From: a virus | Reading direction: 5' to 3' (one strand) | DNA length: 64,000 nt | Virus record (IMG/VR): IMGVR_UViG_3300030329_005371 | Location: 38,631-102,630 of that record | Shown: positions 1-64,000 of the stretch, in pieces | Numbering within the stretch: the first letter of the stretch is position 1 | How the letters are laid out: each line of letters opens with the position of its first letter | The notes under the pieces: model-generated | Database searches by the model: none | Seen by the model: the letters and a program-made list of their open reading frames with translations, nothing else | What the model was told of the DNA's origin: nothing | Translations under genes and position numbers: made by a program

Positions 1-1
1 T

Positions 2-691
2 AGCCATCATGCGCCCTTAAAAAAGATTATACATGATAGACTTCCTGATTGGAAAATTAATTCTAGAAACAAGGAGCAAGCCTTCGCGATGGATTTACTG
101 ATGGATCCTAGTGTTAAAATTGTTTCATTAATTGGTAGAGCCGGCTCTGGAAAAACATTAATGGCCATTGCGGCTGGTTTACAGCAAACTATTGGCTTGC
201 GCTCTGAAAATAATCACTATTCTAGACTTATAGTTTCTAGACCCGTTCAGCCGCTCGGAAAAGATATTGGTTTTTTACCAGGAACAATGGAAGAAAAGAT
301 GCTTCCTTGGCTTATGCCCATTCAAGATAATTTGAAATTTCTTATGGGCGATCGCACATCCTTAGAAATGTATATGGAGAAGGGTAAAATTGAGATTGAG
401 GCTCTTACATATATTCGCGGCCGCTCGATTGCGAACGCATTTGTTGTAATAGACGAGGCTCAAAATTTAACAAAACACGAAATTAAGACTATTATTACTC
501 GTATCGGAGATGGAACGAAGATTATTTTAACAGGAGATATTGAACAAATTGACAATATTTATGTTAATGAAACTTCAAATGGCTTAGCGCATGCTGTAGA
601 AAATTTTAAACAATATCCCATCGCTGGCCACGTTACGTTTAAGAAAGGAGAGCGCTCTGAATTGGCTACGCTAGCCTCAAAAGTTTTATAG
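2..691 (+). CDS. phoH: PhoH-family ATPase (5'-truncated; frame is open from base 2)
   Basis: Walker A GRAGSGKT, RP..GKDIGFLPG, YIRGRS, Walker B IDEAQN, GDIEQID and RSELA motifs. The frame upstream of 89 has no stop (SHHAPLKKIIHDRLPDWKINSRNKEQAFAM). Confidence 0.95.
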   Translation, partial: SHHAPLKKIIHDRLPDWKINSRNKEQAFAMDLLMDPSVKIVSLIGRAGSGKTLMAIAAGLQQTIGLRSENNHYSRLIVSRPVQPLGKDIGFLPGTMEEKMLPWLMPIQDNLKFLMGDRTSLEMYMEKGKIEIEALTYIRGRSIANAFVVIDEAQNLTKHEIKTIITRIGDGTKIILTGDIEQIDNIYVNETSNGLAHAVENFKQYPIAGHVTFKKGERSELATLASKVL

Positions 692-699
692 CCGACAAA

Positions 700-706
700 T
701 ATTTAT
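700..706 (+). promoter_or_regulatory. Putative phage late-promoter motif TATTTAT
   Basis: Same TA(T/A/G)TTA(T/G) motif and spacing (16-26 nt upstream of the start codon) as at several other intergenic sites. Confidence 0.4.
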
Positions 707-724
707 TTAATAAGGAATTAAGAT

Positions 725-1033
725 ATGCCCGAAAAAACTACAGAAAAAGTAATCACAGAAGAAGAAGTTCACACCAACCCTATGTTAGCAATGCCAGTTG
801 TTCCTGATTCTAAATTAAAAAGCTTTTTGGTTGATTATGTGGGAGAAAAGTTGGCTCCCGACAATGAAGAAGTAACTGTTAATATGATCGCAGAAGTTTT
901 AGCTACGGATTTCCCAGAGTTTACTTTTGCGTTTGCCGAAGAAAATTTTCTTCGTGGATATCAATTAGGACTAGACGATGCTCAAAGCTTACATCCAGCA
1001 GAAACAGAGCAAACTGTTGGAACAACAGACTGA
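725..1033 (+). CDS. Hypothetical acidic protein
   Basis: 102-aa ORF with AAGGA Shine-Dalgarno upstream; no recognisable motif. Confidence 0.75.
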   Translation: MPEKTTEKVITEEEVHTNPMLAMPVVPDSKLKSFLVDYVGEKLAPDNEEVTVNMIAEVLATDFPEFTFAFAEENFLRGYQLGLDDAQSLHPAETEQTVGTTD

Positions 1034-1673
1034 TTTTTATACCTCTACAGGTTTACATGTTTTTTTTAAAGAACCTGTTGAAAATGTAGATGTAGAAAAA
1101 GTAATTGCCAAAGTAGAATCAACACTGCCTGCTCATTTAATATCTGAAATTGAGATGATTATATTTGGGTGGTTTGATGAGTTTGAAGAAAGAAGCTTAA
1201 ATGCTTTTTATGACGGAGGCACATTATATATCTCCAATATTCAAGATGACGCATCGGACTTATATGACGATATAATTCACGAAATATCTCACTCGCTAGA
1301 AGAGCCTCATGGCTATTTTCTTTATGGCGATAAAAAGATTGAAAATGAATTCTTAAGAAAACGCAAATATGCTCACGATATGCTATGGAAAATGGGATAC
1401 AAGATTCCTTTATCTGTTTTTATGAATCCGGAATATAATGAAGAATTGGATATGTTTTTATATGAAAAGGTTGGCTATGACAAATTAGGCCCTATTCTTA
1501 CTGGTGCTTTTCTCACTCCATATGCGATTACATCTCTGAGAGAATATTTTGCCACCGGATTTACGGAATTTTATCTTCATCCCGAAGAGCATGATTTTTT
1601 TAAAAAGGTGAGCCCCGAACTTTATAAAAAATTAGTTTTACTCCATGATCCAGAAAAACTTGACAACCAGTAA
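978..1673 (+). CDS. Putative zinc metallopeptidase-like protein (HEXXH, ATLF/gluzincin-like)
   Basis: NAFY...IIHEISHSLE motif plus downstream REYFATGF (candidate third Zn ligand) and C-terminal PELY. Confidence 0.6.
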   Translation: MLKAYIQQKQSKLLEQQTDFYTSTGLHVFFKEPVENVDVEKVIAKVESTLPAHLISEIEMIIFGWFDEFEERSLNAFYDGGTLYISNIQDDASDLYDDIIHEISHSLEEPHGYFLYGDKKIENEFLRKRKYAHDMLWKMGYKIPLSVFMNPEYNEELDMFLYEKVGYDKLGPILTGAFLTPYAITSLREYFATGFTEFYLHPEEHDFFKKVSPELYKKLVLLHDPEKLDNQ

Positions 1674-1688
1674 AAAAGTGGTTATAAT
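1660..1688 (+). promoter_or_regulatory. Consensus sigma70 promoter TTGACA-N17-TATAAT
   Basis: TTGACA at 1660-1665, 17-nt spacer, TATAAT at 1683-1688; GGAGGG SD at 1702-1707 before the TTG start at 1711. Confidence 0.9.
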
Positions 1689-1710
1689 ATAGTATAAATC
1701 TGGAGGGATT

Positions 1711-2475
1711 TTGCCACATATTTCATATTCGGAACTCAAAGATTGGGTAACTTGCGCGTTTTATCATAAACTTACGCGTATTGATAAGCTCAAGGGATTT
1801 AAAGGAAACGAGTTTACCGCATTCGGATCAGCTATTCACGCTGTATGCGAGAAAAAACTATTAAAAGAGGACATTGACGATGAAAGATTTTTTGTTCGTA
1901 GCTTTAATGATCATATTACTGACCTCGGAGACGATGTGCCTGTGGATAGCGGATTGGTTGATCAAATGGTGGGACAGGGGAAAGCTTTACTACCAGAAAT
2001 CGAAGAAGCAGTCGCAGAATACTTCGGAGAATACAACGTCGAAGCAGTAGAATTAAAGCTTTATGAACCAATATCAGGCGAAGAAGACTATATGTTCAAA
2101 GGCTATATCGATGCGATTGTCTCTACGCCAGATGGAAAGGTTCATATTTTTGATTGGAAGACTTGTTCTTGGGGCTGGGACTCTCGCCGTCGCAGCGAGA
2201 AGATGACAACTTATCAACTTACACTCTATAAGCATTTCTTTGCTCAAAAAATGGAGGTCGATCCAAAGAGCATCGAAACTCACTTTGCTCTTCTTAAAAG
2301 AACAGCAAAGAAAAATAGGGTAGAACTATTTAGGGTGACGAGCGGCCCAAGAAAAACCGAAAACGCTCTTAAATTATTGCACAAAGCATTATACAATATC
2401 AAAAATAAGCGATACATTAAGAACAGGCTCTCATGTGAGCGATGTACGTTTAGGCACACAAAAGAATGTCCATGA
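1711..2475 (+). CDS. PD-(D/E)XK nuclease, Cas4/RecB/AddB-like, with a 4-Cys putative Fe-S cluster
   Basis: ISYS..W..C, FGSAIH, E...KGYID, DWKT, QLTLY, C-terminal CERC.F...CP. Confidence 0.9.
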   Translation: MPHISYSELKDWVTCAFYHKLTRIDKLKGFKGNEFTAFGSAIHAVCEKKLLKEDIDDERFFVRSFNDHITDLGDDVPVDSGLVDQMVGQGKALLPEIEEAVAEYFGEYNVEAVELKLYEPISGEEDYMFKGYIDAIVSTPDGKVHIFDWKTCSWGWDSRRRSEKMTTYQLTLYKHFFAQKMEVDPKSIETHFALLKRTAKKNRVELFRVTSGPRKTENALKLLHKALYNIKNKRYIKNRLSCERCTFRHTKECP

Positions 2476-2482
2476 GGAATAA

Positions 2483-3769
2483 ATGACAAAAAAGAAAATA
2501 ATGGTCATCGCAGACCATCCACTATCGCCTTCCGGCGTTGGTACCCAGACAAGGTACTTTATTGAAGCTCTCTTAAACACTGATAGATATAAATTTATTT
2601 GTTTAGGAGGAGCATTACAGCATCAGGATTATAGACCGCAGAGAGTCGCTCCATTTGAAGATGATTGGGTAATATATCCAGTCGAAGGATATGGTAATGA
2701 CGAAATGATTCGCTCTATTCTTCGCAAAGAAAAGCCTGACGTGCTTTGGTTTATGACAGATCCCAGGTTCTATGGATGGCTGTGGGAAATTGAAAATGAA
2801 GTAAGAGTAAATGTCCCCATGATCTATTATCATGTGTGGGATAATTTTCCGGCTCCTTATTATAATGCTCCATTTTATAATTCTAATGATAAAGTTGTAG
2901 CTATTTCAAAAGTCACACACGAAATTGTTAAAACTGTCGCGCCTGATGTGGCGTGTGAATATCTACCACACGCAGTTGATCCTCAATATTTTAAGCCTGC
3001 GAAAGGTGGCGAAGCCGAAAGAAAAGTCGAAGCTGTAAAGAAAGCATTGCTAGAGAAAAATAGTGCGATTACTGCCAATCCCAAAAAGAAGATATTTTTC
3101 TGGAACAGCAGAAACGCTCGCAGAAAGCAAAGCGGTACGGTGATTTGGTGGTTTAAGGAATTTCTAGATGAAGTAGGGCACGATAAAGCATGCTTGTTAA
3201 TGCATACAGATGCTAGAGATCCTCACGGGCAAGACTTGCCCCATCTTATTGAGCACTTGGGAGTCAATGAAGGTCAGATATTTTTATCTACCAACAAGGT
3301 CCCTGCCGAAGATATGGCGGCTATGTACAACGCATGTGATTATACAATTAATATTTCAGATGCGGAAGGTTTTGGTCTCTCCGCATTAGAGTCATTAAGT
3401 TGTGGTGTGCCTGTTATAGTAACCATGACAGGAGGTCTTCAAGAGCAAGTAACAGATGGCAAAGACTGGTTTGGCTATGGAATCCAGCCCGCCTCTAGAT
3501 CAATTATAGGCTCCCTTCAGGTTCCATATATTTATGAAGATCGTATTTCTAAAGAAGATTTTATATCCACTCTCAAAAAGGCTCTTAATTTAAGTCCAAA
3601 GGCATACAAGAATTTGTCCAAAAAGGGACTTAAACATGTGGAGGAGAATTACAATTTTCAAACTTATAAAAAGAGATGGATAGAAATTATGGATAATTTA
3701 ATTGAAGAACATGGCTCTTGGAGCGAAAGAAAAAATTATACTCGCTGGCATTTAATGGAGGTAGCGTGA
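2483..3769 (+). CDS. GT-B glycosyltransferase, family 4-like
   Basis: DHPLSPSGVG N-terminus, PHAVD, RNARRKQ, EGFGLSALESLSCG (EX7E). Confidence 0.9.
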   Translation: MTKKKIMVIADHPLSPSGVGTQTRYFIEALLNTDRYKFICLGGALQHQDYRPQRVAPFEDDWVIYPVEGYGNDEMIRSILRKEKPDVLWFMTDPRFYGWLWEIENEVRVNVPMIYYHVWDNFPAPYYNAPFYNSNDKVVAISKVTHEIVKTVAPDVACEYLPHAVDPQYFKPAKGGEAERKVEAVKKALLEKNSAITANPKKKIFFWNSRNARRKQSGTVIWWFKEFLDEVGHDKACLLMHTDARDPHGQDLPHLIEHLGVNEGQIFLSTNKVPAEDMAAMYNACDYTINISDAEGFGLSALESLSCGVPVIVTMTGGLQEQVTDGKDWFGYGIQPASRSIIGSLQVPYIYEDRISKEDFISTLKKALNLSPKAYKNLSKKGLKHVEENYNFQTYKKRWIEIMDNLIEEHGSWSERKNYTRWHLMEVA

Positions 3770-5016
3770 AAAAGAAAATTTTATTAAAAGGACCCCTTCT
3801 GACGCGTTCGGGTTATGGAGAACAAGCGCGCTTTGCGCTTAGAGCGCTCAGAAGTAAGCCAGACTTATTTGATGTCTATATACAGCCATTAAGATGGGGC
3901 GCCACATCTTGGTTATTTGAAGATAACGAAGAACGCGAGTGGATCGATCAAGCAATAGAAAAGACTATCGGGTTTATTCAGCAGGGGGGCCAATTTGACA
4001 TCTCTCTCCAGGTTACCATTCCTAATGAATGGGAAAAATTGGCTCCTTACAATGTAGGATATACTGCTGGTTTGGAGGCCACGCGAGTTCCTCCGGTATG
4101 GATAGAAAAGCTTAATTCAATGGATAAGGTGATTACGATCTCTTCTTTTTCAAAAGATATCTTTGAATCATCCACCTACGAAGGCACTCACTCTGAAACA
4201 GGCCAGCAAGTACAGCTAGTCCCCAACACACCAATTTCAGTAGTAGGCTATCCTGTAAAGACGCATTCTGCGACACCTCCGTTGGATTTAGATCTAAAGT
4301 ATGATTTTAATTTTCTCAGTATTGCTCAATTTGCTGTAAGAAAAAACATTGAGCAAACTATAAAATGGTTTATGCAAGAATTCCGTGATGATGAGGTTGG
4401 CTTAGTATTAAAAACTAATCTAGCGAAAAACTGTTTGATGGATCGAGAAGCTACCTTAAACAAGCTTAAGCAGCTTGTCTCGTCTCTAAGTGACGGCGCC
4501 AAATGTAAACTTTATTTATTACACGGAGATATGACCGATGAAGAGATTCATTCACTTTATTGTCATCCTAAATTAAAGGCTCTGATTGCGTTGCCTCATG
4601 GAGAAGGATTCGGGCTTCCTATATTTGAAGCAGCATATTCTGGCATGCCGATTGTTGCCACTGGGTGGTCTGGCCAGCTAGATTATCTGGTAGACGAAAA
4701 TAAAAAAGAGCAATTTTACAATGTAAGTTATGATATCCAACCTATTCAAGAAAAAGCTGTCTGGGACGGTGTGCTCATGAAAGAAGCGATGTGGGCATAT
4801 GCCAAGGAGTCTTCCGCTAAAACACAGATGAGAAGATGTTACGAGGAAGTAATAGAAAATACTGGCTTAGCCGCAAAAAGTTGTGCGTATGCTGAACAAT
4901 TGAAAGAGCGCTTCAGTGAAGAAAAAATGTTTTCATTATTTACCGAAGCAGTACACCGGCAAGATCCTGAAATTGATGCGTGGTTAGCTAAACTTGAAGC
5001 AATTGAAGAGTTATGA
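3766..5016 (+). CDS. GT-B glycosyltransferase, family 4-like
   Basis: SGYGEQAR, RKNIE, HGEGFGLPIFEAAYSG (EX7E), TGWSGQLDY. Probable GTG start at 3766 overlapping the upstream TGA, with a GGAGG SD. Confidence 0.9.
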   Translation: MKKKILLKGPLLTRSGYGEQARFALRALRSKPDLFDVYIQPLRWGATSWLFEDNEEREWIDQAIEKTIGFIQQGGQFDISLQVTIPNEWEKLAPYNVGYTAGLEATRVPPVWIEKLNSMDKVITISSFSKDIFESSTYEGTHSETGQQVQLVPNTPISVVGYPVKTHSATPPLDLDLKYDFNFLSIAQFAVRKNIEQTIKWFMQEFRDDEVGLVLKTNLAKNCLMDREATLNKLKQLVSSLSDGAKCKLYLLHGDMTDEEIHSLYCHPKLKALIALPHGEGFGLPIFEAAYSGMPIVATGWSGQLDYLVDENKKEQFYNVSYDIQPIQEKAVWDGVLMKEAMWAYAKESSAKTQMRRCYEEVIENTGLAAKSCAYAEQLKERFSEEKMFSLFTEAVHRQDPEIDAWLAKLEAIEEL

Positions 5017-5708
5017 TAGATTTTTTGCCTTACGTAGAAGAATTTAAAAAAGCAATAACCAGCACATGGCTTACACCGCGCGGCATTATGTTTAGTGAGG
5101 GTTTTGCGTTAGTTAGCTTGATGAAGCATTTTGACATAGATCTGATGATTGAGTCGGGGGTGGCATATGGAGGATCAACCGAAATGATGGCCCTCGCGAC
5201 ACAGAAACCAATTGTTGGGATTGATACATTTACTTGTTATGATGATTCATATGTATATGCCAAGAATCGATTAGCTAAATATAAGAATGTGTTGTTAATA
5301 AAAGGCGACAGTTTTGATAAACTTCCTGGGATTTTAAATACTTTTACTGGCAACAAAATTGGAATTTTCATTGATGGGCCAAAAGGCGAGATGGCTATAG
5401 ATATGTCTCGCCAATTGTATGAGGGAGATCATAGAATTAAGTTTATATGTATCCACGATCTTTGCCATGGAACTCCAGAAGCTGAAAAATGCGCGCGGAT
5501 TTTTGATGATATAATTTTTACAGATGAGCCTGCTGGCTACTTTGCTGAAGCCCGAGAACAAATTGACTCGCATATGCTTAAGATAAATAAACAATTATGT
5601 GAGGAAAGCAAATCTTCTTTAAATCCGGCTCAGGGATTGGGATATTTACAGACTTCATTAAGAGAGTATCCTTATGGCTTTGGAATGGCAATTATAGTAA
5701 GAACATGA
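5013..5708 (+). CDS. Class I SAM-dependent methyltransferase (Methyltransf_24-like)
   Basis: IESGVAYGGST motif I, GID, GDS, FIDGPKG, IHD. Confidence 0.75.
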   Translation: MIDFLPYVEEFKKAITSTWLTPRGIMFSEGFALVSLMKHFDIDLMIESGVAYGGSTEMMALATQKPIVGIDTFTCYDDSYVYAKNRLAKYKNVLLIKGDSFDKLPGILNTFTGNKIGIFIDGPKGEMAIDMSRQLYEGDHRIKFICIHDLCHGTPEAEKCARIFDDIIFTDEPAGYFAEAREQIDSHMLKINKQLCEESKSSLNPAQGLGYLQTSLREYPYGFGMAIIVRT

Positions 5709-6559
5709 CTAAAAAAGTTATCTTTATTGCTGACGCGTTCGCTCATCAGCACACTGGTGGCGCCGAACTACATGATGCTGTTGTGATTGATTTTTTTCAG
5801 ACGAAGAATATTTTACATGATGTTAAAAACACTTCTCTTATTACTGTAGATTATATTAAGAAAAATACTGATAAAATATGGTTTATCTCAAATTTTGTTG
5901 CGCTAAAAAATGTGTGTAAAGCGTTATTGGCTAAAGAGTGTGAGTACTATATCTACGAACATGACTATAAATTTTCTAAAGTACGAAATCCTATAAACTT
6001 TCCAGATTTTTTGTGCCCCAAAAGCGATCTTATGAATCTTAATTTCTACGCTGCTGCAAAAAAAGTAATATGTTTAAGCAAGATGCACCGAGAAATTTTT
6101 GATAAAAACTTACACCTACCTAATATTGTCAATATTAATTGTAGTATGTGGTCGGATAGTCAGCTCGATCTGTTTAAGAGGCTTCAAAAGCCGCATAAGA
6201 ATGGAAAATTTGCCGTCATTAAAACCGGCAACCCCACCAAAAGAATGCCTCAAGCAATTGAATTTTGTAGGGCCCGGAACATTCCTTTTGATCTGATAGC
6301 ATCTCAAAACTATGAAGAATTTATTGACATATTGTCAAACTATAGAGGTCTTGCTTTTATGACTGGGCACCCCGAACCCACTCCTCGTGTAGCTATTGAG
6401 GCCAAAATGCTAAATTGTAAATTTATAGCGCCCAAACACTTGATTAGCGTGGCTCATGAGGATTATTTTCACTTACAAGGTCTTCATATGATAGAAGAAG
6501 TAAAGAAAATGCGAGATGTTGCATTAAATCGTTTTATGGGCTGGTTTGATGAGACATAA
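5705..6559 (+). CDS. Putative GT-B glycosyltransferase
   Basis: N-terminal GGAE, YEHDYK, EPTPRVAIEAKMLNC (EX7E-like). Confidence 0.65.
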   Translation: MTKKVIFIADAFAHQHTGGAELHDAVVIDFFQTKNILHDVKNTSLITVDYIKKNTDKIWFISNFVALKNVCKALLAKECEYYIYEHDYKFSKVRNPINFPDFLCPKSDLMNLNFYAAAKKVICLSKMHREIFDKNLHLPNIVNINCSMWSDSQLDLFKRLQKPHKNGKFAVIKTGNPTKRMPQAIEFCRARNIPFDLIASQNYEEFIDILSNYRGLAFMTGHPEPTPRVAIEAKMLNCKFIAPKHLISVAHEDYFHLQGLHMIEEVKKMRDVALNRFMGWFDET

Positions 6560-7253
6560 CATTCTAACTGTGGCTAATGAAGATTATCGTTCTTTTTTGA
6601 TATTATTTGTTAATTCTCTTTTTGAATTTGGCAATTTAAGCGAAACTGAAAAGATATATGTATTCGATACAGGCCTTAGTCAAGAAACCCGTGATTATCT
6701 TTTGTGTTTTCCTAAGATAGAAATTCGAAATGCTGGATTTACAGCTCAATCAGACGCTATACATGATTCTGGATGGAAGCGCAATACTTATTCTAAGACT
6801 AAATTTTTGAAAGATATATTAACAAATACTCAACTTCCTACATTTATGATTGATGCCGATTGTATTTTTATTCAAGATTTTTTAGACTTGATAGATGAAA
6901 AGTGTGATATAATAGGATGTGAGCGACAACGAGAAGGATTTTCTAAATATATTGGCTCTTTTTTTGGAGCCATTAATGTTGAGCAATCAATTAAGTTTAT
7001 AGATTTGTGGATAAAAAATATTCAAATATTACAAGACACCACGGCGCTTAAACATTGTGAAAGCCCTGCTTTGGCTAAAACTATCGAGGAATATGATTTT
7101 AAAGTTCAAGACTTAAAAGAGCAAATAGTATCGGCGGTATTTCCTTCACAAGAATCACGCATAATACATCTTAAGTCTGATCACTATGCGCTGACAGTAC
7201 AAGATCGACTAAATCTTCAACATGCGCAAGAATTTGTAAAAAGGTACTTATAA
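6549..7253 (+). CDS. GT-A nucleotide-diphospho-sugar transferase (GT77/GT8-like)
   Basis: MIDADCIF DxD motif, DTGLS, K-x-K before the DxD, IIHLKS. Confidence 0.7.
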   Translation: MRHNILTVANEDYRSFLILFVNSLFEFGNLSETEKIYVFDTGLSQETRDYLLCFPKIEIRNAGFTAQSDAIHDSGWKRNTYSKTKFLKDILTNTQLPTFMIDADCIFIQDFLDLIDEKCDIIGCERQREGFSKYIGSFFGAINVEQSIKFIDLWIKNIQILQDTTALKHCESPALAKTIEEYDFKVQDLKEQIVSAVFPSQESRIIHLKSDHYALTVQDRLNLQHAQEFVKRYL

Positions 7254-7960
7254 TGTTATTGTCAGTAGTAATCTCAACGTATAATAGATCAGATGTACTG
7301 AAACAAAATTTAGATCACTTTAAGAATCAGACTGATATGGAATTCGAAATAGTGGTAGGTATTGATGGTTCGACCGACGATACAATACAAATGTTGAATT
7401 CTTATCAGGGCCCATTTAGTTTACGCTGGATCAATACCGGTGAAACTGAAAAATACTGTTTAGCAAAAGTTCGCAACATGGCTATTGTTGAAACTGTAGG
7501 ACAAGCCGTTGTTATTTTGGATGATGATAGCTTTCCGACTCCTGAGTTTATAGCAGCGCACAAAAGCTCTGCGCAAAGAGGAGTTATTACAGGTGGATAT
7601 AGAAACTCTCACGATCCTAAAGACTCGCTACATCCAAAGATGAAACGTACGCTTTTAAAATATGGAATCAATAAACTAAACCCAATCACTGAAAGAATAG
7701 TAGAAAATAATGCCTGTATGATGCGGTCAGATTTGATTGGCTGCGGCATGTTTTCTGAAAGATTTGAAGGATACGGCGGCTGTGGTCAAGAGTTTATATG
7801 GAGATTGGCCTATCAAGGCTACCAATATAAATTTAATCCCGAAGCAATGATCTATCACCACCGCGAATTCGAGGGAGACAATGGTCTAACAAGAGAGATA
7901 AAAGATCAACAGGCCATGGAGATGTCTAAAATGATTTATAAACACTGCGGGAATTTTTAA
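7253..7960 (+). CDS. Glycosyltransferase family 2
   Basis: SVVISTYNR, IDGSTD, RN..I, LDDD, FSERFEGYG, YHH. Confidence 0.92.
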   Translation: MLLSVVISTYNRSDVLKQNLDHFKNQTDMEFEIVVGIDGSTDDTIQMLNSYQGPFSLRWINTGETEKYCLAKVRNMAIVETVGQAVVILDDDSFPTPEFIAAHKSSAQRGVITGGYRNSHDPKDSLHPKMKRTLLKYGINKLNPITERIVENNACMMRSDLIGCGMFSERFEGYGGCGQEFIWRLAYQGYQYKFNPEAMIYHHREFEGDNGLTREIKDQQAMEMSKMIYKHCGNF

Positions 7961-9051
7961 TGAACATTCCACTACTAGATTTAAAAAGACAATATCAAGC
8001 TATAAAAAAGGAGATTGTTCCCCTTGTGAATGAGATCATGGAATCTCAATGGTTTGTTAACGGCCCGCGCGTTAAAGAATTTGAAGAGAATTTTGCTAAT
8101 TTCTGCGGAGCATCTCATGCGGTTGGGTGCTCTTCGGGCACAGACGCGTTAATTATGGCACTAACAGCATTAGACATTGGCTGTGAGGACGAAGTAATCA
8201 CAGTGCCATTTACTTTTTTTGCCACTGTCGAAGCAATTATTAGACGAGGCGCCTCTCCTGTATTTGTTGATATTGAAGAAGAGACCTTTAATATTGATAC
8301 TTCACAAATTGAGGCGGCTATTACCCCTAATACTAAAGCTATTATTCCTGTTCACCTTTTTGGACAATGTTCAAATATGGAGGAGATTAGAAATATAGCA
8401 GCCAAGTATGATCTAAAAGTCATAGAAGATTCAGCACAAGCGGTAGGTGCGACATGGAAGTCCGACCGGGCTGGCTCAATGGGCACATTAGGGTGTTTTA
8501 GTTTTTTTCCTTCTAAGAATTTAGGCGCCTTCGGAGATGGAGGCATTGTTACTACTAATGATGAAGAGCTGTATGAGAAAATGTTGCGTACGCGTCAACA
8601 CGGCATTGATATGAAAAATCCTTATTATTATGAACACATTGGAGGAAACTTCAGACTTGATGCCTTACAAGCAGCTGTATTAAACGTAAAACTTAAGTAT
8701 ATTGAACAATGGCAAGCACAGCGCCATCAGAATGCGCTATATTATAACGAACGCCTGAAAGGGGTGATTACACCTCCGTCCTATGAATATGCTTATCATG
8801 TTTATAATCAGTATGTAATTCGTAGTTCTATGCGCGATAAATTAAAGCAAAAACTACATGATAATAATATTGGATGTTCCGTTTATTATCCTTATCCTAT
8901 ACACCTACAGCCTTGCGTGGAGATGCTTGGTTATAAAGCAGGTGATTTTCCTGTAACGGAGAAAGCTTGTTCTGAAGTATTGGCCCTTCCAATATTTCCC
9001 GAGCTAAGTCAAGCGGAATTAGATCGTGTTATCGAGGTGATAAACCAATGA
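7960..9051 (+). CDS. DegT/DnrJ/EryC1/StrS PLP-dependent sugar aminotransferase (WbpE-like)
   Basis: SSGTDAL, FTFFAT, PVHLFGQ, EDSAQA, SFFPSKNLGAFGDGG (PLP Lys), NFRLDALQAA. Confidence 0.95.
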   Translation: MNIPLLDLKRQYQAIKKEIVPLVNEIMESQWFVNGPRVKEFEENFANFCGASHAVGCSSGTDALIMALTALDIGCEDEVITVPFTFFATVEAIIRRGASPVFVDIEEETFNIDTSQIEAAITPNTKAIIPVHLFGQCSNMEEIRNIAAKYDLKVIEDSAQAVGATWKSDRAGSMGTLGCFSFFPSKNLGAFGDGGIVTTNDEELYEKMLRTRQHGIDMKNPYYYEHIGGNFRLDALQAAVLNVKLKYIEQWQAQRHQNALYYNERLKGVITPPSYEYAYHVYNQYVIRSSMRDKLKQKLHDNNIGCSVYYPYPIHLQPCVEMLGYKAGDFPVTEKACSEVLALPIFPELSQAELDRVIEVINQ

Positions 9052-9932
9052 GAGTGGTTCTGGTTGGGTGTGGTTCTATGGGACAAAAGCATCTTAATGT
9101 GCTGGACTCTATTGATAATTTAGAAGTAGTGGGAGTTATTGATCCTACTTTTGAAAGAGAAGGTATTAATTTCAGCTCCATAGAACAATTTTTAGAAACA
9201 GAAGTTCCAGTTGATTTTGCCATCGTGGCAACTCCAACCAGTTATCATCACAAAAGTGCCATATCTCTTATTCATAATGGCATTCATGTATTGATTGAGA
9301 AACCAATCGCCCCCACTCTTCAAGAGGCAGAAGAGATTAGATACGCAGCTACCAAGCACAATGTTAAAGTAGCAGTGGGTCATATTGAAAGATTTAATCC
9401 GGCAATTGTTGCTTTACGTAACGATTTAAAAGAGCAAAATGTTTTGACCTGTAATATTAAGCGTATCAGCCCCTATCCTGCTCGTATTCAAGATATAGGG
9501 GTAAAGTTAGATTTAGGCATTCATGATGTAGATTTGGTGAGATATATAACCGGCAAAGAGGTTAAGAATTATCATTGTACTTCTTCCAAGGTAACACATC
9601 CAGATCGAGAAGACACAGCTTTATTTTATTTTCATTTAGGAAATACGTCCGCTACGATTTTAAACAGCTGGATGTCTCCTTTTCGGGAGAGAAAAATAGA
9701 TGTCATGACAGAAGAACATTATTATAAAATTGATTTGATGACACAAAGCGTGGCAAAATATTCCATTATGGAATCGAACAGCTATGGGATTACGGATTTA
9801 TATATTCAGCGTACAAATGCTCTACAGGACCAAACTATCGCATTTATAAATTTTATTGAAACGAATGATGCGGGAGATTTAGCGCAATTAGAAGATGCGA
9901 TGATTGCTTTGGGATATGTTTTAGGAGATTAA
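9048..9932 (+). CDS. Gfo/Idh/MocA NAD-dependent oxidoreductase (WbpB-like sugar 3-dehydrogenase)
   Basis: GCGSMG, IVATPT..H, HVLIEKPIA, VGHIERFNPA, DLGIHDVD; coupled to the aminotransferase gene. Confidence 0.92.
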   Translation: MRVVLVGCGSMGQKHLNVLDSIDNLEVVGVIDPTFEREGINFSSIEQFLETEVPVDFAIVATPTSYHHKSAISLIHNGIHVLIEKPIAPTLQEAEEIRYAATKHNVKVAVGHIERFNPAIVALRNDLKEQNVLTCNIKRISPYPARIQDIGVKLDLGIHDVDLVRYITGKEVKNYHCTSSKVTHPDREDTALFYFHLGNTSATILNSWMSPFRERKIDVMTEEHYYKIDLMTQSVAKYSIMESNSYGITDLYIQRTNALQDQTIAFINFIETNDAGDLAQLEDAMIALGYVLGD

Positions 9933-9933
9933 G

Positions 9934-10824
9934 ATGAAAGCCTGTATAAGTTATATTTCTTCGCGTACACGGTGTATTGAGTATAGCCTTAAATCGTTAT
10001 GGGATAATTTCAATTGTGATTACAATTATCCGGTATATGTAAATTATTTTGATGATATTTATGATAATTTGGATTTACGCTCTCACATTACAAGACACAA
10101 TGAGCAAAATGTTATCTTTTGTCAAGTCCCCTATCAAACTCCCTCTTTTTTGAAAGAGGAAGAACTTTTTTATAATCGTAAAGATTTGTGGTATGCTCGT
10201 GAAAGATTTTCAATTGCTCGTAAAGGATATCTTCATATGTGTCATTACACAAGCAATATGTATGGATATCCTAATACTAATTTACATGAATATGATTATG
10301 TGATGACGCATGATGACGAGGCCGGATATACTAAGAAAATGCCCTATAATCCTTTTGAAGTTATGGAAAAACAACCTTACTGGATCGGAGCATATGCGGT
10401 TAATCAACGCCTTAAAAATGGCCACCCCCATCAGGGACACTTAGATACTCGAACTGGACTGTGGGAGTTCACTCGTAATTTTCTTAAGGAAAACGAAATA
10501 GTTCCCGAATCTCCCGTTCTACAAGCGCTGCTAAAAGAAACGAAAGCAGAGAACCTATATCATTATATTAAATGGTGCGATACGTATGTTATTAAAACTG
10601 AAATATTCAGATCGGAATTGTGGAATAAGTGGATCACTGCGATTAATAATAATGGTGGCATATACAAATATCGATGGGGAGATAATGAGATTGTAACATT
10701 ATTTGCTTATATGAGCCAAGATAAAATATTTGATTTAAAAACAGTCCCAGAAGGCTACCATGATCAAGGAATGTTTAGAAATATTCAAGACTACGCACCT
10801 GGAGTTAAAGATGTCGCAAAATAA
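9934..10824 (+). CDS. GT15 (KRE2/MNT1-like) alpha-1,2-mannosyltransferase homolog
   Basis: FN...NYPV, GYLHMCHY (cf. fungal SYRHMCRF), YDYVMTHDD, YNPFEVM, GGIYKYRWGD (cf. GGFFYERWGD). Confidence 0.8.
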   Translation: MKACISYISSRTRCIEYSLKSLWDNFNCDYNYPVYVNYFDDIYDNLDLRSHITRHNEQNVIFCQVPYQTPSFLKEEELFYNRKDLWYARERFSIARKGYLHMCHYTSNMYGYPNTNLHEYDYVMTHDDEAGYTKKMPYNPFEVMEKQPYWIGAYAVNQRLKNGHPHQGHLDTRTGLWEFTRNFLKENEIVPESPVLQALLKETKAENLYHYIKWCDTYVIKTEIFRSELWNKWITAINNNGGIYKYRWGDNEIVTLFAYMSQDKIFDLKTVPEGYHDQGMFRNIQDYAPGVKDVAK

Positions 10825-11626
10825 TATTGAGAAAAAACTAAAGCGCGAATTAGAAGACATGCAGAATTTGTGGCTTAATGGATCTAATCCGTCTTTGTGG
10901 GGATGGGAAAAAGCCTTGGAGAATTTCAACAAGAGTCCATATCCCATAGACATAGATTATATCGAACGAAGATGTATTTTACCATGTATGACTCCCGCGT
11001 CCACTGTTTTAGATATCGGCACTAACGGAGGATTTTGGCTTGGCAGGATGAAAAACGCTAAAAGACTTATTGGAATAGATGCGCTCCCTGCGGCACATCT
11101 TGGATTTTGGAGCCGCATGACTAGAGATCTATCGCCAGAAGAATTAAAAAAGGTAGAATTCCATCAAATATCAGACTTTAAGTGTTCGTTCTTGGAGGAC
11201 AATAGTATAGATTACGTATTTTCATATGATGTATTTTGTCATATCTCATATTCCGGCGCCAAAGCTTATATAGAAAATTTAGCACCAAAACTTAAAAAAG
11301 GGGCAAATTGCTTTATTATGATTGCAGATTATGATAAATATATCTACAAAGATCGAGCACTTTTTATAGGTGACGCCGAAGATTCCAATAAATTTATTAA
11401 CTTAAATGGATTAAATAAGCTAGCTAAAGGCGCCGGATTCGATAGTGTAGATGAATTTGTCGCCGATTATGATGGCATTAAGAAACAATCTCCAGGTCGG
11501 TGGTATTTTTACAATACCGATCGGTTTGTAGAACTGATTGAGAATAATGACTATGAATTGATAAATCGCGATGTGGCAGTAATCGCCGATCCATTAAATC
11601 CCATAATTCACTTTAGGAAGCTATAA
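10811..11626 (+). CDS. Class I SAM-dependent methyltransferase
   Basis: VLDIGTNGG, GID, DNSIDYVFSYDVFCH, LKKGA. Likely ATG start at 10811 after GGAG. Confidence 0.85.
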   Translation: MSQNNIEKKLKRELEDMQNLWLNGSNPSLWGWEKALENFNKSPYPIDIDYIERRCILPCMTPASTVLDIGTNGGFWLGRMKNAKRLIGIDALPAAHLGFWSRMTRDLSPEELKKVEFHQISDFKCSFLEDNSIDYVFSYDVFCHISYSGAKAYIENLAPKLKKGANCFIMIADYDKYIYKDRALFIGDAEDSNKFINLNGLNKLAKGAGFDSVDEFVADYDGIKKQSPGRWYFYNTDRFVELIENNDYELINRDVAVIADPLNPIIHFRKL

Positions 11627-12288
11627 TGAAATCATCACTAAAAGATAGTATTTTGAGAAAATTTATTACCCCTGACTCTAATGGGAATACATTAATGACG
11701 CCGATTGTTATTTCTCGCGAAAAGAAAGTGCTTTATTTTCATATCGCCAAAACAGGAGGATCCTCTATCGCTCAGCTTCTCCGAAATAACAAAATGGATG
11801 ATATGGTGTTAGGAAACAAACGAGGCATTCATGAAGAAAAAGTTGCTTACTTTGAGGAAGTCCTGGAGGAGTGGGAGGAATATTATAAATTTACATTTGT
11901 GCGAAACAAGTTTGATCTTTTAATCTCGCTCTACAATTATGACAGACAGTTGAATGGAAAATATAGTCTTCCTAATCATGTAACTTTTGAAGAGTTTATC
12001 ACCAACCATGTTGGAGTCCAAGATCCTATTTATACACACTGGATTGACCAATATTATTTGACATACGCTGATGGCGAGTGTATGTATGATTTTGTTGGAA
12101 GATTCGAGAATTATAATGAAGATTTAAATACAGTCTGTAAACATCTCGGAATTGAAAATACCCAGATTCGCACAAATATAGGCAACTATGATCGCAGCAA
12201 AAAACAAGAATACTACACTGAAGATCTAAAACAAATTGTAAAGGATAGATTTTCTGACGAAATAGAGTGTTTTAATTGGTGGTATTAA
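11626..12288 (+). CDS. Sulfotransferase family 2 (carbohydrate sulfotransferase-like)
   Basis: 5'-PSB FHIAKTGGSSI, 3'-PB FTFVRN...LISLY, H..Q, DFVGRFE. Confidence 0.85.
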   Translation: MKSSLKDSILRKFITPDSNGNTLMTPIVISREKKVLYFHIAKTGGSSIAQLLRNNKMDDMVLGNKRGIHEEKVAYFEEVLEEWEEYYKFTFVRNKFDLLISLYNYDRQLNGKYSLPNHVTFEEFITNHVGVQDPIYTHWIDQYYLTYADGECMYDFVGRFENYNEDLNTVCKHLGIENTQIRTNIGNYDRSKKQEYYTEDLKQIVKDRFSDEIECFNWWY

Positions 12289-13107
12289 ATGGGAAAATTT
12301 AAGACTTGGAAAGAATTTGATGAATCGCGAGAGCTTGGATCTCCTACGATACACATTAAACCACGCGACTACGCATTGAGACTGATGCGATATCAGATGT
12401 CCTGCAACCGCCCTAAAAGACCTGACCGGCCTGGAAGACCTCCTAGAAGTGTTGAAAGATTTGCTGCCCATGGTGAGGATGGTATACTAGAAGAGATATT
12501 TTTAAATCGCTTGAACATTCAAAAAGGAATAGCATGCGAATTCGGTGCTTGGGACGGTATAGCATATAGTAATACTTTTAATCTTGTAAAAAATTATGGT
12601 TGGAAATGCCACATGATCGAGGCCGATCCGCAAAAAGCAAAAGAACTGCGAAAAACCGCATCAAGACCAGGATTAGATATTATTCCATATGAATATCTTA
12701 TTGATTATAAATCAAGATTTATTGGAGATGATAAAACAAATCCATGTGAATCTGTTGCCAAACAAACTATCACCTTAGAATCATTTTTAGACGAAATTAA
12801 CATGCCTCACGATTTTGATCTTTTAAGTATTGATGTTGATGGGCCTGATTATCAAATATGGCAGTCTTTAGAAAATTATCATCCTAAAATTGTAATAATC
12901 GAAGCAAATAATAATGATTTAGATATAATCTACAAAGAAGGCGCAGATCATAGAATACATATGGAGGGGAGCACATCTTTTGGCCCTATGAAAAAACTTG
13001 GAGAGGCAAAAGGATATACTCTTTTGGTCTATACGGGGAATTTGATTTTTGCTAGAAATGATATTTATGAAATTTTAAAGCAATTTAAATCTGTGAGCTT
13101 GGATTGA
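12289..13107 (+). CDS. FkbM-like methyltransferase
   Basis: GEDGIL, EFGAWDG..SNT, IEAD, DLLSIDVDGPDY, GN.IF. Confidence 0.85.
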   Translation: MGKFKTWKEFDESRELGSPTIHIKPRDYALRLMRYQMSCNRPKRPDRPGRPPRSVERFAAHGEDGILEEIFLNRLNIQKGIACEFGAWDGIAYSNTFNLVKNYGWKCHMIEADPQKAKELRKTASRPGLDIIPYEYLIDYKSRFIGDDKTNPCESVAKQTITLESFLDEINMPHDFDLLSIDVDGPDYQIWQSLENYHPKIVIIEANNNDLDIIYKEGADHRIHMEGSTSFGPMKKLGEAKGYTLLVYTGNLIFARNDIYEILKQFKSVSLD

Positions 13108-13113
13108 GATAAC

Positions 13114-13917
13114 ATGGAACAAAAGAAGATTAAAATTTTTAGTCCTGGCGCCTGTGGAACTAGATTTTTAACTGGTATTTTTTCGTATACCCATGGACAA
13201 GAGAGCCCAACAATTCAGGAAGAAATTCTAGAAGATATTTGTAATAAATTTAAATTTCGTTCCGCGGGCCCCACACACTCTCCTTACCACAAGATAGAAA
13301 GTAAAGATCTGAACACCTTACGAAAAATAATTTTTCTTTATGGAGATCCTCGAAATACTTTTTTATCCATTTGTAATAAACACGTTGATAGGAGGCATCG
13401 TCATTTGCTACATTTAGGCTATTTGGGCGATCGAAGCGAACTGGCAACATCTTTGAAGGACTTAGATACTATGCATCGAACGCACATTCCCACAAGATCG
13501 ATTCAATCATCGCGCGAAGCCATGACATTTCAGCGCATATCCCTTGGAGCCCCTAGGGTTACGGTCACTACCGGTTGTCCGGACTATCTGGAGGCTGTAG
13601 CTATTATCATCGAGCAAATTAAATCTTTTTCTGGCCTAGAAGATCACTTCAATTCGTGGCTTCATGCCGATTGTCCAATTCCTATAGCATTTGTAAAATA
13701 TGAATATTTGTTGGAAGTTTTTGATCAGCTTCTAGACTTTGTTGAAATTTATGAATCGCGAAGTTTAATAAAGGCGTATGCTAATGCTGAGTGGAAACCA
13801 AGAAGATCAAAACACGAAGAACACACACATTCGGATAAATTAAATAAATTGTTCGACTCTCTTTTGTCGATACAATCACAATTACCTCCATTTTGGATTA
13901 AGGAGCCAACAAAATGA
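13114..13917 (+). CDS. Putative sulfotransferase-fold protein
   Basis: N-terminal P-loop-like SPGACGTRFL, THSP, IFLYGDPRN...S, W, VKYE. Confidence 0.5.
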   Translation: MEQKKIKIFSPGACGTRFLTGIFSYTHGQESPTIQEEILEDICNKFKFRSAGPTHSPYHKIESKDLNTLRKIIFLYGDPRNTFLSICNKHVDRRHRHLLHLGYLGDRSELATSLKDLDTMHRTHIPTRSIQSSREAMTFQRISLGAPRVTVTTGCPDYLEAVAIIIEQIKSFSGLEDHFNSWLHADCPIPIAFVKYEYLLEVFDQLLDFVEIYESRSLIKAYANAEWKPRRSKHEEHTHSDKLNKLFDSLLSIQSQLPPFWIKEPTK

Positions 13918-14891
13918 AGATATTATTTATAGATCCAGCCGTCCATAGCGCGAAGTCAGCGACATACCACCATTATAATTATCTTTACGATCGATTAAAG
14001 ATGAGGCATTATCACGAAGTTTTTCTTTATAATAAAACTTCCTTTAATAACATTGGAGATGTTTTAATGGAGTGTCATCTAAACAATTTTAAGCCCGATA
14101 TTATTTTCTTTGGAATGGGATGGTTCGCACTAAAGCCTCCACACTTTTCAAAAAATCTACATTTAGACAAAGTAGATATACCAGCCGTAGGATTTTTATT
14201 TAAGCCCCAGAACTTTTTAGAAGAAAAAATAAAATTTTTAAAGAATAATAATTTTGATTTGATTATAAGCTCTGTTCCTCAATGCGATGAATACCAAGAA
14301 AAATCCGGAATTGAGTGTAAATTATTGTCCCAAGCCGGCGATCCGAGGACCTTTTATGATCGTAAAATTGACAAAATTTATGATATTGGCTTTAGCGGAG
14401 CATTACACGACAACCATATCTATGTAGACGGCGCTTTCAAGACCTTCAACATACGCTCACGCGCTCAAGATTTGTTGCGCGAACAAGAAGGCATCTCTGC
14501 TTTTTTAAATGGTAGCGACGATGTAGCGGCCCGCATACCAAGTTATGAGGAGTATGCCAAAAAGATAAGCCAATGTAAGATGTGGATAGCAACCCCCGCG
14601 CCCTTCGAGGAAATTACAGGTAGATATTATGAAATTGGAATGGCTAAGACGCTACTTTTTTGTAGTGAAGTGCCAGAAATTTACAAAGATGTGTTGCGTG
14701 ATGGTGAAAATTGTGTTATATTCTCTAATGATTTAAGTGATTTCTTAGATAAATTTTATTATTATCGAGATAACTGGGAAATTACGCAGCAAATTATTGA
14801 GAATTCCTATAAAGAATTTCACTCAGCCCACACTTGGGAACAGCGTGTAGAATTTTTATTAAGTTATTTTAAAGAGGTACTGGAAAAATAG
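13914..14891 (+). CDS. GT-B glycosyltransferase (Glyco_trans_1_2/CgeB-like)
   Basis: YDIGFSG, R.R, EEYAKKI, RYYE, HTWEQR. Confidence 0.8.
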   Translation: MKILFIDPAVHSAKSATYHHYNYLYDRLKMRHYHEVFLYNKTSFNNIGDVLMECHLNNFKPDIIFFGMGWFALKPPHFSKNLHLDKVDIPAVGFLFKPQNFLEEKIKFLKNNNFDLIISSVPQCDEYQEKSGIECKLLSQAGDPRTFYDRKIDKIYDIGFSGALHDNHIYVDGAFKTFNIRSRAQDLLREQEGISAFLNGSDDVAARIPSYEEYAKKISQCKMWIATPAPFEEITGRYYEIGMAKTLLFCSEVPEIYKDVLRDGENCVIFSNDLSDFLDKFYYYRDNWEITQQIIENSYKEFHSAHTWEQRVEFLLSYFKEVLEK

Positions 14892-14892
14892 A

Positions 14893-16026
14893 ATGGAAAA
14901 AATAAGTGTTATAGGCATCGGAAAATTAGGATTATGTTTTGGTTTAAGCTTAGAAGCAGCCGGCTATCATGTAGTGGGGGTAGACATCAATGAGTCTTAT
15001 GTAGAAGCCATCAACAATAAAACATTTAATAGCTCTGAGCCAATGGTAGAAGAAATGCTAAAAAATAGCAAGCACTTTGAGGCCACCACTAACCTTAAAA
15101 AAGCAATACTCCACTCAGATATAATTTTTGTGATTGTAGCCACTCCTTCTTTATCAAATGGGCGTTATGACCATAAGCAAATAGAAGATCTTTGTGACAA
15201 CCTCATGGCCATGGGCCCTCAAGCCGCACCTAAGCATCTTATTATTAATTGTACTACGATGCCTCAATATTGCGAAAAGCTTCAAGAGCGAGTAGGGTTA
15301 AATAACTGGACTGTTTCTTATAATCCAGAGTTTATAGCCCAAGGAACAATTATAGCCAATCAAGAAAATCCAGATATGGTATTAATTGGAGAATCCAATG
15401 TGGACGTCGGAGATCGATTACAGAAGATATATGAGACGATGACACTAAACACTCCAAAAATTCACAGAATGACTCCCACCGAGGCTGAAATTACAAAAAT
15501 TGCTCTTAATTGTTTTTTAACAACGAAAATTTCTTATACTAATATGATCGGAGATATTGTATCGGCTTCGGGAGGAAGGCCTCAAGTTGTCCTTAATGCT
15601 GTGGGCGCAGACAGCCGCGTTGGCTCTAAGCTCACTCGTTATGGTTTTGGATATGGGGGGCCATGTTTCCCCCGAGATAATCGAGCCATTGGCATCTATG
15701 CTCAAGATATAGGCCTCCCAGCCGATATTAGTGCGGCCACCGACGAAATCAATATTAAACATTTGAGGTTTCAAATCAATGACTTTATAAGAAAGAATGA
15801 TAAACATACCAAGATCTCTTTTGGGGATTGTCCGGAACCAGACCGAGTAATATATGAGAACGTAACATATAAAAAAGGCTCTACCATGATTGAAGAGTCT
15901 CAACAATTAGCTTTTGCGGTGGCGCTAGCAGAGTGTGGATATGAAGTAAGGATTTATGATTGTCGAGAGGTAATAGAGAGCGTACGCGCCTTACATGGTG
16001 AGTTATTTGAATATGTGGAAATATAA
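14893..16026 (+). CDS. UDP-glucose/GDP-mannose 6-dehydrogenase family
   Basis: IGIGKLG, VATPS, YNPEFIAQG, AEITKIALN, catalytic GYGGPCFPRD, TYK. Confidence 0.93.
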   Translation: MEKISVIGIGKLGLCFGLSLEAAGYHVVGVDINESYVEAINNKTFNSSEPMVEEMLKNSKHFEATTNLKKAILHSDIIFVIVATPSLSNGRYDHKQIEDLCDNLMAMGPQAAPKHLIINCTTMPQYCEKLQERVGLNNWTVSYNPEFIAQGTIIANQENPDMVLIGESNVDVGDRLQKIYETMTLNTPKIHRMTPTEAEITKIALNCFLTTKISYTNMIGDIVSASGGRPQVVLNAVGADSRVGSKLTRYGFGYGGPCFPRDNRAIGIYAQDIGLPADISAATDEINIKHLRFQINDFIRKNDKHTKISFGDCPEPDRVIYENVTYKKGSTMIEESQQLAFAVALAECGYEVRIYDCREVIESVRALHGELFEYVEI

Positions 16027-16728
16027 ATGAGTTGGATGAAAAGATATCAAAAGAAGTTTAATATATTTAAAGTAATCTTAGATAAGAAGGATCCTGTTAT
16101 TGTGGAAGTAGGCGCACACTATGGAGAAGATAGTGTAAGATTTACTGAAGCTTTTGAGGATTGTACTGTTTATTGCTTCGAACCGGATCCGCGTAATGTG
16201 GCAGTCTTTAAGAAGTATGTCAATAGCTCTAATATTCATCTCTTCGAATGCGCGTTGTCTAACGAAGAAGGTACCGCAGAATTTTATCAAAGTTTCCAAG
16301 ATTTTGAAAACGAACAGGTACCAGACAAATATGATTGGATATCTCCAGAAGATTACCGCGACTATAACATCAATAGTTCCGGAGCTTCTTCTCTCAAAAA
16401 GGGCTATGAGCATGCTCTAGAAAAGACAGTTACGGTAACAACTAAGCGTTTCGATAATTGGATGGTTGAGAACGATCTTGTTCATGTCGATCTTTTGTGG
16501 ATAGATGTCCAGGGAGCTGAAGAACAAGTAATTGATGGCGCCTCAACTGAATTAGCCAATGTAGATTTCATTTGGATTGAATACGGAGAAACTTTTTACG
16601 AAGGTGCTTTGTCCAGGATGCAAACTATAGCTCTTTTATCAGCCAAAGGTTTTAAAGTGTTAAAAGATTATCCAAATTCATCGGACACCGGAGATCTTTT
16701 ATTTTATAACTTAGCGAGAAAGAAATGA
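16027..16728 (+). CDS. FkbM family methyltransferase
   Basis: EVGAHYGED, FEPDPRN, ALSN..G, SSL, DLLWIDVQGAE. Confidence 0.92.
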   Translation: MSWMKRYQKKFNIFKVILDKKDPVIVEVGAHYGEDSVRFTEAFEDCTVYCFEPDPRNVAVFKKYVNSSNIHLFECALSNEEGTAEFYQSFQDFENEQVPDKYDWISPEDYRDYNINSSGASSLKKGYEHALEKTVTVTTKRFDNWMVENDLVHVDLLWIDVQGAEEQVIDGASTELANVDFIWIEYGETFYEGALSRMQTIALLSAKGFKVLKDYPNSSDTGDLLFYNLARKK

Positions 16729-17597
16729 ATAATTATGAAAATCTTTTAGATTATATTGGATATCACGACAAATGGCACGGCACCAGACAGTCTCAACGTA
16801 CTCCATATGTGTATAATCAGAATGAACACTTAACTAAAGAAATTTTAGATAGAATGAATATCGAAGAAGGTGTTTGTGTGGAATTTGGAGCATGGGACGG
16901 CCTTTATAATTCTAATACTAAGAACTTGATTGACAAAGGATGGCAAGCGATTCTAATCGAGCCAGATGAACAAAAATATACTGAATTAGTTAGAAATTTT
17001 AGTTATAATTCGAGAGTCCGCTGTGTAAAAAGTTTTGTAAATGATACAAATAGTCTTTTGGATGATATTCTCAGAAGAGAGAATGTAGAAGAAATCGATT
17101 TTTGTAGTATCGATATTGATGGTTTAGACCTGGACGTATTTGAGGCGGTCCAAGAATTTTTGCCAAAATTAGTGTGTATAGAGGGAGGGCAAGTAATTCA
17201 CCCTCGCGGCAACAGAATATCAACAGATATATCTAAAAATAATATTCAACAGAGCCTTAAAGTAATGGTACAGAGCTTTGAATATAAGGGATATAAGTTG
17301 CTATGTTCTTATCAGGACGCATTCTTTATTAAAAAAGAGTATTATCATTTATTTAATGTAGATGAAAATTTGATGAATCAGTATATTAATGGCTTGTTAG
17401 CTCTTCCGAGAATTCCATATATTAAGAAACTATTGGATGAAAATAATCTACACAATTCGGTCTTGGAATACGCGCTAAAAGATGTACCAGATTCTATTAC
17501 AGATTACGTTGCCAGAGCTACGAAAAAATACAAAATGAGATGGGTGGATGATTTTTATGCTAATATCCAAGGGCGCTTAGAGGAGTTACGAGAATAA
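16725..17597 (+). CDS. FkbM-like methyltransferase
   Basis: VEFGAWDG..SNT, IEPD, DFCSIDIDGLD; paralog of 12289..13107. Confidence 0.85.
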   Translation: MNNYENLLDYIGYHDKWHGTRQSQRTPYVYNQNEHLTKEILDRMNIEEGVCVEFGAWDGLYNSNTKNLIDKGWQAILIEPDEQKYTELVRNFSYNSRVRCVKSFVNDTNSLLDDILRRENVEEIDFCSIDIDGLDLDVFEAVQEFLPKLVCIEGGQVIHPRGNRISTDISKNNIQQSLKVMVQSFEYKGYKLLCSYQDAFFIKKEYYHLFNVDENLMNQYINGLLALPRIPYIKKLLDENNLHNSVLEYALKDVPDSITDYVARATKKYKMRWVDDFYANIQGRLEELRE

Positions 17598-18310
17598 TGT
17601 ATCGCGCTTTATATACTCATGTGCCAAAGACAGGAGGCACAAGCATCAAAGATGCGCTAGAATCTCATAAAGATAGTTTAGTAATCACAGAAAACAGTAG
17701 CGTAATCAAGGAACATCCTAATATGAATATGGAGCATATTCTGGTCCTAAACTTTAGAAAATCCAACTCAATGCGCAAAAAAGAAGCGATAGGAGAGAAG
17801 ACGTGGAACAATCTTTATAAATTTGCTTTTGTGAGAAATCCTTGGGATCGGTACGTATCTAATTGGCAGTGGCTAGCCCTGAGACTAGGCCAGCGCAATA
17901 GCTGGGTTATGAGAGGCTGGCGAGGTATTGATGGTCATGTTTCTTTTACAAGTTTTGTAAAACAAATGGAAGCATGTTATATCGATTCTCCAAAACTACA
18001 CCACTATCAACACGACAAGTGGCATATTCGCAATCAACTTCATCATCTTGTCGATTATGAAGGGAATATTATGATAGATTATGTCGGACGCTTTGAGAAT
18101 TTACAGGAAGAGTTTTCTACTATATGTAAGGAGATTGACTTAAAGATAGAGCTTCCTCATTTGAACTATTTTGGCCATCAAGAAGGTCTTCCTATGCAAA
18201 AAGAAAAGCCACATTATTCAACATATTATACGGATGAATTAGTAGAAATTGTTAGACAGCGCTCTCAGGCTGATATTGAAGCATTTGGTTACGAATTTGA
18301 GTGGAAATAA
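17597..18310 (+). CDS. Sulfotransferase family 2
   Basis: HVPKTGGTSI, FAFVRNPWDRYVS, H..Q, DYVGRFENLQEEF, DIEAFGYEF. Confidence 0.9.
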   Translation: MYRALYTHVPKTGGTSIKDALESHKDSLVITENSSVIKEHPNMNMEHILVLNFRKSNSMRKKEAIGEKTWNNLYKFAFVRNPWDRYVSNWQWLALRLGQRNSWVMRGWRGIDGHVSFTSFVKQMEACYIDSPKLHHYQHDKWHIRNQLHHLVDYEGNIMIDYVGRFENLQEEFSTICKEIDLKIELPHLNYFGHQEGLPMQKEKPHYSTYYTDELVEIVRQRSQADIEAFGYEFEWK

Positions 18311-19149
18311 TGAATAATTATGTATTAGTAAATATGACAAATGGTTTTGGAAACAATATTTTCCAATACACGGCCGCTCGACTTTTGGCGACTTTTCATA
18401 AGAAAGAAGTATATGCCAATCCTCCTTGGGAAGACTACTACGGAATCTCAGATCTGGAAAAATTAGGCATTAAGTTCAGTGAACAAAAAGCAAATAATGA
18501 GGTATTATATATAAGTGATCAGAACTATCTTCACGCCTTCGATGAAAAATATAGCGATAGAAATTTTATACTAACGGGATATTTTGAAGATTATAGATAT
18601 TATCTCAATCAACGAGAGATGATTAAAAACTGGTTTCCTAACGTACAGGAAAGAAGCAGAGATGATCTGGTTGTCCACATGCGCACAGGAGATAGACTAT
18701 TCATGAAGAATGAATTTTATAGTAAGCCCCGCGCAAAGAACTATTTAGAGGCGATTGAGCAATTTGATTTTAAAAACTTATATATTGTTACAGATATGCC
18801 TAAGTGGGACTATGTAACGGCAGATGAATTACAAGGTATGAAATTTCATCTTAATGTACCTGACAACGAGAGGGTGCCTATCCAAGAGTCCGTGAAGTTT
18901 TTTAATGAGTTTGTGGACGGCTTTAAGAAATACAGCCCAATTGTCGAAAGACGTAGTGTTGGAGAGGATTTTGATTTTATTAGAAGTTTTAAAAACATTT
19001 TATTTGAACACGGAACGCTTTCGTGGTGGGCTGCGTTTTTAAGTGACGCAGACAAAGTGGGCGTTTATGGTCCATGGCGCCCCTTTAAAGGAAATAAAAA
19101 TAAGAATTTAAGTCAAATACCTCTTGACAATTGGTTTAAATGGGAATAA
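18310..19149 (+). CDS. GT11 alpha-1,2-fucosyltransferase-like glycosyltransferase
   Basis: GFGNNIFQY, GYFE, VHMRTGD (HxRxGD donor-binding), VTD, GTLSWWAAFL. Confidence 0.88.
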   Translation: MNNYVLVNMTNGFGNNIFQYTAARLLATFHKKEVYANPPWEDYYGISDLEKLGIKFSEQKANNEVLYISDQNYLHAFDEKYSDRNFILTGYFEDYRYYLNQREMIKNWFPNVQERSRDDLVVHMRTGDRLFMKNEFYSKPRAKNYLEAIEQFDFKNLYIVTDMPKWDYVTADELQGMKFHLNVPDNERVPIQESVKFFNEFVDGFKKYSPIVERRSVGEDFDFIRSFKNILFEHGTLSWWAAFLSDADKVGVYGPWRPFKGNKNKNLSQIPLDNWFKWE

Positions 19150-19150
19150 T

Positions 19151-19870
19151 ATGAATATTGAAGAACATCTTAAATTTTGGGAAGATGCCAAACCACACCA
19201 GATGAATGCGACAGCAGCAATTCGATGGTTCGGTACTCCGACCCCATGGCACTATCGTATATGTAATATGATAGCAAAAAGGCGCCTAACTAATATATTT
19301 GATGCTGGCTGCGGAGTAGGACTTATAAGAACACTATTAAAATCAGAATACTCAGACCATAAATTTAATTATAAAGGAATCGATATCACTCCTAAATTCG
19401 TTAATATTTGTCAAAAGCTTGAAATGGATGTGTCGATAGGAAATATTGAAAATATTGATGAGAGTGATAATACCTATGATTTGGCGATGGCGTTGGATGT
19501 ATTGAATCATCAAATGGATTTTAAAAAGTCCTTAAGCGAGCTTATAAGAATAAGTAATAAAATTGTTTATATATCGTTTTTTAGAGAGTTTAAAGATCCT
19601 TCCGAGATAGTTTATAAACACACGGACCCTGTTTTGATTTATCACCATTACAATAAGCAAGATATAATAGATTATTTAAATACTTTTGATAACATTGAGA
19701 TGTTTGAGTTTTTTAACGCTGGTCGTCAAACACACCATAGAGTGGCCCACAGCACCGTAACATTAAAAAATACTCCTAATCCCCACAAATGGGGATTCAT
19801 CTGGGAAAATCATCCGGAACAGCGGCCAACTTTATTACCACATGAAGATCTATTGATCATAAAGGCTTAA
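19151..19870 (+). CDS. Class I SAM-dependent methyltransferase
   Basis: FDAGCGVG, YKGIDIT, GNIE, YDL...DVLNH, ELIRIS. Confidence 0.85.
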   Translation: MNIEEHLKFWEDAKPHQMNATAAIRWFGTPTPWHYRICNMIAKRRLTNIFDAGCGVGLIRTLLKSEYSDHKFNYKGIDITPKFVNICQKLEMDVSIGNIENIDESDNTYDLAMALDVLNHQMDFKKSLSELIRISNKIVYISFFREFKDPSEIVYKHTDPVLIYHHYNKQDIIDYLNTFDNIEMFEFFNAGRQTHHRVAHSTVTLKNTPNPHKWGFIWENHPEQRPTLLPHEDLLIIKA

Positions 19871-19871
19871 G

Positions 19872-20654
19872 ATGAACATTGACGAAAAAAAGAACATAAT
19901 TATTAATTGGCTAAAGTCCTATTCGCAAGATAGCGATAGAATTTTTGTTGTTGGCGTATCGGGAGGTATTGATTCTGCTCTCACATCGACTTTGTGCGCC
20001 GAAACTGGCATTCGTACGATGGCTGTATCGATGCCTATATATCAGCAATCCTCGCAACTAGACAGGGCCCATGCTCATATCGCATGGCTTAAAGAAAACT
20101 ATGAGAATGTGGAAGATACAGAAATCGATTTAACATTTGCTTTTTATTCATTTAAGAATATGCTCCCTGGCGAGTTTAAAAGTGAATTAGGGCTGGCAAA
20201 TACTAGATCTCGCCTTAGAATGCTCACTTTATATCAGGTTGCGTCTTCTATCGGCGGCTTAGTGATAGGAACCGGCAACAAGGTAGAAGACTTTGGAGTT
20301 GGCTTCTATACAAAATATGGCGATGGTGGTGTAGACTTAAGTCCTATAGCAGATTTAATGAAGTCTGAAGTGAGAGAGATGGCATCGTTACTAGGAGTTT
20401 CACAACATATCATTACGGCGCCCCCCACTGATGGGCTGTGGGAAGATCATAGGACCGATGAAGAGCAAATCGGCGCTACGTACGAAGAATTAGAATGGGC
20501 TATGAATTATATCGATTCCTATATCAACACTGAAACGCCCCCAGCCCCCACAACGCGCCAACAAGAAGTATTAAAGATTTATAATGAATTTCATAGGACA
20601 AACTCTCATAAGATGAGACCTATACCAGTTTGTACATTTAAGGAGCAAAAATGA
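19872..20654 (+). CDS. nadE: NH3-dependent NAD+ synthetase
   Basis: VVGVSGGIDSA, NTRSRLRM..LY, GTGNKVED.GVGFYTKYGDGGVD, PIADL.KSEV, PTDGLW, TDEEQIG, HK. Confidence 0.95.
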   Translation: MNIDEKKNIIINWLKSYSQDSDRIFVVGVSGGIDSALTSTLCAETGIRTMAVSMPIYQQSSQLDRAHAHIAWLKENYENVEDTEIDLTFAFYSFKNMLPGEFKSELGLANTRSRLRMLTLYQVASSIGGLVIGTGNKVEDFGVGFYTKYGDGGVDLSPIADLMKSEVREMASLLGVSQHIITAPPTDGLWEDHRTDEEQIGATYEELEWAMNYIDSYINTETPPAPTTRQQEVLKIYNEFHRTNSHKMRPIPVCTFKEQK

Positions 20655-21661
20655 AGAAAGCGTTGGTTTGTGGAGCGGGAGGGTTTATCGGCGGCCACCT
20701 CGTAAAGTTTTTAAAAGAGCGCGGATATTGGGTTCGCGGCGTTGATTTGAAATATAATGAATTTCATGCTGTTCATGAAGCAGCCGATGACTTTGTAGTC
20801 GGAGATCTGCGCGATCCTTTGGTAGTCGCATCGGTTGTTGACGATGAAATGGATGAAATCTATCAACTAGCCGCTGATATGGGAGGCGCCGGGTTTGTAT
20901 TTACAGGTGAGAATGATGCCGATATTATGCATAACTCTGCGTTAATTAACTTAAATATTGCGCACGAAGCCTCTAAAAAGAGTGTCGGAAGGGTGTTCTA
21001 CTCTTCGTCTGCGTGTATGTATCCAGAGCACAATCAGCTCGATCCAGACAACCCTAATTGCGTGGAAGATTCCGCATATCCAGCAAATCCCGATTCAGAA
21101 TATGGATGGGAAAAGCTTTTTTCTGAGCGCATGTTCTTATCTTTCATGAGAAATAAAGGCCTAGAAGTGCGCATCGCGCGCTATCATAACATCTTCGGAC
21201 CTTATGGAACGTGGACAGGCGGCAGAGAGAAGGCACCGGCTGCGTTCTGTCGAAAGGTGGCGGTTGCTCCCGAAGGCGGCTCTGTAGAAATTTGGGGCCC
21301 CGGCAATCAAACTCGCTCATTCCTTTATGTAGATGAATGTGTTGAAGCAACATACCGCCTAATGCAATCGGACTTCACTGGCCCAGTTAATATTGGCTCA
21401 GAAGAGATGATCTCGATGAACGATTTTGCTCAAATGGTTATTGGTATATCTGGTAAGGATTTATCCATTTATAATATTGATGGCGAAGAATTCGAAGCTA
21501 AATATGGCCATCGTTGCCCTGTAGGGGTAAATGGCCGAAATTCAGATAACAACCTTTATCGAGAAAAGATTGGCTGGGCAGTTTCTGAGCCTTTGGTAGA
21601 TGGAATGCGAAAGACTTATGCTTGGATTGAAGAAAGAGCTTCGGAGGCTGTCAATGCATGA
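20651..21661 (+). CDS. GDP-mannose 3',5'-epimerase (GME-like SDR)
   Basis: GAGGFIG, QLAADMGGAGF, YSSSACMYPE, YGWEK, RYHNIFGP.GTW.GGREKAPAAFCRK, QTRSF, GVNGRNSDN. Confidence 0.92.
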   Translation: MKKALVCGAGGFIGGHLVKFLKERGYWVRGVDLKYNEFHAVHEAADDFVVGDLRDPLVVASVVDDEMDEIYQLAADMGGAGFVFTGENDADIMHNSALINLNIAHEASKKSVGRVFYSSSACMYPEHNQLDPDNPNCVEDSAYPANPDSEYGWEKLFSERMFLSFMRNKGLEVRIARYHNIFGPYGTWTGGREKAPAAFCRKVAVAPEGGSVEIWGPGNQTRSFLYVDECVEATYRLMQSDFTGPVNIGSEEMISMNDFAQMVIGISGKDLSIYNIDGEEFEAKYGHRCPVGVNGRNSDNNLYREKIGWAVSEPLVDGMRKTYAWIEERASEAVNA

Positions 21662-22355
21662 ATTAACGGAGTTAGCCAATAAATATGGATCCGATAAGGG
21701 CTCAGTACACGTTTTTACTGAAAAAATTTATGGACCTCTTTTTCAAAGTAAAAAAGAAAAACCTATTAATATTTTAGAAATTGGCGCCGGTAAAGTTGGC
21801 GGCTCTCATAAGATGTGGAAAGAATATTTCATAAATGGGGAAGTCTACTGTATGGATCCTTTCTTTTTGCCAGATCAGGTAGTAACAATTAAAGAGCTTG
21901 AAGATTTGGGTATTAATATTATTAGAGGAAATCAGCTAAATAGAGAGGATTTATTAGCCGCCGGCCAAGCAGCAAAAGGTGGCTACGATATTATCATTGA
22001 CGATGGGGCTCATATGCCTGATGCTATCCAGCTTTCGGTAGGTCTTTTATTTCCCTATCTCAAGAGTGGCGGCTATTTTATCATAGAAGATCTCGCGACA
22101 GCGCGCCGCCGCGGCGGGAATATAGATGATGTTAATGAAAATCTTCTCAAATTAGATACTAAAAATTTAATGAAAGAACGACATGTTCCAGATTATACTT
22201 TAGAACAATCTCTCGCACACTATCAATCTGAAGAATGGTTGTCCAATGTTCTACAACACGAAGAAAAACAATATTTAGTAGATAATATCCGCGATTGGAA
22301 AGTTTTCGATGATGGTGGACGTCTACAGAATATTTGTGTTATAGTAAAGAAATAG
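21654..22355 (+). CDS. Sugar O-methyltransferase-like protein (MycE/TylE-like class I)
   Basis: LANKYGSDKG..H, ILEIG, S..MWKEYF, GNQ, DIIIDDGAH, LFPYLKSGGYFIIED. ATG start at 21654 after GGAGG. Confidence 0.8.
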   Translation: MHELTELANKYGSDKGSVHVFTEKIYGPLFQSKKEKPINILEIGAGKVGGSHKMWKEYFINGEVYCMDPFFLPDQVVTIKELEDLGINIIRGNQLNREDLLAAGQAAKGGYDIIIDDGAHMPDAIQLSVGLLFPYLKSGGYFIIEDLATARRRGGNIDDVNENLLKLDTKNLMKERHVPDYTLEQSLAHYQSEEWLSNVLQHEEKQYLVDNIRDWKVFDDGGRLQNICVIVKK

Positions 22356-22363
22356 GGAATAAA

Positions 22364-23233
22364 ATGGCAAGATGCTTAGTTACAGGACACAAAGGTTACA
22401 TTGGTAGCCGCCTGTATCAAAAATTACAAGAAGATGGTCACGAAGTTATGGGAATTGATTTGAATACGGATATTCCTCATGATGTGGTTAAAGTTCTCGA
22501 CGAAGGTGCTGATGGCAAGTTTCATCCGCATTATTATAATTTTCAGCCTGAATATATTTTTCACTTAGCATGTTGGCCTAGAGTTGGCTATAGCATTGAA
22601 AAGCCCGTGGATACGATGAAAAATAATGTATTGGCCGGTAGCGTTCTTTTAAATTTTGCGCGCAAGGTAGGGTCTGTTAAGCGCGTTATATACTCTAGTT
22701 CTTCGTCGGTTGTTGGTAATGGCGCCGGTCCAACAAATCCATATGCCTTACAAAAGCTTACAACTGAAATGGAAATGGGCATTTATTCTAGAATTTACGG
22801 CTTAGACACTGTATCTTTGCGCTATTTTAATGTTTATTCAGAAGATCAAAAGGCAACGGGCCCCTATGCTACTGTGGTTGCTCATTGGATGCATTCTATT
22901 AGGAACAATATCAGCCCTTTTATAACCGGAGATGGTAGCCAAAGAAGAGATATGGTTTATTTAGATGATGCTGTATCGGCTAATATATTTGCTATGGAAT
23001 ATAAGGATAGTTTTAAAGGCGCCATTTTCGATGTTGGAACAGGTAACAATATTTCTTTGATGGAATTAAAAGAAATAGTAGAAGCACACCATAAAGACTT
23101 AAATTTCGTATATAAACCAGATCGTCTGGGCGAAGTAAAAGTTACTCGGGCGTTCACAGAGCCACTGCGAATGCTTGGTTGGGATGCTTCAATATGTATT
23201 GAAGATGGCATGAAAAGGTGTTTTTCGTTTTAA
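22364..23233 (+). CDS. NAD-dependent nucleotide-sugar epimerase/dehydratase (extended SDR)
   Basis: TGHKGYIGS, FHLA, SSSSS, PYALQK (YxxxK), LRYFNVY, GDGSQRRD. Confidence 0.92.
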   Translation: MARCLVTGHKGYIGSRLYQKLQEDGHEVMGIDLNTDIPHDVVKVLDEGADGKFHPHYYNFQPEYIFHLACWPRVGYSIEKPVDTMKNNVLAGSVLLNFARKVGSVKRVIYSSSSSVVGNGAGPTNPYALQKLTTEMEMGIYSRIYGLDTVSLRYFNVYSEDQKATGPYATVVAHWMHSIRNNISPFITGDGSQRRDMVYLDDAVSANIFAMEYKDSFKGAIFDVGTGNNISLMELKEIVEAHHKDLNFVYKPDRLGEVKVTRAFTEPLRMLGWDASICIEDGMKRCFSF

Positions 23234-23242
23234 GGAGGAAAA

Positions 23243-24091
23243 TTGGACACTATTGGAATTATTGGGCAGGGATTTGTAGGAACTGCTGTTAGAGAAGGTT
23301 TTAGAAACCATTTTAATATTGAGACTTATGATAAGTTTAAGAGGGATGTATCTACATGTGATACATTAACTGAACTATGCGGCAAAGCAAATGTGATTTT
23401 TGTATGTTTGCCTACACCTATGCGCAAAGATGGATCGTGCGATCTTTCAATTGTCCAACAGACTGTAATGAATATTGATGCTGAAGGCCAAGGCAATGTG
23501 GCTGTTATTAAGTCGACAGTGCCCCCTGGGACGACCGGCGCTCTCAACGATAAGTGTAAAAATATTCAGGTTGTATTTAATCCTGAATTTTTGACGGAGG
23601 CCAACTATATTGATGACTTCAAAAATCAAAATCGTATTATTATCGGGGGCCCTCGACCGGCCTCAACTATTGTCAAGAATCTTTTTAAGAAAGCTTTTTA
23701 CACTACACCTATAATTAAGACCGGTTCAAGCACCGCAGAGATGGTTAAGTATTTTATTAATTGTTTTCTTGCCACTAAAGTAAGTTTTGCTAACGAGCTT
23801 AAACAAATTTGCGAGCATACTGATATTGATTATGATAAGGTTGTAGAATATGCGCTTTACGACGAACGCATTGGAAAGTCTCATTTTTCTACACCGGGTC
23901 CAGACGGCCGCCGAGGATTTGGCGGCTCATGCTTTCCCAAAGATATCAATGCTATGATCACATTTGCTAGCAGTTTAAATGTCGATCCATTGGTTTTGAG
24001 CGCAGCCTGGAATAAAAATTTAGAAGTACGACCTGAAAGAGACTGGGAACAGCTCAAAGGACGTGCCGTATCACAAGAGGAAGAACAATGA
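23243..24091 (+). CDS. Short UDP-glucose/GDP-mannose dehydrogenase homolog
   Basis: IGQGFVG, CLPTP, IKSTVPPGT, NPEFL, AEMVKY..N.FLA.KV, GFGGSCFPKD. TTG start with AAGGAGG SD; ends before the usual C-terminal domain. Confidence 0.92.
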   Translation: MDTIGIIGQGFVGTAVREGFRNHFNIETYDKFKRDVSTCDTLTELCGKANVIFVCLPTPMRKDGSCDLSIVQQTVMNIDAEGQGNVAVIKSTVPPGTTGALNDKCKNIQVVFNPEFLTEANYIDDFKNQNRIIIGGPRPASTIVKNLFKKAFYTTPIIKTGSSTAEMVKYFINCFLATKVSFANELKQICEHTDIDYDKVVEYALYDERIGKSHFSTPGPDGRRGFGGSCFPKDINAMITFASSLNVDPLVLSAAWNKNLEVRPERDWEQLKGRAVSQEEEQ

Positions 24092-24309
24092 AACAATATA
24101 AAACACACAAATTGTCTACACAGGCACTAGGAGCCGTTATGATGGCTTTACAAGAATCGCTATTAAATGAATTAGACATCGTACCGATTCTTAAAAACTT
24201 TGATCTCGTTGAAACGGATGATGGGCTTGTCGTCAAAAATCCGCCCACTGTAAGATTTAGTGACAACAGTACGATTAGCGAACAAGATTTAAAGAATATG
24301 GCAGAATAG
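24088..24309 (+). CDS. Hypothetical protein
   Basis: 73 aa, ATGA overlap with the upstream gene, GAGGA SD. Confidence 0.7.
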   Translation: MKQYKTHKLSTQALGAVMMALQESLLNELDIVPILKNFDLVETDDGLVVKNPPTVRFSDNSTISEQDLKNMAE

Positions 24310-24563
24310 TGCCTCGGTATCGTTACCATTGTGAAGCGTGCGAAAAAGAGATTGTGATTTTTCACCGCATTAACGATATCGTTACAAAGTGCCCCCAGTG
24401 TGAGTCAGAGACTATCGAAAAGATGCTCTCTGTTCCGGTAGTTATAAATAAAGATCGCAATCAAAGTTCTCAAGTTGGCAAACTCACTCATGAATATATT
24501 AAAGCCAATAAAGAAATTCTAAAAAATCAAAAGAAGGAAGCAGAAAAACAGAATTATGAGTAG
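24309..24563 (+). CDS. FmdB-like zinc-ribbon protein
   Basis: MPRYRYHCEAC...CPQC pattern. Confidence 0.8.
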   Translation: MPRYRYHCEACEKEIVIFHRINDIVTKCPQCESETIEKMLSVPVVINKDRNQSSQVGKLTHEYIKANKEILKNQKKEAEKQNYE

Positions 24564-24906
24564 ACTAGAAATTATATTATCAGCAGTCTTAACTTTTTCT
24601 ATTATTTTAAATATAGGATTTTTCCTGTATGCTCGCGCCTCCGTCTTACGTTTATTAGCGGTTGCTGAAGAGTTGGGAGATCTCCAGCGAATGATGGATG
24701 CCTTTGCTAGGCACCTTAAGGCTGTTTATGAGCTTGACTCTTTTTATGGCGATCAGACTTTGGAGTCACTTCTTAATCACGCAATTTCACTAAACGAACA
24801 GATGGAGACGTTTGAATTCATATACTCCCTAATTGAAGAAACAGATAAAATAGATGACGCAGAAAACCCCCCCGAAAACGAAGAAACGGCGCCAGAAGCG
24901 AAATAA
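24556..24906 (+). CDS. Hypothetical membrane-anchored protein
   Basis: N-terminal hydrophobic helix IILSAVLTFSIILNIGFFLYA; acidic tail. Confidence 0.7.
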   Translation: MSRLEIILSAVLTFSIILNIGFFLYARASVLRLLAVAEELGDLQRMMDAFARHLKAVYELDSFYGDQTLESLLNHAISLNEQMETFEFIYSLIEETDKIDDAENPPENEETAPEAK

Positions 24907-25570
24907 AAATTATTATTTCACTCAGGTGCATGAAGACGCAATAATACGATATTCTCAAATTACATGTATAAGAGAGCGTACTGAATTATATGTAAAGTGG
25001 ATACAGCCAGCATTCAATGAAATGGTTGATAAAATTGTTTTTACTTATAAATTTACTAATCTTCCTAATTGTGATTCACTGCGAGATGAATGCAAGATTT
25101 GGTTAATGACCATATTAGATAAATATGATCCATCTAAGGGCTCGAAGGCCTTTTCTTATTTTTCAGTTATAACAAAGAATTGGTTCATACACAAGGTTAA
25201 AAGACAGCAGAAACGTAATATTCGCGAGGTAGATTTTGATAATGTTTCTAAGCGCTTTGAGGAAGAGTTTTTAGCAACCAACGATTCATATTTAACCCAA
25301 CGAGAAGAAGAGGAATTTTGGCAATTATTCTATACAGAATTGCGTTCATGGGATGTATCGTCTATGAAAGAAAATGATTTGAAGGTATATAAAGCCATCG
25401 TTATACTTTTTGAATCAAAAGATGAGATAGAGATTTTTAACAAAAAAGCTATTTATTTATACCTTAGAGAGATTACAGGCTTAAATACAAAGCAAATTGT
25501 TAATTCCTTAAAGAAATTTAAAAAACGATATTATATGTTTAGAAACGAATGGGAAGACGGAAAATTATGA
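24854..25570 (+). CDS. Phage sigma factor, T4 gp55-like (late transcription)
   Basis: KYDPSKGSKAFSYFSVITKNWF resembles sigma region 2 / gp55 (FDP.K..NPFAYFT); C-terminal helix-turn-helix-like LREITGLNTKQIVNSL. Confidence 0.7.
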   Translation: MTQKTPPKTKKRRQKRNKNYYFTQVHEDAIIRYSQITCIRERTELYVKWIQPAFNEMVDKIVFTYKFTNLPNCDSLRDECKIWLMTILDKYDPSKGSKAFSYFSVITKNWFIHKVKRQQKRNIREVDFDNVSKRFEEEFLATNDSYLTQREEEEFWQLFYTELRSWDVSSMKENDLKVYKAIVILFESKDEIEIFNKKAIYLYLREITGLNTKQIVNSLKKFKKRYYMFRNEWEDGKL

Positions 25571-25860
25571 GCGGTAAAGATTTAGATTCTCTTATTGATG
25601 AAGCTTTAAGCAATATCAGAAACGATAGAAAAATAGCTCGTGAATTTCTTAACGAGATAGCCAATCAGATTGCTATGGATGCCGCACAAAATAAATATTT
25701 AAGTCCTGTTGCCGCAAAACACGTTGAAACACTTCAGCGCTCAAATGAGCAACTTGTAAAACTTATCAATATTCGACAGAAGGATAATACTCAAACCGGC
25801 GTTCTGACCGAAGATGATAAAACTAATTTATTTGATCTAATTCAGGAGAAAAAGATGTAA
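25567..25860 (+). CDS. Hypothetical helical protein
   Basis: ATGA overlap with the sigma stop codon; coiled-coil-like sequence. Confidence 0.7.
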   Translation: MSGKDLDSLIDEALSNIRNDRKIAREFLNEIANQIAMDAAQNKYLSPVAAKHVETLQRSNEQLVKLINIRQKDNTQTGVLTEDDKTNLFDLIQEKKM

Positions 25861-27629
25861 TGGACTTTACTAGTAATTCGGATGGTCTTACTTTGGCTGC
25901 TGGCCAGTCTCAAGCGATTGGAGCAGGAGAATATAACAAAACTAATAATGCGATTGTATTTTATGTTCGGGTGCTGAACGATCCTATGGCAATGGATGCT
26001 CGCTATGCGGATATGCTTCTTAAAGAAAGTTGGATGCCCCCCAAGACTAGATCAGATCGAGACCCTATGAATGCTAGCGGAGACCTAGTGCGACCTCGTA
26101 TTATGTTTAGAGGAAGAGTGCTTAGAGCTTCGAATGGCCTGCGGCCGCATATTTTCCTTCCTGATCCGTGTAAAATGGCTTCCGCTGGCACCGAATCTTT
26201 AGATTATATCAACAGTGTAATATTACAGCACACTCTTTTTATTTCCAATGATGGAAATTTTGGTGAGATGCCCAAGGCCAATGACGTAGTAGTCGTCAAT
26301 ATGAGAGTTTCGGATTTTGAAGGCCCAGACCTAAAATATTCTAATTTTGAAACTATCGCTAGTACGGCTGATGTTCTGGCTTATGATTATCAAAAATCTA
26401 CCGCATGCGATAGTCTTGTAGAGCGTTTTGATATGGCCGGCGCCGGCGCAATCTATGGAGAATTTTTACCTCCGAAGAAGCCCGAAGCCCGGTTTCTTGA
26501 TTTTACGTGGGAAGAATTGTCTAAACTAAGACAGAGTAAGATTTTTGAGCCTATTTTGGCAATTCTCCGAGCCGGCGAAGCTGGCGCCGCTTCGTCTACC
26601 GATGTATGTAAGACCAAGTGGTGTAAGCCTTATGGGGTATATAATATGGGTACTGCCGGCCATGCGCCAGTTGAGTTTACTGGGCTGTACTACTGGCATA
26701 ACTTGAAGAATCAACAACTTGTACCCCGCGGCTGGGACCCAATGCCGACAACCACACGTACCGTTTCAACAGCTAAACCGATCACTTTTAAAAAATCATC
26801 GACAGTAACATCGGGAGTAATATCTAATAAATATTACAATGAAGCCACCCCAGCAATTGAATTTGATATAGAATTGAAAGATTTGTGGATTAGGAATGTG
26901 TGCGATCTCCAAGGCCTCGCGTTCTCGACCGCGACCGAAAATTACGTAAACACCAAGGCGATATGGAGACCCGAATATAGAACATTTAATAATTTATTTG
27001 CCGTTGGAGCTTATCAAATAATTCCAAAAACGATGTATAGCCTGATCGAGAGCATCACAGATTTGAAGAATCAAGTGGTTACTGAATTTGATCGATCGAT
27101 CGCTGCTAATAAGCTTCCTAATTCTCCTCTTTTTAACGAAATCGGTCAAGATATGCTAGCTATCTATTTGCTTCTCTGTAAGGCGGGAAATGAATACAAT
27201 AGAGGAAGGAGATTTACACAACCTAGCTTCCTTGGTACTTGGCTTATGGGCCTATACACGGATGATGAGATGACCAAACCGGACTCCTCAGATCCCACTC
27301 CAGCTGAATTGGGGATCCCTGGCGCCTGCCTGTGGGCCGGCCAAGCCTTGGCGTATGAATGGGCTTTCGCTCCTGTACAATTTAATGGTACGGATCATAT
27401 CCCGCCCAACAAACATCGAGGCCAAAGTGCGTACGGAGGAATTGCTGGAAATGCTGCTAATATCTTACCAGAGACAGTCGTCGAGGCTTTGAGAGATCAC
27501 CTTGCAATGCTCAAGAAACCCAACTCTGATCAGCAGAAGGGTCTGAAAATAATTCTTGACAAGGCCAAAACTGCCGGTTTTGCGGCTGGAACTGTTTTGG
27601 AGACATCCGGCACCACGCACGGATTTTAG
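25860..27629 (+). CDS. Baseplate hub/tail-associated lysozyme (lambda-lysozyme-like muramidase domain)
   Basis: GE...Y..YN, AVGAYQIIP.T, F....QD.LA..LL, LAYEWA, GQSAYGG.GN; position at the start of the baseplate module. Confidence 0.65.
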   Translation: MDFTSNSDGLTLAAGQSQAIGAGEYNKTNNAIVFYVRVLNDPMAMDARYADMLLKESWMPPKTRSDRDPMNASGDLVRPRIMFRGRVLRASNGLRPHIFLPDPCKMASAGTESLDYINSVILQHTLFISNDGNFGEMPKANDVVVVNMRVSDFEGPDLKYSNFETIASTADVLAYDYQKSTACDSLVERFDMAGAGAIYGEFLPPKKPEARFLDFTWEELSKLRQSKIFEPILAILRAGEAGAASSTDVCKTKWCKPYGVYNMGTAGHAPVEFTGLYYWHNLKNQQLVPRGWDPMPTTTRTVSTAKPITFKKSSTVTSGVISNKYYNEATPAIEFDIELKDLWIRNVCDLQGLAFSTATENYVNTKAIWRPEYRTFNNLFAVGAYQIIPKTMYSLIESITDLKNQVVTEFDRSIAANKLPNSPLFNEIGQDMLAIYLLLCKAGNEYNRGRRFTQPSFLGTWLMGLYTDDEMTKPDSSDPTPAELGIPGACLWAGQALAYEWAFAPVQFNGTDHIPPNKHRGQSAYGGIAGNAANILPETVVEALRDHLAMLKKPNSDQQKGLKIILDKAKTAGFAAGTVLETSGTTHGF

Positions 27630-27643
27630 GAATAATATTATAG

Positions 27644-28681
27644 ATGTCAATAAAAGTATACGATCCTTCCGAACTCCCGCCTACTACTCAAGAGCTAACT
27701 AAGACTCTTGAGGAGAAACAATTAGACGGCGAACTTGGTCCCGCGGCAACTGCGACGGACGGACCTATTCAAACAGGCGCCCCAGCAAAGTTAATTTTCC
27801 ATCGCCGTGCGCGTAACGAAAAAGTTATACAGAACAAGCAAAAGAATTCTTTTATTATTTTAGGAGAAGATCGCCCAGCCGGCCAAGGAACTGGATGGGG
27901 AGCTATTGGCGCCTCTCCCCATTCCAAGGGAACCAATAGAATAGAATTAACAGTAGGCAAGATGGCGCGCGCCAGAAATGGAAAAGGAGCCCCCGCAGGA
28001 ACAACCGCAGATCCTTCTCCATTTGGAGACGCGGCCAAAATTTATATTGCCGATATGACAAATGCTGATACTAACTTTGGATTTTGCGGCGCTCAACTTG
28101 GTACCGTTAACGCTAATTCTGCGGTGGTAAGCTTTGCCGATCAGATAAGAATCTTTGGCCTAGGGGGAGTACAGATTTCTACTGGCCACCCCAAGAACGC
28201 AAAGGGGTTTGGCCTAGGCGGGATTACTAATTGCTTAGGAGGCACTGTTCCGAAAGCTCCTCCTATTGTTTTATCAGCCGGCAATCAAGACGGCTTCTAT
28301 GAACATGCTATTTCACCCGGCGATGGTACCCTCGCACAGAATTTAAAAATAGAAATGGTCCCCATTATACAAGGGGTGGCCAAGGGATACAACACTACGC
28401 AATGTATAGTTAAACTATCGGAGATAATAGATGGGATTTTATCTGCTTTAATGAGATTGAGCACTTTTCAAGGCGCTTTTTTCGCTACCACTAGTATACA
28501 AATTCCGCCTCCCATCAATCCACATATACCCGCCGCGGCCAACATGATGATACAGGAAAACTTTGAATCATTTATGACTACTTTGACGTCATTGCGGGTC
28601 GAAAAACAAGTGTGGGAAGCGACTTACACGGGATTCCGCGCCCCTAAAGCAATCGAGAGTCCTAATGTGTTTACATCATAG
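27644..28681 (+). CDS. Putative baseplate spike/hub protein (gp5-like region)
   Basis: Gly-rich beta-strand pattern (SFIILGEDRP, IELTVG, DAAKIYI, ADQIRI); lies between the lysozyme gene and gp25. Confidence 0.45.
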   Translation: MSIKVYDPSELPPTTQELTKTLEEKQLDGELGPAATATDGPIQTGAPAKLIFHRRARNEKVIQNKQKNSFIILGEDRPAGQGTGWGAIGASPHSKGTNRIELTVGKMARARNGKGAPAGTTADPSPFGDAAKIYIADMTNADTNFGFCGAQLGTVNANSAVVSFADQIRIFGLGGVQISTGHPKNAKGFGLGGITNCLGGTVPKAPPIVLSAGNQDGFYEHAISPGDGTLAQNLKIEMVPIIQGVAKGYNTTQCIVKLSEIIDGILSALMRLSTFQGAFFATTSIQIPPPINPHIPAAANMMIQENFESFMTTLTSLRVEKQVWEATYTGFRAPKAIESPNVFTS

Positions 28682-28690
28682 AGAAAGAAT

Positions 28691-31600
28691 ATGGCAAATT
28701 CAAAATTTTTAGAACTTCAAGATACTGATAATTCTAATTTAATAGACAAATGTGATGAGTTAACGGCCGTCCCATCCGAGAACGTATGTGTTCGATGTAA
28801 GAAAGATCCGAACTATACACCGCCGGACTGGAAAGCTCGAAATGTTGATGAGCCATGGCTAAATGAGAGAAACTGTAAATATTTCATCACCATTAACACT
28901 AACGAGAAATCAGTAACACCATCAGCTTCCGCCACAGATGCTGAAATTTCCGAATTTATGGAAAGAATGTTTCAGACCTATATGACTGAGGCTATTGATG
29001 GCATCTTAGCATTTTATGAAAAAGAGAATTCAGATGATAATATTGATAGCTTAAGAGACAAAACTACTGTTGAAAAATATGATTTAGATATTCGAATTCA
29101 TTCGAGAGTACAGTTGCTTTATTCTATTGCTTTTGAGGATGTGGCGCTCATTCCTGATGCGCCCGAAAGACCCTCAGACGAGGAAGAAGAAGACGAGGCA
29201 GAGGAAGAAGATTCTGATGCTGCTGATATTACAGTTGCTTATCAGGTTGATGAGTTGACAGAAAATCTTTTGAAAGTTCGAAAAGGCCTACATCTTTATG
29301 CCAATTATTTAAAAATCTATAGATTGACTCAAAAAGGAAACTTAATTAAAGTAAACGACAACAGTGTCTTTAATCTTAAGCGTTATGGGGATAATGGCTT
29401 TGAAGGGACAGGAGTTCTAGAAAGAATTATTAAAGATATTGATAGATTTCTCCACGATAGGGGATATAAAATTCGAGGAGGGTTTGTTAATGTACTCCAA
29501 GGAATGGGACAGCAAATAGTTGATAATATTGAATTTACCTTTTCAAAGGATTATGAACTTAAGAAAATGGTTATTACCACTTTTCAATGTGGTGAAAAGA
29601 GAATAGTCTTTAAAAAGAAGCTTCATCCGTTATTGAGGAAGGGCCACTTTAAAGATAAAACAGCCATGGCATATTTATCTAAAGTAGACGAAATGGCAAA
29701 TGACTTGATGGCGCGCGAGCCTATGCCATGGCTAGAGTTTGTAATTTCTCATACATATCCCGAATTAGTCGAAACGTTTAATTGGCCTATAGATTCCCCG
29801 GTTAATGAAGAGACAACCAAGAGCTGTATCGGCGAAGCGCTGCTTAGTGAAATGAAGCAAGTGGGCAGCGATATTTTAGATATAGATTTTGGCCTTCATG
29901 ATGCCATACTAATGTTGTTCAATAATGAAGCTTGTAAAACTAATTTGGCTGAGGTACATGATGACGAAGTGAAATTAAATTTAGTATATGATCCACAATT
30001 TCGCGATCCGAAAACTATGTGGGCTACCGCTAAAGCCCAAGCATTTGAACAGATTGAGAATGAAGGCGGCGCCTTCCTGACTGCGTGTATGTCTTTGTTT
30101 GGTGAAGAGGCCGACTCCGGAGGCGGATCGGAAGCTGCCAAGCAAAAGACCGGTCGTTTCCTAGATCGCATAAAGTTGTGCGGCCTTACGGATATGGGAG
30201 TTGAGGCGATAAAATGTTTAATGGGGGGCTTGAGTTTCGAAGAGGCCGTTGGAAAAATTCTCAAGGCCACCATACGAAACATGTCATTAGAAAACTTTGG
30301 TGAGTTTTTTGAATTGTTGTCTCCGGAGCAACAGATGAGATTAGAGGCCCACGCCCGAAACAATATGGAATCCGGAACTGGTATTTTTAAAGATGGTTCT
30401 AATAATCAAAGAATCAACGCTTATATCGAAGCAGGAGAAGGTACGTCAGAAATTACTGACTTTAGACCTTGGAGTAATCGCCGCGGCATGAAAGAAAGAA
30501 TTGAAGCCGGTGACGCCAGCCGCGACAAGGTTTCCAAGTGGGGCACCCGCGGCTCCGAGATTGGCGCGATAGAAGAGCACGCTAATCCTCATCCATCGAC
30601 TGGAACGCTCGCTCAAAGCTATCTGGGTCCTCCGAATGTAGTGGATAGCAGCACTTTTGGTCTTCTTATGGAACTATATGCCGAAGCAATTATTGATGTG
30701 TTTCAGGATGATTTATTGAATATTGTTCAGCTTCTTAATCGTTTTCCCGGTGCTCAGATTTTAGCAAGAAGCTTGATGTTGCTTGACTGTCCAAAGCCCC
30801 CTTTATTTGAGCCCTCCGTATTGGATTTTATAAAAGACCGTGAGCTACCTTTTTGCGGAGGCATGAAAGACATTACGCTTCCCCAGTTCCAAAATCCTAT
30901 GGCCTGGGTACCTGTTCGTAAAGATATTTGGTCAGCAATCAAGGTTGCTTTTAAGTTAGCTCTCCAGAAAGTTTTAGTTGCTGTTATAACGCGTATAATA
31001 ACTAAGATTTGTAATTTATTAGGAACAACTTTGTGTACCGCTCTTAAGACCACTGGCCAGCTAGTAGCTGCGGCGGCAAATCCCAACGATCCTCGCGCAA
31101 TTGAAGACATAATAAGAGATACGATATGCGATGCTGATGCATCAGACGAGACAGTAAAAGACACCCTTATGGATATGTTTTCTAAATTAGGCCTTGGGGC
31201 CGCAGCAATGGCTGACACCGAAAAGCTTATGAATTTCAGCAATGATTTGTCTAATAGTTTGACGCGCGCAGAAATGATGGGGGCTTTCTTGGGCAAGCCC
31301 ACTAACGAAGCGTTAACAGTTATGGATAATTTAATAGAAAATGAATATCCGGAATATAGAGATGCGCTTCCCAATAAAGATGCCTTGGCAGATTTTACTA
31401 ATGGGATCGGAAATTTACTGCCGGCCGATTATCGTTCCGCCATGAATGATTTCGTAGATCAGTTGCCTCCGGATGATGCTTTTCCGGCTAATCCGTCACT
31501 TTGCGCAACTCCACAAGATTTTGAAAACTTCTGTAATCTTCGCGAAGGCCTTTTACAAGGTAGAGCCTCCCCCGGTCAGGCCCGAGCCATGGCAGAGCAA

Positions 31601-34600
31601 TATTGTGAAGGCTTGGGAGATGAATTAGAGGATATAGCAGACTTACTACAAAAAGGACCCCAAAAGGCCATGGCCGACGCAATGCCGCAATTGATATCGG
31701 ATCCTGGCTGCGATAACGGGATTATCCCTTTTCAGCCTGAAGGCGCCACCACCGCCGCAAATCAAGCCTTGGGACGAATGATGAAACAGCTTCATCTTAA
31801 ATTCTCAATGGATATGATAGGAAATGGCCCAGGCGAAAGAAATTGGGGAATGATGAATATGATTATGAGCGATACTATGGGAAATCCATTGACGGCGCAT
31901 AATCGTAAGGCTTATTTTAATAAAGCATATGTAAATTTTCTAGTAGATGACGCCGACGCTGGCGATGAAGATGACGTAGCAAACTTCAGAAAGGAGGGAC
32001 AATTTCCTTATAAAGTGGCCGGCTGGCTCCAAGAGCAACTCAGCACCATGATGCCGATAATAGAGACTCATAACGATTTTACTGAAGATACGTATATAAA
32101 TAAAACGTTTGAGGAACTCGGTCTTTCGTTATACGGAGGAGTGAGTGCAATTGAGTTACCAGAATTTGGATATCGAACTGTGGCATGGATTGATAACGAA
32201 CAAGAGGCGGTTACTTTTGTTCGCTTGGGTAGAAAGAAGACTCCTGATTTGACACTATCTTTTTATGACAACAATAGAGGTAGGGCAGAGGGAGATGCTT
32301 CTATGTATTCTGAAGCATTTGACGTAGATTTATTTTTAGGAGATCTCGTTGAGGCCAATGTGGGAGAAGCAACTTTGATTAGAAATATACCGGCCGACGC
32401 CTCTCGAATTAATGTCGTTGTGCGCTTAAATCAGAATGCTGATGGCGCTGAGCCTCTTGAAGAAGGGATGACTAGAGACCAAAGGAAGGAAATGAAAAAG
32501 CGCGGCCGCGACCCATCGATTATTGTTGATCGCGCATATGAATTTTTAGCTGTCGACGATGAGTTCTCCAATCTACAAGCGCTATCTGAATATACCAATT
32601 TCCAGAGATGCTTTACAACCCAGACCGAGCACACTCCTCAGCTTACTTTATTTCATGAAATTTTGACTCAAAATGGTCGTAGCGTTACGATCGGAGGTTT
32701 GAAATCGGTTTATGATAATCTTTTAACTGTTATGATGAGTGATTTTATATCTAAGGTGGCAAATAATGAAGAGGCTTTTCTTTATGGCGCCAAATTTGAC
32801 GAGCTAACTAGGGAAGATGCTGCTTATGTGGTTAAAGATGATCAAACGGATTCACCGGGCGGCACACCATATGGAGAAGCAACTATCGATGGCGAAATAA
32901 TCACCAATGATAATATGATTTTAGGCGTAAGCTATGACCAATACATCAATGACTCGCTAGGTACCCCAGAAAATACAAGGGTCTTCTATTTGAATCCTGC
33001 TGATTATGGTGGCAAATATATTAATCCGCCAATTCACGTCAAGCCTATGGTTGGCGAGGGGTGGATGGGGATTATAGATGTAGTTTTCCCTGAAATAAGC
33101 CCCTGTAAGCCAACGCGTACTGATTTGATAGACTTCCAAGACATAGAAGATGAAATTCAAGAAACTTATCGTAATTTACCAGAAGATAAGAGACTTCAAC
33201 ATGATCCCGATTGTGTAAGAGAATTGCCGTACAATAGAGTCTTGGAAAGAATGAGCGTAGCAAAGATACAGGGTATTATAAAAGCTGCCTGTCGAATTTA
33301 TTCGAGTGCACATTTTATTAAAACATTAGCAACATTTACAACTTTTGCTCCGGATTTTGACAAAGTTTTTAGCTCTATTTACCCACAATACATTGTAGAG
33401 GTTATGGAGGAATCCTTCAAAGACGCCCAGCCGGATGGATGGGAGCGTTTAAGTACTTTTAAAGATGAGGAATTTTGGTATGCTTTTTTAGAGCAGTCAG
33501 TTCAAGCTTATGGAAGATTATTAGATGAAGGTAAAATAGAGGATCCTCCTGAATCGGTTTTACGAGCATTAGAAGAGCTTAATAATGTGCAGTCTTCTTA
33601 TGATTTTCCTAGTCGAGATGACTGGCTAAAGGCTCAAGATGTGGCCGGTGATGTGGGAAAATCGTTGGCCGCCGGCGCCGCCGCAGCCGCCATCCCTGTC
33701 CCTGGCTCAGCCGTTGTTGCTGGAACCGCGGTAGCAATTTCACAATGGAAAACATATAAACAATACAAAGAGGAATTAAATTTTGAAGCGATTAAATCTT
33801 CAGAAGAACAAGCAAAAATTGTTCTTAAAGAATGGGTAAAAACAGAACTTCAAAATACTAGCGCTAGGTTTATAGAAAATCTTAAAGATTTAGGAGTCGA
33901 ACCTGAAGTTAGGGATATAGACTATTATTTTCTGGAAACATTTACGCAAGGTGGCATTAATCTTAATTTAAATCAAGAAATTGTAGAAATCGAAGAAGAT
34001 TATCCTTCGGGACCTTCTCATGGACAAACATCTAATAATTTAGGACATACTCATGTTTATTATGTGGATGAAGATGGAAACGGCTGGGCTTATGAGGCCT
34101 CCAATCCGACAGAGCCTCGAATTAGGCACAAGCACGAAATTATTAACTGGGTGGTTCAGCCGGCCTCTAGCGATTGTTATCCGAAATGTAAGGAGGTGTT
34201 CGAAGGCCCCGCTGGGTTGGGCCCCCACGATCACAGTATCACCAACTTGATTGTCCCGATTGGGGATGTTGAATCTTATGATTATACGCCGGCAACCAAT
34301 TCTTCTGCGCCTTTTGTAATTGAAAAATATATTAGCATCGATGGGACAAAATATAGCATCGAGAGAGGGACAGAAATTATTAAATCGCGCGACCCTACTC
34401 TGAATATTTCAGATATATATCCAGGCACCTTGGAACTGACTTATGAGGCAGATCCAAACACAGGCGAGCCTATACCATCTGGCCTGACAGGAGAACTAGG
34501 AGTACGACATGGGTTGTTATTTTCTTATTATGAAGCTTATGAAAAGACCCCGATTACGTCTGTAGAAATAGATGCTCTAGATTATGAAACTCAAGCATTC

Positions 34601-35197
34601 GTAGGAGTTCAAGGCGATTCGAAAGAATTACTATGTTTAATTAATTTACTCAAGCAAGATGAAACGTTTAGATTGATTACAAGGTATATTTTTCCAAGTA
34701 AGAAATTATTATCTACGTTGGCTATTTATAATGATATGGGCTTTTTAAGATCAATCGGAGAAATAACGGTGGCCGATGGCGACGCCGCAGGCATCGATTC
34801 CACCTTTGCCTCCAAGCCGGGCTCCAAAGTTACTTTTGACGATGATGGAAATCTTAGCTATGAAGAATCGATTGTAGGATGGGCCTCTGCTGATGATCGA
34901 GAGCCGGGCATGTTTAGCGGCTGGTTTATTCGAGAATGGGACAATTGGGACGCTCAGATACTCGGCAAATCAAATGTAAAGCTGAAAAGAATGTTTAAGC
35001 GCGCCTATAATTCTAGAGATTGGAAATTTAATTTAGATCTTATGTTTTCCTTTAATCCAACAGGATTTTGGATTAATCGACTCAAGAATCTAATGCGCCC
35101 ACGCCCAGGCCAAGCGCTCGTACCGCGATGGCGCCGGCGCAAACTTAGAAGGAATCCTTTCGATGCAAACGGAAAGTTATGTAAAAAAGATCAATGA
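28691..35197 (+). CDS. Giant (2168 aa) acidic virion-associated protein of unknown function
   Basis: Long uninterrupted ORF in the baseplate module; Cys-rich, with a His-cluster, a hydrophobic Ala/Gly segment and a basic C-terminus. Confidence 0.8.
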   Translation: MANSKFLELQDTDNSNLIDKCDELTAVPSENVCVRCKKDPNYTPPDWKARNVDEPWLNERNCKYFITINTNEKSVTPSASATDAEISEFMERMFQTYMTEAIDGILAFYEKENSDDNIDSLRDKTTVEKYDLDIRIHSRVQLLYSIAFEDVALIPDAPERPSDEEEEDEAEEEDSDAADITVAYQVDELTENLLKVRKGLHLYANYLKIYRLTQKGNLIKVNDNSVFNLKRYGDNGFEGTGVLERIIKDIDRFLHDRGYKIRGGFVNVLQGMGQQIVDNIEFTFSKDYELKKMVITTFQCGEKRIVFKKKLHPLLRKGHFKDKTAMAYLSKVDEMANDLMAREPMPWLEFVISHTYPELVETFNWPIDSPVNEETTKSCIGEALLSEMKQVGSDILDIDFGLHDAILMLFNNEACKTNLAEVHDDEVKLNLVYDPQFRDPKTMWATAKAQAFEQIENEGGAFLTACMSLFGEEADSGGGSEAAKQKTGRFLDRIKLCGLTDMGVEAIKCLMGGLSFEEAVGKILKATIRNMSLENFGEFFELLSPEQQMRLEAHARNNMESGTGIFKDGSNNQRINAYIEAGEGTSEITDFRPWSNRRGMKERIEAGDASRDKVSKWGTRGSEIGAIEEHANPHPSTGTLAQSYLGPPNVVDSSTFGLLMELYAEAIIDVFQDDLLNIVQLLNRFPGAQILARSLMLLDCPKPPLFEPSVLDFIKDRELPFCGGMKDITLPQFQNPMAWVPVRKDIWSAIKVAFKLALQKVLVAVITRIITKICNLLGTTLCTALKTTGQLVAAAANPNDPRAIEDIIRDTICDADASDETVKDTLMDMFSKLGLGAAAMADTEKLMNFSNDLSNSLTRAEMMGAFLGKPTNEALTVMDNLIENEYPEYRDALPNKDALADFTNGIGNLLPADYRSAMNDFVDQLPPDDAFPANPSLCATPQDFENFCNLREGLLQGRASPGQARAMAEQYCEGLGDELEDIADLLQKGPQKAMADAMPQLISDPGCDNGIIPFQPEGATTAANQALGRMMKQLHLKFSMDMIGNGPGERNWGMMNMIMSDTMGNPLTAHNRKAYFNKAYVNFLVDDADAGDEDDVANFRKEGQFPYKVAGWLQEQLSTMMPIIETHNDFTEDTYINKTFEELGLSLYGGVSAIELPEFGYRTVAWIDNEQEAVTFVRLGRKKTPDLTLSFYDNNRGRAEGDASMYSEAFDVDLFLGDLVEANVGEATLIRNIPADASRINVVVRLNQNADGAEPLEEGMTRDQRKEMKKRGRDPSIIVDRAYEFLAVDDEFSNLQALSEYTNFQRCFTTQTEHTPQLTLFHEILTQNGRSVTIGGLKSVYDNLLTVMMSDFISKVANNEEAFLYGAKFDELTREDAAYVVKDDQTDSPGGTPYGEATIDGEIITNDNMILGVSYDQYINDSLGTPENTRVFYLNPADYGGKYINPPIHVKPMVGEGWMGIIDVVFPEISPCKPTRTDLIDFQDIEDEIQETYRNLPEDKRLQHDPDCVRELPYNRVLERMSVAKIQGIIKAACRIYSSAHFIKTLATFTTFAPDFDKVFSSIYPQYIVEVMEESFKDAQPDGWERLSTFKDEEFWYAFLEQSVQAYGRLLDEGKIEDPPESVLRALEELNNVQSSYDFPSRDDWLKAQDVAGDVGKSLAAGAAAAAIPVPGSAVVAGTAVAISQWKTYKQYKEELNFEAIKSSEEQAKIVLKEWVKTELQNTSARFIENLKDLGVEPEVRDIDYYFLETFTQGGINLNLNQEIVEIEEDYPSGPSHGQTSNNLGHTHVYYVDEDGNGWAYEASNPTEPRIRHKHEIINWVVQPASSDCYPKCKEVFEGPAGLGPHDHSITNLIVPIGDVESYDYTPATNSSAPFVIEKYISIDGTKYSIERGTEIIKSRDPTLNISDIYPGTLELTYEADPNTGEPIPSGLTGELGVRHGLLFSYYEAYEKTPITSVEIDALDYETQAFVGVQGDSKELLCLINLLKQDETFRLITRYIFPSKKLLSTLAIYNDMGFLRSIGEITVADGDAAGIDSTFASKPGSKVTFDDDGNLSYEESIVGWASADDREPGMFSGWFIREWDNWDAQILGKSNVKLKRMFKRAYNSRDWKFNLDLMFSFNPTGFWINRLKNLMRPRPGQALVPRWRRRKLRRNPFDANGKLCKKDQ

Positions 35198-35202
35198 AGC
35201 GA

Positions 35203-35209
35203 TAATTAT
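35203..35209 (+). promoter_or_regulatory. Putative late-promoter motif TAATTAT
   Basis: 21 nt upstream of the gp25-like ATG, before an AAGGAG SD. Confidence 0.4.
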
Positions 35210-35223
35210 TAAGGAGAAAGAAA

Positions 35224-35589
35224 ATGCCGTCTATTGGACTTAGTTTGCCTATCACTTATAATTCTAATGATGGCTTCACTATGATTAAAAATCTTCATCA
35301 TATGATTAGGCAAAATTTAAAAATGCTCATTCTTACAAACCCAGGAGAGAGAGTAATGGAGCCAACATACGGAGTAGGTCTTTCAAGGTTTTTGTTTTCT
35401 AATTATAGTGAAAATATAGAAGCTACAATTCGTACGCGCATCCAAGAACAAGTAGAAATGTATTTGCCTGTTGTCGCAATTCAGAATATCTTTTTTGAAA
35501 ATAAGATGGAAACTAATACTATTTTAATAACGCTTAAGTATGTGGTGCCGGGTCTAGGAATAGACGATTTATTACAATTAGCTATTTAG
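35224..35589 (+). CDS. Baseplate wedge protein, T4 gp25/GPW-like
   Basis: IRQNLKMLILTNPGERVMEPTYGVGL..FLF signature. Confidence 0.92.
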   Translation: MPSIGLSLPITYNSNDGFTMIKNLHHMIRQNLKMLILTNPGERVMEPTYGVGLSRFLFSNYSENIEATIRTRIQEQVEMYLPVVAIQNIFFENKMETNTILITLKYVVPGLGIDDLLQLAI

Positions 35590-35606
35590 AATAAGGAAAT
35601 TTGATA

Positions 35607-37397
35607 ATGCCCCAAGATAAAATTATCCCCATAAACTATACGAGTAGAGACTATATCACTATTCGAGAAGATTTGATGGAACTAGCAGAGAGATTCTATC
35701 CTGATAATTTTCAAGATTGGAGTGAGGGCTCTTTTGGCTCAATGATGATTGACGCAGTAGCATATGTTGGAGATCAGTTATCTTTCTATCTTGATTATAA
35801 TGTCAATGAGTCATTTCTGGACACGGCCTACGGATTAGGTAATATAATTCGCCATGGCCGAGCGTTAGGATATAAAGATCCCGGCCGCGCCTCTACGTAT
35901 GGCGAGCTAGCCTTTTATGTAGAAGTGCCAGCCTCTCCGTCAGGCCTAGGCCCTGATTCGCGTTATATTCCTGTTCTAAAGAAAGGAAGCCGATTTAGCT
36001 CTACTTCGGGACAGAACTTTCTTCTAACAGCAAATGTAGACTTCGCCAATCCCGCTAATCCCGTGGTGGTTTCTAAGGTGACAGACTCCACCGGCGCGCC
36101 CACGCACTATGCTTATAAAGCGTATGGAACAGTTGTTTCCGGACGCCTGGGAACTACCACAGTTACAGTGGGTAGTTTTCAAAAATTCCGAAGAGTACTT
36201 TTACCGATTCCGGACGTAGCTGAAATTATTTCGGTTACAGATTCTAGTGGCCAGCAATATTTTGAAGTAGAGAATCTCGCACAAGATATTGTCTATAGGG
36301 AAATAACAAACAAAAACTTTCAAAATGATAATGTCCCTTCTATCTTGAAGCCTCTGATCGTTAATCGTAAATTTGTATTAGTTAGAGAAAATATGGCTAC
36401 CTTTTTACAGTTTGGGAGCGGTGATGCGGCAGAGATCGACATAGTTGCGGAGCCTCAGCAGGTCGCGCTCGATATTTTCGGAAAAAACTATGTCTCTAGT
36501 ACTTCATTTGACCCCACTCGTCTTTCTAAGAATAGAAGTTATGGGCTTGTTCCTACGAATACTAAACTGACAGTAACTTATAGGGTGACAAATTCCGCTA
36601 ATTCGAATGCTGCGGTAGGAAGTATTACCCGAGTGTCGGATGCTAGTATGAGATTTGCCAATCTATCAACGTTAGCGCCAAGTACAATCACAAGCGTACG
36701 TAACTCTTTAGAATGCTCCAACGAATCTCCTATCGTGGGAGATATTACTTACGCTAGTACGACTGAAATTAAACAACGCATTTACGACACATTCCCCACG
36801 CAGAATCGCGCCGTAACACAAGCAGATTATGAAAATATTGCGTATAGGATGGCCCCTCAGTTTGGCTCTATTAAGCGCTGCTCTGTTCAAAAAGATACTG
36901 CTTCTCTTAAGCGAAACCTTAATATGTATGTTATTTCTGAAGACGTGTACGGCAAATTAATAAAAACTAATTCTACTATTAAAAATAATTTAAAAACTTG
37001 GCTAAACAATTATAGAATGATTAATGATACTGTCGATATTCAGGATGCTTATGTTATAAATCTTGGTTTAGATTTTTCTATTTCGGTCTTAAGTGCTGGC
37101 AACAAGGAAATGGCCATGGCTCAAGCCTTGGCAACTTTACGCAGTTATTTAACCAGAGGATACTATATTGGTGAACAGTTTTCAATTAGTCAAATATATT
37201 CACTATTAAAAAGTGTTCCGTCTGTTTTAGATGTGAAGGCTTTGAGAATTTTTGCCAAAACAGGCGCGCAATATTCTAATGTAGCCTTTTCGGTAAATCA
37301 AAATACTTCTCCGGATGGAAGCTATATAATTTGTCCAAAAAATGCTATTTTTGAGATTAAATATCCTCAAGTCGACATTAAAGGTAAGGCTAGATAA
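35607..37397 (+). CDS. Baseplate wedge protein, T4 gp6/baseplate J-like
   Basis: YTSRDY..IR, AYVGDQLSFYLD...NESFLDTA, LGY, QFGSG, QNRAVTQADY. Confidence 0.9.
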   Translation: MPQDKIIPINYTSRDYITIREDLMELAERFYPDNFQDWSEGSFGSMMIDAVAYVGDQLSFYLDYNVNESFLDTAYGLGNIIRHGRALGYKDPGRASTYGELAFYVEVPASPSGLGPDSRYIPVLKKGSRFSSTSGQNFLLTANVDFANPANPVVVSKVTDSTGAPTHYAYKAYGTVVSGRLGTTTVTVGSFQKFRRVLLPIPDVAEIISVTDSSGQQYFEVENLAQDIVYREITNKNFQNDNVPSILKPLIVNRKFVLVRENMATFLQFGSGDAAEIDIVAEPQQVALDIFGKNYVSSTSFDPTRLSKNRSYGLVPTNTKLTVTYRVTNSANSNAAVGSITRVSDASMRFANLSTLAPSTITSVRNSLECSNESPIVGDITYASTTEIKQRIYDTFPTQNRAVTQADYENIAYRMAPQFGSIKRCSVQKDTASLKRNLNMYVISEDVYGKLIKTNSTIKNNLKTWLNNYRMINDTVDIQDAYVINLGLDFSISVLSAGNKEMAMAQALATLRSYLTRGYYIGEQFSISQIYSLLKSVPSVLDVKALRIFAKTGAQYSNVAFSVNQNTSPDGSYIICPKNAIFEIKYPQVDIKGKAR

Positions 37398-39364
37398 TGC
37401 TTAGAAGATATTCGGCTAGCGCCGATAATACAATTGTGAATGCTTACCAGCCTAATTTGGTAACACGCGGTACCGGTGCTAATGCTGGTCGAGCAGACAT
37501 CCTAGAGACATTTTCTATCTACGGAAGACAGGCTACCGGCTCGCAAGAATTGTCTCGTATTCTTCTTAAATTTCCGGTAGCCAAGATAAACACAGATCGT
37601 ACAGCTGGAAAGATTCCTGATAGTGGTTCTGTGAGTTTTTATTTGCGGATGTTTAATGCGCCTAGTTCAAAAACTGTACCGCGAGATTATAAACTTGTAA
37701 TTCAAGCGCTTTCTTCTTCATGGCAGGAAGGAGATGGGTTAGACTTAGAGGGCTATAAAGATACAACTTATGATAAATATGGCTCTAACTGGATTGTAGC
37801 AAACGATACTTTGGCCAATGCTAGCGCAACTTTTGGGGGACTAGCGGCTTTAGTTTCTGATAATGGAACCGAGCTTACTCTTATTGACTATAATGGCGAC
37901 ACAGTTACACTTACAACGGACAGCAGTCTAGCTCCTACTGCTGGGACTGCCACCAAAATAGGCACTAACGGAATTAGTTCCAATGCACAAGCAACCCAGG
38001 CTTTACATGTGACTTTTGCCGCGGCAATTGCTGCCGGCAATCTTTCGATGACACTGACACCCACTACTTGGACTAGTGAAACGTCTATTACTTTAACTTA
38101 TAAATACCCAGGCCCCGCCGGCAATAGGGCCATTGTTGTGCCGGCGAATGTTACAACTCAAGGAGGCGCTTCTGGAGTAGATGGATATTTTACCGGAGGT
38201 ACCGGCCGCTGGTATTCAGTTGGCGGTGATTATGTCACTAAACGCAGGCCCGTAACTCAACATTTTAGCGCCGGTACTGAAAATTTAGAGGTTAATGTAA
38301 CACAATTTGTAGAGGATTGGATCAAAGGCGCCACTAGTTCTGTTGGCGATGGATATGTTAATTATGGCTTAGGAATCAGATTTTCTTCTTCTTATGAGGC
38401 TTCGTCCTCCGCGCGCGCCGTCCGAAAAGATAGCAATGTAATTTTTAATCCCGCCGGCGCAGTAAAATCTTATTATACTAAACGATTTTTTGGTCGCGGT
38501 TCCCAATATTTTTTCTTTAAGCCTATCATAGAAGCTCGTTGGAATTCGGCCAAAACAGATGATCGCGGCAATTTCTTCTTCAGCAGCTCGCGCGCGCCAG
38601 CTTCAGAAAACTTAAATACTCTTTATTTTTATAATGTCGTTCGAGGAAGATTAACGAACCTCCCAGGCATCGGCTCTTCAGGTAAATTAGTAGTTAGTTT
38701 GTTTTCAGGCTCTAAAGACAACACCGGCCCATCCGGATCGGGAGTGGCGCGCAACCCGCTAACCTTGTGCGCATCAACATACTTCGCTACAGCAAGTTAT
38801 GTATCGACAGGAATTTATTCTTGTAACGTTTGTTTGCCCTCCTCTTCAGTTAAAACGGTTTATGATGTATGGTTTTCAGGAAGTGACGATATTGGTAACC
38901 CCAATAAAGCTAAGCAATATTTTACTGGCTCCTTCCGGCCGATGTCTATAGATGGTGGAGAGTCTACTGCTACATCGCTGTACTATCTTTCACTAACCAA
39001 CCTTCAGCCAAAATATTTACGAAATGATACGGCGCGCCTTAATTTATTTGTAAGAAAGAAAGGCTGGAAACCTACGATCTATACAGTGGCAAACACCAAG
39101 ATTGAGACAGAAACAATCATTAGTGCTTCTTATAGAGTGTATAGACTACTAGATGGCTACCCTGCTGTTCCGTATGGAACGGGGAGTGAAAATCACACAG
39201 GCTTATCTTATGATGTATCAGGAAATTATTTTGATTTAGACATGACGTTGTTAGAGCCGGGATATGCCTATGGCTTGAAGTTTGCTTTTTATGATGAGAG
39301 AAATCTGTCGTGGAATGAACAACACGAGGTGTTTAAGTTTAGAGTAGAAGACTATGAGTATTAA
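37397..39364 (+). CDS. Virion structural protein (baseplate-associated)
   Basis: ADNTI, SRILLKF, WQEG.G, SNW, GGDY, NYGL, P.IEARW pattern, resembling DNRLRE-like structural domains; Ser/Thr-rich; contains an insert module. Confidence 0.65.
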   Translation: MLRRYSASADNTIVNAYQPNLVTRGTGANAGRADILETFSIYGRQATGSQELSRILLKFPVAKINTDRTAGKIPDSGSVSFYLRMFNAPSSKTVPRDYKLVIQALSSSWQEGDGLDLEGYKDTTYDKYGSNWIVANDTLANASATFGGLAALVSDNGTELTLIDYNGDTVTLTTDSSLAPTAGTATKIGTNGISSNAQATQALHVTFAAAIAAGNLSMTLTPTTWTSETSITLTYKYPGPAGNRAIVVPANVTTQGGASGVDGYFTGGTGRWYSVGGDYVTKRRPVTQHFSAGTENLEVNVTQFVEDWIKGATSSVGDGYVNYGLGIRFSSSYEASSSARAVRKDSNVIFNPAGAVKSYYTKRFFGRGSQYFFFKPIIEARWNSAKTDDRGNFFFSSSRAPASENLNTLYFYNVVRGRLTNLPGIGSSGKLVVSLFSGSKDNTGPSGSGVARNPLTLCASTYFATASYVSTGIYSCNVCLPSSSVKTVYDVWFSGSDDIGNPNKAKQYFTGSFRPMSIDGGESTATSLYYLSLTNLQPKYLRNDTARLNLFVRKKGWKPTIYTVANTKIETETIISASYRVYRLLDGYPAVPYGTGSENHTGLSYDVSGNYFDLDMTLLEPGYAYGLKFAFYDERNLSWNEQHEVFKFRVEDYEY

Positions 39365-42300
39365 AAAATTATTCGATTCCGCTAATCCAAGCATTATTTT
39401 CGAAGATTATAAAAATGAAAAAGAGATGTTTGAGTTTGTTGAGTCTCGCGACAATGCACGCCAGATCAACATTAAGAATGAAACATTTGTACCACACCTA
39501 GATTACTCTCAGCCAGTAAATTTTATTCGTTATGGTTCTGCGTATTATTTTTATCAGGGCGCCCTTAAGAAAATATCAGATTACTATCCTTATGATGGAT
39601 CCTCGGCCGAAAAAGTAAAGTTCTACAATAGTCTTTTCGAGGGTGAAAAATACGTTTTTGATAAGAGGTACCCCACCACTACAGGATATGTTATTATGTC
39701 TGTGGATGGTTGGGGCTCACGTTCTGGAGCGCAGGTTAACGGCTACGGTATGCCTGCTACTCCTGAATATATCACCTTCAAGGGCGGCCCTCTTACAGCA
39801 TCGGGCACTTCAATGGTTTCACGCGGCCCCGATCCGGATACCAATAAAGTAAATTATTCTAATATCTATGACGAAAACATATATGAAACCGCAGGGTTGC
39901 CTGATGATTATGGAAAAGGCACTCGACTTTCTAATTTGCGCTCAAATTTCGATGACGGAGTGACAGCGGAATTTTGGCTTAAAAAGACGAGCTTCGATCT
40001 TACAAAAACTGGTAAGGAAGTTGTCGCAGATATATGGAACAATTATTCGTTATCTACAGGAAAATATGGTCGGATAACTTTAGAATTGACAGGAGGTTTT
40101 TCCGGCAATACACCTTTCATGTTTACGGTTCAGTCGGGTACCACCTCGGTAGCCCTTCAGCGTATGCGAATTGGAAACAATATAACGCCGGCCTCTCTTA
40201 AGAATTGGGGGCACTATGCGTTTACTTTCCAAAATTCAGGTAGTAGTTTTGTGGTTAAACTCTATGAGAATGGAGTACTCAATGACATTAACATTTATAA
40301 TGGCAATATAAGTGAATTAAATTCTAAAGGGATGATGGGGCGCCTAGGCGGATTGATGCGGCCTCCCTCCGGATCTGCTATCGGAGCCGGCGCCGGAAAA
40401 CTAAGCGCTTCGCTAGATGAGTTTAGATTTTGGAAAGTTGCCCGAAATTCTCAACAAATTAGTCGTAATTGGTTCGCGCCAGTTAATGGCGGCACAAATA
40501 CAGATATTTCTAACACTACTTTGGGCGTCTATTATAAATTTAATGAAGGAATTGTAGGAAGCAGTTCAATTGATAGTATGGTTTTGGACTATTCTGGCCG
40601 ATTAAGTAATGGTGTTTGGACGGGCTATTCTGCCACTAGTCGAAATACAGGTTCGGCCATTGTATCAGCTAGTGCTGCGCGCACTGAAGCCGCCGATCCT
40701 ATTATCAGAGTAGAGCATCCTAAATTCATAGCGCTTAGTTCTTCGTTGCTGGCCACAGGCTCTTATTATGATTTGAATAACAACTCCTCGTTTATGAGTT
40801 ACGTGCCTAGTTGGATTATTGAAGAACACGAAGCCTTGGGTAATCCTAATATAAAGATTATTTCTCATATCTTAGGCTCTTATTTTGACAAGCTATATTT
40901 CTTAATCAAAGAAGTTCCTAAGATAAGAGAGTCTGATTACATCACTTCTTCGGTCGCTCCAGTTCCCTTTGCCAGACATCTGCCTCAATCTTTAGGCTTG
41001 TACACTCCTAATACTTTTATTGATGCGGATATTGTTGAAAAACTATTAAATCGAGACGCAACAAGATTCTTCGAAGGAGATTTAGTAGAAGCAAAAAATG
41101 AAATTTACGTAAATTTATATAATAATTTGGCTGAGATCTTTAAATCTAAAGGCACTGGCCGAGCTATTAGAAATGTATTAAGATGTTTTAATCTTGATGA
41201 TTCCTTATTACAATTCCGTCAATATTCCACTGGAGAGACCTATAGTTTAGCTAATAATTTACGCCAAAAACAGTATCAAAAGACATTTCTTAACAATGAT
41301 CATCGCAATAATCTGGCCGGTGTTGTATATCAGTGTACAGCCTCTTCTAATAGCGATAGTCGTGGTTATATTTCCGGAAGTTATGAAAGTTCGATAGCTG
41401 GCGCAGAGAACCCCTATGGGGCTACAATAGAAGCAGATATTATGTTTCCTACATATAATTTGCTTTCTAATACATTTCGTCGCCAACACGATCTTAGTAA
41501 AATGTCTCTGTTTGGCATGTACACGGCCAATACGGGAAGTGCCCGGGCCCTCGCCGGCGCCAACACAGCGTTCGTTTCTAGTTCAGATTATAGTAACTTT
41601 CAGGTATACGCCCAGCGCCCAACACCCCGCAGCAAAGATGTACAATTTATATTAAGTTCTTCTCGCTCGCCGTATCCGATCCCCTTGTTGACGAGCAGCG
41701 TGTTCTTTAATGTTTATGATAATAATTTATGGAATTTGTCGGTACGCCTACGACCCCAGGGGTATCCAATGGCCGCAGTTGTTAGCGGATCTATTGGATA
41801 TGGATATGATGTGGTGTTTCGTGGGACTAACTATATTCTAGACACCGAGTTGGAAAGCTTTGAAGTTTCAAGCAGCATTAGTCACGAAGCTGGTACTCGC
41901 TTTCTTCAATCAGCAAAAAGGCTTTATGTTGGTGCGCACCGCGATAATTTAACTGGTACTATTTCTCAATCGTGCGATGTGACCTTCTCTAGTGTCAAAT
42001 ATTGGACTAAATATTTAGATAATTATTCTTTAAGACAACACTCCAGAAATAGTCACAATAGTGGTATTTCCGGCTCGTATCGTAATATTTCTCCTCTTGA
42101 CCCTAACAACAAGAATAAGGATTTATTAAATTTAAATACATTAGCTCTTGAGTGGAATTTTACGGCTTTGTCCAAGAGCACCACTCATGGTAAATTCTTC
42201 GTAGAAGATTACAGCTCCGGGTCTGCCACCATGAGAAATAATTATGGTTGGCTTGGAAAAGTAAGCGGCTATCAGCATACTGGCCGCGGCTTTAGTTATG

Positions 42301-45300
42301 CGACCTCTTCCACTGACATAGCTTCAATTAAATCTCTTAATGTGTATGAGTTTATAGACCCAGAACAGGTGGTTTCTGACGAGATGATTAGAATTGTCTC
42401 CGGAGATGAAGAAGTATTCGATCTTACTCACACAGTACCCGACTATCTTTTCACGTTAGAGAAAAGCATGTATGGCGCTGTTTCAGCAGAGATGTTAAAC
42501 TTTTTTGCGGGCGTTATTGATTTTAATAGTTTGATTGGCGATCCGGTCAATCGCTATCGTGAGCGTTATAAAGATTTAGAAAAATTACGAGAAATTTTCT
42601 TTCGTAGGGTTACGAAAGTCACCGATGTAGAAAAGTTTTTAAATTATTATAAATGGTTTGATGATGCCATATCTATGATTATTCAACAGCTTGTTCCGGG
42701 ATCTTCTCCATATGTGGAAAATATTTTAAATATGATCGAGCCGCATGTGCTAGAGAGGTCGAAATACCAAACTAAGTTCCCGACATTAGAATTTAAAGAA
42801 CCAGAAATAGAATTTGCCCCCTTTAAGGGAATTTGGGAGAAAACGTATAGCTGGAAATTTGGCCACAGCCCCCTTCCGTCCAGCCCTCGCGACACTGAAG
42901 AGAATATTCTTTATTGGAAAAACCGGGCGCAAAGATGGAAGACTGAACTGAAAAAAGCAACTAATGGTCCACCAGATGCTATTGTAAATGAACAGCGCGA
43001 AAAAGTAAGAAAAGCGGTTGTAACGAATCCTCACGTTAGCAGTTCTATTCCCAAAGTCCGCACCCGCGGAGGCATGTCATATCAAGCGCCAAGGTATCCT
43101 CGTAGAAATTTCCAAAAGCCATATAGATTGGGAATACAAACTCCAGGCTCTGCTTCGGTATTATATGGAGGTGTAAACTTTGAGGCGTCTAAGAATATCC
43201 ACTTTACATATAATGCTTTGACCCCTGCAGGCCCAGTAAATACTGATAGCGGTGTTTTTGTTCCAGAAAATGTTTTGATGTCATTCATGAGTTCATTGAC
43301 AAAGATACCTCCATCTAAAGATCCTAAGCCAGCCTGGGTCAAAACTAAAAGATATTCTAAAGTTTTACATGGTCGCGATTATGAATCAGGCCTGGGCTAT
43401 AAAAATGTAAAGTCGTCCATTGCGTTTCCTTTTAATTTGTATGATAGCAGTGATGTAGTTAAAGCAGGTTATCAGGCACAGATTCGAAAAGTATTAAGCG
43501 GTGGCATCACCATTACCAACCTTCATAATGATGTGTATGGTCCTTATATTCTTGAAAGGCCCATGCAGGGCCCGTTTACAGAATATGCGGTTGGAGGCCA
43601 TCAATCAAGGCACATAACTATCAATAAAGGTGCGGACACTTGGAAAACCAGACCCGAAGCTTGGAAGCTTCTTTTAGCATGTTGTACAGATTTGTCCCGC
43701 AGTATTGAAGATTCTGGCGCTATTGGTTTGGTGGGAGCTGACTACCCGTATCCCGGATCCAACGGCGGCGCCGAAGGTGATATTCGCCCATATCCCCAGA
43801 CGGCTAGCCAAAAGGCGGTCTATTATCGAGACTTTGTGTCGAAGCGTCCGGTTAATATACGCAACATTCACCATACCACTGGTTCGACAATCTTAGGAAA
43901 TTATAACAATAATTATGACTTCTTAAATACGGTGGGCGCCTATTCTAATCCTAGACAGTTTGTGGAAAAACAGCCTCAGCTGCCCAATATTATTTTTGAG
44001 AACTCCGGATCTAATTTTGGTCGACTTGGTTCAACTCGCACACTGGTCGACCGCGGCCCTACTAGCGTTCGTAATCTTTTGAATATTCGCCGAAGCGAGC
44101 CTTTTAAAAATGTACGCTATAGTCATTTTAACTTTTTATCTTCTTCTAAGCTTCCAGCAAGAATTAACGGCAGAGGATATCCCGGCGAATATTCTGTAGG
44201 CTATTTGACCGGATCCAAGAACAAATCAGTTATACGCGGCCGATTTGCTGCACCCGGAGGTATTGAAATTGCCACTCCCGGCTATAATGATTTTAGATCT
44301 GATTCTTATTCGGTATATAACAGTGTCAATAATAGAAATCTGATGGTAAAAAGACCATTTCAGGCTTTCCCGCAGAATAAGTCTTTTATATCAGCTGAAA
44401 TTACTGGCGCAGGTCCAGCTGGTATTTCTGTCTTCGACATTCATGGTAAGGACTATGGACTTTACGCTCACCTGACAAGACATTCGGCTAAGTTTGGACG
44501 GTCATCAGTATGGATAACGGGCTCTCATACCGGCAGCGTTGAGCCTTTTCCAGGAGCGCTCGCTACGGGCGGCAGTCTAACAACTCCTGGCACTATTGCT
44601 AATGGTACTCAAATCACCATTACGGTGCCTGTATCCGCCGGCGGCGCCGGAAAGGCTGTTACGATTGAATTTACGACATCGGACTCTACTGGTGCTGGAG
44701 CTGCTGGCGCCAATAAGATTGGCATAGGCACCCCTGCTATATTTACCACATATAGGAATGCAGAATATGCGCGCGCACTAAGAGATGCGATTAACGGCGC
44801 CGAAAATAGTCTTGTAACATATGCTACGAGCGGTGAAGGTATTAAGGGAATAGGAGTAAAGGGAGTGAGCGCCTCTCCTAAAGGAGATTTATATGGATTT
44901 ACTAATGTTGCGGTAAGGGCGTTGTATGCGGGTACTGCCGGAAATAGTATCACTATGGCAAATGTGGCGGGAACTAGCCTTGTAACAGTGGGAACATTTA
45001 CTAGTGGCCAGAATAAGAAAAAGGGCCTCCTCACATACGGCGGACCCGGTAAGACTTACAACCAGCTTCCAAGTTTCCACAAAGTCAATAGAAATAATTT
45101 AACAGTACTTAAGCAATCGCACGCCGCGGCCGGCTTGGCTCAATACTCACCTAGTTCGGTATATGATAATTGGTATATAACTCACCAAATTCCTCGCTCC
45201 ACATTACAATATGCTTGGATTACGGCTTCGTGCCAATATCGTCGCGACGGTGCCTACGGTATGGTTAGCTCTGATTTCTTAACTAAAGACAGTACTGGAA

Positions 45301-48300
45301 AGTGGATCGACTCTTTGGATTTCGTTTCTGCTAGCGAGTTCGTATCATATATTAACGCCGCGCCGAGAGCGTTTGGTTGGGACTACTCGGGTGTTTTCGC
45401 CAACCGTCAAGTACAGAGAACTGATTTCGTAGGCTTAAATTTAAATACACTGGAAACTTGTAATACTGGTTCGGGTATTTTAGGAAAAATGATTTTGTCT
45501 GCCCTTCCTGGAGGGGAGGGCGGATTTCTTAATCATCCGGATTTAGCCTTCAGGAGCCTTAATAGGCACCCAGGCCAAATTGCTACTATAAATACGGCCG
45601 GCACAGCTAGTGCTTTAAATGCTATTCTTCTTAATCGCCAAAGTGTTTATGGATGGCCTACATGGCGCCAAATGCGCTGGGCAGATCATAAACTTCTGAG
45701 AACCTATAAGAAACATAATGCTGTTTATATGGAATCGATTACCGGCGCCGTAGCATCGACTACCAAGTTTATTATGCCTCCCGTATCTATGCGCGGCCGA
45801 CCACTTTATGTTTCTTTAGAGGTAGACGAGAATACACAGGTCTGGAAAGCTGATTATAGTAACAATTATGTCTATTTTAATAGATACGAGACAGACGATC
45901 AGTTCCCAGATTTTGGGCGAGATTACACTTCCACAACAGTGGGTGAACAGATTATTGATAACGCAGTCACTGAAGCTTTTGACAGTATCGATCTTAATTG
46001 GATTTTGTATACTGAGAATATCTTCCCTTCTCAGAGAAATGAATTTTTAAATCATTCTCGTAATAAAAAGATGTTCGATAATAGATTCTGGCGCGACAGT
46101 CAAAATGCGCGAGTAACACTAGGTACCACCATATCAAGTAGTCAAGATATTGTGCCGCTTCTCACTCAAAGTTGTTTTGTTTTGGACGCGCCGCTCGATT
46201 TCTTAACTCGTCGGATGGTGCCCCTTGTCTCTTATTCGCTCGCCTCGGGCCAACTCAGAGGACGCGAAGGCACCATTTTGCGGAATCGAAAGAGTCTCAT
46301 AGATCAAGCCACAGCTGGTGAGCTGCAGAACACATATTCTACTTATTTCACTAGCAGCAATATAGGACGCTTACGAGTTAGCAACTATCAAAAAGCCAAT
46401 GTTTTAACTCCTGGTCTTTTATATGCGCGCAAGCATACCATTTCTACACCCACCTCGGTTGTGTGCCCTGCTGGAATAGATATTCCCCAGTCTGGATCGG
46501 GCAAGATGCTTCCATTTGCTAGTACTAAGCAGATTCAAATCTTCGCCGGCGAGGCTCAATGGCAAGCTGGCTCTCAAGCTGGGTATATGTGGTATGATCT
46601 AGATGCGCCGCATAGAAATTACTTACAATTTATTCCCAAGCCGTCAAAACCATGGTTTAACAATTATGAAGAATTCAATTATTTATTAAACAAAGTTAGT
46701 AAAGCCAAAGAATTTGCGATTGTTCCAGAATATCGCATGAGCGTCCACATAGAAGATTATTCCCGTGCCGGCTGGTCTATGACAGATATCCAGAATAAAA
46801 AATATGATATGTTGGAATTTCCCGAAACAAGAGGCTGCGCAGAAACTCAACAGGCTAGCGAAGATGGATCTTTTGCTCCAGCTTGTCAGAATAGCCAGGA
46901 GACTTATTTTTACGTAGATTATTCGAATTCTGAGTTTCTACAAAATTATGGAGATCTTAAATGGGCAAGCGGCCTTGAGGCTAAACAAATTAAGATTGAA
47001 TGTAGCGCTTCAATTAGGTTTAATCCGTACAAAGGATTTTATCCAGTACAGAGAACAATTCAGCTTGCGCATAAGCTAAGAGAAGAATTAGGCCTTCAGA
47101 CAAGCTGGGATGCGGCAGGGGCCCCATATTATAATGATCCGCCTTGGTACATTGATGGTCTTGATAATAATTTTTCTGGCTCACTTACAAAGCCGTTATT
47201 TCAGCCTATGTTTGCGCCTGGAATTATGTTCAACACCATTAAGTCTGGCCTCGCCGTAGATTTTCCGGTAGTTGAAGATCCGCGCTTTGTACAGCGTACT
47301 CCATTTGGAGATTCTGCCGCCTTAAAAGAGAACAATTACGCCATTACTATTGATCCTACTACCATGAGGCTTCTAGGTATGCGTAGAAATGCGCTGTTTG
47401 ATAGAAGAATTCCTTTCGAAGCGATGATTAACCCCGATCTTGGTTTTATGGGATCGACAGCGCTTTATGTTGATCTGGATTCTCACCCTTCTTGTTCGAT
47501 TGACTTAACTAGTTCTGGTACTGGAGATCCTCTCACTGGGCGCCTTATTGACGCAGAGTGTGCCGAGACTAGTTATGGCTGGATGGCTGATAATTTCTTT
47601 GGCGAGGTTATGAATACATATTTGGCAGATGGTCAGCCTACACAGCTCAAGTCAGATGGTTGGCCGCGCGCAGGCCAGACTATCGAAGTAGGTACGTATA
47701 TGATGAGAATTAAATTACGCCGCAGTATGGAAGGAATAAAAAGCTATTCTAACGAACGTGGCTCAAAAGTATATTTAAATCCAGTTGGCACCTATGGTGG
47801 TCGTGGTCGTGGCCGCGGGCCCGGTGGAACTCCCTTTAATTTCTCGTCTCTTTCTCCATACGTACAAAACGGAGGTCGCAGAATCTTTAGTGGCACCCAG
47901 GGCAGTGGGCGCCCAGCAAACGCTAAAGGAAAAATGGGCTTTTCTACTAGCTCTATAGGATATCCTATCCCGCAAGATCCTTTTTCCTCGGCAAGCTCCT
48001 ATAGAGAAACGTTTACGATGTATAGTCGGCCTACTGCTTTCGGTCCTCCTTTGGCCGGCATGGGCGAGCAAAGCAAAACATCTGTGTCGAGATATATGAA
48101 TAATACTATTGTAGATAGCTTTTCTGGCCATAACCCTGCTTATACGCCCCCTTATTATGATGGCGAGTCGTGGTGTGATGTCGTATTTAGAGTGCCTGAG
48201 TCTATGAGCGATCATAAATATACCATGACAGATATTATAAATAATTGTAAATATAAGTATTGGCGTATTGATCCTGGTTATGCTACAGCTAGTTACCGTG

Positions 48301-49964
48301 TTTTAGACGTAATGACCGGCCGGTATATAGATCGCTCTGCTGGTACAACCTTGGTGTATGATGATTCCATTAGCCTAAGTTTATTAGGACTTACTCCTGC
48401 CCCTTACAGTGGAAACCGAATCAATGAACACTGTATGCAAATAAGCGCCAGCATACGTATCAATGATGTGGTAACGGCGCCAAAAGTTGAAATTGATACT
48501 GGCACAACTGGCACTGTCACCATAGTAGAGACTGATAGTTGGGTAATTCGTCCGCGCATGGAAACCCCAATGATGAACTTTAATGATAAACAGTTACAAA
48601 GACCTCTTACTAGTTCTGAATTGGCAATACCGCAAGGCTATGGAGCCGCATCAGTACCCCGAGGCATGTGGCATCAGTTTGGCGTTTTAGAGCGAGATCC
48701 TACCAAAGGAATTTTCCTAGAAGTTGAGGATATGCCTCTAGATTGGTTAAATAATCACTATGATGTGTATATTAATAATTCTGTCTATAACGACTACAAC
48801 GCTAAACAAAGCGGCTCTAACGTTATACTTTCCACAAAATCGCTAATAGATTTGGTTGGCTTCGATTCGGATAACAGGAGCGCCAAGCTTGGAAAGCTTA
48901 AAACGTCCCTAACGATTAATGAAGCTGTGGTGGCGATTCCGTATATTGTAGAGGGCGCCGAATCTTCTGATGGATTTGAGGCCGCCACGGCCGCCACCAT
49001 GACCTCTCCAGAAAATATGGAGAGAAAGAAATTTATAAGTATTCCTGAAAGCAGAATAGAAGCAGCTGTTCTTGAGGGTACGACCGCATCCGACTCGCTG
49101 GATGCCGCTGGTGAATCCATCAGGCGCCAAATCGAGCTAATGAGAAAGTATATCTTCCCCCCCAACCTAGATTGGGTTAACTTCCCAGCTGAATCAGAAA
49201 CTGGAGGTATTCCTTCATGGTATCAATCATTAAGGCCCGATTGGCTGGAATCGGATTGTCCAGATAGTGTTACTGATGAAGCCGCAGCTGAGCCTTTTGT
49301 CGCCTATATATTTGAATTTTCATATGATTTTAGTGAAGATGATTTGTCTTATATGTGGCAAAATCTCGCACCACCTGAGTATAAAAAGATAACTCTTCAA
49401 AATACCGCTGTTGCTCATGAGTTAATAGATTCCGAACTTCTATCTGAAACTAACTTGGCAGATAACGAGAGCCTTAGATGGATGGTATTTAAGGTGAAGC
49501 AGAGATCTCAAGTAAATTATTATGACCACTATAAGGAAATAGGCACCTATAGTGCCTATACTGAGCAATGTATTCGCGATGCTAGAAAGTTTGGATATAA
49601 TTGGCCGTATGATTATTTATCATTTGTAGAGAAGATCAAGATAGATGTGAAATTGGCTATGGAATCTCCTTTTGTTGATGGAGAGTCGCCAATGATGGGC
49701 GCTGACGATGAGAGCGGATTGAGTAGCGCCGGTCCCGCTGCCGGCTCAGAATTGAGCAGGCCATCCGATGCCCCATCGATGCTTTCTCACTTTGAGGCCA
49801 ACTCTGCTCTTGCGTTTTCGGTAACTCATATACAGACATTTACTGAGGATGACGAGTCGGAGAACGGCATGTCTGTTTTTACTGACGTAGATTTTTCACA
49901 GGCTGTGAATTCGCCTACTTTAAATCAGTCTATGTGGGATGCTCTTAGAGATGAGTATGGTTGA
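39354..49964 (+). CDS. Giant (3536 aa) baseplate wedge/receptor-binding protein with LamG/concanavalin-like domains
   Basis: TAEFWLK...WGHYAF...LYENG...LDEFRFWKVAR..QI...LGVYYKFNEG...DYSG (LamG-like); IFKSKGTGRAIRNVLRCF (gp7/gpI-like wedge motif); a second LamG-like repeat downstream. Confidence 0.75.
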   Translation: MSIKKLFDSANPSIIFEDYKNEKEMFEFVESRDNARQINIKNETFVPHLDYSQPVNFIRYGSAYYFYQGALKKISDYYPYDGSSAEKVKFYNSLFEGEKYVFDKRYPTTTGYVIMSVDGWGSRSGAQVNGYGMPATPEYITFKGGPLTASGTSMVSRGPDPDTNKVNYSNIYDENIYETAGLPDDYGKGTRLSNLRSNFDDGVTAEFWLKKTSFDLTKTGKEVVADIWNNYSLSTGKYGRITLELTGGFSGNTPFMFTVQSGTTSVALQRMRIGNNITPASLKNWGHYAFTFQNSGSSFVVKLYENGVLNDINIYNGNISELNSKGMMGRLGGLMRPPSGSAIGAGAGKLSASLDEFRFWKVARNSQQISRNWFAPVNGGTNTDISNTTLGVYYKFNEGIVGSSSIDSMVLDYSGRLSNGVWTGYSATSRNTGSAIVSASAARTEAADPIIRVEHPKFIALSSSLLATGSYYDLNNNSSFMSYVPSWIIEEHEALGNPNIKIISHILGSYFDKLYFLIKEVPKIRESDYITSSVAPVPFARHLPQSLGLYTPNTFIDADIVEKLLNRDATRFFEGDLVEAKNEIYVNLYNNLAEIFKSKGTGRAIRNVLRCFNLDDSLLQFRQYSTGETYSLANNLRQKQYQKTFLNNDHRNNLAGVVYQCTASSNSDSRGYISGSYESSIAGAENPYGATIEADIMFPTYNLLSNTFRRQHDLSKMSLFGMYTANTGSARALAGANTAFVSSSDYSNFQVYAQRPTPRSKDVQFILSSSRSPYPIPLLTSSVFFNVYDNNLWNLSVRLRPQGYPMAAVVSGSIGYGYDVVFRGTNYILDTELESFEVSSSISHEAGTRFLQSAKRLYVGAHRDNLTGTISQSCDVTFSSVKYWTKYLDNYSLRQHSRNSHNSGISGSYRNISPLDPNNKNKDLLNLNTLALEWNFTALSKSTTHGKFFVEDYSSGSATMRNNYGWLGKVSGYQHTGRGFSYATSSTDIASIKSLNVYEFIDPEQVVSDEMIRIVSGDEEVFDLTHTVPDYLFTLEKSMYGAVSAEMLNFFAGVIDFNSLIGDPVNRYRERYKDLEKLREIFFRRVTKVTDVEKFLNYYKWFDDAISMIIQQLVPGSSPYVENILNMIEPHVLERSKYQTKFPTLEFKEPEIEFAPFKGIWEKTYSWKFGHSPLPSSPRDTEENILYWKNRAQRWKTELKKATNGPPDAIVNEQREKVRKAVVTNPHVSSSIPKVRTRGGMSYQAPRYPRRNFQKPYRLGIQTPGSASVLYGGVNFEASKNIHFTYNALTPAGPVNTDSGVFVPENVLMSFMSSLTKIPPSKDPKPAWVKTKRYSKVLHGRDYESGLGYKNVKSSIAFPFNLYDSSDVVKAGYQAQIRKVLSGGITITNLHNDVYGPYILERPMQGPFTEYAVGGHQSRHITINKGADTWKTRPEAWKLLLACCTDLSRSIEDSGAIGLVGADYPYPGSNGGAEGDIRPYPQTASQKAVYYRDFVSKRPVNIRNIHHTTGSTILGNYNNNYDFLNTVGAYSNPRQFVEKQPQLPNIIFENSGSNFGRLGSTRTLVDRGPTSVRNLLNIRRSEPFKNVRYSHFNFLSSSKLPARINGRGYPGEYSVGYLTGSKNKSVIRGRFAAPGGIEIATPGYNDFRSDSYSVYNSVNNRNLMVKRPFQAFPQNKSFISAEITGAGPAGISVFDIHGKDYGLYAHLTRHSAKFGRSSVWITGSHTGSVEPFPGALATGGSLTTPGTIANGTQITITVPVSAGGAGKAVTIEFTTSDSTGAGAAGANKIGIGTPAIFTTYRNAEYARALRDAINGAENSLVTYATSGEGIKGIGVKGVSASPKGDLYGFTNVAVRALYAGTAGNSITMANVAGTSLVTVGTFTSGQNKKKGLLTYGGPGKTYNQLPSFHKVNRNNLTVLKQSHAAAGLAQYSPSSVYDNWYITHQIPRSTLQYAWITASCQYRRDGAYGMVSSDFLTKDSTGKWIDSLDFVSASEFVSYINAAPRAFGWDYSGVFANRQVQRTDFVGLNLNTLETCNTGSGILGKMILSALPGGEGGFLNHPDLAFRSLNRHPGQIATINTAGTASALNAILLNRQSVYGWPTWRQMRWADHKLLRTYKKHNAVYMESITGAVASTTKFIMPPVSMRGRPLYVSLEVDENTQVWKADYSNNYVYFNRYETDDQFPDFGRDYTSTTVGEQIIDNAVTEAFDSIDLNWILYTENIFPSQRNEFLNHSRNKKMFDNRFWRDSQNARVTLGTTISSSQDIVPLLTQSCFVLDAPLDFLTRRMVPLVSYSLASGQLRGREGTILRNRKSLIDQATAGELQNTYSTYFTSSNIGRLRVSNYQKANVLTPGLLYARKHTISTPTSVVCPAGIDIPQSGSGKMLPFASTKQIQIFAGEAQWQAGSQAGYMWYDLDAPHRNYLQFIPKPSKPWFNNYEEFNYLLNKVSKAKEFAIVPEYRMSVHIEDYSRAGWSMTDIQNKKYDMLEFPETRGCAETQQASEDGSFAPACQNSQETYFYVDYSNSEFLQNYGDLKWASGLEAKQIKIECSASIRFNPYKGFYPVQRTIQLAHKLREELGLQTSWDAAGAPYYNDPPWYIDGLDNNFSGSLTKPLFQPMFAPGIMFNTIKSGLAVDFPVVEDPRFVQRTPFGDSAALKENNYAITIDPTTMRLLGMRRNALFDRRIPFEAMINPDLGFMGSTALYVDLDSHPSCSIDLTSSGTGDPLTGRLIDAECAETSYGWMADNFFGEVMNTYLADGQPTQLKSDGWPRAGQTIEVGTYMMRIKLRRSMEGIKSYSNERGSKVYLNPVGTYGGRGRGRGPGGTPFNFSSLSPYVQNGGRRIFSGTQGSGRPANAKGKMGFSTSSIGYPIPQDPFSSASSYRETFTMYSRPTAFGPPLAGMGEQSKTSVSRYMNNTIVDSFSGHNPAYTPPYYDGESWCDVVFRVPESMSDHKYTMTDIINNCKYKYWRIDPGYATASYRVLDVMTGRYIDRSAGTTLVYDDSISLSLLGLTPAPYSGNRINEHCMQISASIRINDVVTAPKVEIDTGTTGTVTIVETDSWVIRPRMETPMMNFNDKQLQRPLTSSELAIPQGYGAASVPRGMWHQFGVLERDPTKGIFLEVEDMPLDWLNNHYDVYINNSVYNDYNAKQSGSNVILSTKSLIDLVGFDSDNRSAKLGKLKTSLTINEAVVAIPYIVEGAESSDGFEAATAATMTSPENMERKKFISIPESRIEAAVLEGTTASDSLDAAGESIRRQIELMRKYIFPPNLDWVNFPAESETGGIPSWYQSLRPDWLESDCPDSVTDEAAAEPFVAYIFEFSYDFSEDDLSYMWQNLAPPEYKKITLQNTAVAHELIDSELLSETNLADNESLRWMVFKVKQRSQVNYYDHYKEIGTYSAYTEQCIRDARKFGYNWPYDYLSFVEKIKIDVKLAMESPFVDGESPMMGADDESGLSSAGPAAGSELSRPSDAPSMLSHFEANSALAFSVTHIQTFTEDDESENGMSVFTDVDFSQAVNSPTLNQSMWDALRDEYG

Positions 49965-49988
49965 TGGTGAATATTTCCCTTATATGGA

Positions 49989-49995
49989 TAGTTAT
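49989..49995 (+). promoter_or_regulatory. Putative late-promoter motif TAGTTAT
   Basis: 23 nt upstream of the ATG at 50012. Confidence 0.35.
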
Positions 49996-50011
49996 TGTTA
50001 GAGAATAAAAG

Positions 50012-51052
50012 ATGAAATTTTTAAACAAAAAAGAACAAGTAATGGACTTTAAGTTAACGTCTTATGGTCACTATTTGCTTTCTATGGGCAGATTTAAGCC
50101 AGCTTATTATGCTTTTTATGATGATAATGTGCTATATGATGGCGCTTATGCGAACATAAGCGAGTCCGCGAATCAAATTCATGATCGCATTAAGCACGAA
50201 ACACAATATTTAGAAACACAAGTTCTTTTCCAAGAAGTAGATACCCCGGCCGAAATTATTGATGAAGGATCAATGTCTTATTATTTAACAGACATAAGCC
50301 CCATCATGAGAGAGCCTCGAAAAGATACCTTTAGATTTGAAGCCATGATAGGTGACGCATTTTTAGAGGGAAGCAACAACATAGCCCCAGCCTGGAAGAT
50401 AGTAACACTTCAAGGGCATATAAAAGACAACACGCTTCAGGATAAGGTAAACAATTTTGATATCCCACAGCTTAATATCACTCTTAACTACTATAAAAGG
50501 CTTATTGATCCAGATTATATGACGACACTACCCACGGACTCAGTGCGAAATGCCGGCATGACTACGCCGCCTTTTGCCGATGGAAAAGCAATACAATTAG
50601 TGGTAGATGACCTGTTGTTATATGCGGAAGAAGTAAATACTGAATTGCTACATGAGAATTTTGATATTGAGGTGTTTGAAATAGTTACCGGCGCTTATGG
50701 TAAATTATGTGCCACGTGCCCTCGTCAAGATAAATTTAAAAGAAAGTACTTTCTTGAGAATTTATTTAAATTAGATGGAGAGGCGATTACTGAGGAGTAC
50801 TTAAGAAAAGTTTCTCTCAATCCCAAGCAACTTTATTTAGAAAGTGCTTTAGTGTCTTCAAGTGTTGCTTACTATTTTGATATTTTTAAAGACGGCCAGA
50901 TATCACCAGAAGATGCCTGTAAAGGATCAGAGGTATTTAATAGGCAATCTCTGTATATCGACTTAGACTTCGACTGCGATATCGAGAGCCCAACGGATTC
51001 TCAATATTATGACATTTACGGCGTAGTAACGGAGCCTGAAATATGTCAGTAA
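50012..51052 (+). CDS. Virion structural protein; N-terminus related to 58290/59357
   Basis: FL...D.KLT.YG..LL..G.F...YAF.DD..LYD. Confidence 0.65.
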   Translation: MKFLNKKEQVMDFKLTSYGHYLLSMGRFKPAYYAFYDDNVLYDGAYANISESANQIHDRIKHETQYLETQVLFQEVDTPAEIIDEGSMSYYLTDISPIMREPRKDTFRFEAMIGDAFLEGSNNIAPAWKIVTLQGHIKDNTLQDKVNNFDIPQLNITLNYYKRLIDPDYMTTLPTDSVRNAGMTTPPFADGKAIQLVVDDLLLYAEEVNTELLHENFDIEVFEIVTGAYGKLCATCPRQDKFKRKYFLENLFKLDGEAITEEYLRKVSLNPKQLYLESALVSSSVAYYFDIFKDGQISPEDACKGSEVFNRQSLYIDLDFDCDIESPTDSQYYDIYGVVTEPEICQ

Positions 51053-53940
51053 ATATTGGTAACAATGTAATCAATGTAGCTGGGAGAATGTTGCCCATTC
51101 CATACGTAGAGCGCGCCGTCGTTCGCGATGATGTGATAGATATCAAGTTAGCTTTGTATGTTCCTTATTCGGAGGGTCAGGTTTTGGGCGATGTAACCGG
51201 CTCCTTAAAGAAGCTTAAATATTATGTAGGGCAGGTTTTTGATGGTGACGCTAGTGGTTCGTTGGATACCGATAGCGACGGTAGTCTTGACTATGATTAT
51301 ACTGAGGCAAACATCTTTGGAGGCAGAACTCGGCGTTTTGATGCCATAGTTTCAGATAAAGGCGCCTTAGATTATCTTATTGACGTGACAAAGCCTCATC
51401 ACTACACGGACCTGTTTATCCATTCAGATTCCCTTTCGTCGTCACTCGGCGCCACTGGATACTCTTCGGGAGATTTGGTAATTTATCGGATAGATGGACA
51501 CAAACAACTCTCAGCGTTAAATTTCGAAGATTTTACTTTAGTAGATGACGCGGAAGACGAGGATGAATCCAACATGCCGACCATGATAGCTCATTATACT
51601 GCGGATATCACATTAAGTGCTGTTGGTTCAGCCGCATATTTTGCTAATGGAGTTTACTCTGGTTCGGTGAATGTGGATTATGATTTGTCTCTGATAGCCT
51701 TTTCGTCTTTATTGGACTTTTCCACAGTGGGCGATGGCTCCGGAGAAACACCAGAGGCCCTCGAAAAAGCTATTGAAGATCCTCGCTATGCTACTTTATA
51801 TAGTGCTCTATGTTCTCAAGTATCTCACGAGAAAGTTTTTAGAAATGGATATATTGTGCTCGATCCTACTGCGGTATATTATCTTAACACAGGAAAGGTT
51901 TATAATGGAAACCCAATACAAACTATAGACGGATCTTTTCACGTATCAACCCCTAAAATAAATCGCGGAACCATGGTGGAGCAGTTTGAAACACTATATA
52001 CCAATCCGTCGACGGACACTCAAACCCCGGGCTTAGCAGAAATGGTTAGCGGCTTTAAATACATTATAAACACATATGGCCAGACTGAAGAGCTATTGCC
52101 TAGATTAAACTTGTTTAAAAAGTCCTTTATTGATAAATCTCCTGGCACCACCACTGGACAATGGTATAACTTATTCGAACGTTCGCTAATGACGGTTAAC
52201 CGTATGGCGTTTGAAAACCCATCCGTCCGTCGCGAATTGGTTACTACGCCTGTAGTGGTAGATTCGAGAACCAAGATTTCTGATACTTATAGTCCTCCTG
52301 CGGATCTTTCCGGAGAATATGATTTAGATACTGATTATGTATACGGATCCAGCAATAGCGTGATCATGACTCGTAATGCGTATTTTGAAGGCGAACCCCC
52401 GGAAGATAAATATGATAATGATTTTGTATTGGTGGAAGGTGGGTTTTTCTTCTTTGATTATGAAAAAGCACTCAAGACACAAAGTGCGATATCTAAGCTG
52501 ATGGATGTTAATAGAATTGAAGCATATTTTGGTAAGTCCGCCACAAATCAATATTTTAATTTAAAAGAGGCGGGATACCTACGACGAGGAGAAACAGATG
52601 GACTCATTCTCCCTATATATGCTTCCAGAGCTTACTTTCGTGCTAATGATGGAGGAGTAGGTCCTCCTACCACATCTTATCCTTATTTAGAATATTTTAC
52701 CACTTGGGGGTGGACTGAATCGGACGAAGACGGCGGCGCCGGCTATATCAAATACCGAACCTCGTTCGATCCATCAGGTAGTAGTAAGACTTTATATCCA
52801 GAGATAATGCTTAGAAATTTAGTAGTTCCCGGCGCCGATAGTCTTAATGATTATCGAATGATGTCTTTCCAATTTCAAAGTATTTTTGATAGCGAAGGTA
52901 GTTATTATGATTCTCCACGAAACAACGATACGATAGAATTTCAAACAGTTGTATATGATCACACCCGGGCCCTGGTAATGGCCATCACAAGTTCGTTGGC
53001 TGCGTTTTTGACAGAAACAGACACTACGGCCTATAGCCGTCACACCGGCAGTTTGAAAGACTATGTTCAATATGCTGAGCAGTTTTGTAGTTATAACGAT
53101 TTAGATGGAGTTTTTAACCAATTTTTTGTAGATGAGATGAATGCGACTTATGTTGCTAATCCTTCATCCGCGCCATGGTTCCGCGCTCCCGCGATGTTTA
53201 ACATATATAGAGATTTAATGTATGATACATTTGGAGGAGACACTTCCAAGATAACTGATGAGACCATAATTATAAGTCAAAAGATCTCGCCTTCTACCGG
53301 AAACTTAGAAGATTTGCAATCTTTCTACGTTGATTTTCAAAATTTAGTAGAAGCAGTTACAGATGGTATTGATTTAAGTTCTGTTAGTGATGAAATTAGA
53401 CTTGAATTTGGATTTACTAACGAAATTGATGTAATGGATTATGGATATCCTGATTTCGCTGCCATGGCCGATAGCGAAACCTACACGGCATGGGATTGGG
53501 AATATACCAAAGATATGTATGTTGATTTCTCGGCAGCCGGCGAGGAGGCCTGGGAGGCTGCCGATTATCAGACGCTATATGACAATGCCGGCTCAATAAT
53601 GACTGAATTTGCGCTACCAATGGATGCTGTTTATTCGGAATTGTTAAGTGAAATTAATACATTTGCCGACACCCAAGACAGTTGGGTTTTCCTGTATGGA
53701 TACGAAATTGGTGATGCTGTGACAATGTATTATACTGTTACTATAGATGGAACTGTGGCATCATCTACGGATATATCCACAATCCAGGCATATGCCGAGG
53801 ATGGATCTATGGTAGACAATACTTATTACAAAGTTCAACTATACGCATACCCCAATGCCGTCGATGGCAAAGGCGTCTACCAGAGGCTCAAGATCACCCA
53901 ATATGTTGGCACTAGTCGCGACGAAGCCGCTGGTTTTTAG
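51043..53940 (+). CDS. Large acidic Tyr/Asp-rich structural protein, function unknown
   Basis: 965-aa ORF within the structural module. Confidence 0.7.
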   Translation: MSVNIGNNVINVAGRMLPIPYVERAVVRDDVIDIKLALYVPYSEGQVLGDVTGSLKKLKYYVGQVFDGDASGSLDTDSDGSLDYDYTEANIFGGRTRRFDAIVSDKGALDYLIDVTKPHHYTDLFIHSDSLSSSLGATGYSSGDLVIYRIDGHKQLSALNFEDFTLVDDAEDEDESNMPTMIAHYTADITLSAVGSAAYFANGVYSGSVNVDYDLSLIAFSSLLDFSTVGDGSGETPEALEKAIEDPRYATLYSALCSQVSHEKVFRNGYIVLDPTAVYYLNTGKVYNGNPIQTIDGSFHVSTPKINRGTMVEQFETLYTNPSTDTQTPGLAEMVSGFKYIINTYGQTEELLPRLNLFKKSFIDKSPGTTTGQWYNLFERSLMTVNRMAFENPSVRRELVTTPVVVDSRTKISDTYSPPADLSGEYDLDTDYVYGSSNSVIMTRNAYFEGEPPEDKYDNDFVLVEGGFFFFDYEKALKTQSAISKLMDVNRIEAYFGKSATNQYFNLKEAGYLRRGETDGLILPIYASRAYFRANDGGVGPPTTSYPYLEYFTTWGWTESDEDGGAGYIKYRTSFDPSGSSKTLYPEIMLRNLVVPGADSLNDYRMMSFQFQSIFDSEGSYYDSPRNNDTIEFQTVVYDHTRALVMAITSSLAAFLTETDTTAYSRHTGSLKDYVQYAEQFCSYNDLDGVFNQFFVDEMNATYVANPSSAPWFRAPAMFNIYRDLMYDTFGGDTSKITDETIIISQKISPSTGNLEDLQSFYVDFQNLVEAVTDGIDLSSVSDEIRLEFGFTNEIDVMDYGYPDFAAMADSETYTAWDWEYTKDMYVDFSAAGEEAWEAADYQTLYDNAGSIMTEFALPMDAVYSELLSEINTFADTQDSWVFLYGYEIGDAVTMYYTVTIDGTVASSTDISTIQAYAEDGSMVDNTYYKVQLYAYPNAVDGKGVYQRLKITQYVGTSRDEAAGF

Positions 53941-53945
53941 GCACC

Positions 53946-53953
53946 TATTTATA
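53946..53953 (+). promoter_or_regulatory. Putative late-promoter motif TATTTATA
   Basis: 23 nt upstream of the ATG at 53969, ahead of an AAGGAG SD; exact reverse complement of the T4 late promoter TATAAATA. Confidence 0.45.
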
Positions 53954-53968
53954 TAAAGGAGAGTTAAA

Positions 53969-54943
53969 ATGAAAAGTTATCAAAGAACGACTCTAAATAA
54001 AGAATCTCATTTTAAAGGCATTCAAAAAGCAGCCGTACCCAGATATATTAATGGCGTGTTGGTCAAAGAAGTTAACAGTCGAGATTTTAAAGTTCAAAAT
54101 GCGTTCAAGATTTTAGAGAAGAATGGCTCTACACCTCTTAATATGCCCTATAAACAATATGGTGCTGAAATTTCTACCTCTCACGCTGTTATGCAGGCGC
54201 TCGGAGCCTCTCCAGTTTCTGGCGGGAAAAAGAAGATTGATTTTATGCCACAACAAGAGATTTTTGTTCCTTCTAATCCTAATGTATTTGATAAAGAGAG
54301 GTATAAAAATCTAAAGAACAAGACGTTTACACCGTCAAAAAGTTTCCCCAATCCAGCAGATCCTTTTTATAATTTAGCCGGCTCTGCGCCCTCTAGAGCC
54401 ATGGCCAGCCGCGCAAGAAAGACTAAGGAGTTAAGCAATTTAATAAATCCAGCTGCCCTTGTAGAGTCTATTTTTGACGTCAATATAGGATTCTCTTATA
54501 GCACAAAACCGACGACATTGGTTGATAAAAATAGCGCTGAACGAAATGTAAAACTTATGGATAATCAAATATCTGCTGATAAAAGAAGATCTTCTGCGCA
54601 AATTAAAGCACCTCGCCACGACCAGATCTGGACGACCGGTGGTACCACGAGCATAATTCAACCAACGGAACCCGATATTCTCCTTCGCAATATCAGCGCT
54701 CGCAACATTAGCGCCCGCGATATTCGCACCGGTCGCTATGATTCAAATGACCCTGCTGGTAACAATATTAGCGCGCGCGATATTAGCGCCCGAGATATGA
54801 CGGCACAGAGCGCTGTGATTACGAGCTTGCGAAAAATACAACATAGCAAGAGGCGGCCTACAAATAGCGATCGTTCTCTTAAAAAGAGCGCCTTACAAGA
54901 AGCGTACACACGCCCAATAAGACGCTTGAGAGGACTTAAATAA
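53969..54943 (+). CDS. Basic low-complexity protein with (N/D)ISAR repeats
   Basis: Lys/Arg-rich 324 aa, good SD, tandem pentapeptide repeats. Confidence 0.7.
   Translation: MKSYQRTTLNKESHFKGIQKAAVPRYINGVLVKEVNSRDFKVQNAFKILEKNGSTPLNMPYKQYGAEISTSHAVMQALGASPVSGGKKKIDFMPQQEIFVPSNPNVFDKERYKNLKNKTFTPSKSFPNPADPFYNLAGSAPSRAMASRARKTKELSNLINPAALVESIFDVNIGFSYSTKPTTLVDKNSAERNVKLMDNQISADKRRSSAQIKAPRHDQIWTTGGTTSIIQPTEPDILLRNISARNISARDIRTGRYDSNDPAGNNISARDISARDMTAQSAVITSLRKIQHSKRRPTNSDRSLKKSALQEAYTRPIRRLRGLK
54689..54799 (+). repeat. 15-nt coding tandem repeats encoding (N/D)ISAR
   Basis: aatatcagcgctcgc / aacattagcgcccgc / gatatt... then aatattagcgcgcgc / gatattagcgcccga. Confidence 0.85.
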
Positions 54944-55647
54944 TGACAATTGAGATAACAATAGACTATACCCAGGTTATTGATCCGACACATTATGCTG
55001 ATTATTACGGCGTCTTTGTTGCCGGCGATTTCTCTTCGGAGAATGGATACCTTACTATATTCTCTGAATATGATCAGGGCAACAGCCTTGATGAGAATGG
55101 ATTTTATTATGATATTACGCCTATTTTTAATATAATTCCGAATGAATCTTTTGCTAATGTATTTCTTGAAAAGCTTTCTTCTGAGCAATTAGCATTGCTT
55201 TGTCAAGTTGTGCCTTACACTTTTGATGGATATGATGAATCAAATCCCACCTTAGAGCTTTTAAGTATCGGCTATAACGGACTGACAGATCCTGTACTTC
55301 TGGAAGGAGCCGCCGATATTTTAGAAGACATCAACCTCGACGTCGAGGATGATACAGTAATTAATTTTAGCGTAACCTATGATTACCAAGAAATCTCTGG
55401 CCTTCGAAGTCGCTTTGGCTATGAGGCGGGCTCTTCGATTAGCGATATTATCAGCGACGGCGCCGCAACTATTGCCCTAGAGGCGGCTTCTTCGTATATA
55501 AGCGAAAGAAAAATTTATCACCGCACAACGATAGTACCTCTTCAGGGTAGTTTCTCTACCTTCGATTACCTACCTGTCGTTAATTTGTCCGCATTTAATT
55601 CTATAACGCCTTTTGTTTTAGGCGGAACCTCCACAACTGGATATTAA
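54943..55647 (+). CDS. Acidic hypothetical structural protein
   Basis: 234 aa, TAATG coupling to the upstream gene. Confidence 0.7.
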   Translation: MTIEITIDYTQVIDPTHYADYYGVFVAGDFSSENGYLTIFSEYDQGNSLDENGFYYDITPIFNIIPNESFANVFLEKLSSEQLALLCQVVPYTFDGYDESNPTLELLSIGYNGLTDPVLLEGAADILEDINLDVEDDTVINFSVTYDYQEISGLRSRFGYEAGSSISDIISDGAATIALEAASSYISERKIYHRTTIVPLQGSFSTFDYLPVVNLSAFNSITPFVLGGTSTTGY

Positions 55648-55648
55648 A

Positions 55649-58270
55649 ATGATTACACGCACCGGTCATTATTTAAACGGCTCACTTATGTCAGGGTCAG
55701 ATTCTTTCAGAACCATGATGGGGGGATATTGGCAATTTGTAGAAGAGGATGACGGCGTACAGACTACAGTTGAATTTGTTCCGATGCGCGATAATGAGAC
55801 CGCAACGTGGATAACCACTTTTACAGAGGAAGATTTCCCCATCCAAGAAGTGATGATTAGAAATAACTATTATGATGCATCATTTTATACTGCTAGTGCT
55901 GCTTCTATTATCCCAACTTGGAAAAACCAAATTAGAATTGTAGGAAATCCAGATATTGTTGAAGATGATACCCACTGGCTTTCACTTAGTAACAAATTTT
56001 TATCGAGCACAGATACTATCGATATTAGTTTTCAGTATGAATATCCGTATGCTCCGCTTTATATTAAAAGCGTTGATTATGAGAATGTAGCAAATTATCA
56101 GGTTGCTAATTTTACCTATAACTATAACTATTATTTGCCAGAATATCAAAATGTCCGATATGGCGAATCAGTATTGTTAAAGCCGAATTATTATACTCTC
56201 ATTAGCGTGGGTGTCGGTAAGACCACAGCAGATACCGATGAAGATATGTACAACTTAGTCACAGTAGAGGGAACGGTAGATCCTGAAAGTCTCTTTTCCT
56301 CTCGCAACACTGAATATCCTCCCACTTACGATATTACATCTGCTGATTTAAGATCGGGTCGCTTAGGATATAAAGATAAATTACATAATATAAAAAAATA
56401 TTTAAGTAGCTCCTACAATGCCCCAGCATTGTCAGCGTCTAGCCTTTCTACGGCGATATCAAGATTCCCGAAAATAATGTTTAATAGAGAATCACAACTT
56501 AGTTTATTTCCTACTGCTCTTGAGTGGGAAGATAGAATGCCCTATATGGTAAAGTTAAATTTTCCTGTTGATAATTCCTCATATACATGGGGAGATATGA
56601 TTTACGATTCTGGTTTTGAAAATTTGATGCTATCGTTTATTAAAGATTCTTTTAGTTTTCCCCATCTGACACCCAACATTGTCCCTTATCCTTATGAAGC
56701 GGTTCATAATGTGATATCCTCATCATTGGGAGTAGTAAAAGAATACTCATTAACAACAGAGTCATCTTTTAATGAGACCAATTTCTATACTATGATCTTT
56801 GACACTCTATCAAAGCAACATGCCGGATTTACTACGCTTAATCGCGATTATCATATTCCCGGCGGTCAATCCGCTGCCATGAATCAACTTGACAATGCCT
56901 ATCGGACATTTAGATTTTCGCACTCTGTGCCAGCTCTTGATCTTTTAATGCGCGTTAATGAATATTTAGATCTTAACTATCCGTTGACGCAGGATACCTA
57001 CATGACAGTGCCGGATATTCTAAATGAAGCCGGCAATTCTAAGTATACTGAAACTTTGGCATATCGAGTCCGAAAGCTAAACACGGCCCAGCAAACTGTA
57101 CAAAACTTTATTGTAACCAATAGCAATCACATTTCAAAAGCCACAGATGGTTCGGACCAGTGTACTCTATATGATTCTCAGGTTAGATATGGTGAATCAT
57201 ATGATTATACAGTATACGCATATGTTTTAGTTTATGGATGGGGCTTGAGATATGAAGATTGGGGAGTGTCGCGACAAATTGGCTCTCCCAAAGAAATATC
57301 AAGCGGAGAAGTATACTGTTTGGAAATGATAAATCCCACCACAGGACAACCCACCCCGGCCGCATGGACAGCCGCAGATGTTTCGAGTGTAGAGATTACA
57401 AACGAATTATATACTTCGGCACAGATTAACTCTTTAGAGAGATATCAGGCACACATGACGCTAACGACGGAGCCAATAATACGTATTATAGAAGTTCCAC
57501 TATATAGTAAGAGAGTTACGGTTCTGGATCATCCGGCACCCCCAATCCAGCTGTCAAAGTTTCAAAGGATGGATGATTCTCAAATAATCGGCTTAATGGC
57601 CTCTGTTGATGTTCCTATGGCTTCGACTTTCCCCCTAACAGTGTTGCCGTCCGACGAACTTTATAAGGGCCTTTACCTTGCGTCTAATGATTTATTGGCA
57701 ACTGAAAAAAATTCTAATTATTGTAAATCATATGTAGATAAAATTCAGATATTCCGCAAAAGTGAAAGACCACTTTCGTTCACTGATTTCACAGAAAACG
57801 ATCTTATCGCGACTAAAGACTTGAAGATTCCAGGCTCTACTTATACTTATTCTTCGTGCGTTTATGAAGAAAAGGTAAGAACCAACACTAAGATCTATTA
57901 TCTTTTAAGAGCGGTTAGTCAAAATGGAACCCCTGGAGTTCTTAGCACTTTGGTTGAGGTAGAGTTAGTTAGCGATGGAGGCTATAAATACGCCACATTT
58001 GATGAAAAGATTCCGGCTGATTTTGAAGAAGATCTGTTGAACGAGGTGACCACACAATTCAAAAAGATATTTCAATTGGTGCCCAATATTAATCAGCTAG
58101 AATTCGATACAACAGAGGTAGATTTTGATAACAATGCTGGTGATGAAATAAATGGCATAGTGGTAGGTACGTCAGATGATAGTATTTTTGGAAAAACTTT
58201 TAAACTTAGATTAACTTCTAAAAAAACAGGAAAGAAAATCGATCTAAACGTTACATATAAATTAAATTAA
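55649..58270 (+). CDS. Virion structural protein with FN3/Ig-like beta segments
   Basis: YDSQVRYGESYDYTVYAY, NTKIYYLLRAVSQNG.PG..S, C-terminal FKLRLTSKKTGKKIDLNV. Confidence 0.6.
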   Translation: MITRTGHYLNGSLMSGSDSFRTMMGGYWQFVEEDDGVQTTVEFVPMRDNETATWITTFTEEDFPIQEVMIRNNYYDASFYTASAASIIPTWKNQIRIVGNPDIVEDDTHWLSLSNKFLSSTDTIDISFQYEYPYAPLYIKSVDYENVANYQVANFTYNYNYYLPEYQNVRYGESVLLKPNYYTLISVGVGKTTADTDEDMYNLVTVEGTVDPESLFSSRNTEYPPTYDITSADLRSGRLGYKDKLHNIKKYLSSSYNAPALSASSLSTAISRFPKIMFNRESQLSLFPTALEWEDRMPYMVKLNFPVDNSSYTWGDMIYDSGFENLMLSFIKDSFSFPHLTPNIVPYPYEAVHNVISSSLGVVKEYSLTTESSFNETNFYTMIFDTLSKQHAGFTTLNRDYHIPGGQSAAMNQLDNAYRTFRFSHSVPALDLLMRVNEYLDLNYPLTQDTYMTVPDILNEAGNSKYTETLAYRVRKLNTAQQTVQNFIVTNSNHISKATDGSDQCTLYDSQVRYGESYDYTVYAYVLVYGWGLRYEDWGVSRQIGSPKEISSGEVYCLEMINPTTGQPTPAAWTAADVSSVEITNELYTSAQINSLERYQAHMTLTTEPIIRIIEVPLYSKRVTVLDHPAPPIQLSKFQRMDDSQIIGLMASVDVPMASTFPLTVLPSDELYKGLYLASNDLLATEKNSNYCKSYVDKIQIFRKSERPLSFTDFTENDLIATKDLKIPGSTYTYSSCVYEEKVRTNTKIYYLLRAVSQNGTPGVLSTLVEVELVSDGGYKYATFDEKIPADFEEDLLNEVTTQFKKIFQLVPNINQLEFDTTEVDFDNNAGDEINGIVVGTSDDSIFGKTFKLRLTSKKTGKKIDLNVTYKLN

Positions 58271-58289
58271 GGGTAATTAGGGATATATT

Positions 58290-59306
58290 ATGGCTTTTTT
58301 AGATAACACTGGAACAATTAAAATAGATGCGGTTCTGACAGATGTCGGAAGAAAAAGAATGGCGCAGGGCCAGTTTATGATAACTAAGTTTGCACTAGGC
58401 GATGATGAATTGGATTATTCGTTTGTAGATACTTCGGATCTTACTGAAGAAAGTTCGTTCGCTTCTCTAAAGACGTTTTCTATGTTTGAGGCATTTGCCG
58501 AAAAGAACGCAGTCATCACCTATCAGCTTAGAGATTTTAGAAGTGATGATATATTGTATATCCCGCAGATTAAGATTAACGAAAAAATAAGCGAATCAGT
58601 AAAGAAGGACACATCTTCTAATTCTACATTTTATTATTTAGGTGTCAATGTGGAGACTACTAAGAAATTAAAGACGCTAATAGGTAAAAGATTTTATCTG
58701 GAAAATGAGTCATCATTGCTCAATAAATTAGTATTTGAAGCAGGAATTCACAGCGATACATCAACAATAGATCTTCCTCATACACAAAAAGCTCGCGAGC
58801 GTTATCTTTTAAACTACAATTTATATGATAAATACTTTATAATCAATTGTGATAACAGGTTTATCGACAAGTTATTAGTTGTCGACCCTAAAGATACGAA
58901 ATTTGAGAATGACGCATCAAACAATATGTTTTACAACTTTCAGACATTGCGACCAATTCCGCCGGTGTCGCTTAAAAAAATAACTAAATATTTTGATTCA
59001 TATATTGTGCCCGGGATCGACAATGAGATATTTCCCTATTCCGGCATTGATGATAACAAATATTCAGCGATTAATGGGCCTCGCAGTACTGTTGGGGTTT
59101 TCAATTTAAAAGTGATCGATGAGCTAACTGGCGAATCAACCACAACCAGAGACTTTAGATACTTAAAGTTTGGAGAAATCAACAAGACATTGTTTGGCGG
59201 TAGCGATAAGTTTGATTATATTGACACAGTTCTGCGCATTGAAGGAACCGCTAGCGGCGCCACCCTTCAGGTACCTATTAGAATTTTAAGATATGCAGGC
59301 ACTTAA
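58290..59306 (+). CDS. Virion structural protein, paralog A
   Basis: MAFLDN.G.I..DAVLTDVGR..M..G.F.ITKFALGDDE.DY; 338 aa. Confidence 0.75.
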   Translation: MAFLDNTGTIKIDAVLTDVGRKRMAQGQFMITKFALGDDELDYSFVDTSDLTEESSFASLKTFSMFEAFAEKNAVITYQLRDFRSDDILYIPQIKINEKISESVKKDTSSNSTFYYLGVNVETTKKLKTLIGKRFYLENESSLLNKLVFEAGIHSDTSTIDLPHTQKARERYLLNYNLYDKYFIINCDNRFIDKLLVVDPKDTKFENDASNNMFYNFQTLRPIPPVSLKKITKYFDSYIVPGIDNEIFPYSGIDDNKYSAINGPRSTVGVFNLKVIDELTGESTTTRDFRYLKFGEINKTLFGGSDKFDYIDTVLRIEGTASGATLQVPIRILRYAGT

Positions 59307-59330
59307 AACTAACTTTATTAAAATAATTAC

Positions 59331-59337
59331 TATTTAT
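59331..59337 (+). promoter_or_regulatory. Putative late-promoter motif TATTTAT
   Basis: 26 nt upstream of the ATG at 59357, ahead of a GAGG SD. Confidence 0.45.
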
Positions 59338-59356
59338 GTTAAGAGAGGAATAATAA

Positions 59357-60373
59357 ATGGCTTTTTTAGATAACTCAGGAGATATCATTCTTGATGCGGT
59401 GCTTACCGATGTAGGGCGCCAAAAGCTTTCAGATGGCAAGTTTGAGATTACTAAGTTTGGCTTAGGTGATGATGAAATTAATTACGGAACTTACGATCTC
59501 AATCACCCCTCTGGATCGGCATATTATGATTTAGAGATTATGCAGACGCCGGTATTAGAGGCCTGGACTGCTACTAATCAGAATATTAATTATGGATTGC
59601 TGACAAACACTAACTTAGAATTAGAATATTTGCCGGTATTGGTATGTAACGAGAAAGCAGATTGCTCAGTGTCACTCAGTAGGCGTAATAATCTTTTTTA
59701 TGTGGCCACCAATTCGGATACTTGGGCAACATTAAATGGAACTTATAGCGACAATCTTCTTTTGGCTAATTCGACATCTTTGACTCAGTATATTATTGTG
59801 GAGTCGGGCCTTGATACTTATGATGAGCCCGCAACTGCTGTAACACGCCGCGGCTTCTTAGAAGTTAATGATCTTATAGATACCATGTTCACAGTGAACG
59901 CAGATAGTCGATTTATTGTGGGAGTAGGCACTATTAAAAGCGGCCCCGGTGGCGGCACATTTGCGAATGTTGTTAGTGATAACTCTCCGAACTTTAGTAT
60001 AGCGATTGAGATAAATACCTCTATTGGCGATTCAACCGAATTGGAGGGTTTCGAGAGGTTTCGCTCTAAAGGCCTTGCGAACAGGGTTTTCGATCCTACT
60101 TCGGGAGATGGAGATATCTATTCAAGCCTTAAGGGGCCGCGCGGTAGTATTTGTGCTTTAAATGTTAGTATTAAAAGTAGCCTGACGAGCACCAGCCAAA
60201 CCGACAGACTTTTTCAAGAGCACGGCTCTGTGAATGTGACCCCTACGGCTGCGGGAGTGCCGTCCGGAACTGCGACTACCTATGACTTTTTAGATACAAT
60301 CCTCTACGTACAGGGAATGTTTAGTGGTGCCACGCTACAAATTCCCCTTAGACTCATAAGAAAGAATTCATAA
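59357..60373 (+). CDS. Virion structural protein, paralog B
   Basis: MAFLDNSGDIILDAVLTDVGRQKLSDGKFEITKFGLGDDEINY; 338 aa; shares GPR and SGATLQ.P.R with paralog A. Confidence 0.75.
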   Translation: MAFLDNSGDIILDAVLTDVGRQKLSDGKFEITKFGLGDDEINYGTYDLNHPSGSAYYDLEIMQTPVLEAWTATNQNINYGLLTNTNLELEYLPVLVCNEKADCSVSLSRRNNLFYVATNSDTWATLNGTYSDNLLLANSTSLTQYIIVESGLDTYDEPATAVTRRGFLEVNDLIDTMFTVNADSRFIVGVGTIKSGPGGGTFANVVSDNSPNFSIAIEINTSIGDSTELEGFERFRSKGLANRVFDPTSGDGDIYSSLKGPRGSICALNVSIKSSLTSTSQTDRLFQEHGSVNVTPTAAGVPSGTATTYDFLDTILYVQGMFSGATLQIPLRLIRKNS

Positions 60374-60388
60374 ACTGGAGATTATTTA

Positions 60389-61528
60389 ATGGCAGCACAA
60401 AATTTTGTAAACCTAAACAGCGATGACGATATTACAACAACTAGAACGTTGTTGCATGAGGCCATCCCGCTGACAGGAACTATCTATAAGTACCAAACGA
60501 GTTCGTACGGCGATAACAATATTAAAAATTATATTCATGGCATGTTTCAGTCTGTTTATGATTATCCGTATTTGAGTTCTTCGGCTAACCATATTTTTGA
60601 CTTAACGGCATGTTATGCGGCTACTTCAAATTGCTCATCTTCAACATCAGTTCAAAACGCCAAGAAGATTAATATGTACACTGAGTTTGCTCAGCTGTTG
60701 CTTGGCTATAGCGGCTCTTTAACAGATCCCCGTCGAGATGTTAGATACTTCGAGAATGATCTTACGCTCGATGGTAGCAATAAAATGCGTGAAGTTTTTA
60801 TAGTTAATTTTTCTCGCCTATTGACCAAGGATCAAGTCAAGAAGGGGAGCTTTAGTATGACTATTGGAACTGGCTCCTGGAAAAATCCCTTCAAAGATAA
60901 TCGCCTCAATATCACAGTTACAGACGCGTCCGCATCCGCCGATGGATCTGGCATTGCCACTACTTTGGGCGGCGATATGGCAGTCCTATTTGCCACGTCC
61001 AGCAATGGATTTCTTCGAAATGGAACAGATTATTCTACTTTAGCGGCCGGCGTGGTGTTTTATCAAGCGGGTATTGCGATTCTTACTGCTTCTATATTTT
61101 CGGGGTCCGTTGGTAGAGGTAAGGCCGGCCCGACAGCAGGGCCGAGTGGTGCCTTCTACCGGGCGCCATATGGACAAAGAAATAGAAATGTCCAACAAAC
61201 TCTTTCGAGTTCTGCTATTAGCGCTGCTTGTGATGCTGTGCGGCATAGAATAGGAAATATTGCCTTTAATAATACGACTGAGATTAACTCTAAGATTTAT
61301 TTCTGTCGTGTTCCGCACAATAAATTTAACTATAGCGCTAATCCTACTTATTTGTCGGGAAGCAAGATTAAGGTGAAGAATGTAGCATCCGACTCGCCAG
61401 TCGCTTATATTACAACAGTTGGACTCTACAACGATCAACAGGAACTCATGGCTGTCGCTAAGCTTTCCGAACCTATTAGGAAGGATCCCACTAACGATCT
61501 TACAATTAGAGTTCGTTTGGATTACTAA
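60389..61528 (+). CDS. Baseplate/tail-collar-like structural protein
   Basis: C-terminal FNYSANPT...YITTVGLYND..ELMAVAKLSEPIRK....IRVRLDY, similar to tail-collar/wedge C-termini. Confidence 0.65.
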   Translation: MAAQNFVNLNSDDDITTTRTLLHEAIPLTGTIYKYQTSSYGDNNIKNYIHGMFQSVYDYPYLSSSANHIFDLTACYAATSNCSSSTSVQNAKKINMYTEFAQLLLGYSGSLTDPRRDVRYFENDLTLDGSNKMREVFIVNFSRLLTKDQVKKGSFSMTIGTGSWKNPFKDNRLNITVTDASASADGSGIATTLGGDMAVLFATSSNGFLRNGTDYSTLAAGVVFYQAGIAILTASIFSGSVGRGKAGPTAGPSGAFYRAPYGQRNRNVQQTLSSSAISAACDAVRHRIGNIAFNNTTEINSKIYFCRVPHNKFNYSANPTYLSGSKIKVKNVASDSPVAYITTVGLYNDQQELMAVAKLSEPIRKDPTNDLTIRVRLDY

Positions 61529-61530
61529 AA

Positions 61531-62757
61531 ATGTCTTTGAAGAAGTTTGATGAAAACGATGTTTTCATTAATACCATGAAGGCATATCCTCATAATGAGT
61601 TTGTCGTCTTTAATTCAAAGATATATTGGAATAGTGTTCCGGCTCAATCCGGCGCCCGAAACAATCAGGTGCGAAATGTTCCGTCCGGATATGTGAGTCT
61701 CTATGAATACAATATTGATCGCCCTAAGTTATCGACCGGCCGCTCTATTGAAACTGGAAGTATTTTAGACACTGGGCGGATTTATCCATGGATTTCTAAG
61801 GATACCGCCGGCGGAAGCTTTAAGACTGTCTCTACTGAGACCTATCAAAACGAATTTCAGTGGGGCGATGTGCTGACTGGCTCCTACCCCCTGTCTGCTT
61901 CTATAACGCGAGAATACATAACGCGCCCGTATTATTCTACGGCATCTTATAATAAGCACTATATGTCGCTTAGAAATAGATTAAATTTTTACGGACTTAA
62001 GAGTCAGCACTATAATGTTACATCTGCTTTTGGAAACAAAGATCGTTCAAAGATTAACCTAGTTTCAATCCCTAGCATTTTTTATGGGTCTCAGATCAAG
62101 CCTGGGAGCGTTTCCCTTAAGTGGTATTTTACAGGCTCCCTTATTGGCGAACTTAGAGATACACGCCAGAATGGTGAATTGATTCAGGTAGGCCCTCGAT
62201 CAAGCCTAGGGAGCGGTTCTGTAGCGGGCGTTGTTCTTTATAACGAAGGGTTTGTTCTCTTAACTGGCTCTTGGGCGCTCAATACTGAAACAATTCGACT
62301 CACCACGGCTTCGTTTTCCATCGCACCGCAATGGTTACATTACGGCGCCGGCGCAAATGACGGAATTTCTACCAGTACCGCCGGCGCCACGTATGCTAGT
62401 GCTTCATTTTCTCTTTCCTTTAAGGGTACCACAGAAACACAAGTGGTTACCATGCTGGCTAAAGCAAAGCGCGGAGAAGTAAATTATTCAAATAATCCCA
62501 CATTTCTAAAATACGGACAAACAAGAACTTACGCCTCTTCGTCACAGATATTTGAAGAACCTACAGACGTGGAAATTAAAAATTGTGTGAGTTCTTCGTT
62601 TAATGATTATGAGGTGCCTTTTAAAAGACAAGTGTATATCTCGCGCGTTGGTATTTATGATGAGAATAAAAATTTGATAGGCATGGCTACTCTAGCAAAT
62701 CCTGTTTTGAAAGAATCGGGCCGAGATCTAGCATTTAAAATAAAAGTAGATATCTAG
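61531..62757 (+). CDS. Baseplate/tail-collar-like structural protein (paralog of 60389)
   Basis: IKPGS, G.V.Y..G...LT, NYSNNPT...YISRVGIYDE..NLIGMATLANPVLK....FKIKVDI. Confidence 0.65.
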   Translation: MSLKKFDENDVFINTMKAYPHNEFVVFNSKIYWNSVPAQSGARNNQVRNVPSGYVSLYEYNIDRPKLSTGRSIETGSILDTGRIYPWISKDTAGGSFKTVSTETYQNEFQWGDVLTGSYPLSASITREYITRPYYSTASYNKHYMSLRNRLNFYGLKSQHYNVTSAFGNKDRSKINLVSIPSIFYGSQIKPGSVSLKWYFTGSLIGELRDTRQNGELIQVGPRSSLGSGSVAGVVLYNEGFVLLTGSWALNTETIRLTTASFSIAPQWLHYGAGANDGISTSTAGATYASASFSLSFKGTTETQVVTMLAKAKRGEVNYSNNPTFLKYGQTRTYASSSQIFEEPTDVEIKNCVSSSFNDYEVPFKRQVYISRVGIYDENKNLIGMATLANPVLKESGRDLAFKIKVDI

Positions 62758-62763
62758 TATAAT
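62735..62763 (+). promoter_or_regulatory. Possible sigma70 promoter for a leaderless transcript
   Basis: TTAAAA (62735-62740)-N17-TATAAT (62758-62763); ATG follows after 6 nt with no SD. Confidence 0.45.
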
Positions 62764-62769
62764 AGAATA

Positions 62770-63351
62770 ATGATACTTGGCATCGACATATCCACCAGCA
62801 TCACTGGGTTTGCAGTTGTCGCAGAAGGCGAAATTGTCTTCTATGATTCTGTTGACTTGCGTAAATATAAAAATTTATTTGAGAAAGCAGAAAGAATAAA
62901 AGAAGCTATCTTTACTATTTTTGATAATTATCAGTTTTGTCGAGAAGATGATCATTGGATGGAAGCAGAATCAGATCATCCAATTTCGCACATTTATATT
63001 GAGCAATCGCTTCACATGTTCATGGGCGGCAAATCATCTGCTAAGACTCTTTCAACGCTCACACGATTTAATGGCATTGTGTCGTGGCTTGTTTACGAAA
63101 TGTTTAGCATGGAGCCTAAATTCATCGGCGCTACGTCAGCACGTAAACACGCCGGCATTAAAGTTCCGAGAGGACAAAAAGCAAAACAGGTCGTTTTACA
63201 ATATTTACTTGACAACGAACCTGCTTTTACGATAGAATATACAAAGCATGGAAATCCGAAACCTGAATCGTATGACCGTGCGGACGCAATTGTTATAGCA
63301 AAAGCAGGGTGGGCGATTGAACAAGCAAGCAGCGAAGAAGATTCTCAATGA
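62770..63351 (+). CDS. ruvC: RuvC-like Holliday junction resolvase
   Basis: ILGIDISTSITG (catalytic D), IYIEQ (E), L.RFNG, AK, DRADAIVIA (DxxD). Confidence 0.85.
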   Translation: MILGIDISTSITGFAVVAEGEIVFYDSVDLRKYKNLFEKAERIKEAIFTIFDNYQFCREDDHWMEAESDHPISHIYIEQSLHMFMGGKSSAKTLSTLTRFNGIVSWLVYEMFSMEPKFIGATSARKHAGIKVPRGQKAKQVVLQYLLDNEPAFTIEYTKHGNPKPESYDRADAIVIAKAGWAIEQASSEEDSQ

Positions 63352-64000
63352 AGCTTTAGGGAGGGGTCGAGATCATGGTTCGGAAATTCTTTTTAAATGC
63401 CCGAAATGTAATCACCACAAATCTAAGCTTTCTGTTAACTTGTCTAAAAATGTATTTAAGTGTTGGATTTGTGATTATCGCGGCCGCTCTATTAGGCGTG
63501 TTATTAGGTCTTTTGGTTCCTATACTCAACTACAGAAATGGGACGCGATATTCGGCAGGGAAGATCTGGAAAGATTTGATGATCTCTTTGCTGAGAGAGG
63601 CGTGGAGAGAAACGATCAGATCTTGGAACTCCCGCCAGAGTTCATAAGCCTCTGCCATGACAACATTCCAAAGACTGGTCTTTATGCTCGCAACTATCTG
63701 AAGTCACGCGGTATTACCGGCGAACAGATCGTAAAATGGAAGATCGGATACTGCTTTAGCGGAGAATATCGCAACAGAATTGTTGTGCCTTCTTTCAATG
63801 ATGACGGAAATGTTAGTTATTTTGTAGCAAGAAGTTATAATGGCGATACTTACAAATACAAGAATCCACGTGCCTCCAAAAACATCGTGTTTAACGAATT
63901 GTATGTTAATTGGAATGAAGACCTGATTCTTGTAGAGGGGGTATTCGATGCAATCAACGCAGGAAATTCTGTCCCAATATTGGGTTCGACGCTACGCACA
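63317..64000 (+). CDS. DNA primase (DnaG/T4 gp61-like), 3'-truncated; absent from the ORF track
   Basis: TTG start at 63317, frame open to the window end: CPKCNHHKSKLSVN...FKCWIC zinc finger, YLKSRGI, RIVVPS, YFVAR, KYKNP, TOPRIM LVEGVFDA. Confidence 0.9.
   Translation, partial: MNKQAAKKILNEALGRGRDHGSEILFKCPKCNHHKSKLSVNLSKNVFKCWICDYRGRSIRRVIRSFGSYTQLQKWDAIFGREDLERFDDLFAERGVERNDQILELPPEFISLCHDNIPKTGLYARNYLKSRGITGEQIVKWKIGYCFSGEYRNRIVVPSFNDDGNVSYFVARSYNGDTYKYKNPRASKNIVFNELYVNWNEDLILVEGVFDAINAGNSVPILGSTLRT

Follow-up and report, generated by a model that had tools for sequence, protein, structure and literature searches.

A hypervariable glycan gene island anchored by a conserved glycosyltransferase pair in a marine T4-type phage: a candidate virion O-glycosylation system

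The source of this DNA is an abundant, uncultured, marine phage of the T4 type. The 64,000-nucleotide stretch that was analyzed (the window) contains 25 consecutive open reading frames at positions 2483 to 24091; these and all other features described here are on the plus strand. Neighboring frames overlap or abut, with spacings of −65 to +9 nucleotides, and form a tightly packed operon. Together with this listing, Pfam and NCBIfam profile searches confirmed the 25-gene glycan island proposed in the initial annotation, with an inventory of glycosyltransferases, methyltransferases, sulfotransferases, nucleotide-sugar enzymes, and NadE. A sigma-70-type promoter (TTGACA-N17-TATAAT, 1660 to 1688) that matches the consensus at 12 of 12 positions is located directly upstream of a gene for a PD-(D/E)XK nuclease (1711 to 2475; PF12705, E = 1e-17), which is the conserved left flank of the island. 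Despite diverged spacers, 24 of 32 relatives have the pattern TTGACA-N16-18-TAnnnT at the corresponding position. Judged by sequence, the promoter belongs to a conserved sigma-70-type class that is early-type and not late, and it is the likely start of an operon that runs from the nuclease through two GT4 genes into the island.

The first two island genes encode a retaining GT4 glycosyltransferase, GT4 no. 1 (2483 to 3769; PF00534, E = 1.5e-15), and its paralog, GT4 no. 2 (3718 to 5016; PF00534, E = 8e-8). The next gene (5013 to 5708) is specific to the present genome: its protein had no Pfam or NCBIfam match, and a homolog is absent from five relatives. The third semiconserved island gene (5705 to 6559) probably encodes a GT1/GT4-like transferase, as most relatives have a homolog (24 to 38% identity) after the GT4 pair and its Atlas neighbors are viral clusters, one with Glycos_transf_1 in 65% of its members. 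The gene at 6546 to 7253 had no family match in Pfam or NCBIfam and a single homolog (28% identity, in relative L027). After a GT2 glycosyltransferase (7253 to 7960; PF00535, E = 4.6e-19), a DegT-family sugar aminotransferase (7960 to 9051; PF01041, E = 8e-126) and a UDP-GlcNAc 3-dehydrogenase-like oxidoreductase (9048 to 9932; NF040723, E = 2e-57, under its cutoff) form a predicted 3-amino-sugar module. A GT15-family protein resembling Kre2/Mnt1-type alpha-1,2-mannosyltransferases follows (9934 to 10824; PF01793, E = 2.7e-15). The block from 10760 to 13917 encodes a SAM methyltransferase (10760), a Sulfotransfer_2 protein (11626), an FkbM-type methyltransferase (12289), and a weak Sulfotransfer_1-like match (13114). 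That from 13914 to 16026 encodes a Glyco_trans_1_2 glycosyltransferase (13914; PF13524, E = 3e-11) and an NDP-sugar 6-dehydrogenase (14893; TIGR03026, 219.9 bits, over its cutoff). Two more FkbM-type methyltransferases (16027 and 16725), a second Sulfotransfer_2 protein (17597), a weak GT11-like match (18301), and a SAM methyltransferase (19124) occupy 16027 to 19870, followed by the NAD+ synthase NadE (19872 to 20654; PF02540, E = 4e-46; TIGR00552, over its cutoff). Profile matches in the last block (20651 to 24091) identified an SDR epimerase/dehydratase (20651), a weak methyltransferase (21600), a UDP-sugar 4-epimerase-like protein (22334), and a short NDP-sugar dehydrogenase (23243). Profiles, with Atlas neighbors for 5705, thus gave about seven glycosyltransferases where eight had been counted, and six methyltransferases (three FkbM-type, two SAM-type, and the weak match) in place of seven. 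The counts of three sulfotransferase-like proteins, six nucleotide-sugar enzymes (7960, 9048, 14893, 20651, 22334, and 23243), and NadE agreed with the earlier ones.

The conserved right flank (24088 to 25860) consists of genes for proteins of 73, 84, 116, 238, and 103 amino acids. The 116-amino-acid protein has a single transmembrane segment (KD19 = 2.42), and the 238-amino-acid protein (at 24854) is sigma-factor-like, its nearest named Atlas cluster, a lead only, being a viral sigma factor. Genes for gp25-like and gp6-like baseplate wedge proteins (35224 to 37397; phrog_261 and phrog_6) lie downstream. The reported position of the island upstream of a sigma factor and a baseplate module therefore holds for the baseplate genes, with the sigma-factor identity depending on the Atlas lead. 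Depending on the gene, homologs of the right flank (38 to 78% identity) border the island in all of five large relatives or in the majority of them. The left flank is common to 40 related IMG/VR contigs, in which the nuclease precedes the GT4 pair, and both flanks are common to the five large relatives (155 to 203 kb, four rated complete). Between them, the island is a hypervariable slot of 8 to 24 kb in every relative.

Gene content like that of bacterial polysaccharide loci is what would be expected if host chromosomal DNA had been wrongly joined to a phage contig. However, the strand, gene packing, and G+C content (0.35 to 0.43) of the island agree with those of its flanks, the locus lies between identical flanks in the five large relatives, and the left junction recurs in 40 viral contigs. 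Logan contigs from runs X2, X3, and X6 tile positions 10000 to 29900 with 0 differences and span the right junction, which one 42-kb contig and tiling contigs of other runs also bridge without differences. Such an artefact has practically no chance of being the explanation; misassembled host DNA is ruled out by these junctions, and the island is genuine phage DNA.

None of the 25 island proteins attains a Kyte-Doolittle 19-residue window mean of 1.6, the threshold used for membrane segments, in agreement with the initial annotation; the approximately 125 island proteins of the five relatives are also below it, save five marginal exceptions at 1.68 to 1.84. In the four complete relatives, Pfam searches detected neither of the polyprenyl-phosphate priming transferase families PF02397 and PF00953, and a flippase, polymerase, ligase, and priming enzyme are absent from all six islands compared. 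The peripheral glycosyltransferases of O-antigen and capsule loci likewise lack transmembrane segments and are soluble or peripheral. Since this is so, and since a phage could use the flippase of its host, missing membrane segments alone do not indicate a cytoplasmic protein acceptor.

It is possible, if unlikely, that the island remodels the host envelope, its soluble enzymes acting at the inner membrane face on undecaprenyl-linked O-antigen or capsule intermediates and depending on the host priming transferase, flippase, and polymerase. The altered surface might, for example, block superinfection or stop progeny from adsorbing to debris, and the hypervariability of the island would follow from that of host O-antigens. 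O-antigen and capsule loci typically have gene content of this kind, the lack of transmembrane segments in the peripheral enzymes of such loci fits as well, and the conserved early-type promoter would suit an early host-directed function as well as a virion one. Glycosyltransferase-rich hypervariable islands adjoin the tail fibers of pelagimyophages (PMC7029224), and cyanomyoviruses carry at least 22 genes of this kind (PMC12801897), so that the suggestion that such a pathway is unusual for a tailed phage was overstated. These islands are conventionally assigned to modification of the host O-antigen (PMC7029224; PMC12801897), which speaks for envelope remodeling and against glycosylation of the virion. 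However, the islands encode none of the four flippase, polymerase, ligase, or priming functions (0 of 6).

Conservation of the GT4 pair also bears on the acceptor. The pair is constant, with 48 to 82% identity among the six large genomes compared, and the remainder of the island is variable. GT4 no. 1 has 56 to 71% identity in all 40 relatives, and GT4 no. 2 has 48 to 63%; both retain E-x7-E, and EGFGLxxLE is invariant in GT4 no. 1. Orthologs of GT4 no. 1 with 27 to 34% identity are present in Flavobacterium phage immuto, Microcystis phage Mel-JY01, Rhodothermus phage RM378, and LR756508, with adjacent orthologs of GT4 no. 2 in immuto, Mel-JY01, and RM378 (p014). The nuclease-GT4-GT4 order recurs in immuto and Mel-JY01, where one other gene separates the nuclease from the pair and where the pair is followed by the phage's own glycosyltransferase, methyltransferase, and aminotransferase genes. 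By these comparisons, the GT4 enzymes are a core gene pair anchoring the island in phages whose hosts belong to at least three phyla, which supports an acceptor belonging to the phage itself and makes a host-specific LPS acceptor unlikely; the hosts of the Flavobacterium, Microcystis, and Rhodothermus phages and of the marine lineage have no envelope glycan acceptor in common. In the PDB, the best fold match to the AF2 model of GT4 no. 1 (pLDDT, 85.6) was chlorovirus B736L (3oy2; E = 1.7e-20), whose own acceptor is not established; the chlorovirus GT4 was also the second-best PDB match by sequence. Further structural neighbors (MshA, sucrose-phosphate synthase, PimB', and BshA) use small molecules or lipids as substrates, and a known protein O-glycosyltransferase such as GtfA was not among the top PDB matches.

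In three lineages the pair adjoins the PD-(D/E)XK nuclease, and in RM378 and Mel-JY01 it adjoins replication genes. This genomic setting would suit glycosylation of a modified phage base by the GT4 enzymes and elaboration of a DNA-linked glycan by the island. Phage GT-B enzymes can add di- or trisaccharides to 5hmC or 5hoC (bioRxiv 10.1101/2023.12.21.572611; PMC13326640). However, Pfam found no ThyA-family hydroxymethylase or hydroxylase, Tet/JBP dioxygenase (a search with no positive control), or C5 DNA methyltransferase in the four complete relatives. Multisugar glycans with methyl and sulfate groups are not known from DNA. Published LC-UV-MS/MS of bulk DNA from immuto virions detected canonical dA, dC, and dT, fdPreQ1 in place of dG, and not a single glycosyl-nucleoside (bioRxiv 10.1101/2023.04.13.536721). 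With known DNA glycosylation routes absent and the bases of immuto nonglycosylated, DNA is disfavored as the acceptor, and hypermodification is very improbable.

A candidate acceptor is found in the fiber-type proteins. The tripeptide enrichment of the initial annotation was borne out as real, order-specific, and far over chance ([ST][GAS]S occurred 104 times versus 43.6 ± 6.0 in local shuffles), and it is limited to the proteins at 37397 to 62757. We defined the motif as [S/T]-[G/A]-S and its index as its count divided by the average over the four permuted forms. These distal baseplate and fiber-type proteins, which we regard as candidate acceptors from their enrichment, contain 68 motifs versus 19 to 27 per permuted form (index, 2.86; p = 2e-10), whereas the index is 0.32 for the inner baseplate set and 0.38 for the island enzymes. 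The enriched carriers (seen versus expected) are those at 37397 (655 amino acids; 10 versus 2.5), 39354 (3,536 amino acids; 33 versus 8.4), 51043 (5 versus 1.9), 60389 (6 versus 1.3), and 61531 (9 versus 1.3). The 2,168-amino-acid, gp25-like, and gp6-like proteins (the last with 1 motif versus 1.3 expected) are not enriched. Motif positions were conserved at 51 of 110 sites (46%) across the six genomes versus 0 to 18% for permuted controls, and 53% of sites were kept among 40 homologs versus at most 15% of controls. In a 408-amino-acid protein, TGS201 was present in 37 of 39 homologs and TGS245 in 38 of 39. An AF2 model placed motifs at strand/loop boundaries and in one hairpin turn, where they could be reachable by an enzyme; a second model had low overall confidence (pLDDT, 59.6).

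Across genomes, the motif bias tracks the GT4 pair. In the nine genomes with the pair, the motif was 2.1 to 4.3 times commoner than its permuted forms: the index was 2.13 to 2.58 in the six marine genomes, 4.31 in immuto, 2.77 in Mel-JY01, and 2.33 in RM378 (all p ≤ 6e-6). LR756508, with GT4 no. 1 only, had an index of 2.62. The bias was at background, with nonsignificant indices of 0.56 to 1.35, in T4, S-WAM1, HTVC008M, LR756511, and S-CBS4. HTVC008M carries the published glycosyltransferase-rich island type without the pair, and its index is 1.18, with no motif bias. Envelope remodeling leaves the GT4-linked serine motif of the fiber proteins unexplained. Because the pair-bearing phages descend from a distant common ancestor (about 30% identity in gp6), they are not wholly independent instances of the pair and the motif occurring together.

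Motif and island may also have nothing to do with each other. The motif would then be a clade-specific structural turn of fibers, and the glycan would be made for another acceptor, whether a lipid, a soluble metabolite, or a protein of the phage or host that is not part of the virion. Among the best-conserved sites are some with an invariant Gly in a two-residue hairpin or at the ends of strands, and tight turns such as TGS201 and TGS245 would fit a purely structural motif as well; the motif-positive phages are all members of a single deep clade with common gp6-like and terminal fiber domains, and the PDB relatives of the GT4 enzymes mostly glycosylate small molecules or lipids. However, the same order-specific bias occurs in four lineages although most of their motif-rich regions lack detectable mutual homology, and together with the conserved sites this indicates that the enrichment is maintained and not merely inherited. 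The beta-rich fibers of T4, S-WAM1, HTVC008M, and S-CBS4 show no bias, and an intracellular small-molecule product fits poorly with a hypervariable 20-gene glycan. We consider this explanation improbable, but with envelope remodeling it is the main rival of virion glycosylation.

We tentatively propose, at somewhat short of even chances, that the phage has in this island its own cytoplasmic system for the O-glycosylation of virion proteins. In addition to what the earlier proposal held, this reading draws on the core GT4 pair, the conserved motif linked to it, the disfavoring of DNA, and the exclusion of misassembly. A host-type early promoter would drive a single long operon, whose first products would be the two retaining GT4 enzymes, probably with the GT1-like 5705 protein. 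GT4 no. 1 and no. 2 would place a constant sugar base on the serine of exposed [S/T]-[G/A]-S turns in distal baseplate and fiber proteins. Other island genes would supply UDP-uronic and 3-amino sugars, the GT2, GT15, GT1-like, and GT11-like enzymes would extend the glycan, and O-methyl and sulfate caps would be added from host SAM and PAPS. The outer part of the glycan would be swapped rapidly between strains. In giant viruses, clade-specific glycogene clusters with methyltransferases and sulfate enzymes glycosylate capsid fibrils (PMC9614988). If the proposal is true, close relatives of this phage would wear different glycans on one conserved attachment site.

The window forms the final 64 kb of a 102.6-kb viral contig, with all sizeable ORFs on the + strand and a G+C content of 0.35 to 0.45 throughout. 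Genes for PhoH (2-691) and a PD-(D/E)XK nuclease (1711-2475) precede the glycan island, and 3' of it lie genes for gp25-like and gp6-like baseplate wedge proteins and for two giant proteins (2168 and 3536 aa), followed by those for a RuvC-like resolvase and a primase. A megablast search of the island and structural module against 50,697 phage records gave zero matches, and PHROGs profiles matched only the gp25-like, gp6-like, RuvC-like, and primase proteins among 20 downstream proteins and found little among the upstream proteins of the contig. The closest cultured relatives of the gp6-like protein, at 28-31% identity, are those of Microcystis phage Mel-JY01, Flavobacterium phage immuto, and the huge phage LR756508. 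Ocean metagenomes, Tara included, contain over 4,284 homologues (E <= 1e-5) of a single fibre-type protein of 408 aa (61531-62757), and the lineage is therefore abundant.

The island consists of 25 ORFs that fill positions 2483-24091 with intergenic gaps of -65 to +9 nt. Profiles from Pfam and NCBIfam assigned its glycosyltransferases to GT4 (two proteins), GT2, GT15, and Glyco_trans_1_2, with a weak GT11-like match, and its methyltransferases to the FkbM type (three) and the SAM type (two clear, one weak). They also identified two Sulfotransfer_2 proteins and a weak Sulfotransfer_1-like protein, a DegT aminotransferase adjoining a UDP-GlcNAc 3-dehydrogenase-like oxidoreductase, two NDP-sugar 6-dehydrogenases, and two SDR epimerase/dehydratases, so that the gene tally of the initial annotation was correct to within one or two genes. 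Three ORFs had no Pfam or NCBIfam match; the ORF at 5705-6559 matched no family, but its Atlas neighbours are viral Glycos_transf_1 clusters. None of the approximately seven glycosyltransferase-like proteins has a transmembrane segment, and the earlier statement that this is true of the whole island is borne out by a 19-residue mean Kyte-Doolittle hydropathy below 1.6 in every protein. The enzyme set predicts a glycan bearing uronic acids, 3-amino sugars, O-methyl groups, and sulfate esters. An APS kinase for phage-made PAPS was absent, and a literature search on phage sulfotransferases and the glycosyltransferase of Rhodothermus phage RM378 found no relevant work.

The transferase at 9934-10824 belongs to GT15 (Kre2/Mnt1 type), to our knowledge an essentially eukaryotic family, which in fungi extends O-linked mannose on proteins; it has homologues in the large IMG/VR relatives G001 (49%) and G003 (33%). 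The NDP-sugar dehydrogenase at 23243-24091 is short (282 aa), with approximately 70 profile positions missing at its N terminus and no UDP-binding domain at its C terminus. Because it is 72-73% identical to the versions in G001 and G003, this is a conserved form and not a recent truncation. NadE is encoded within the island (19872-20654), and in immuto a short "NAD synthetase" ORF directly follows the tail-spike genes, with a gene for an NadR-type NMN adenylyltransferase nearby (41793-42230 and 48088-49001 of that locus). NAD+ synthesis genes recur in the clade, as they do in cyanophage S-SCSM2R (PMC12801897), and they may counter NAD+-depleting defences or supply the sugar dehydrogenases.

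Comparison with relatives showed that the island is a hypervariable slot behind a conserved start. In 40 IMG/VR contigs, the PhoH gene is followed by two small genes, the nuclease gene, both GT4 genes, and usually a homologue of ORF 5705-6559; across these contigs the GT4 proteins are 48-71% identical, while the genes beyond them all differ. Five large relatives (155-203 kb, four of them 100% complete by CheckV) were compared from the nuclease gene on, and all five carry an island of 17-24 kb at the same site; in one contig (L022) it measures only ~8 kb. From genome to genome, homologues exist for only a minority of island genes. The right boundary (24088-25860) is conserved and consists of a 73-aa gene, an 84-aa gene, genes for a single-TM 116-aa protein and a 238-aa protein, and a 103-aa gene, each kept in most or all of the five large relatives. 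The first of these occupies an apparent 217-nt gap (24088-24309) and is a real + strand ORF, 68-78% identical in four of five relatives, that had been overlooked at an 80-aa ORF cutoff. The 116-aa protein (24556-24906), conserved in three of five relatives, has a single hydrophobic segment at its N terminus (19-residue mean 2.42) and is the sole clear membrane protein in the vicinity of the island. Beyond these genes lies the gene for a 589-aa protein (25860-27629), which lacks homologues in most of the five large relatives; at this position each relative encodes a protein of 369-471 aa, mostly unrelated to those of the others. Here a second variable slot separates the baseplate genes from the block that encodes the sigma-like protein; a search for related loci with the 589-aa protein found nothing, owing to its place in a variable slot.

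The initial annotation had raised the concern that the island might be host chromosomal DNA misassembled onto the phage contig. This is excluded, as the same locus lies between the same flanks in relatives and Logan contigs from marine metagenomes bridge its right junction, and we regard an assembly artefact of any kind as having a negligible probability. The Logan contigs tile positions 10000-29900 with 0 differences, and the junction is spanned in metagenome runs X3 (22502-25056) and X6 (23227-25034) and by one 42-kb contig in run X2. Many contigs in runs X2, X3, X6, and X8 follow the island for some distance at 95-100% before they diverge (12-63% of records), and at a few weak joints 3-13 kb of it are skipped, which suggests that island variants from the same phage coexist within single samples.

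The two GT4 genes form an anchor that is older than the marine lineage. In tblastn searches, full-length orthologues of the first (2483-3769) were found at 27-34% identity in immuto, Mel-JY01, RM378, and LR756508, and orthologues of the second (3718-5016) in immuto and Mel-JY01; p014 of RM378 is a homologue of the second by blastp. The immuto order is PD-(D/E)XK nuclease, small gene, and the glycosyltransferase pair, followed by a GT2 protein, aminotransferases, a methyltransferase, a mannosyltransferase, an acetyltransferase-like "pilin glycosylation protein," an epimerase, and a further glycosyltransferase. In Mel-JY01 the nuclease is followed by GuaB, the pair, a GT-A protein, a methyltransferase, and a further glycosyltransferase. 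In RM378 the pair lies among replication genes without an island, and a UDP-galactopyranose mutase gene is found elsewhere in the genome. The E-x7-E motif in the C-terminal domain, typical of the retaining CAZy family GT4, is present in both paralogues. EGFGLxxLE is invariant in the first, and GEGFGxPxxE is shared by the marine lineage, immuto, and Mel-JY01 in the second, with His replacing the second Glu of E-x7-E in p014. An AF2 model of the first GT4 protein (pLDDT 85.6) has the canonical GT-B fold of two Rossmann-like domains and aligns over its full length to the GT4 structures 3oy2, 3c4q, and 3oka (E 1e-17 to 1e-20). Its top PDB fold match is B736L of chlorovirus NY-2A (E 1.7e-20), followed by MshA, sucrose-phosphate synthase, PimB', and BshA. 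The LR756508 locus (LR756508.1 293000-325000, from a 484-kb huge phage) has an orthologue of the first GT4 gene, two tandem Sulfotransfer_2 genes, and SDR epimerase genes within 16 kb, with no second GT4, and so sulfotransferase-bearing glycan loci reach huge phages.

Like O-antigen and capsule loci, the island combines nucleotide-sugar synthesis genes with serial glycosyltransferases and modifying enzymes, and it might remodel the host envelope. We consider this rather unlikely. Profiles for the WbaP- and WecA-type priming transferases (PF02397 and PF00953) found none in the contig or in the four relatives G001-G004, while the positive controls were recovered in 9-12 of 14 reference genomes. 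By a hydropathy criterion, no polytopic flippase, polymerase, or exporter candidate occurs in six islands (19-residue means mostly below 1.6, maximum 1.84), nor does any of the ~125 island proteins of relatives have a strong membrane segment; the annotation's observation that such components are missing is in agreement with these results. Their lack is not decisive, as a phage could use the priming and membrane machinery of its host. The presence of the pair in phages of Bacteroidota, Cyanobacteria, and Rhodothermus as well as of a marine host argues for an acceptor borne by the phage over an envelope glycan peculiar to one host. The promoter suits either reading: it is of the sigma-70 type (TTGACA-N17-TATAAT, 1660-1688), is conserved in 24 of the 32 relatives compared, and identifies the operon as early-type. 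The T4 late-promoter word TATAAATA was not enriched (11 seen, 8.7 expected).

A candidate acceptor is found in the structural module, where the tripeptide [S/T]-[G/A/S]-S occurs 104 times compared with 43.6 +/- 6.0 in shuffles that keep composition within 30-residue blocks, with similar results in five relatives. The excess depends on residue order, as SGS occurs 23 times versus 8 for GSS and 6 for SSG, and TGS 18 times versus 5-10 for its permutations. The shuffle z-score was rejected as the only motif statistic because it rose to 5.3 in HTVC008M without any order preference, and an index was adopted instead, defined as the [ST][GA]S count divided by the mean count of four permuted forms. Where the GT4 pair is present, this index is 2.13-2.58 in six marine genomes, 4.31 in immuto, 2.77 in Mel-JY01, and 2.33 in RM378 (all p <= 6e-6), and it is 2.62 (p 1e-3) in LR756508, which has the first GT4 only. 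The five genomes without the pair are at background, none significantly raised (T4, 0.56; LR756511, 0.65; S-WAM1, 1.06; HTVC008M, 1.18; S-CBS4, 1.35). The initial annotation had proposed checking whether island and sequon enrichment co-occur across related phages; the motif bias is found together with the GT4 pair. Within the contig, the bias is confined to the distal baseplate/fibre proteins encoded at 37397-62757 (index 2.86, p 2e-10) and to a single upstream ORF of fibre-like character. The index is 0.32 for the proteins encoded at 24309-37397, among them the gp25-like, gp6-like, and 2168-aa proteins, and 0.38 for the island enzymes. The same annotation had called the structural proteins sequon-rich; for N-x-[ST] this holds to a modest extent only (0.76 versus 0.47 per 100 aa).

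The sites are also conserved. Among six genomes, 51 of 110 site comparisons retained the motif, compared with 0-18% for permuted tripeptides, and in 40 homologues of the 408-aa protein TGS201 was kept in 37/39, TGS245 in 38/39, and SAS122 and SAS290 each in 28/39. No extended consensus was found in the flanks, which have modest preferences for hydrophobic residues at -2, -1, and +1, Tyr at -2, and Ala at +1. In an AF2 model of the 408-aa protein (overall pLDDT 59.6, core mostly 70-90), the motifs lie where strands meet loops and in a hairpin turn of two residues; a fold search with this model gave no match at E <= 0.001.

A structural role for the motif unconnected with the island, which would then serve some other acceptor, is in our judgment also unlikely. 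The co-occurrence is weakened by the deep ancestry shared by all motif-positive phages. Most motif-rich marine segments have no detectable homology to proteins of immuto, Mel-JY01, or RM378, though, and homology of the motif proteins across lineages is mostly limited to ~100-aa terminal domains, which indicates that the bias was re-created in each lineage and not simply inherited. The siphoviruses S-CBS4 and TJE1, each with a distant single GT4, were considered as independent positives; they have no motif bias and so provide no independent support. In Synechococcus phage S-CBS4 (9916-12282 of its locus), genes for a GT4, a galactosyltransferase, and a SAM methyltransferase lie between the portal gene and the head protease and major head genes. 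Its layout resembles mycobacteriophage virion-glycosylation cassettes, although its structural proteins lack the [ST][GA]S bias.

The gp23-like major capsid proteins (MCPs) of relatives G001-G004 (loci L068-L071), which have no counterpart on the present contig, have near-identical ends separated by a hypervariable G/S/T/A-rich insertion of ~200-270 residues, which differs in length and sequence among these four genomes. The motif is mildly enriched in this insertion in three of four genomes (4 versus 1.4, 4 versus 1.5, and 6 versus 1.8, with 1 versus 1.5 in the fourth), and the capsid surface seems to be diversifying as well.

DNA is a very improbable acceptor. PF00303 (ThyA family) and PF00145 (C5-MT) are absent from four complete relatives, with positive controls matched, as is PF12851 (Tet/JBP), for which no control genome matched either. 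In immuto, which has a homologous locus, published LC-UV-MS/MS of the virion DNA (immuto_2-6A) found canonical dA, dC, and dT and fdPreQ1 in place of dG, with no glycosylated nucleoside (bioRxiv 10.1101/2023.04.13.536721).

We tentatively favour, at slightly less than even odds, a phage-encoded system that O-glycosylates fibre proteins in the cytoplasm at [S/T]-[G/A]-S, the base of the glycan being conserved and its outer part specific to the strain. Under this scheme, the GT4 pair would O-glycosylate Ser where tail-fibre proteins form turns of sequence [S/T]-[G/A]-S, and the rapidly exchanged cassette would build strain-specific uronic-acid and amino-sugar glycans, methylated and sulfated, on that base. 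A similar arrangement is known in which GtfA and GtfB, adjacent paralogous GT4-type O-GlcNAc transferases in the cytoplasm, act on Ser of S-[A/V/T]-S-like repeats in serine-rich repeat adhesins and variable accessory glycosyltransferases extend the glycan; GtfB is non-catalytic. A GtfA/GtfB identity for the phage pair was rejected, as GtfA was not among the PDB sequence or fold matches and both phage paralogues look catalytic by their E-x7-E motifs. The phage motif is moreover dispersed in folded beta-rich proteins, whereas GtfA/GtfB targets are long disordered repeats.

Virion glycosylation in tailed phages has so far been documented only for small mycobacteriophage cassettes. In Che8, Corndog, and Myrna, cassettes of 2-4 genes O-glycosylate capsid and tail-tube C termini (Freeman et al. 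2023, PMC10527164, as cited in PMC12619734). Those cassettes encode soluble glycosyltransferases and a methyltransferase that work on virion proteins in the cytoplasm. The island is similar in its phage-encoded, predicted soluble glycosyltransferases and its methyltransferases, and differs in its 25 genes, hypervariable outer part, and sulfotransferases. The acceptors described there are C-terminal extensions of capsid and tail tube, while the one proposed here is an internal tripeptide dispersed over distal baseplate and fibre proteins; no Ser/Thr-rich C-terminal extension was found on the MCPs of four relatives, which have short ESG(A/G/S)-type tails and the hypervariable internal insertion instead. 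Also comparable are the clade-specific clusters of 6-33 genes with which Megavirinae glycosylate capsid fibrils (glycosyltransferases, methyltransferases, and sulfate-metabolism enzymes) and the cytoplasmic glycosyltransferases with which chloroviruses modify their capsid protein, such as PBCV-1 Vp54 (PMC9614988). These are likewise big virus-encoded systems with bacterial-type amino-sugar pathways and clade-dependent content, but the giant viruses have eukaryotic hosts and unrelated virions whereas the host here is bacterial, and chlorovirus glycans are N-linked at non-canonical sequons whereas an O-Ser link is proposed here.

The initial annotation considered a pathway of this size unusual for a tailed phage, a view that is overstated, as large glycan clusters are already known in marine cyano- and pelagimyophages, where glycosyltransferase-rich hypervariable regions beside tail fibres have by default been assumed to modify the host O chain (PMC7029224, PMC12801897). 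The "LPS" or "host recognition" clusters of P-SSM2, S-SCSM1, S-SCSM2R, and HTVC008M-type phages resemble the island in their glycosyltransferases, NDP-sugar epimerases, UDP-glucose dehydrogenase, and NAD+ synthesis genes. However, these phages come from other lineages (Kyanoviridae), contain no counterpart orthologous to the GT4 pair at E <= 1e-5, and lack the order-specific serine motif in their fibres (S-WAM1, 1.06; HTVC008M, 1.18). Three features are new: a conserved GT4 anchor followed by genes that vary, the occurrence of this anchor in distant phages (three in culture), and, on the distal fibre proteins, a conserved serine motif that is order-specific and linked to GT4. This last feature would still want explaining if the glycosylation hypothesis were false.

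The hypothesis names an enzyme pair, a tripeptide acceptor, and individual sites (TGS201 and TGS245 of the 408-aa protein). A broader proposal, which we consider a speculative extension and unlikely as it stands, is that an abundant, ocean-wide clade of T4-type phages and its cultured relatives on Flavobacterium, Microcystis, and Rhodothermus make proteoglycan-like virions by means of the GT4 pair and an exchanged glycan cassette. If so, phage "serotype" would evolve like a bacterial O-antigen locus, and where other marine myoviruses carry hypervariable, glycosyltransferase-rich islands next to their fibre genes, these may be directed at the virion rather than the host. Strain-specific sulfated or methylated glycans on the fibres would affect the interpretation of "hypervariable islands" in marine viromes and would bear on adsorption, host range, particle stickiness, and resistance to proteases and grazers.

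What the first reader, a model, noticed from the sequence alone, without database searches (positions are those of the whole stretch)
37397..62757. [S/T]-[G/A/S]-S tripeptide enriched only in a subset of structural proteins: candidate O-glycosylation sequon
Manual counts of SGS/TGS/SAS/TAS/SSS/TSS: about 16 in the 655-aa protein, 45 or more in the 3536-aa protein, about 11 in 60389 (379 aa) and about 11 in 61531 (408 aa). Rough composition-based expectation is 3-4 times lower. The motif is nearly absent from the glycan enzymes and from the 2168-aa protein. It is dispersed (FSGS, FTGS, LTGS, VSAS, ATAS), not in low-complexity tracts. Inference: a recurring acceptor motif on exposed loops recognised by an initiating glycosyltransferase, perhaps one of the two leading GT4s.
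Basis: partly seen in the sequence, partly recalled or inferred. Interest (0 to 1): 0.8.

Follow-up and report, generated by a model that had tools for sequence, protein, structure and literature searches.

The report
Conserved Ser/Thr motif on phage tail proteins
Four tail-end proteins of an abundant, uncultured marine phage carry about four times too many copies of the short motif [Ser/Thr]-[Gly/Ala/Ser]-Ser, a pattern kept across thousands of relatives and travelling with a pair of phage sugar-transferases, so it is a strong but still unproven candidate for a sugar-attachment signal on the virus particle.

Summary
[ST][GAS]S occurs 16, 48, 11 and 11 times in the 655-, 3536-, 379- and 408-aa proteins: 86 in all, against 23 expected (z about 14). 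It survives shuffling within 10-residue windows.

- **Specific:** TGS and SGS are the top two of all 8000 tripeptides in these four proteins. Position 3 is Ser only; Thr is not enriched. The codons are diverse, so the motif acts at protein level.
- **Restricted:** other structural proteins (18 seen, 18 expected), the glycan enzymes (8 vs 7.6) and 26 T4 structural proteins (29 vs 33) show nothing.
- **Conserved:** hundreds of metagenomic homologs keep the enrichment. So do the same positional proteins of the cultured phages Mel-JY01 (strong) and immuto (moderate).
- **Not needed for the fold:** some full-length homologs have 0-2 motifs, sites turn over, and the two paralogs share only 3 of about 10 frequent sites.
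- **Enzyme link:** two adjacent GT4 glycosyltransferases are core genes of the clade. The second is catalytically degenerate in RM378 (no motif) and has no detectable adjacent copy in LR756508 (weak motif).

Best reading, about 50%: a phage-encoded O-glycosylation (Ser/Thr modification) sequon on exposed turns of baseplate and fibre proteins. No chemistry was tested. A lineage-specific structural turn motif remains a serious rival. The scan's other first-reader notes on this same stretch raised the same idea independently.

The parts
37397..39364 (+). 655-aa protein directly after the gp6-like baseplate wedge gene. It carries 16 [ST][GAS]S motifs. The AF2 model suggests tandem Ig/FN3-like beta-sandwiches.
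   Evidence: 16 motifs vs 3.9 expected, z 6.3. 120 homologs average 14.6 vs 3.6, with fixed sites such as SSS at residue 396 in 121 of 121 sequences. AF2 pLDDT 60.8; Foldseek hits to Ig-like tandem domains at E 3e-5 to 1e-3 with low TM.
39354..49964 (+). 3536-aa giant tail/baseplate protein with a ConA-like (Laminin_G_3) domain at residues 192-370. It carries 48 motifs spread irregularly along its length.
   Evidence: 48 vs 14.7, z 9.1. Pfam PF13385 3e-8. Orthologs: G001 45 vs 14.4, Mel-JY01 1336 aa 18 vs 5.5, immuto 1265 aa 10 vs 4.3.
60389..61528 (+). 379-aa protein of a very large phage-only family with no Pfam, PHROG or PDB match. It carries 11 motifs.
   Evidence: 11 vs 2.0, z 6.5. More than 7800 homologs. 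The best 120 average 9.8 vs 2.3, at fixed columns. There are motif-free full-length homologs. No fold match.
61531..62757 (+). 408-aa distant paralog (24% identity) of the 379-aa protein. It carries 11 motifs, mostly at positions not shared with its paralog.
   Evidence: 11 vs 2.45, z 5.7. Paralogy: blastp 6e-10. The adjacent paralog is enriched in almost all related loci where it is present. Only 3 of 9-10 frequent motif columns coincide between the two families.
2483..3769 (+). GT4 glycosyltransferase #1, a core gene of the clade and a candidate member of the protein-glycosylating pair.
   Evidence: PF00534 1.5e-15, EX7E at 295-303. Found in 15 of 18 related records and 5 of 5 complete ones, at 51-72% identity. 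Homologs in immuto, Mel-JY01, RM378 and LR756508.
3718..5016 (+). GT4 glycosyltransferase #2 (probable true start near 3766). It is the best candidate for the enzyme tied to the motif.
   Evidence: PF00534 8e-8, EX7E at 296-304. Found in 15 of 18 records and 5 of 5 complete ones. Intact orthologs in immuto and Mel-JY01. The RM378 syntenic copy has lost EX7E, and no copy was detected next to GT4#1 or elsewhere in LR756508. The Atlas holds the sequence from residue 17.
5013..24091 (+). Glycan synthesis and decoration island. It holds a GT2, a GT15-like enzyme, a GT1_2-like enzyme, DegT aminotransferase, GFO oxidoreductase, two UDP-sugar dehydrogenases, two epimerases/dehydratases, an NAD-synthase-like protein, FkbM and SAM methyltransferases, and two sulfotransferases. 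It is largely not conserved in the relative G001.
   Evidence: Pfam. Only two sugar enzymes of this stretch (a UDP-sugar dehydrogenase and an epimerase) have homologs in G001.
35224..37397 (+). gp25-like and gp6-like baseplate wedge genes. They place the enriched proteins in the baseplate/tail module and are not themselves enriched.
   Evidence: PF04965 8e-13; phrog_261 2e-20; phrog_6 1e-22. Motif counts 0 and 1.

Best explanation
[ST]-[GAS]-S, usually preceded by two hydrophobic residues at the end of a beta-strand, is read here as a recognition signal (sequon) for a post-translational modification of Ser/Thr. The most likely modification is O-glycosylation, carried out in the host cytoplasm by the phage's own soluble enzymes.

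The two adjacent, conserved GT4 glycosyltransferases would start the glycan on exposed turns of folded or folding baseplate and fibre proteins. The second GT4 is the stronger candidate. The downstream island of sugar-synthesis, methyl- and sulfo-transferase genes differs between related phages and would build and decorate a strain-specific glycan. The result would be a sugar coat on the distal, host-facing end of the tail.

**Shown:**
- the motif, its precision and its restriction to a fixed subset of virion proteins;
- its conservation and site turnover across the clade;
- its dispensability for the fold;
- the co-inheritance of the GT4 pair.

**Inferred:**
- that the motif is modified at all;
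- that the modification is a sugar;
- which hydroxyl is the acceptor (position 1 accepts S or T as typical acceptors do; position 3 is strictly Ser);
- which enzyme reads it.
For: 1. **Real and precise motif.** 86 vs 23, z 14. It survives 10-aa local shuffles. TGS and SGS rank first and second of 8000 tripeptides. Codons are diverse.

2. **Only a fixed subset of proteins.** The same positional set is enriched in the complete relative G001, in most of about 240 related loci, in Mel-JY01 and in immuto. Neighbouring structural proteins with similar S/T/G content are not enriched. Nor are 26 T4 structural proteins, baseplate and fibres included (29 vs 32.7).

3. **Substitutions respect the motif classes.** At one conserved site the counts are T72/S48, then A53/S45/G21, then S116.

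4. **Not required for the fold.** Full-length homologs at 35-45% identity have 0-2 motifs. At motif columns, motif-lacking sequences carry small, polar or charged residues, with hydrophobic residues at only 6-11% against 33% background. Position -1 stays hydrophobic. This points to exposed turns.

5. **Turnover.** There are 7 core, 17 intermediate and 95 rare motif columns. Enrichment is 2.5x even outside the core sites. The paralogs share only 3 of 9-10 frequent sites.

6. **Enzymes.**
   - Both GT4s occur in 5 of 5 complete relatives.
   - They sit in a syntenic PD-(D/E)XK - GT4 - GT4 arrangement in immuto.
   - Both retain EX7E.
   - GT4#2 is intact in the motif-rich phages. It is degenerate in RM378, which has no motif. 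It was not detected in LR756508, which has a weak motif.
   - None of the family searches run on the island (Pfam on all of its ORFs, NCBIfam on ten) matched a flippase, a polymerase or a lipid-carrier transferase. That fits a soluble cytoplasmic pathway, though ten island ORFs gave no Pfam match at all.
Against: - No chemical evidence of any modification exists.
- Every relative whose genome could be searched has at least the first GT4, so there is no clean negative control.
- The GT4#2 correlation rests on about five lineages and was noticed after the fact.
- RM378 keeps an intact GT4#1 yet shows no enrichment, so GT4#1 alone does not predict the motif.
- The genomic context of the motif-free metagenomic homologs could not be retrieved.
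- S>A>>T at position 3 and G/A/S at position 2 also fit a steric small-residue requirement.
- Hydrophobic flanks are unusual for known bacterial O-glycosylation sites.
- The glycan island could instead serve DNA modification or alteration of host surface polysaccharide.
- The GT4s match only generic GT4 models, with no protein-glycosyltransferase family.
Confidence: 0.5

Rival explanations
1. This is a lineage-specific structural or assembly motif that is never modified. A hydroxyl residue, a small residue and Ser at the exit of a beta-strand would form a particular tight turn or cap (ST-turn-like), or an inter-subunit contact. That element would be used repeatedly in the proteins that build one sub-assembly of the baseplate and fibres.
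For: - Many sites are fixed across hundreds of homologs.
- Position -1 is hydrophobic with or without the motif.
- 10 of 27 motifs in the two AF2 models start within 0-3 residues after a predicted strand end, against about 5 expected by chance.
- Position 2 tolerates only small residues, and position 3 is replaced by Ala far more often than by Thr.
- All enriched proteins belong to one tail module.
Against: - A general turn motif should appear in other beta-rich proteins. It does not appear in the neighbouring structural proteins, in T4 baseplate and fibres, or in RM378.
- Homologs fold without it.
- Sites turn over and are enriched outside the core positions.
- The paralogs place most sites differently.
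- Unrelated folds (Ig-like sandwiches, an unknown alpha/beta fold, a giant multidomain protein) share the same tripeptide.
Confidence: 0.27
2. This is a recognition signal for something other than glycosylation. Options are another Ser/Thr modification (phosphorylation, sulfation, acylation, phospho-sugar or phosphocholine-type addition), a docking site for a phage assembly chaperone, or small anion-binding 'nests' that contact host surface polymers.
For: The same statistical and evolutionary evidence as the main reading applies, because none of it says what recognises the motif. The island encodes two sulfotransferases and many methyltransferases.
Against: Pfam Sulfotransfer_2 family members are annotated as carbohydrate sulfotransferases (own knowledge). 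No protein kinase or acyltransferase was found in the window. The conserved neighbours are glycosyltransferases. A chaperone site would not need 48 copies in one protein.
Confidence: 0.18
3. This is a chance or compositional artefact of Ser/Thr/Gly-rich proteins, picked out post hoc.
For: The four proteins are S/T/G-rich at 9-12% Ser.
Against: - z is 14 globally and 13 within 10-aa windows.
- Equally S/T/G-rich neighbours such as 59357-60373 have 1 motif against 1.5 expected.
- The unbiased tripeptide ranking recovers the motif.
- It is reproduced in hundreds of independent homologs.
Confidence: 0.01

Closest known systems
Virion glycosylation of mycobacteriophages (Freeman et al. 2023, as summarised in PMC12619734; the primary paper is not held)
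   Same: Phage-encoded glycosyltransferases, and virion proteins as the proposed substrate. In the mycobacteriophage work the glycan is read as a shield on the particle surface.
   Different: There the glycans sit on C-terminal tails of the capsid and tail-tube subunits. Here the candidate sites are a dispersed internal tripeptide on baseplate and fibre proteins, with up to 48 per protein. The island is far larger and includes sulfo- and methyl-transferases. The hosts are probably marine Bacteroidota or cyanobacteria rather than actinobacteria. Nothing has been shown chemically here.
Chlorovirus PBCV-1 major capsid protein Vp54 glycosylation (own knowledge)
   Same: A virus-encoded, cytoplasmic, ER-independent glycosylation machinery with its own sugar-decorating enzymes and a non-canonical sequon. 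PDB B736L, a chlorovirus GT4, is among the weak sequence hits of GT4#1 (E 1.7e-7).
   Different: That system is N-linked to Asn on the capsid protein of a eukaryotic virus. Here the motif has no Asn and lies on tail proteins of a bacteriophage.
GtfA/GtfB O-GlcNAcylation of serine-rich repeat adhesins, and SdgA/SdgB (own knowledge; NCBIfam models)
   Same: Cytoplasmic GT4 enzymes, acting as a pair, that put sugars on Ser in S-A-S / S-x-S contexts.
   Different: Both phage GT4s keep EX7E, whereas GtfB is a non-catalytic partner by my own recollection. The only matches to the Ser-adhesin O-glycosyltransferase models that appeared, SdgA and SdgB, score 16-18 bits against 800-bit cut-offs. The substrates here are not low-complexity repeats, and there is no accessory Sec system.
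Bacteroidota general O-glycosylation sequon D-[ST]-[ALIVMT] (own knowledge)
   Same: A three-residue O-glycosylation sequon on many proteins in a likely host phylum.
   Different: The sequence is different. That system is periplasmic and lipid-carrier dependent, whereas tailed-phage particles assemble in the cytoplasm.
ST-turns and beta-turn capping motifs (own knowledge)
   Same: A hydroxyl residue followed by small residues at a strand exit or turn.
   Different: Such motifs are universal and weakly sequence-specific. This one is confined to a few proteins of one phage clade and is dispensable in homologs.

Membership tests
GT4 glycosyltransferases (the two leading enzymes) | Match to Pfam Glycos_transf_1 (PF00534) above the gathering score | tested here: met
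   GT4#1 scores 57.6 bits and GT4#2 32.4 bits, against a cut-off of 26.4.
GT4 glycosyltransferases (the two leading enzymes) | EX7E motif in the C-terminal Rossmann domain | tested here: met
   EGFGLSALE at 295-303 and EGFGLPIFE at 296-304. The motif is conserved in G001, immuto and Mel-JY01 orthologs and lost in the RM378 GT4#2-like ORF.
GtfA/GtfB or SdgA/SdgB-type Ser-adhesin O-glycosyltransferases | Match to the curated family models | tested here: not met
   In NCBIfam, the only matches to Ser-adhesin O-glycosyltransferase models were SdgA at 18.1 bits and SdgB at 16.0 bits, against cut-offs of 800. The best hit is BshA-like at 53.6 bits against 273.7.
GtfA/GtfB or SdgA/SdgB-type Ser-adhesin O-glycosyltransferases | Substrate is a long low-complexity Ser-rich repeat region | tested here: not met
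   The motifs are dispersed with irregular spacing and survive local shuffling.
Mycobacteriophage-type virion glycosylation | Phage-encoded glycosyltransferases in a genome whose virion proteins are the substrate | tested here: inconclusive
   The GTs are present and core, but the substrate is not shown.
Mycobacteriophage-type virion glycosylation | Glycans on C-terminal extensions of capsid and tail-tube subunits | tested here: not met
   Candidate sites are internal and lie on baseplate and fibre-module proteins. No capsid or tube protein was identified among the enriched ORFs.
Mycobacteriophage-type virion glycosylation | Glycan detected on virion proteins | not testable with these tools
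   This needs glycoprotein staining or mass spectrometry of virions.
Bacteroidota general O-glycosylation | Sequon D-[ST]-[ALIVMT] | tested here: not met
   Charged residues at position -1 are 2% against 19% background, and position 2 is G/A/S only.
Generic structural turn motif (ST-turn-like) | Present broadly in beta-rich proteins regardless of lineage | tested here: not met
   No enrichment in other structural proteins of the same phage, in T4 structural proteins or in RM378.
Generic structural turn motif (ST-turn-like) | Required for the fold at homologous positions | tested here: not met
   Full-length homologs have 0-2 motifs. The paralogs share 3 of 9-10 frequent sites.

The most novel reading that the evidence does not exclude
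An abundant clade of ~160-200-kb aquatic myophages would coat the host-facing end of its tail with O-linked glycans. Known members are the marine lineage, Flavobacterium phage immuto and Microcystis phage Mel-JY01. The glycans would be attached at a simple sequon, [ST]-[GAS]-S after a hydrophobic strand end, read by a phage-encoded GT4 (most likely the second of a conserved pair). A hypervariable island of sugar, methyl- and sulfo-transferase genes would then give each strain a different glycan, making it a phage counterpart of O-antigen diversity.
Probability: 0.4. Interest if true: 0.85.

Novelty: new variant of a known kind. Interest (0 to 1): 0.72.

Why it matters
Glycosylated phage particles are so far documented mainly for mycobacteriophages, and no sequon is known for any phage.

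If this motif is a sequon, glycosylated tails would be common in one of the most frequently sampled uncultured marine phage groups. The 379-aa family alone has more than 7800 homologs, many from Tara and other ocean metagenomes. That would bear on:
- host recognition and adsorption;
- resistance to proteases and grazers;
- stickiness to marine gels;

A defined three-residue signal plus a soluble enzyme pair would also be a compact tool for cytoplasmic glyco-engineering.

The claim is directly testable because two cultured phages, immuto and Mel-JY01, carry both the motif and the enzymes. If instead the motif is purely structural, it is still an unusual case: a clade- and module-specific tripeptide under strong selection in unrelated folds.

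Tried and rejected
- **DNA-level word, methylation site or codon artefact:** rejected. There are 60 or more different 9-mers and all Ser codon families are used.
- **Local low complexity:** rejected by shuffles within 10- and 20-aa windows.
- **Shared ancestry of the four proteins:** only the 379/408 pair is related.
- **Periodic fibre repeat:** spacing is irregular.
- **Fold identification of the 379-aa protein:** failed. Foldseek best E is 0.5, VIA-align Z is at most 3.3, and a profile search against PDB gives E of at least 0.18. The ESM Atlas returns only viral hypothetical proteins.
- **Fold of the 655-aa protein:** only generic Ig/FN3-like tandem sandwiches.
- **Genomic context for motif-free homologs (P0340, P0381, P0334 and others):**
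  - Single-protein scans of IMG/VR found nothing.
  - Alignment-based scans of IMG/VR and of the metagenome collection returned only motif-rich marine relatives.
- **Strict "GT4#2 absent from RM378":** first suggested by tblastn, then corrected by HMMER. RM378 has a syntenic, divergent copy with a degenerate EX7E.
- **Literature searches:** no report of this motif or of glycosylated virions in this clade. The Freeman 2023 paper is not held.
- **Moraphages (PMC12619734):** another large aquatic phage lineage with core glycosyltransferases. I did not establish any relation to this clade.
Full report
**Setting**

The window is bases 38631-102630 of a 102.6-kb linear IMG/VR viral contig that CheckV rates 54% complete. 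Complete relatives are 190-203 kb, one with terminal repeats.

Almost all genes lie on the + strand. In order they are:
- a PhoH-like gene, then a PD-(D/E)XK nuclease;
- two adjacent GT4 glycosyltransferases;
- a ~19-kb block of glycan genes: a GT2, DegT aminotransferase, GFO oxidoreductase, a GT15-like enzyme, a Glyco_trans_1_2-like enzyme, two UDP-sugar dehydrogenases, two epimerases/dehydratases, an NAD-synthase-like protein, three FkbM and several SAM methyltransferases, and two sulfotransferases;
- a structural module with a gp25-like and a gp6-like baseplate wedge protein.

The 655-aa and 3536-aa proteins follow those two wedge proteins. The 379- and 408-aa proteins lie about 10 kb further on. 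By position relative to gp25/gp6, and with a gp13-like adaptor further downstream in the relative G001, the enriched proteins belong to the baseplate-periphery/fibre part of a contractile tail. This placement is an inference from gene order, not from fold matches.

| Protein | Observed | Expected | z |
|---|---|---|---|
| 655 aa | 16 | 3.9 | 6.3 |
| 3536 aa | 48 | 14.7 | 9.1 |
| 379 aa | 11 | 2.0 | 6.5 |
| 408 aa | 11 | 2.45 | 5.7 |

Pooled, 86 motifs stand against 23 expected (z 14). The excess is unchanged when residues are shuffled only within 20- or 10-residue windows (z 12-13), so it is not a by-product of Ser/Gly-rich patches.

- Of all 8000 tripeptides, TGS and SGS rank first and second, and SSS, TAS and SAS are in the top eleven.
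- Only S/T are enriched before [GAS]S, only G/A/S between, and only S at the end. Thr at position 3 is at expectation, 17 vs 17.
- The codons are diverse.
- The context extends outward. Hydrophobic residues are favoured at -2 (Y/F/P), -1 (L/F/A/I/V) and +1, and charged residues at -1 fall from 19% to 2%.

Controls show nothing:
- other structural proteins, 18 vs 18;
- the upstream enzymes, 8 vs 7.6;
- the 2168-aa protein, 1 vs 2.6;
- the other 38 kb of the contig.

**It is a property of protein families, not of this one genome**

- The 379-aa protein has more than 7800 homologs in metagenomes, many from Tara Oceans. The best 120 carry 6-14 motifs each, mean 9.8 against 2.3 expected.
- The 655-aa family gives 14.6 against 3.6.
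- Many sites sit in fixed alignment columns, and the substitutions there stay inside the motif classes. One site reads T72/S48, then A53/S45/G21, then S116.
- About 240 related loci came from IMG/VR and from metagenomes. In most of them the 379 homolog is enriched, and so is its adjacent paralog wherever it lies within the retrieved stretch. Flanking genes, checked across the first dozen loci, are not enriched.
- A genome-wide scan of the complete relative G001 (169 ORFs) flags the same positional set. It also flags three more proteins: a 373-aa ortholog of window ORF 50012, a 256-aa protein with 16 motifs, and a gp13-like adaptor.
- Two cultured phages show the pattern in the same gene positions. 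Microcystis phage Mel-JY01 shows it strongly (18 vs 5.5, 9 vs 2.5, 9 vs 2.2, 11 vs 1.9). Flavobacterium phage immuto shows it moderately (7 vs 1.3, 10 vs 4.3, 5 vs 1.7, 7 vs 2.2).
- The huge uncultured phage LR756508 shows at most a weak trend. Rhodothermus phage RM378 shows none.
- T4, used as an outgroup control, has 29 motifs against 32.7 expected over 26 structural proteins, including all baseplate and fibre proteins.

**It is not needed for the fold, and sites move**

- Among representatives at 35-50% identity, several full-length homologs have 0-2 motifs. At the columns where others carry the motif they have sequences such as VIDSKV, VLKTDI or YLQNSR.
- Over 188 family members, motif-lacking sequences at motif columns use small, polar or charged residues. 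Hydrophobic residues make up only 6-11% there, against 33% background. Position -1 stays hydrophobic either way. That is the signature of an exposed turn anchored by a buried strand end.
- The two AF2 models are only moderate (pLDDT 62.7 and 60.8). In them, 10 of 27 motifs begin within three residues after a predicted strand, against about 5 expected by chance.
- Motif starts use 119 different columns: 7 core, 17 intermediate and 95 rare. Outside the core sites the motif is still 2.5-fold enriched.
- The 379 and 408 families are paralogs (24% identity), yet they share only 3 of their 9-10 frequent motif columns.

Selection therefore seems to act on having the motif, not only on particular structural positions.

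**The enzymes**

- Both leading GT4s are generic GT4 by family models, and both keep the EX7E motif.
- Both are core genes. Each occurs in 15 of 18 related records and in all 5 complete ones. Identities are 51-72% for GT4#1 and 44-58% for GT4#2, as high as for the tail proteins themselves.
- Most of the rest of the island has no counterpart in G001. Immuto has the same PD-(D/E)XK - GT - GT start followed by a different sugar set.
- In G001, GT4#2 is fused to a GT2-like C-terminal extension, judged by a characteristic N-terminal GT2 sequence pattern. G005 also has an extended open frame of 709 aa.
- Among cultured or complete relatives, GT4#1 homologs exist in immuto, Mel-JY01, RM378 and LR756508.
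- GT4#2 is intact in immuto and Mel-JY01. RM378 has only a divergent syntenic copy in which GEGFGLPIFE has become GESWDYLLHN. No copy was detected in LR756508, either next to its GT4#1 or anywhere else in the record.

An intact GT4#2 thus tracks motif enrichment across the five lineages I could examine. This is suggestive only: the sample is small, the pattern was noticed post hoc, and lineages are not independent of overall divergence.

In Mel-JY01, GT4#1 is split into two ORFs that correspond to its two Rossmann domains.

**What I think it is**

The simplest account that covers all of this is a sequon for a Ser/Thr modification, written on exposed turns of distal tail proteins and read by a phage enzyme. 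The account has to explain precision, restriction to a stable subset of virion proteins, class-preserving substitutions, dispensability, turnover, independent placement in paralogs, absence in T4, and co-inheritance with soluble glycosyltransferases. Given the neighbours, O-glycosylation is the most likely chemistry. I put this at about 0.5.

Position 1 accepts Ser or Thr, as acceptor residues usually do. Position 3 is strictly Ser, occasionally Ala and rarely Thr. I cannot say which is the acceptor. Whether the two hydroxyls and the two GT4s correspond to each other is pure speculation.

The main rival, at about 0.27, is an unmodified structural or assembly motif peculiar to this tail sub-assembly. 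The fixed core sites, the small-residue preferences and the strand-end position fit it. The restriction to one clade, the turnover and the motif-free homologs do not.

A different modification or binding function is possible, at about 0.18. Chance is excluded.

**Limits**

- No chemistry was tested.
- No relative entirely lacking GTs could be examined.
- No model coordinates were available.
- The enriched proteins have no identified folds beyond Ig-like sandwiches in the 655-aa protein.

**Compared with what is known**

The nearest documented case is mycobacteriophage virion glycosylation, with glycans on C-terminal tails of the capsid and tube proteins (cited via PMC12619734). The nearest in logic is the chlorovirus capsid glycosylation with a virus-specific sequon (own knowledge). 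This would be a new variant: an internal three-residue O-sequon on baseplate and fibre proteins of aquatic myophages, with a hypervariable decorating island. I found no paper describing it.

Noticed in passing
L173:6188-6958 (G001:C1:126188-126958), outside the window's counterpart: A 256-aa protein of the complete relative G001 carries 16 [ST][GAS]S motifs against 3.4 expected, many as TGS/SGS followed by L-x-[IV]. It has no Pfam or PHROG match. It may be the most densely marked virion protein of the clade. Its ortholog would lie beyond the end of this contig.
   Followed up: partly
L173:16814-18085 (G001:C1:136814-138085): A 423-aa protein resembling the gp13-type head-tail adaptor (phrog_211, 4.5e-13) has 5 motifs, 3 of them in its first 40 residues. 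The motif is therefore not strictly limited to the baseplate module.
   Followed up: partly
window 5013-24091 versus G001:C1:45751-64072: Only the GT4 pair and two sugar enzymes (a UDP-sugar dehydrogenase and an epimerase) are shared between this phage's glycan island and that of a relative whose tail proteins are about 50% identical. The island looks hypervariable, like an O-antigen locus.
   Followed up: partly
G001:C1:43808-45751 and G005:C1:145865-147109: In G001, GT4#2 is fused to a C-terminal GT2-like domain, giving an open frame of about 650 aa. G005 has an extended open frame of 709 aa that I did not inspect further.
   Followed up: partly
L261 (RM378 10616-11893) and L263 (Mel-JY01 83441-84932): RM378 keeps a syntenic GT4#2-like ORF whose EX7E is degenerate. 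In Mel-JY01, GT4#1 is split into two ORFs of 190 and 302 aa that match its N- and C-terminal domains.
   Followed up: yes
window 58290-59306, 59357-60373 and 50012-51052: The two 338-aa proteins are paralogs (34% identity, E 1e-50). Their first ~68 residues also resemble the N-terminus of the 346-aa protein at 50012 (32% identity). This may be a shared attachment module on different distal domains, as in fibre or receptor-binding cassettes. None of the three is motif-enriched here.
   Followed up: no
window 60389-61528: The 379-aa family is very large (more than 7800 hits; 2360 cluster representatives at E<=1e-3). It is phage-only and has no Pfam or PHROG family and no detectable PDB fold match. 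Some members are 480-590 aa with insertions.
   Followed up: partly
window 24854-25570: This 238-aa protein of unknown function is the second most conserved protein between this phage and G001 (82% identity, after the PhoH-like protein at 89%). It also has a homolog in LR756508 (34%). It sits between the glycan island and the structural module.
   Followed up: no
window 3718-3769: The listed start of GT4#2 overlaps GT4#1 by 52 bases. The ESM Atlas holds the protein from residue 17 on, and homolog alignments start around residue 17-21, so the true start is probably near 3766.
   Followed up: partly
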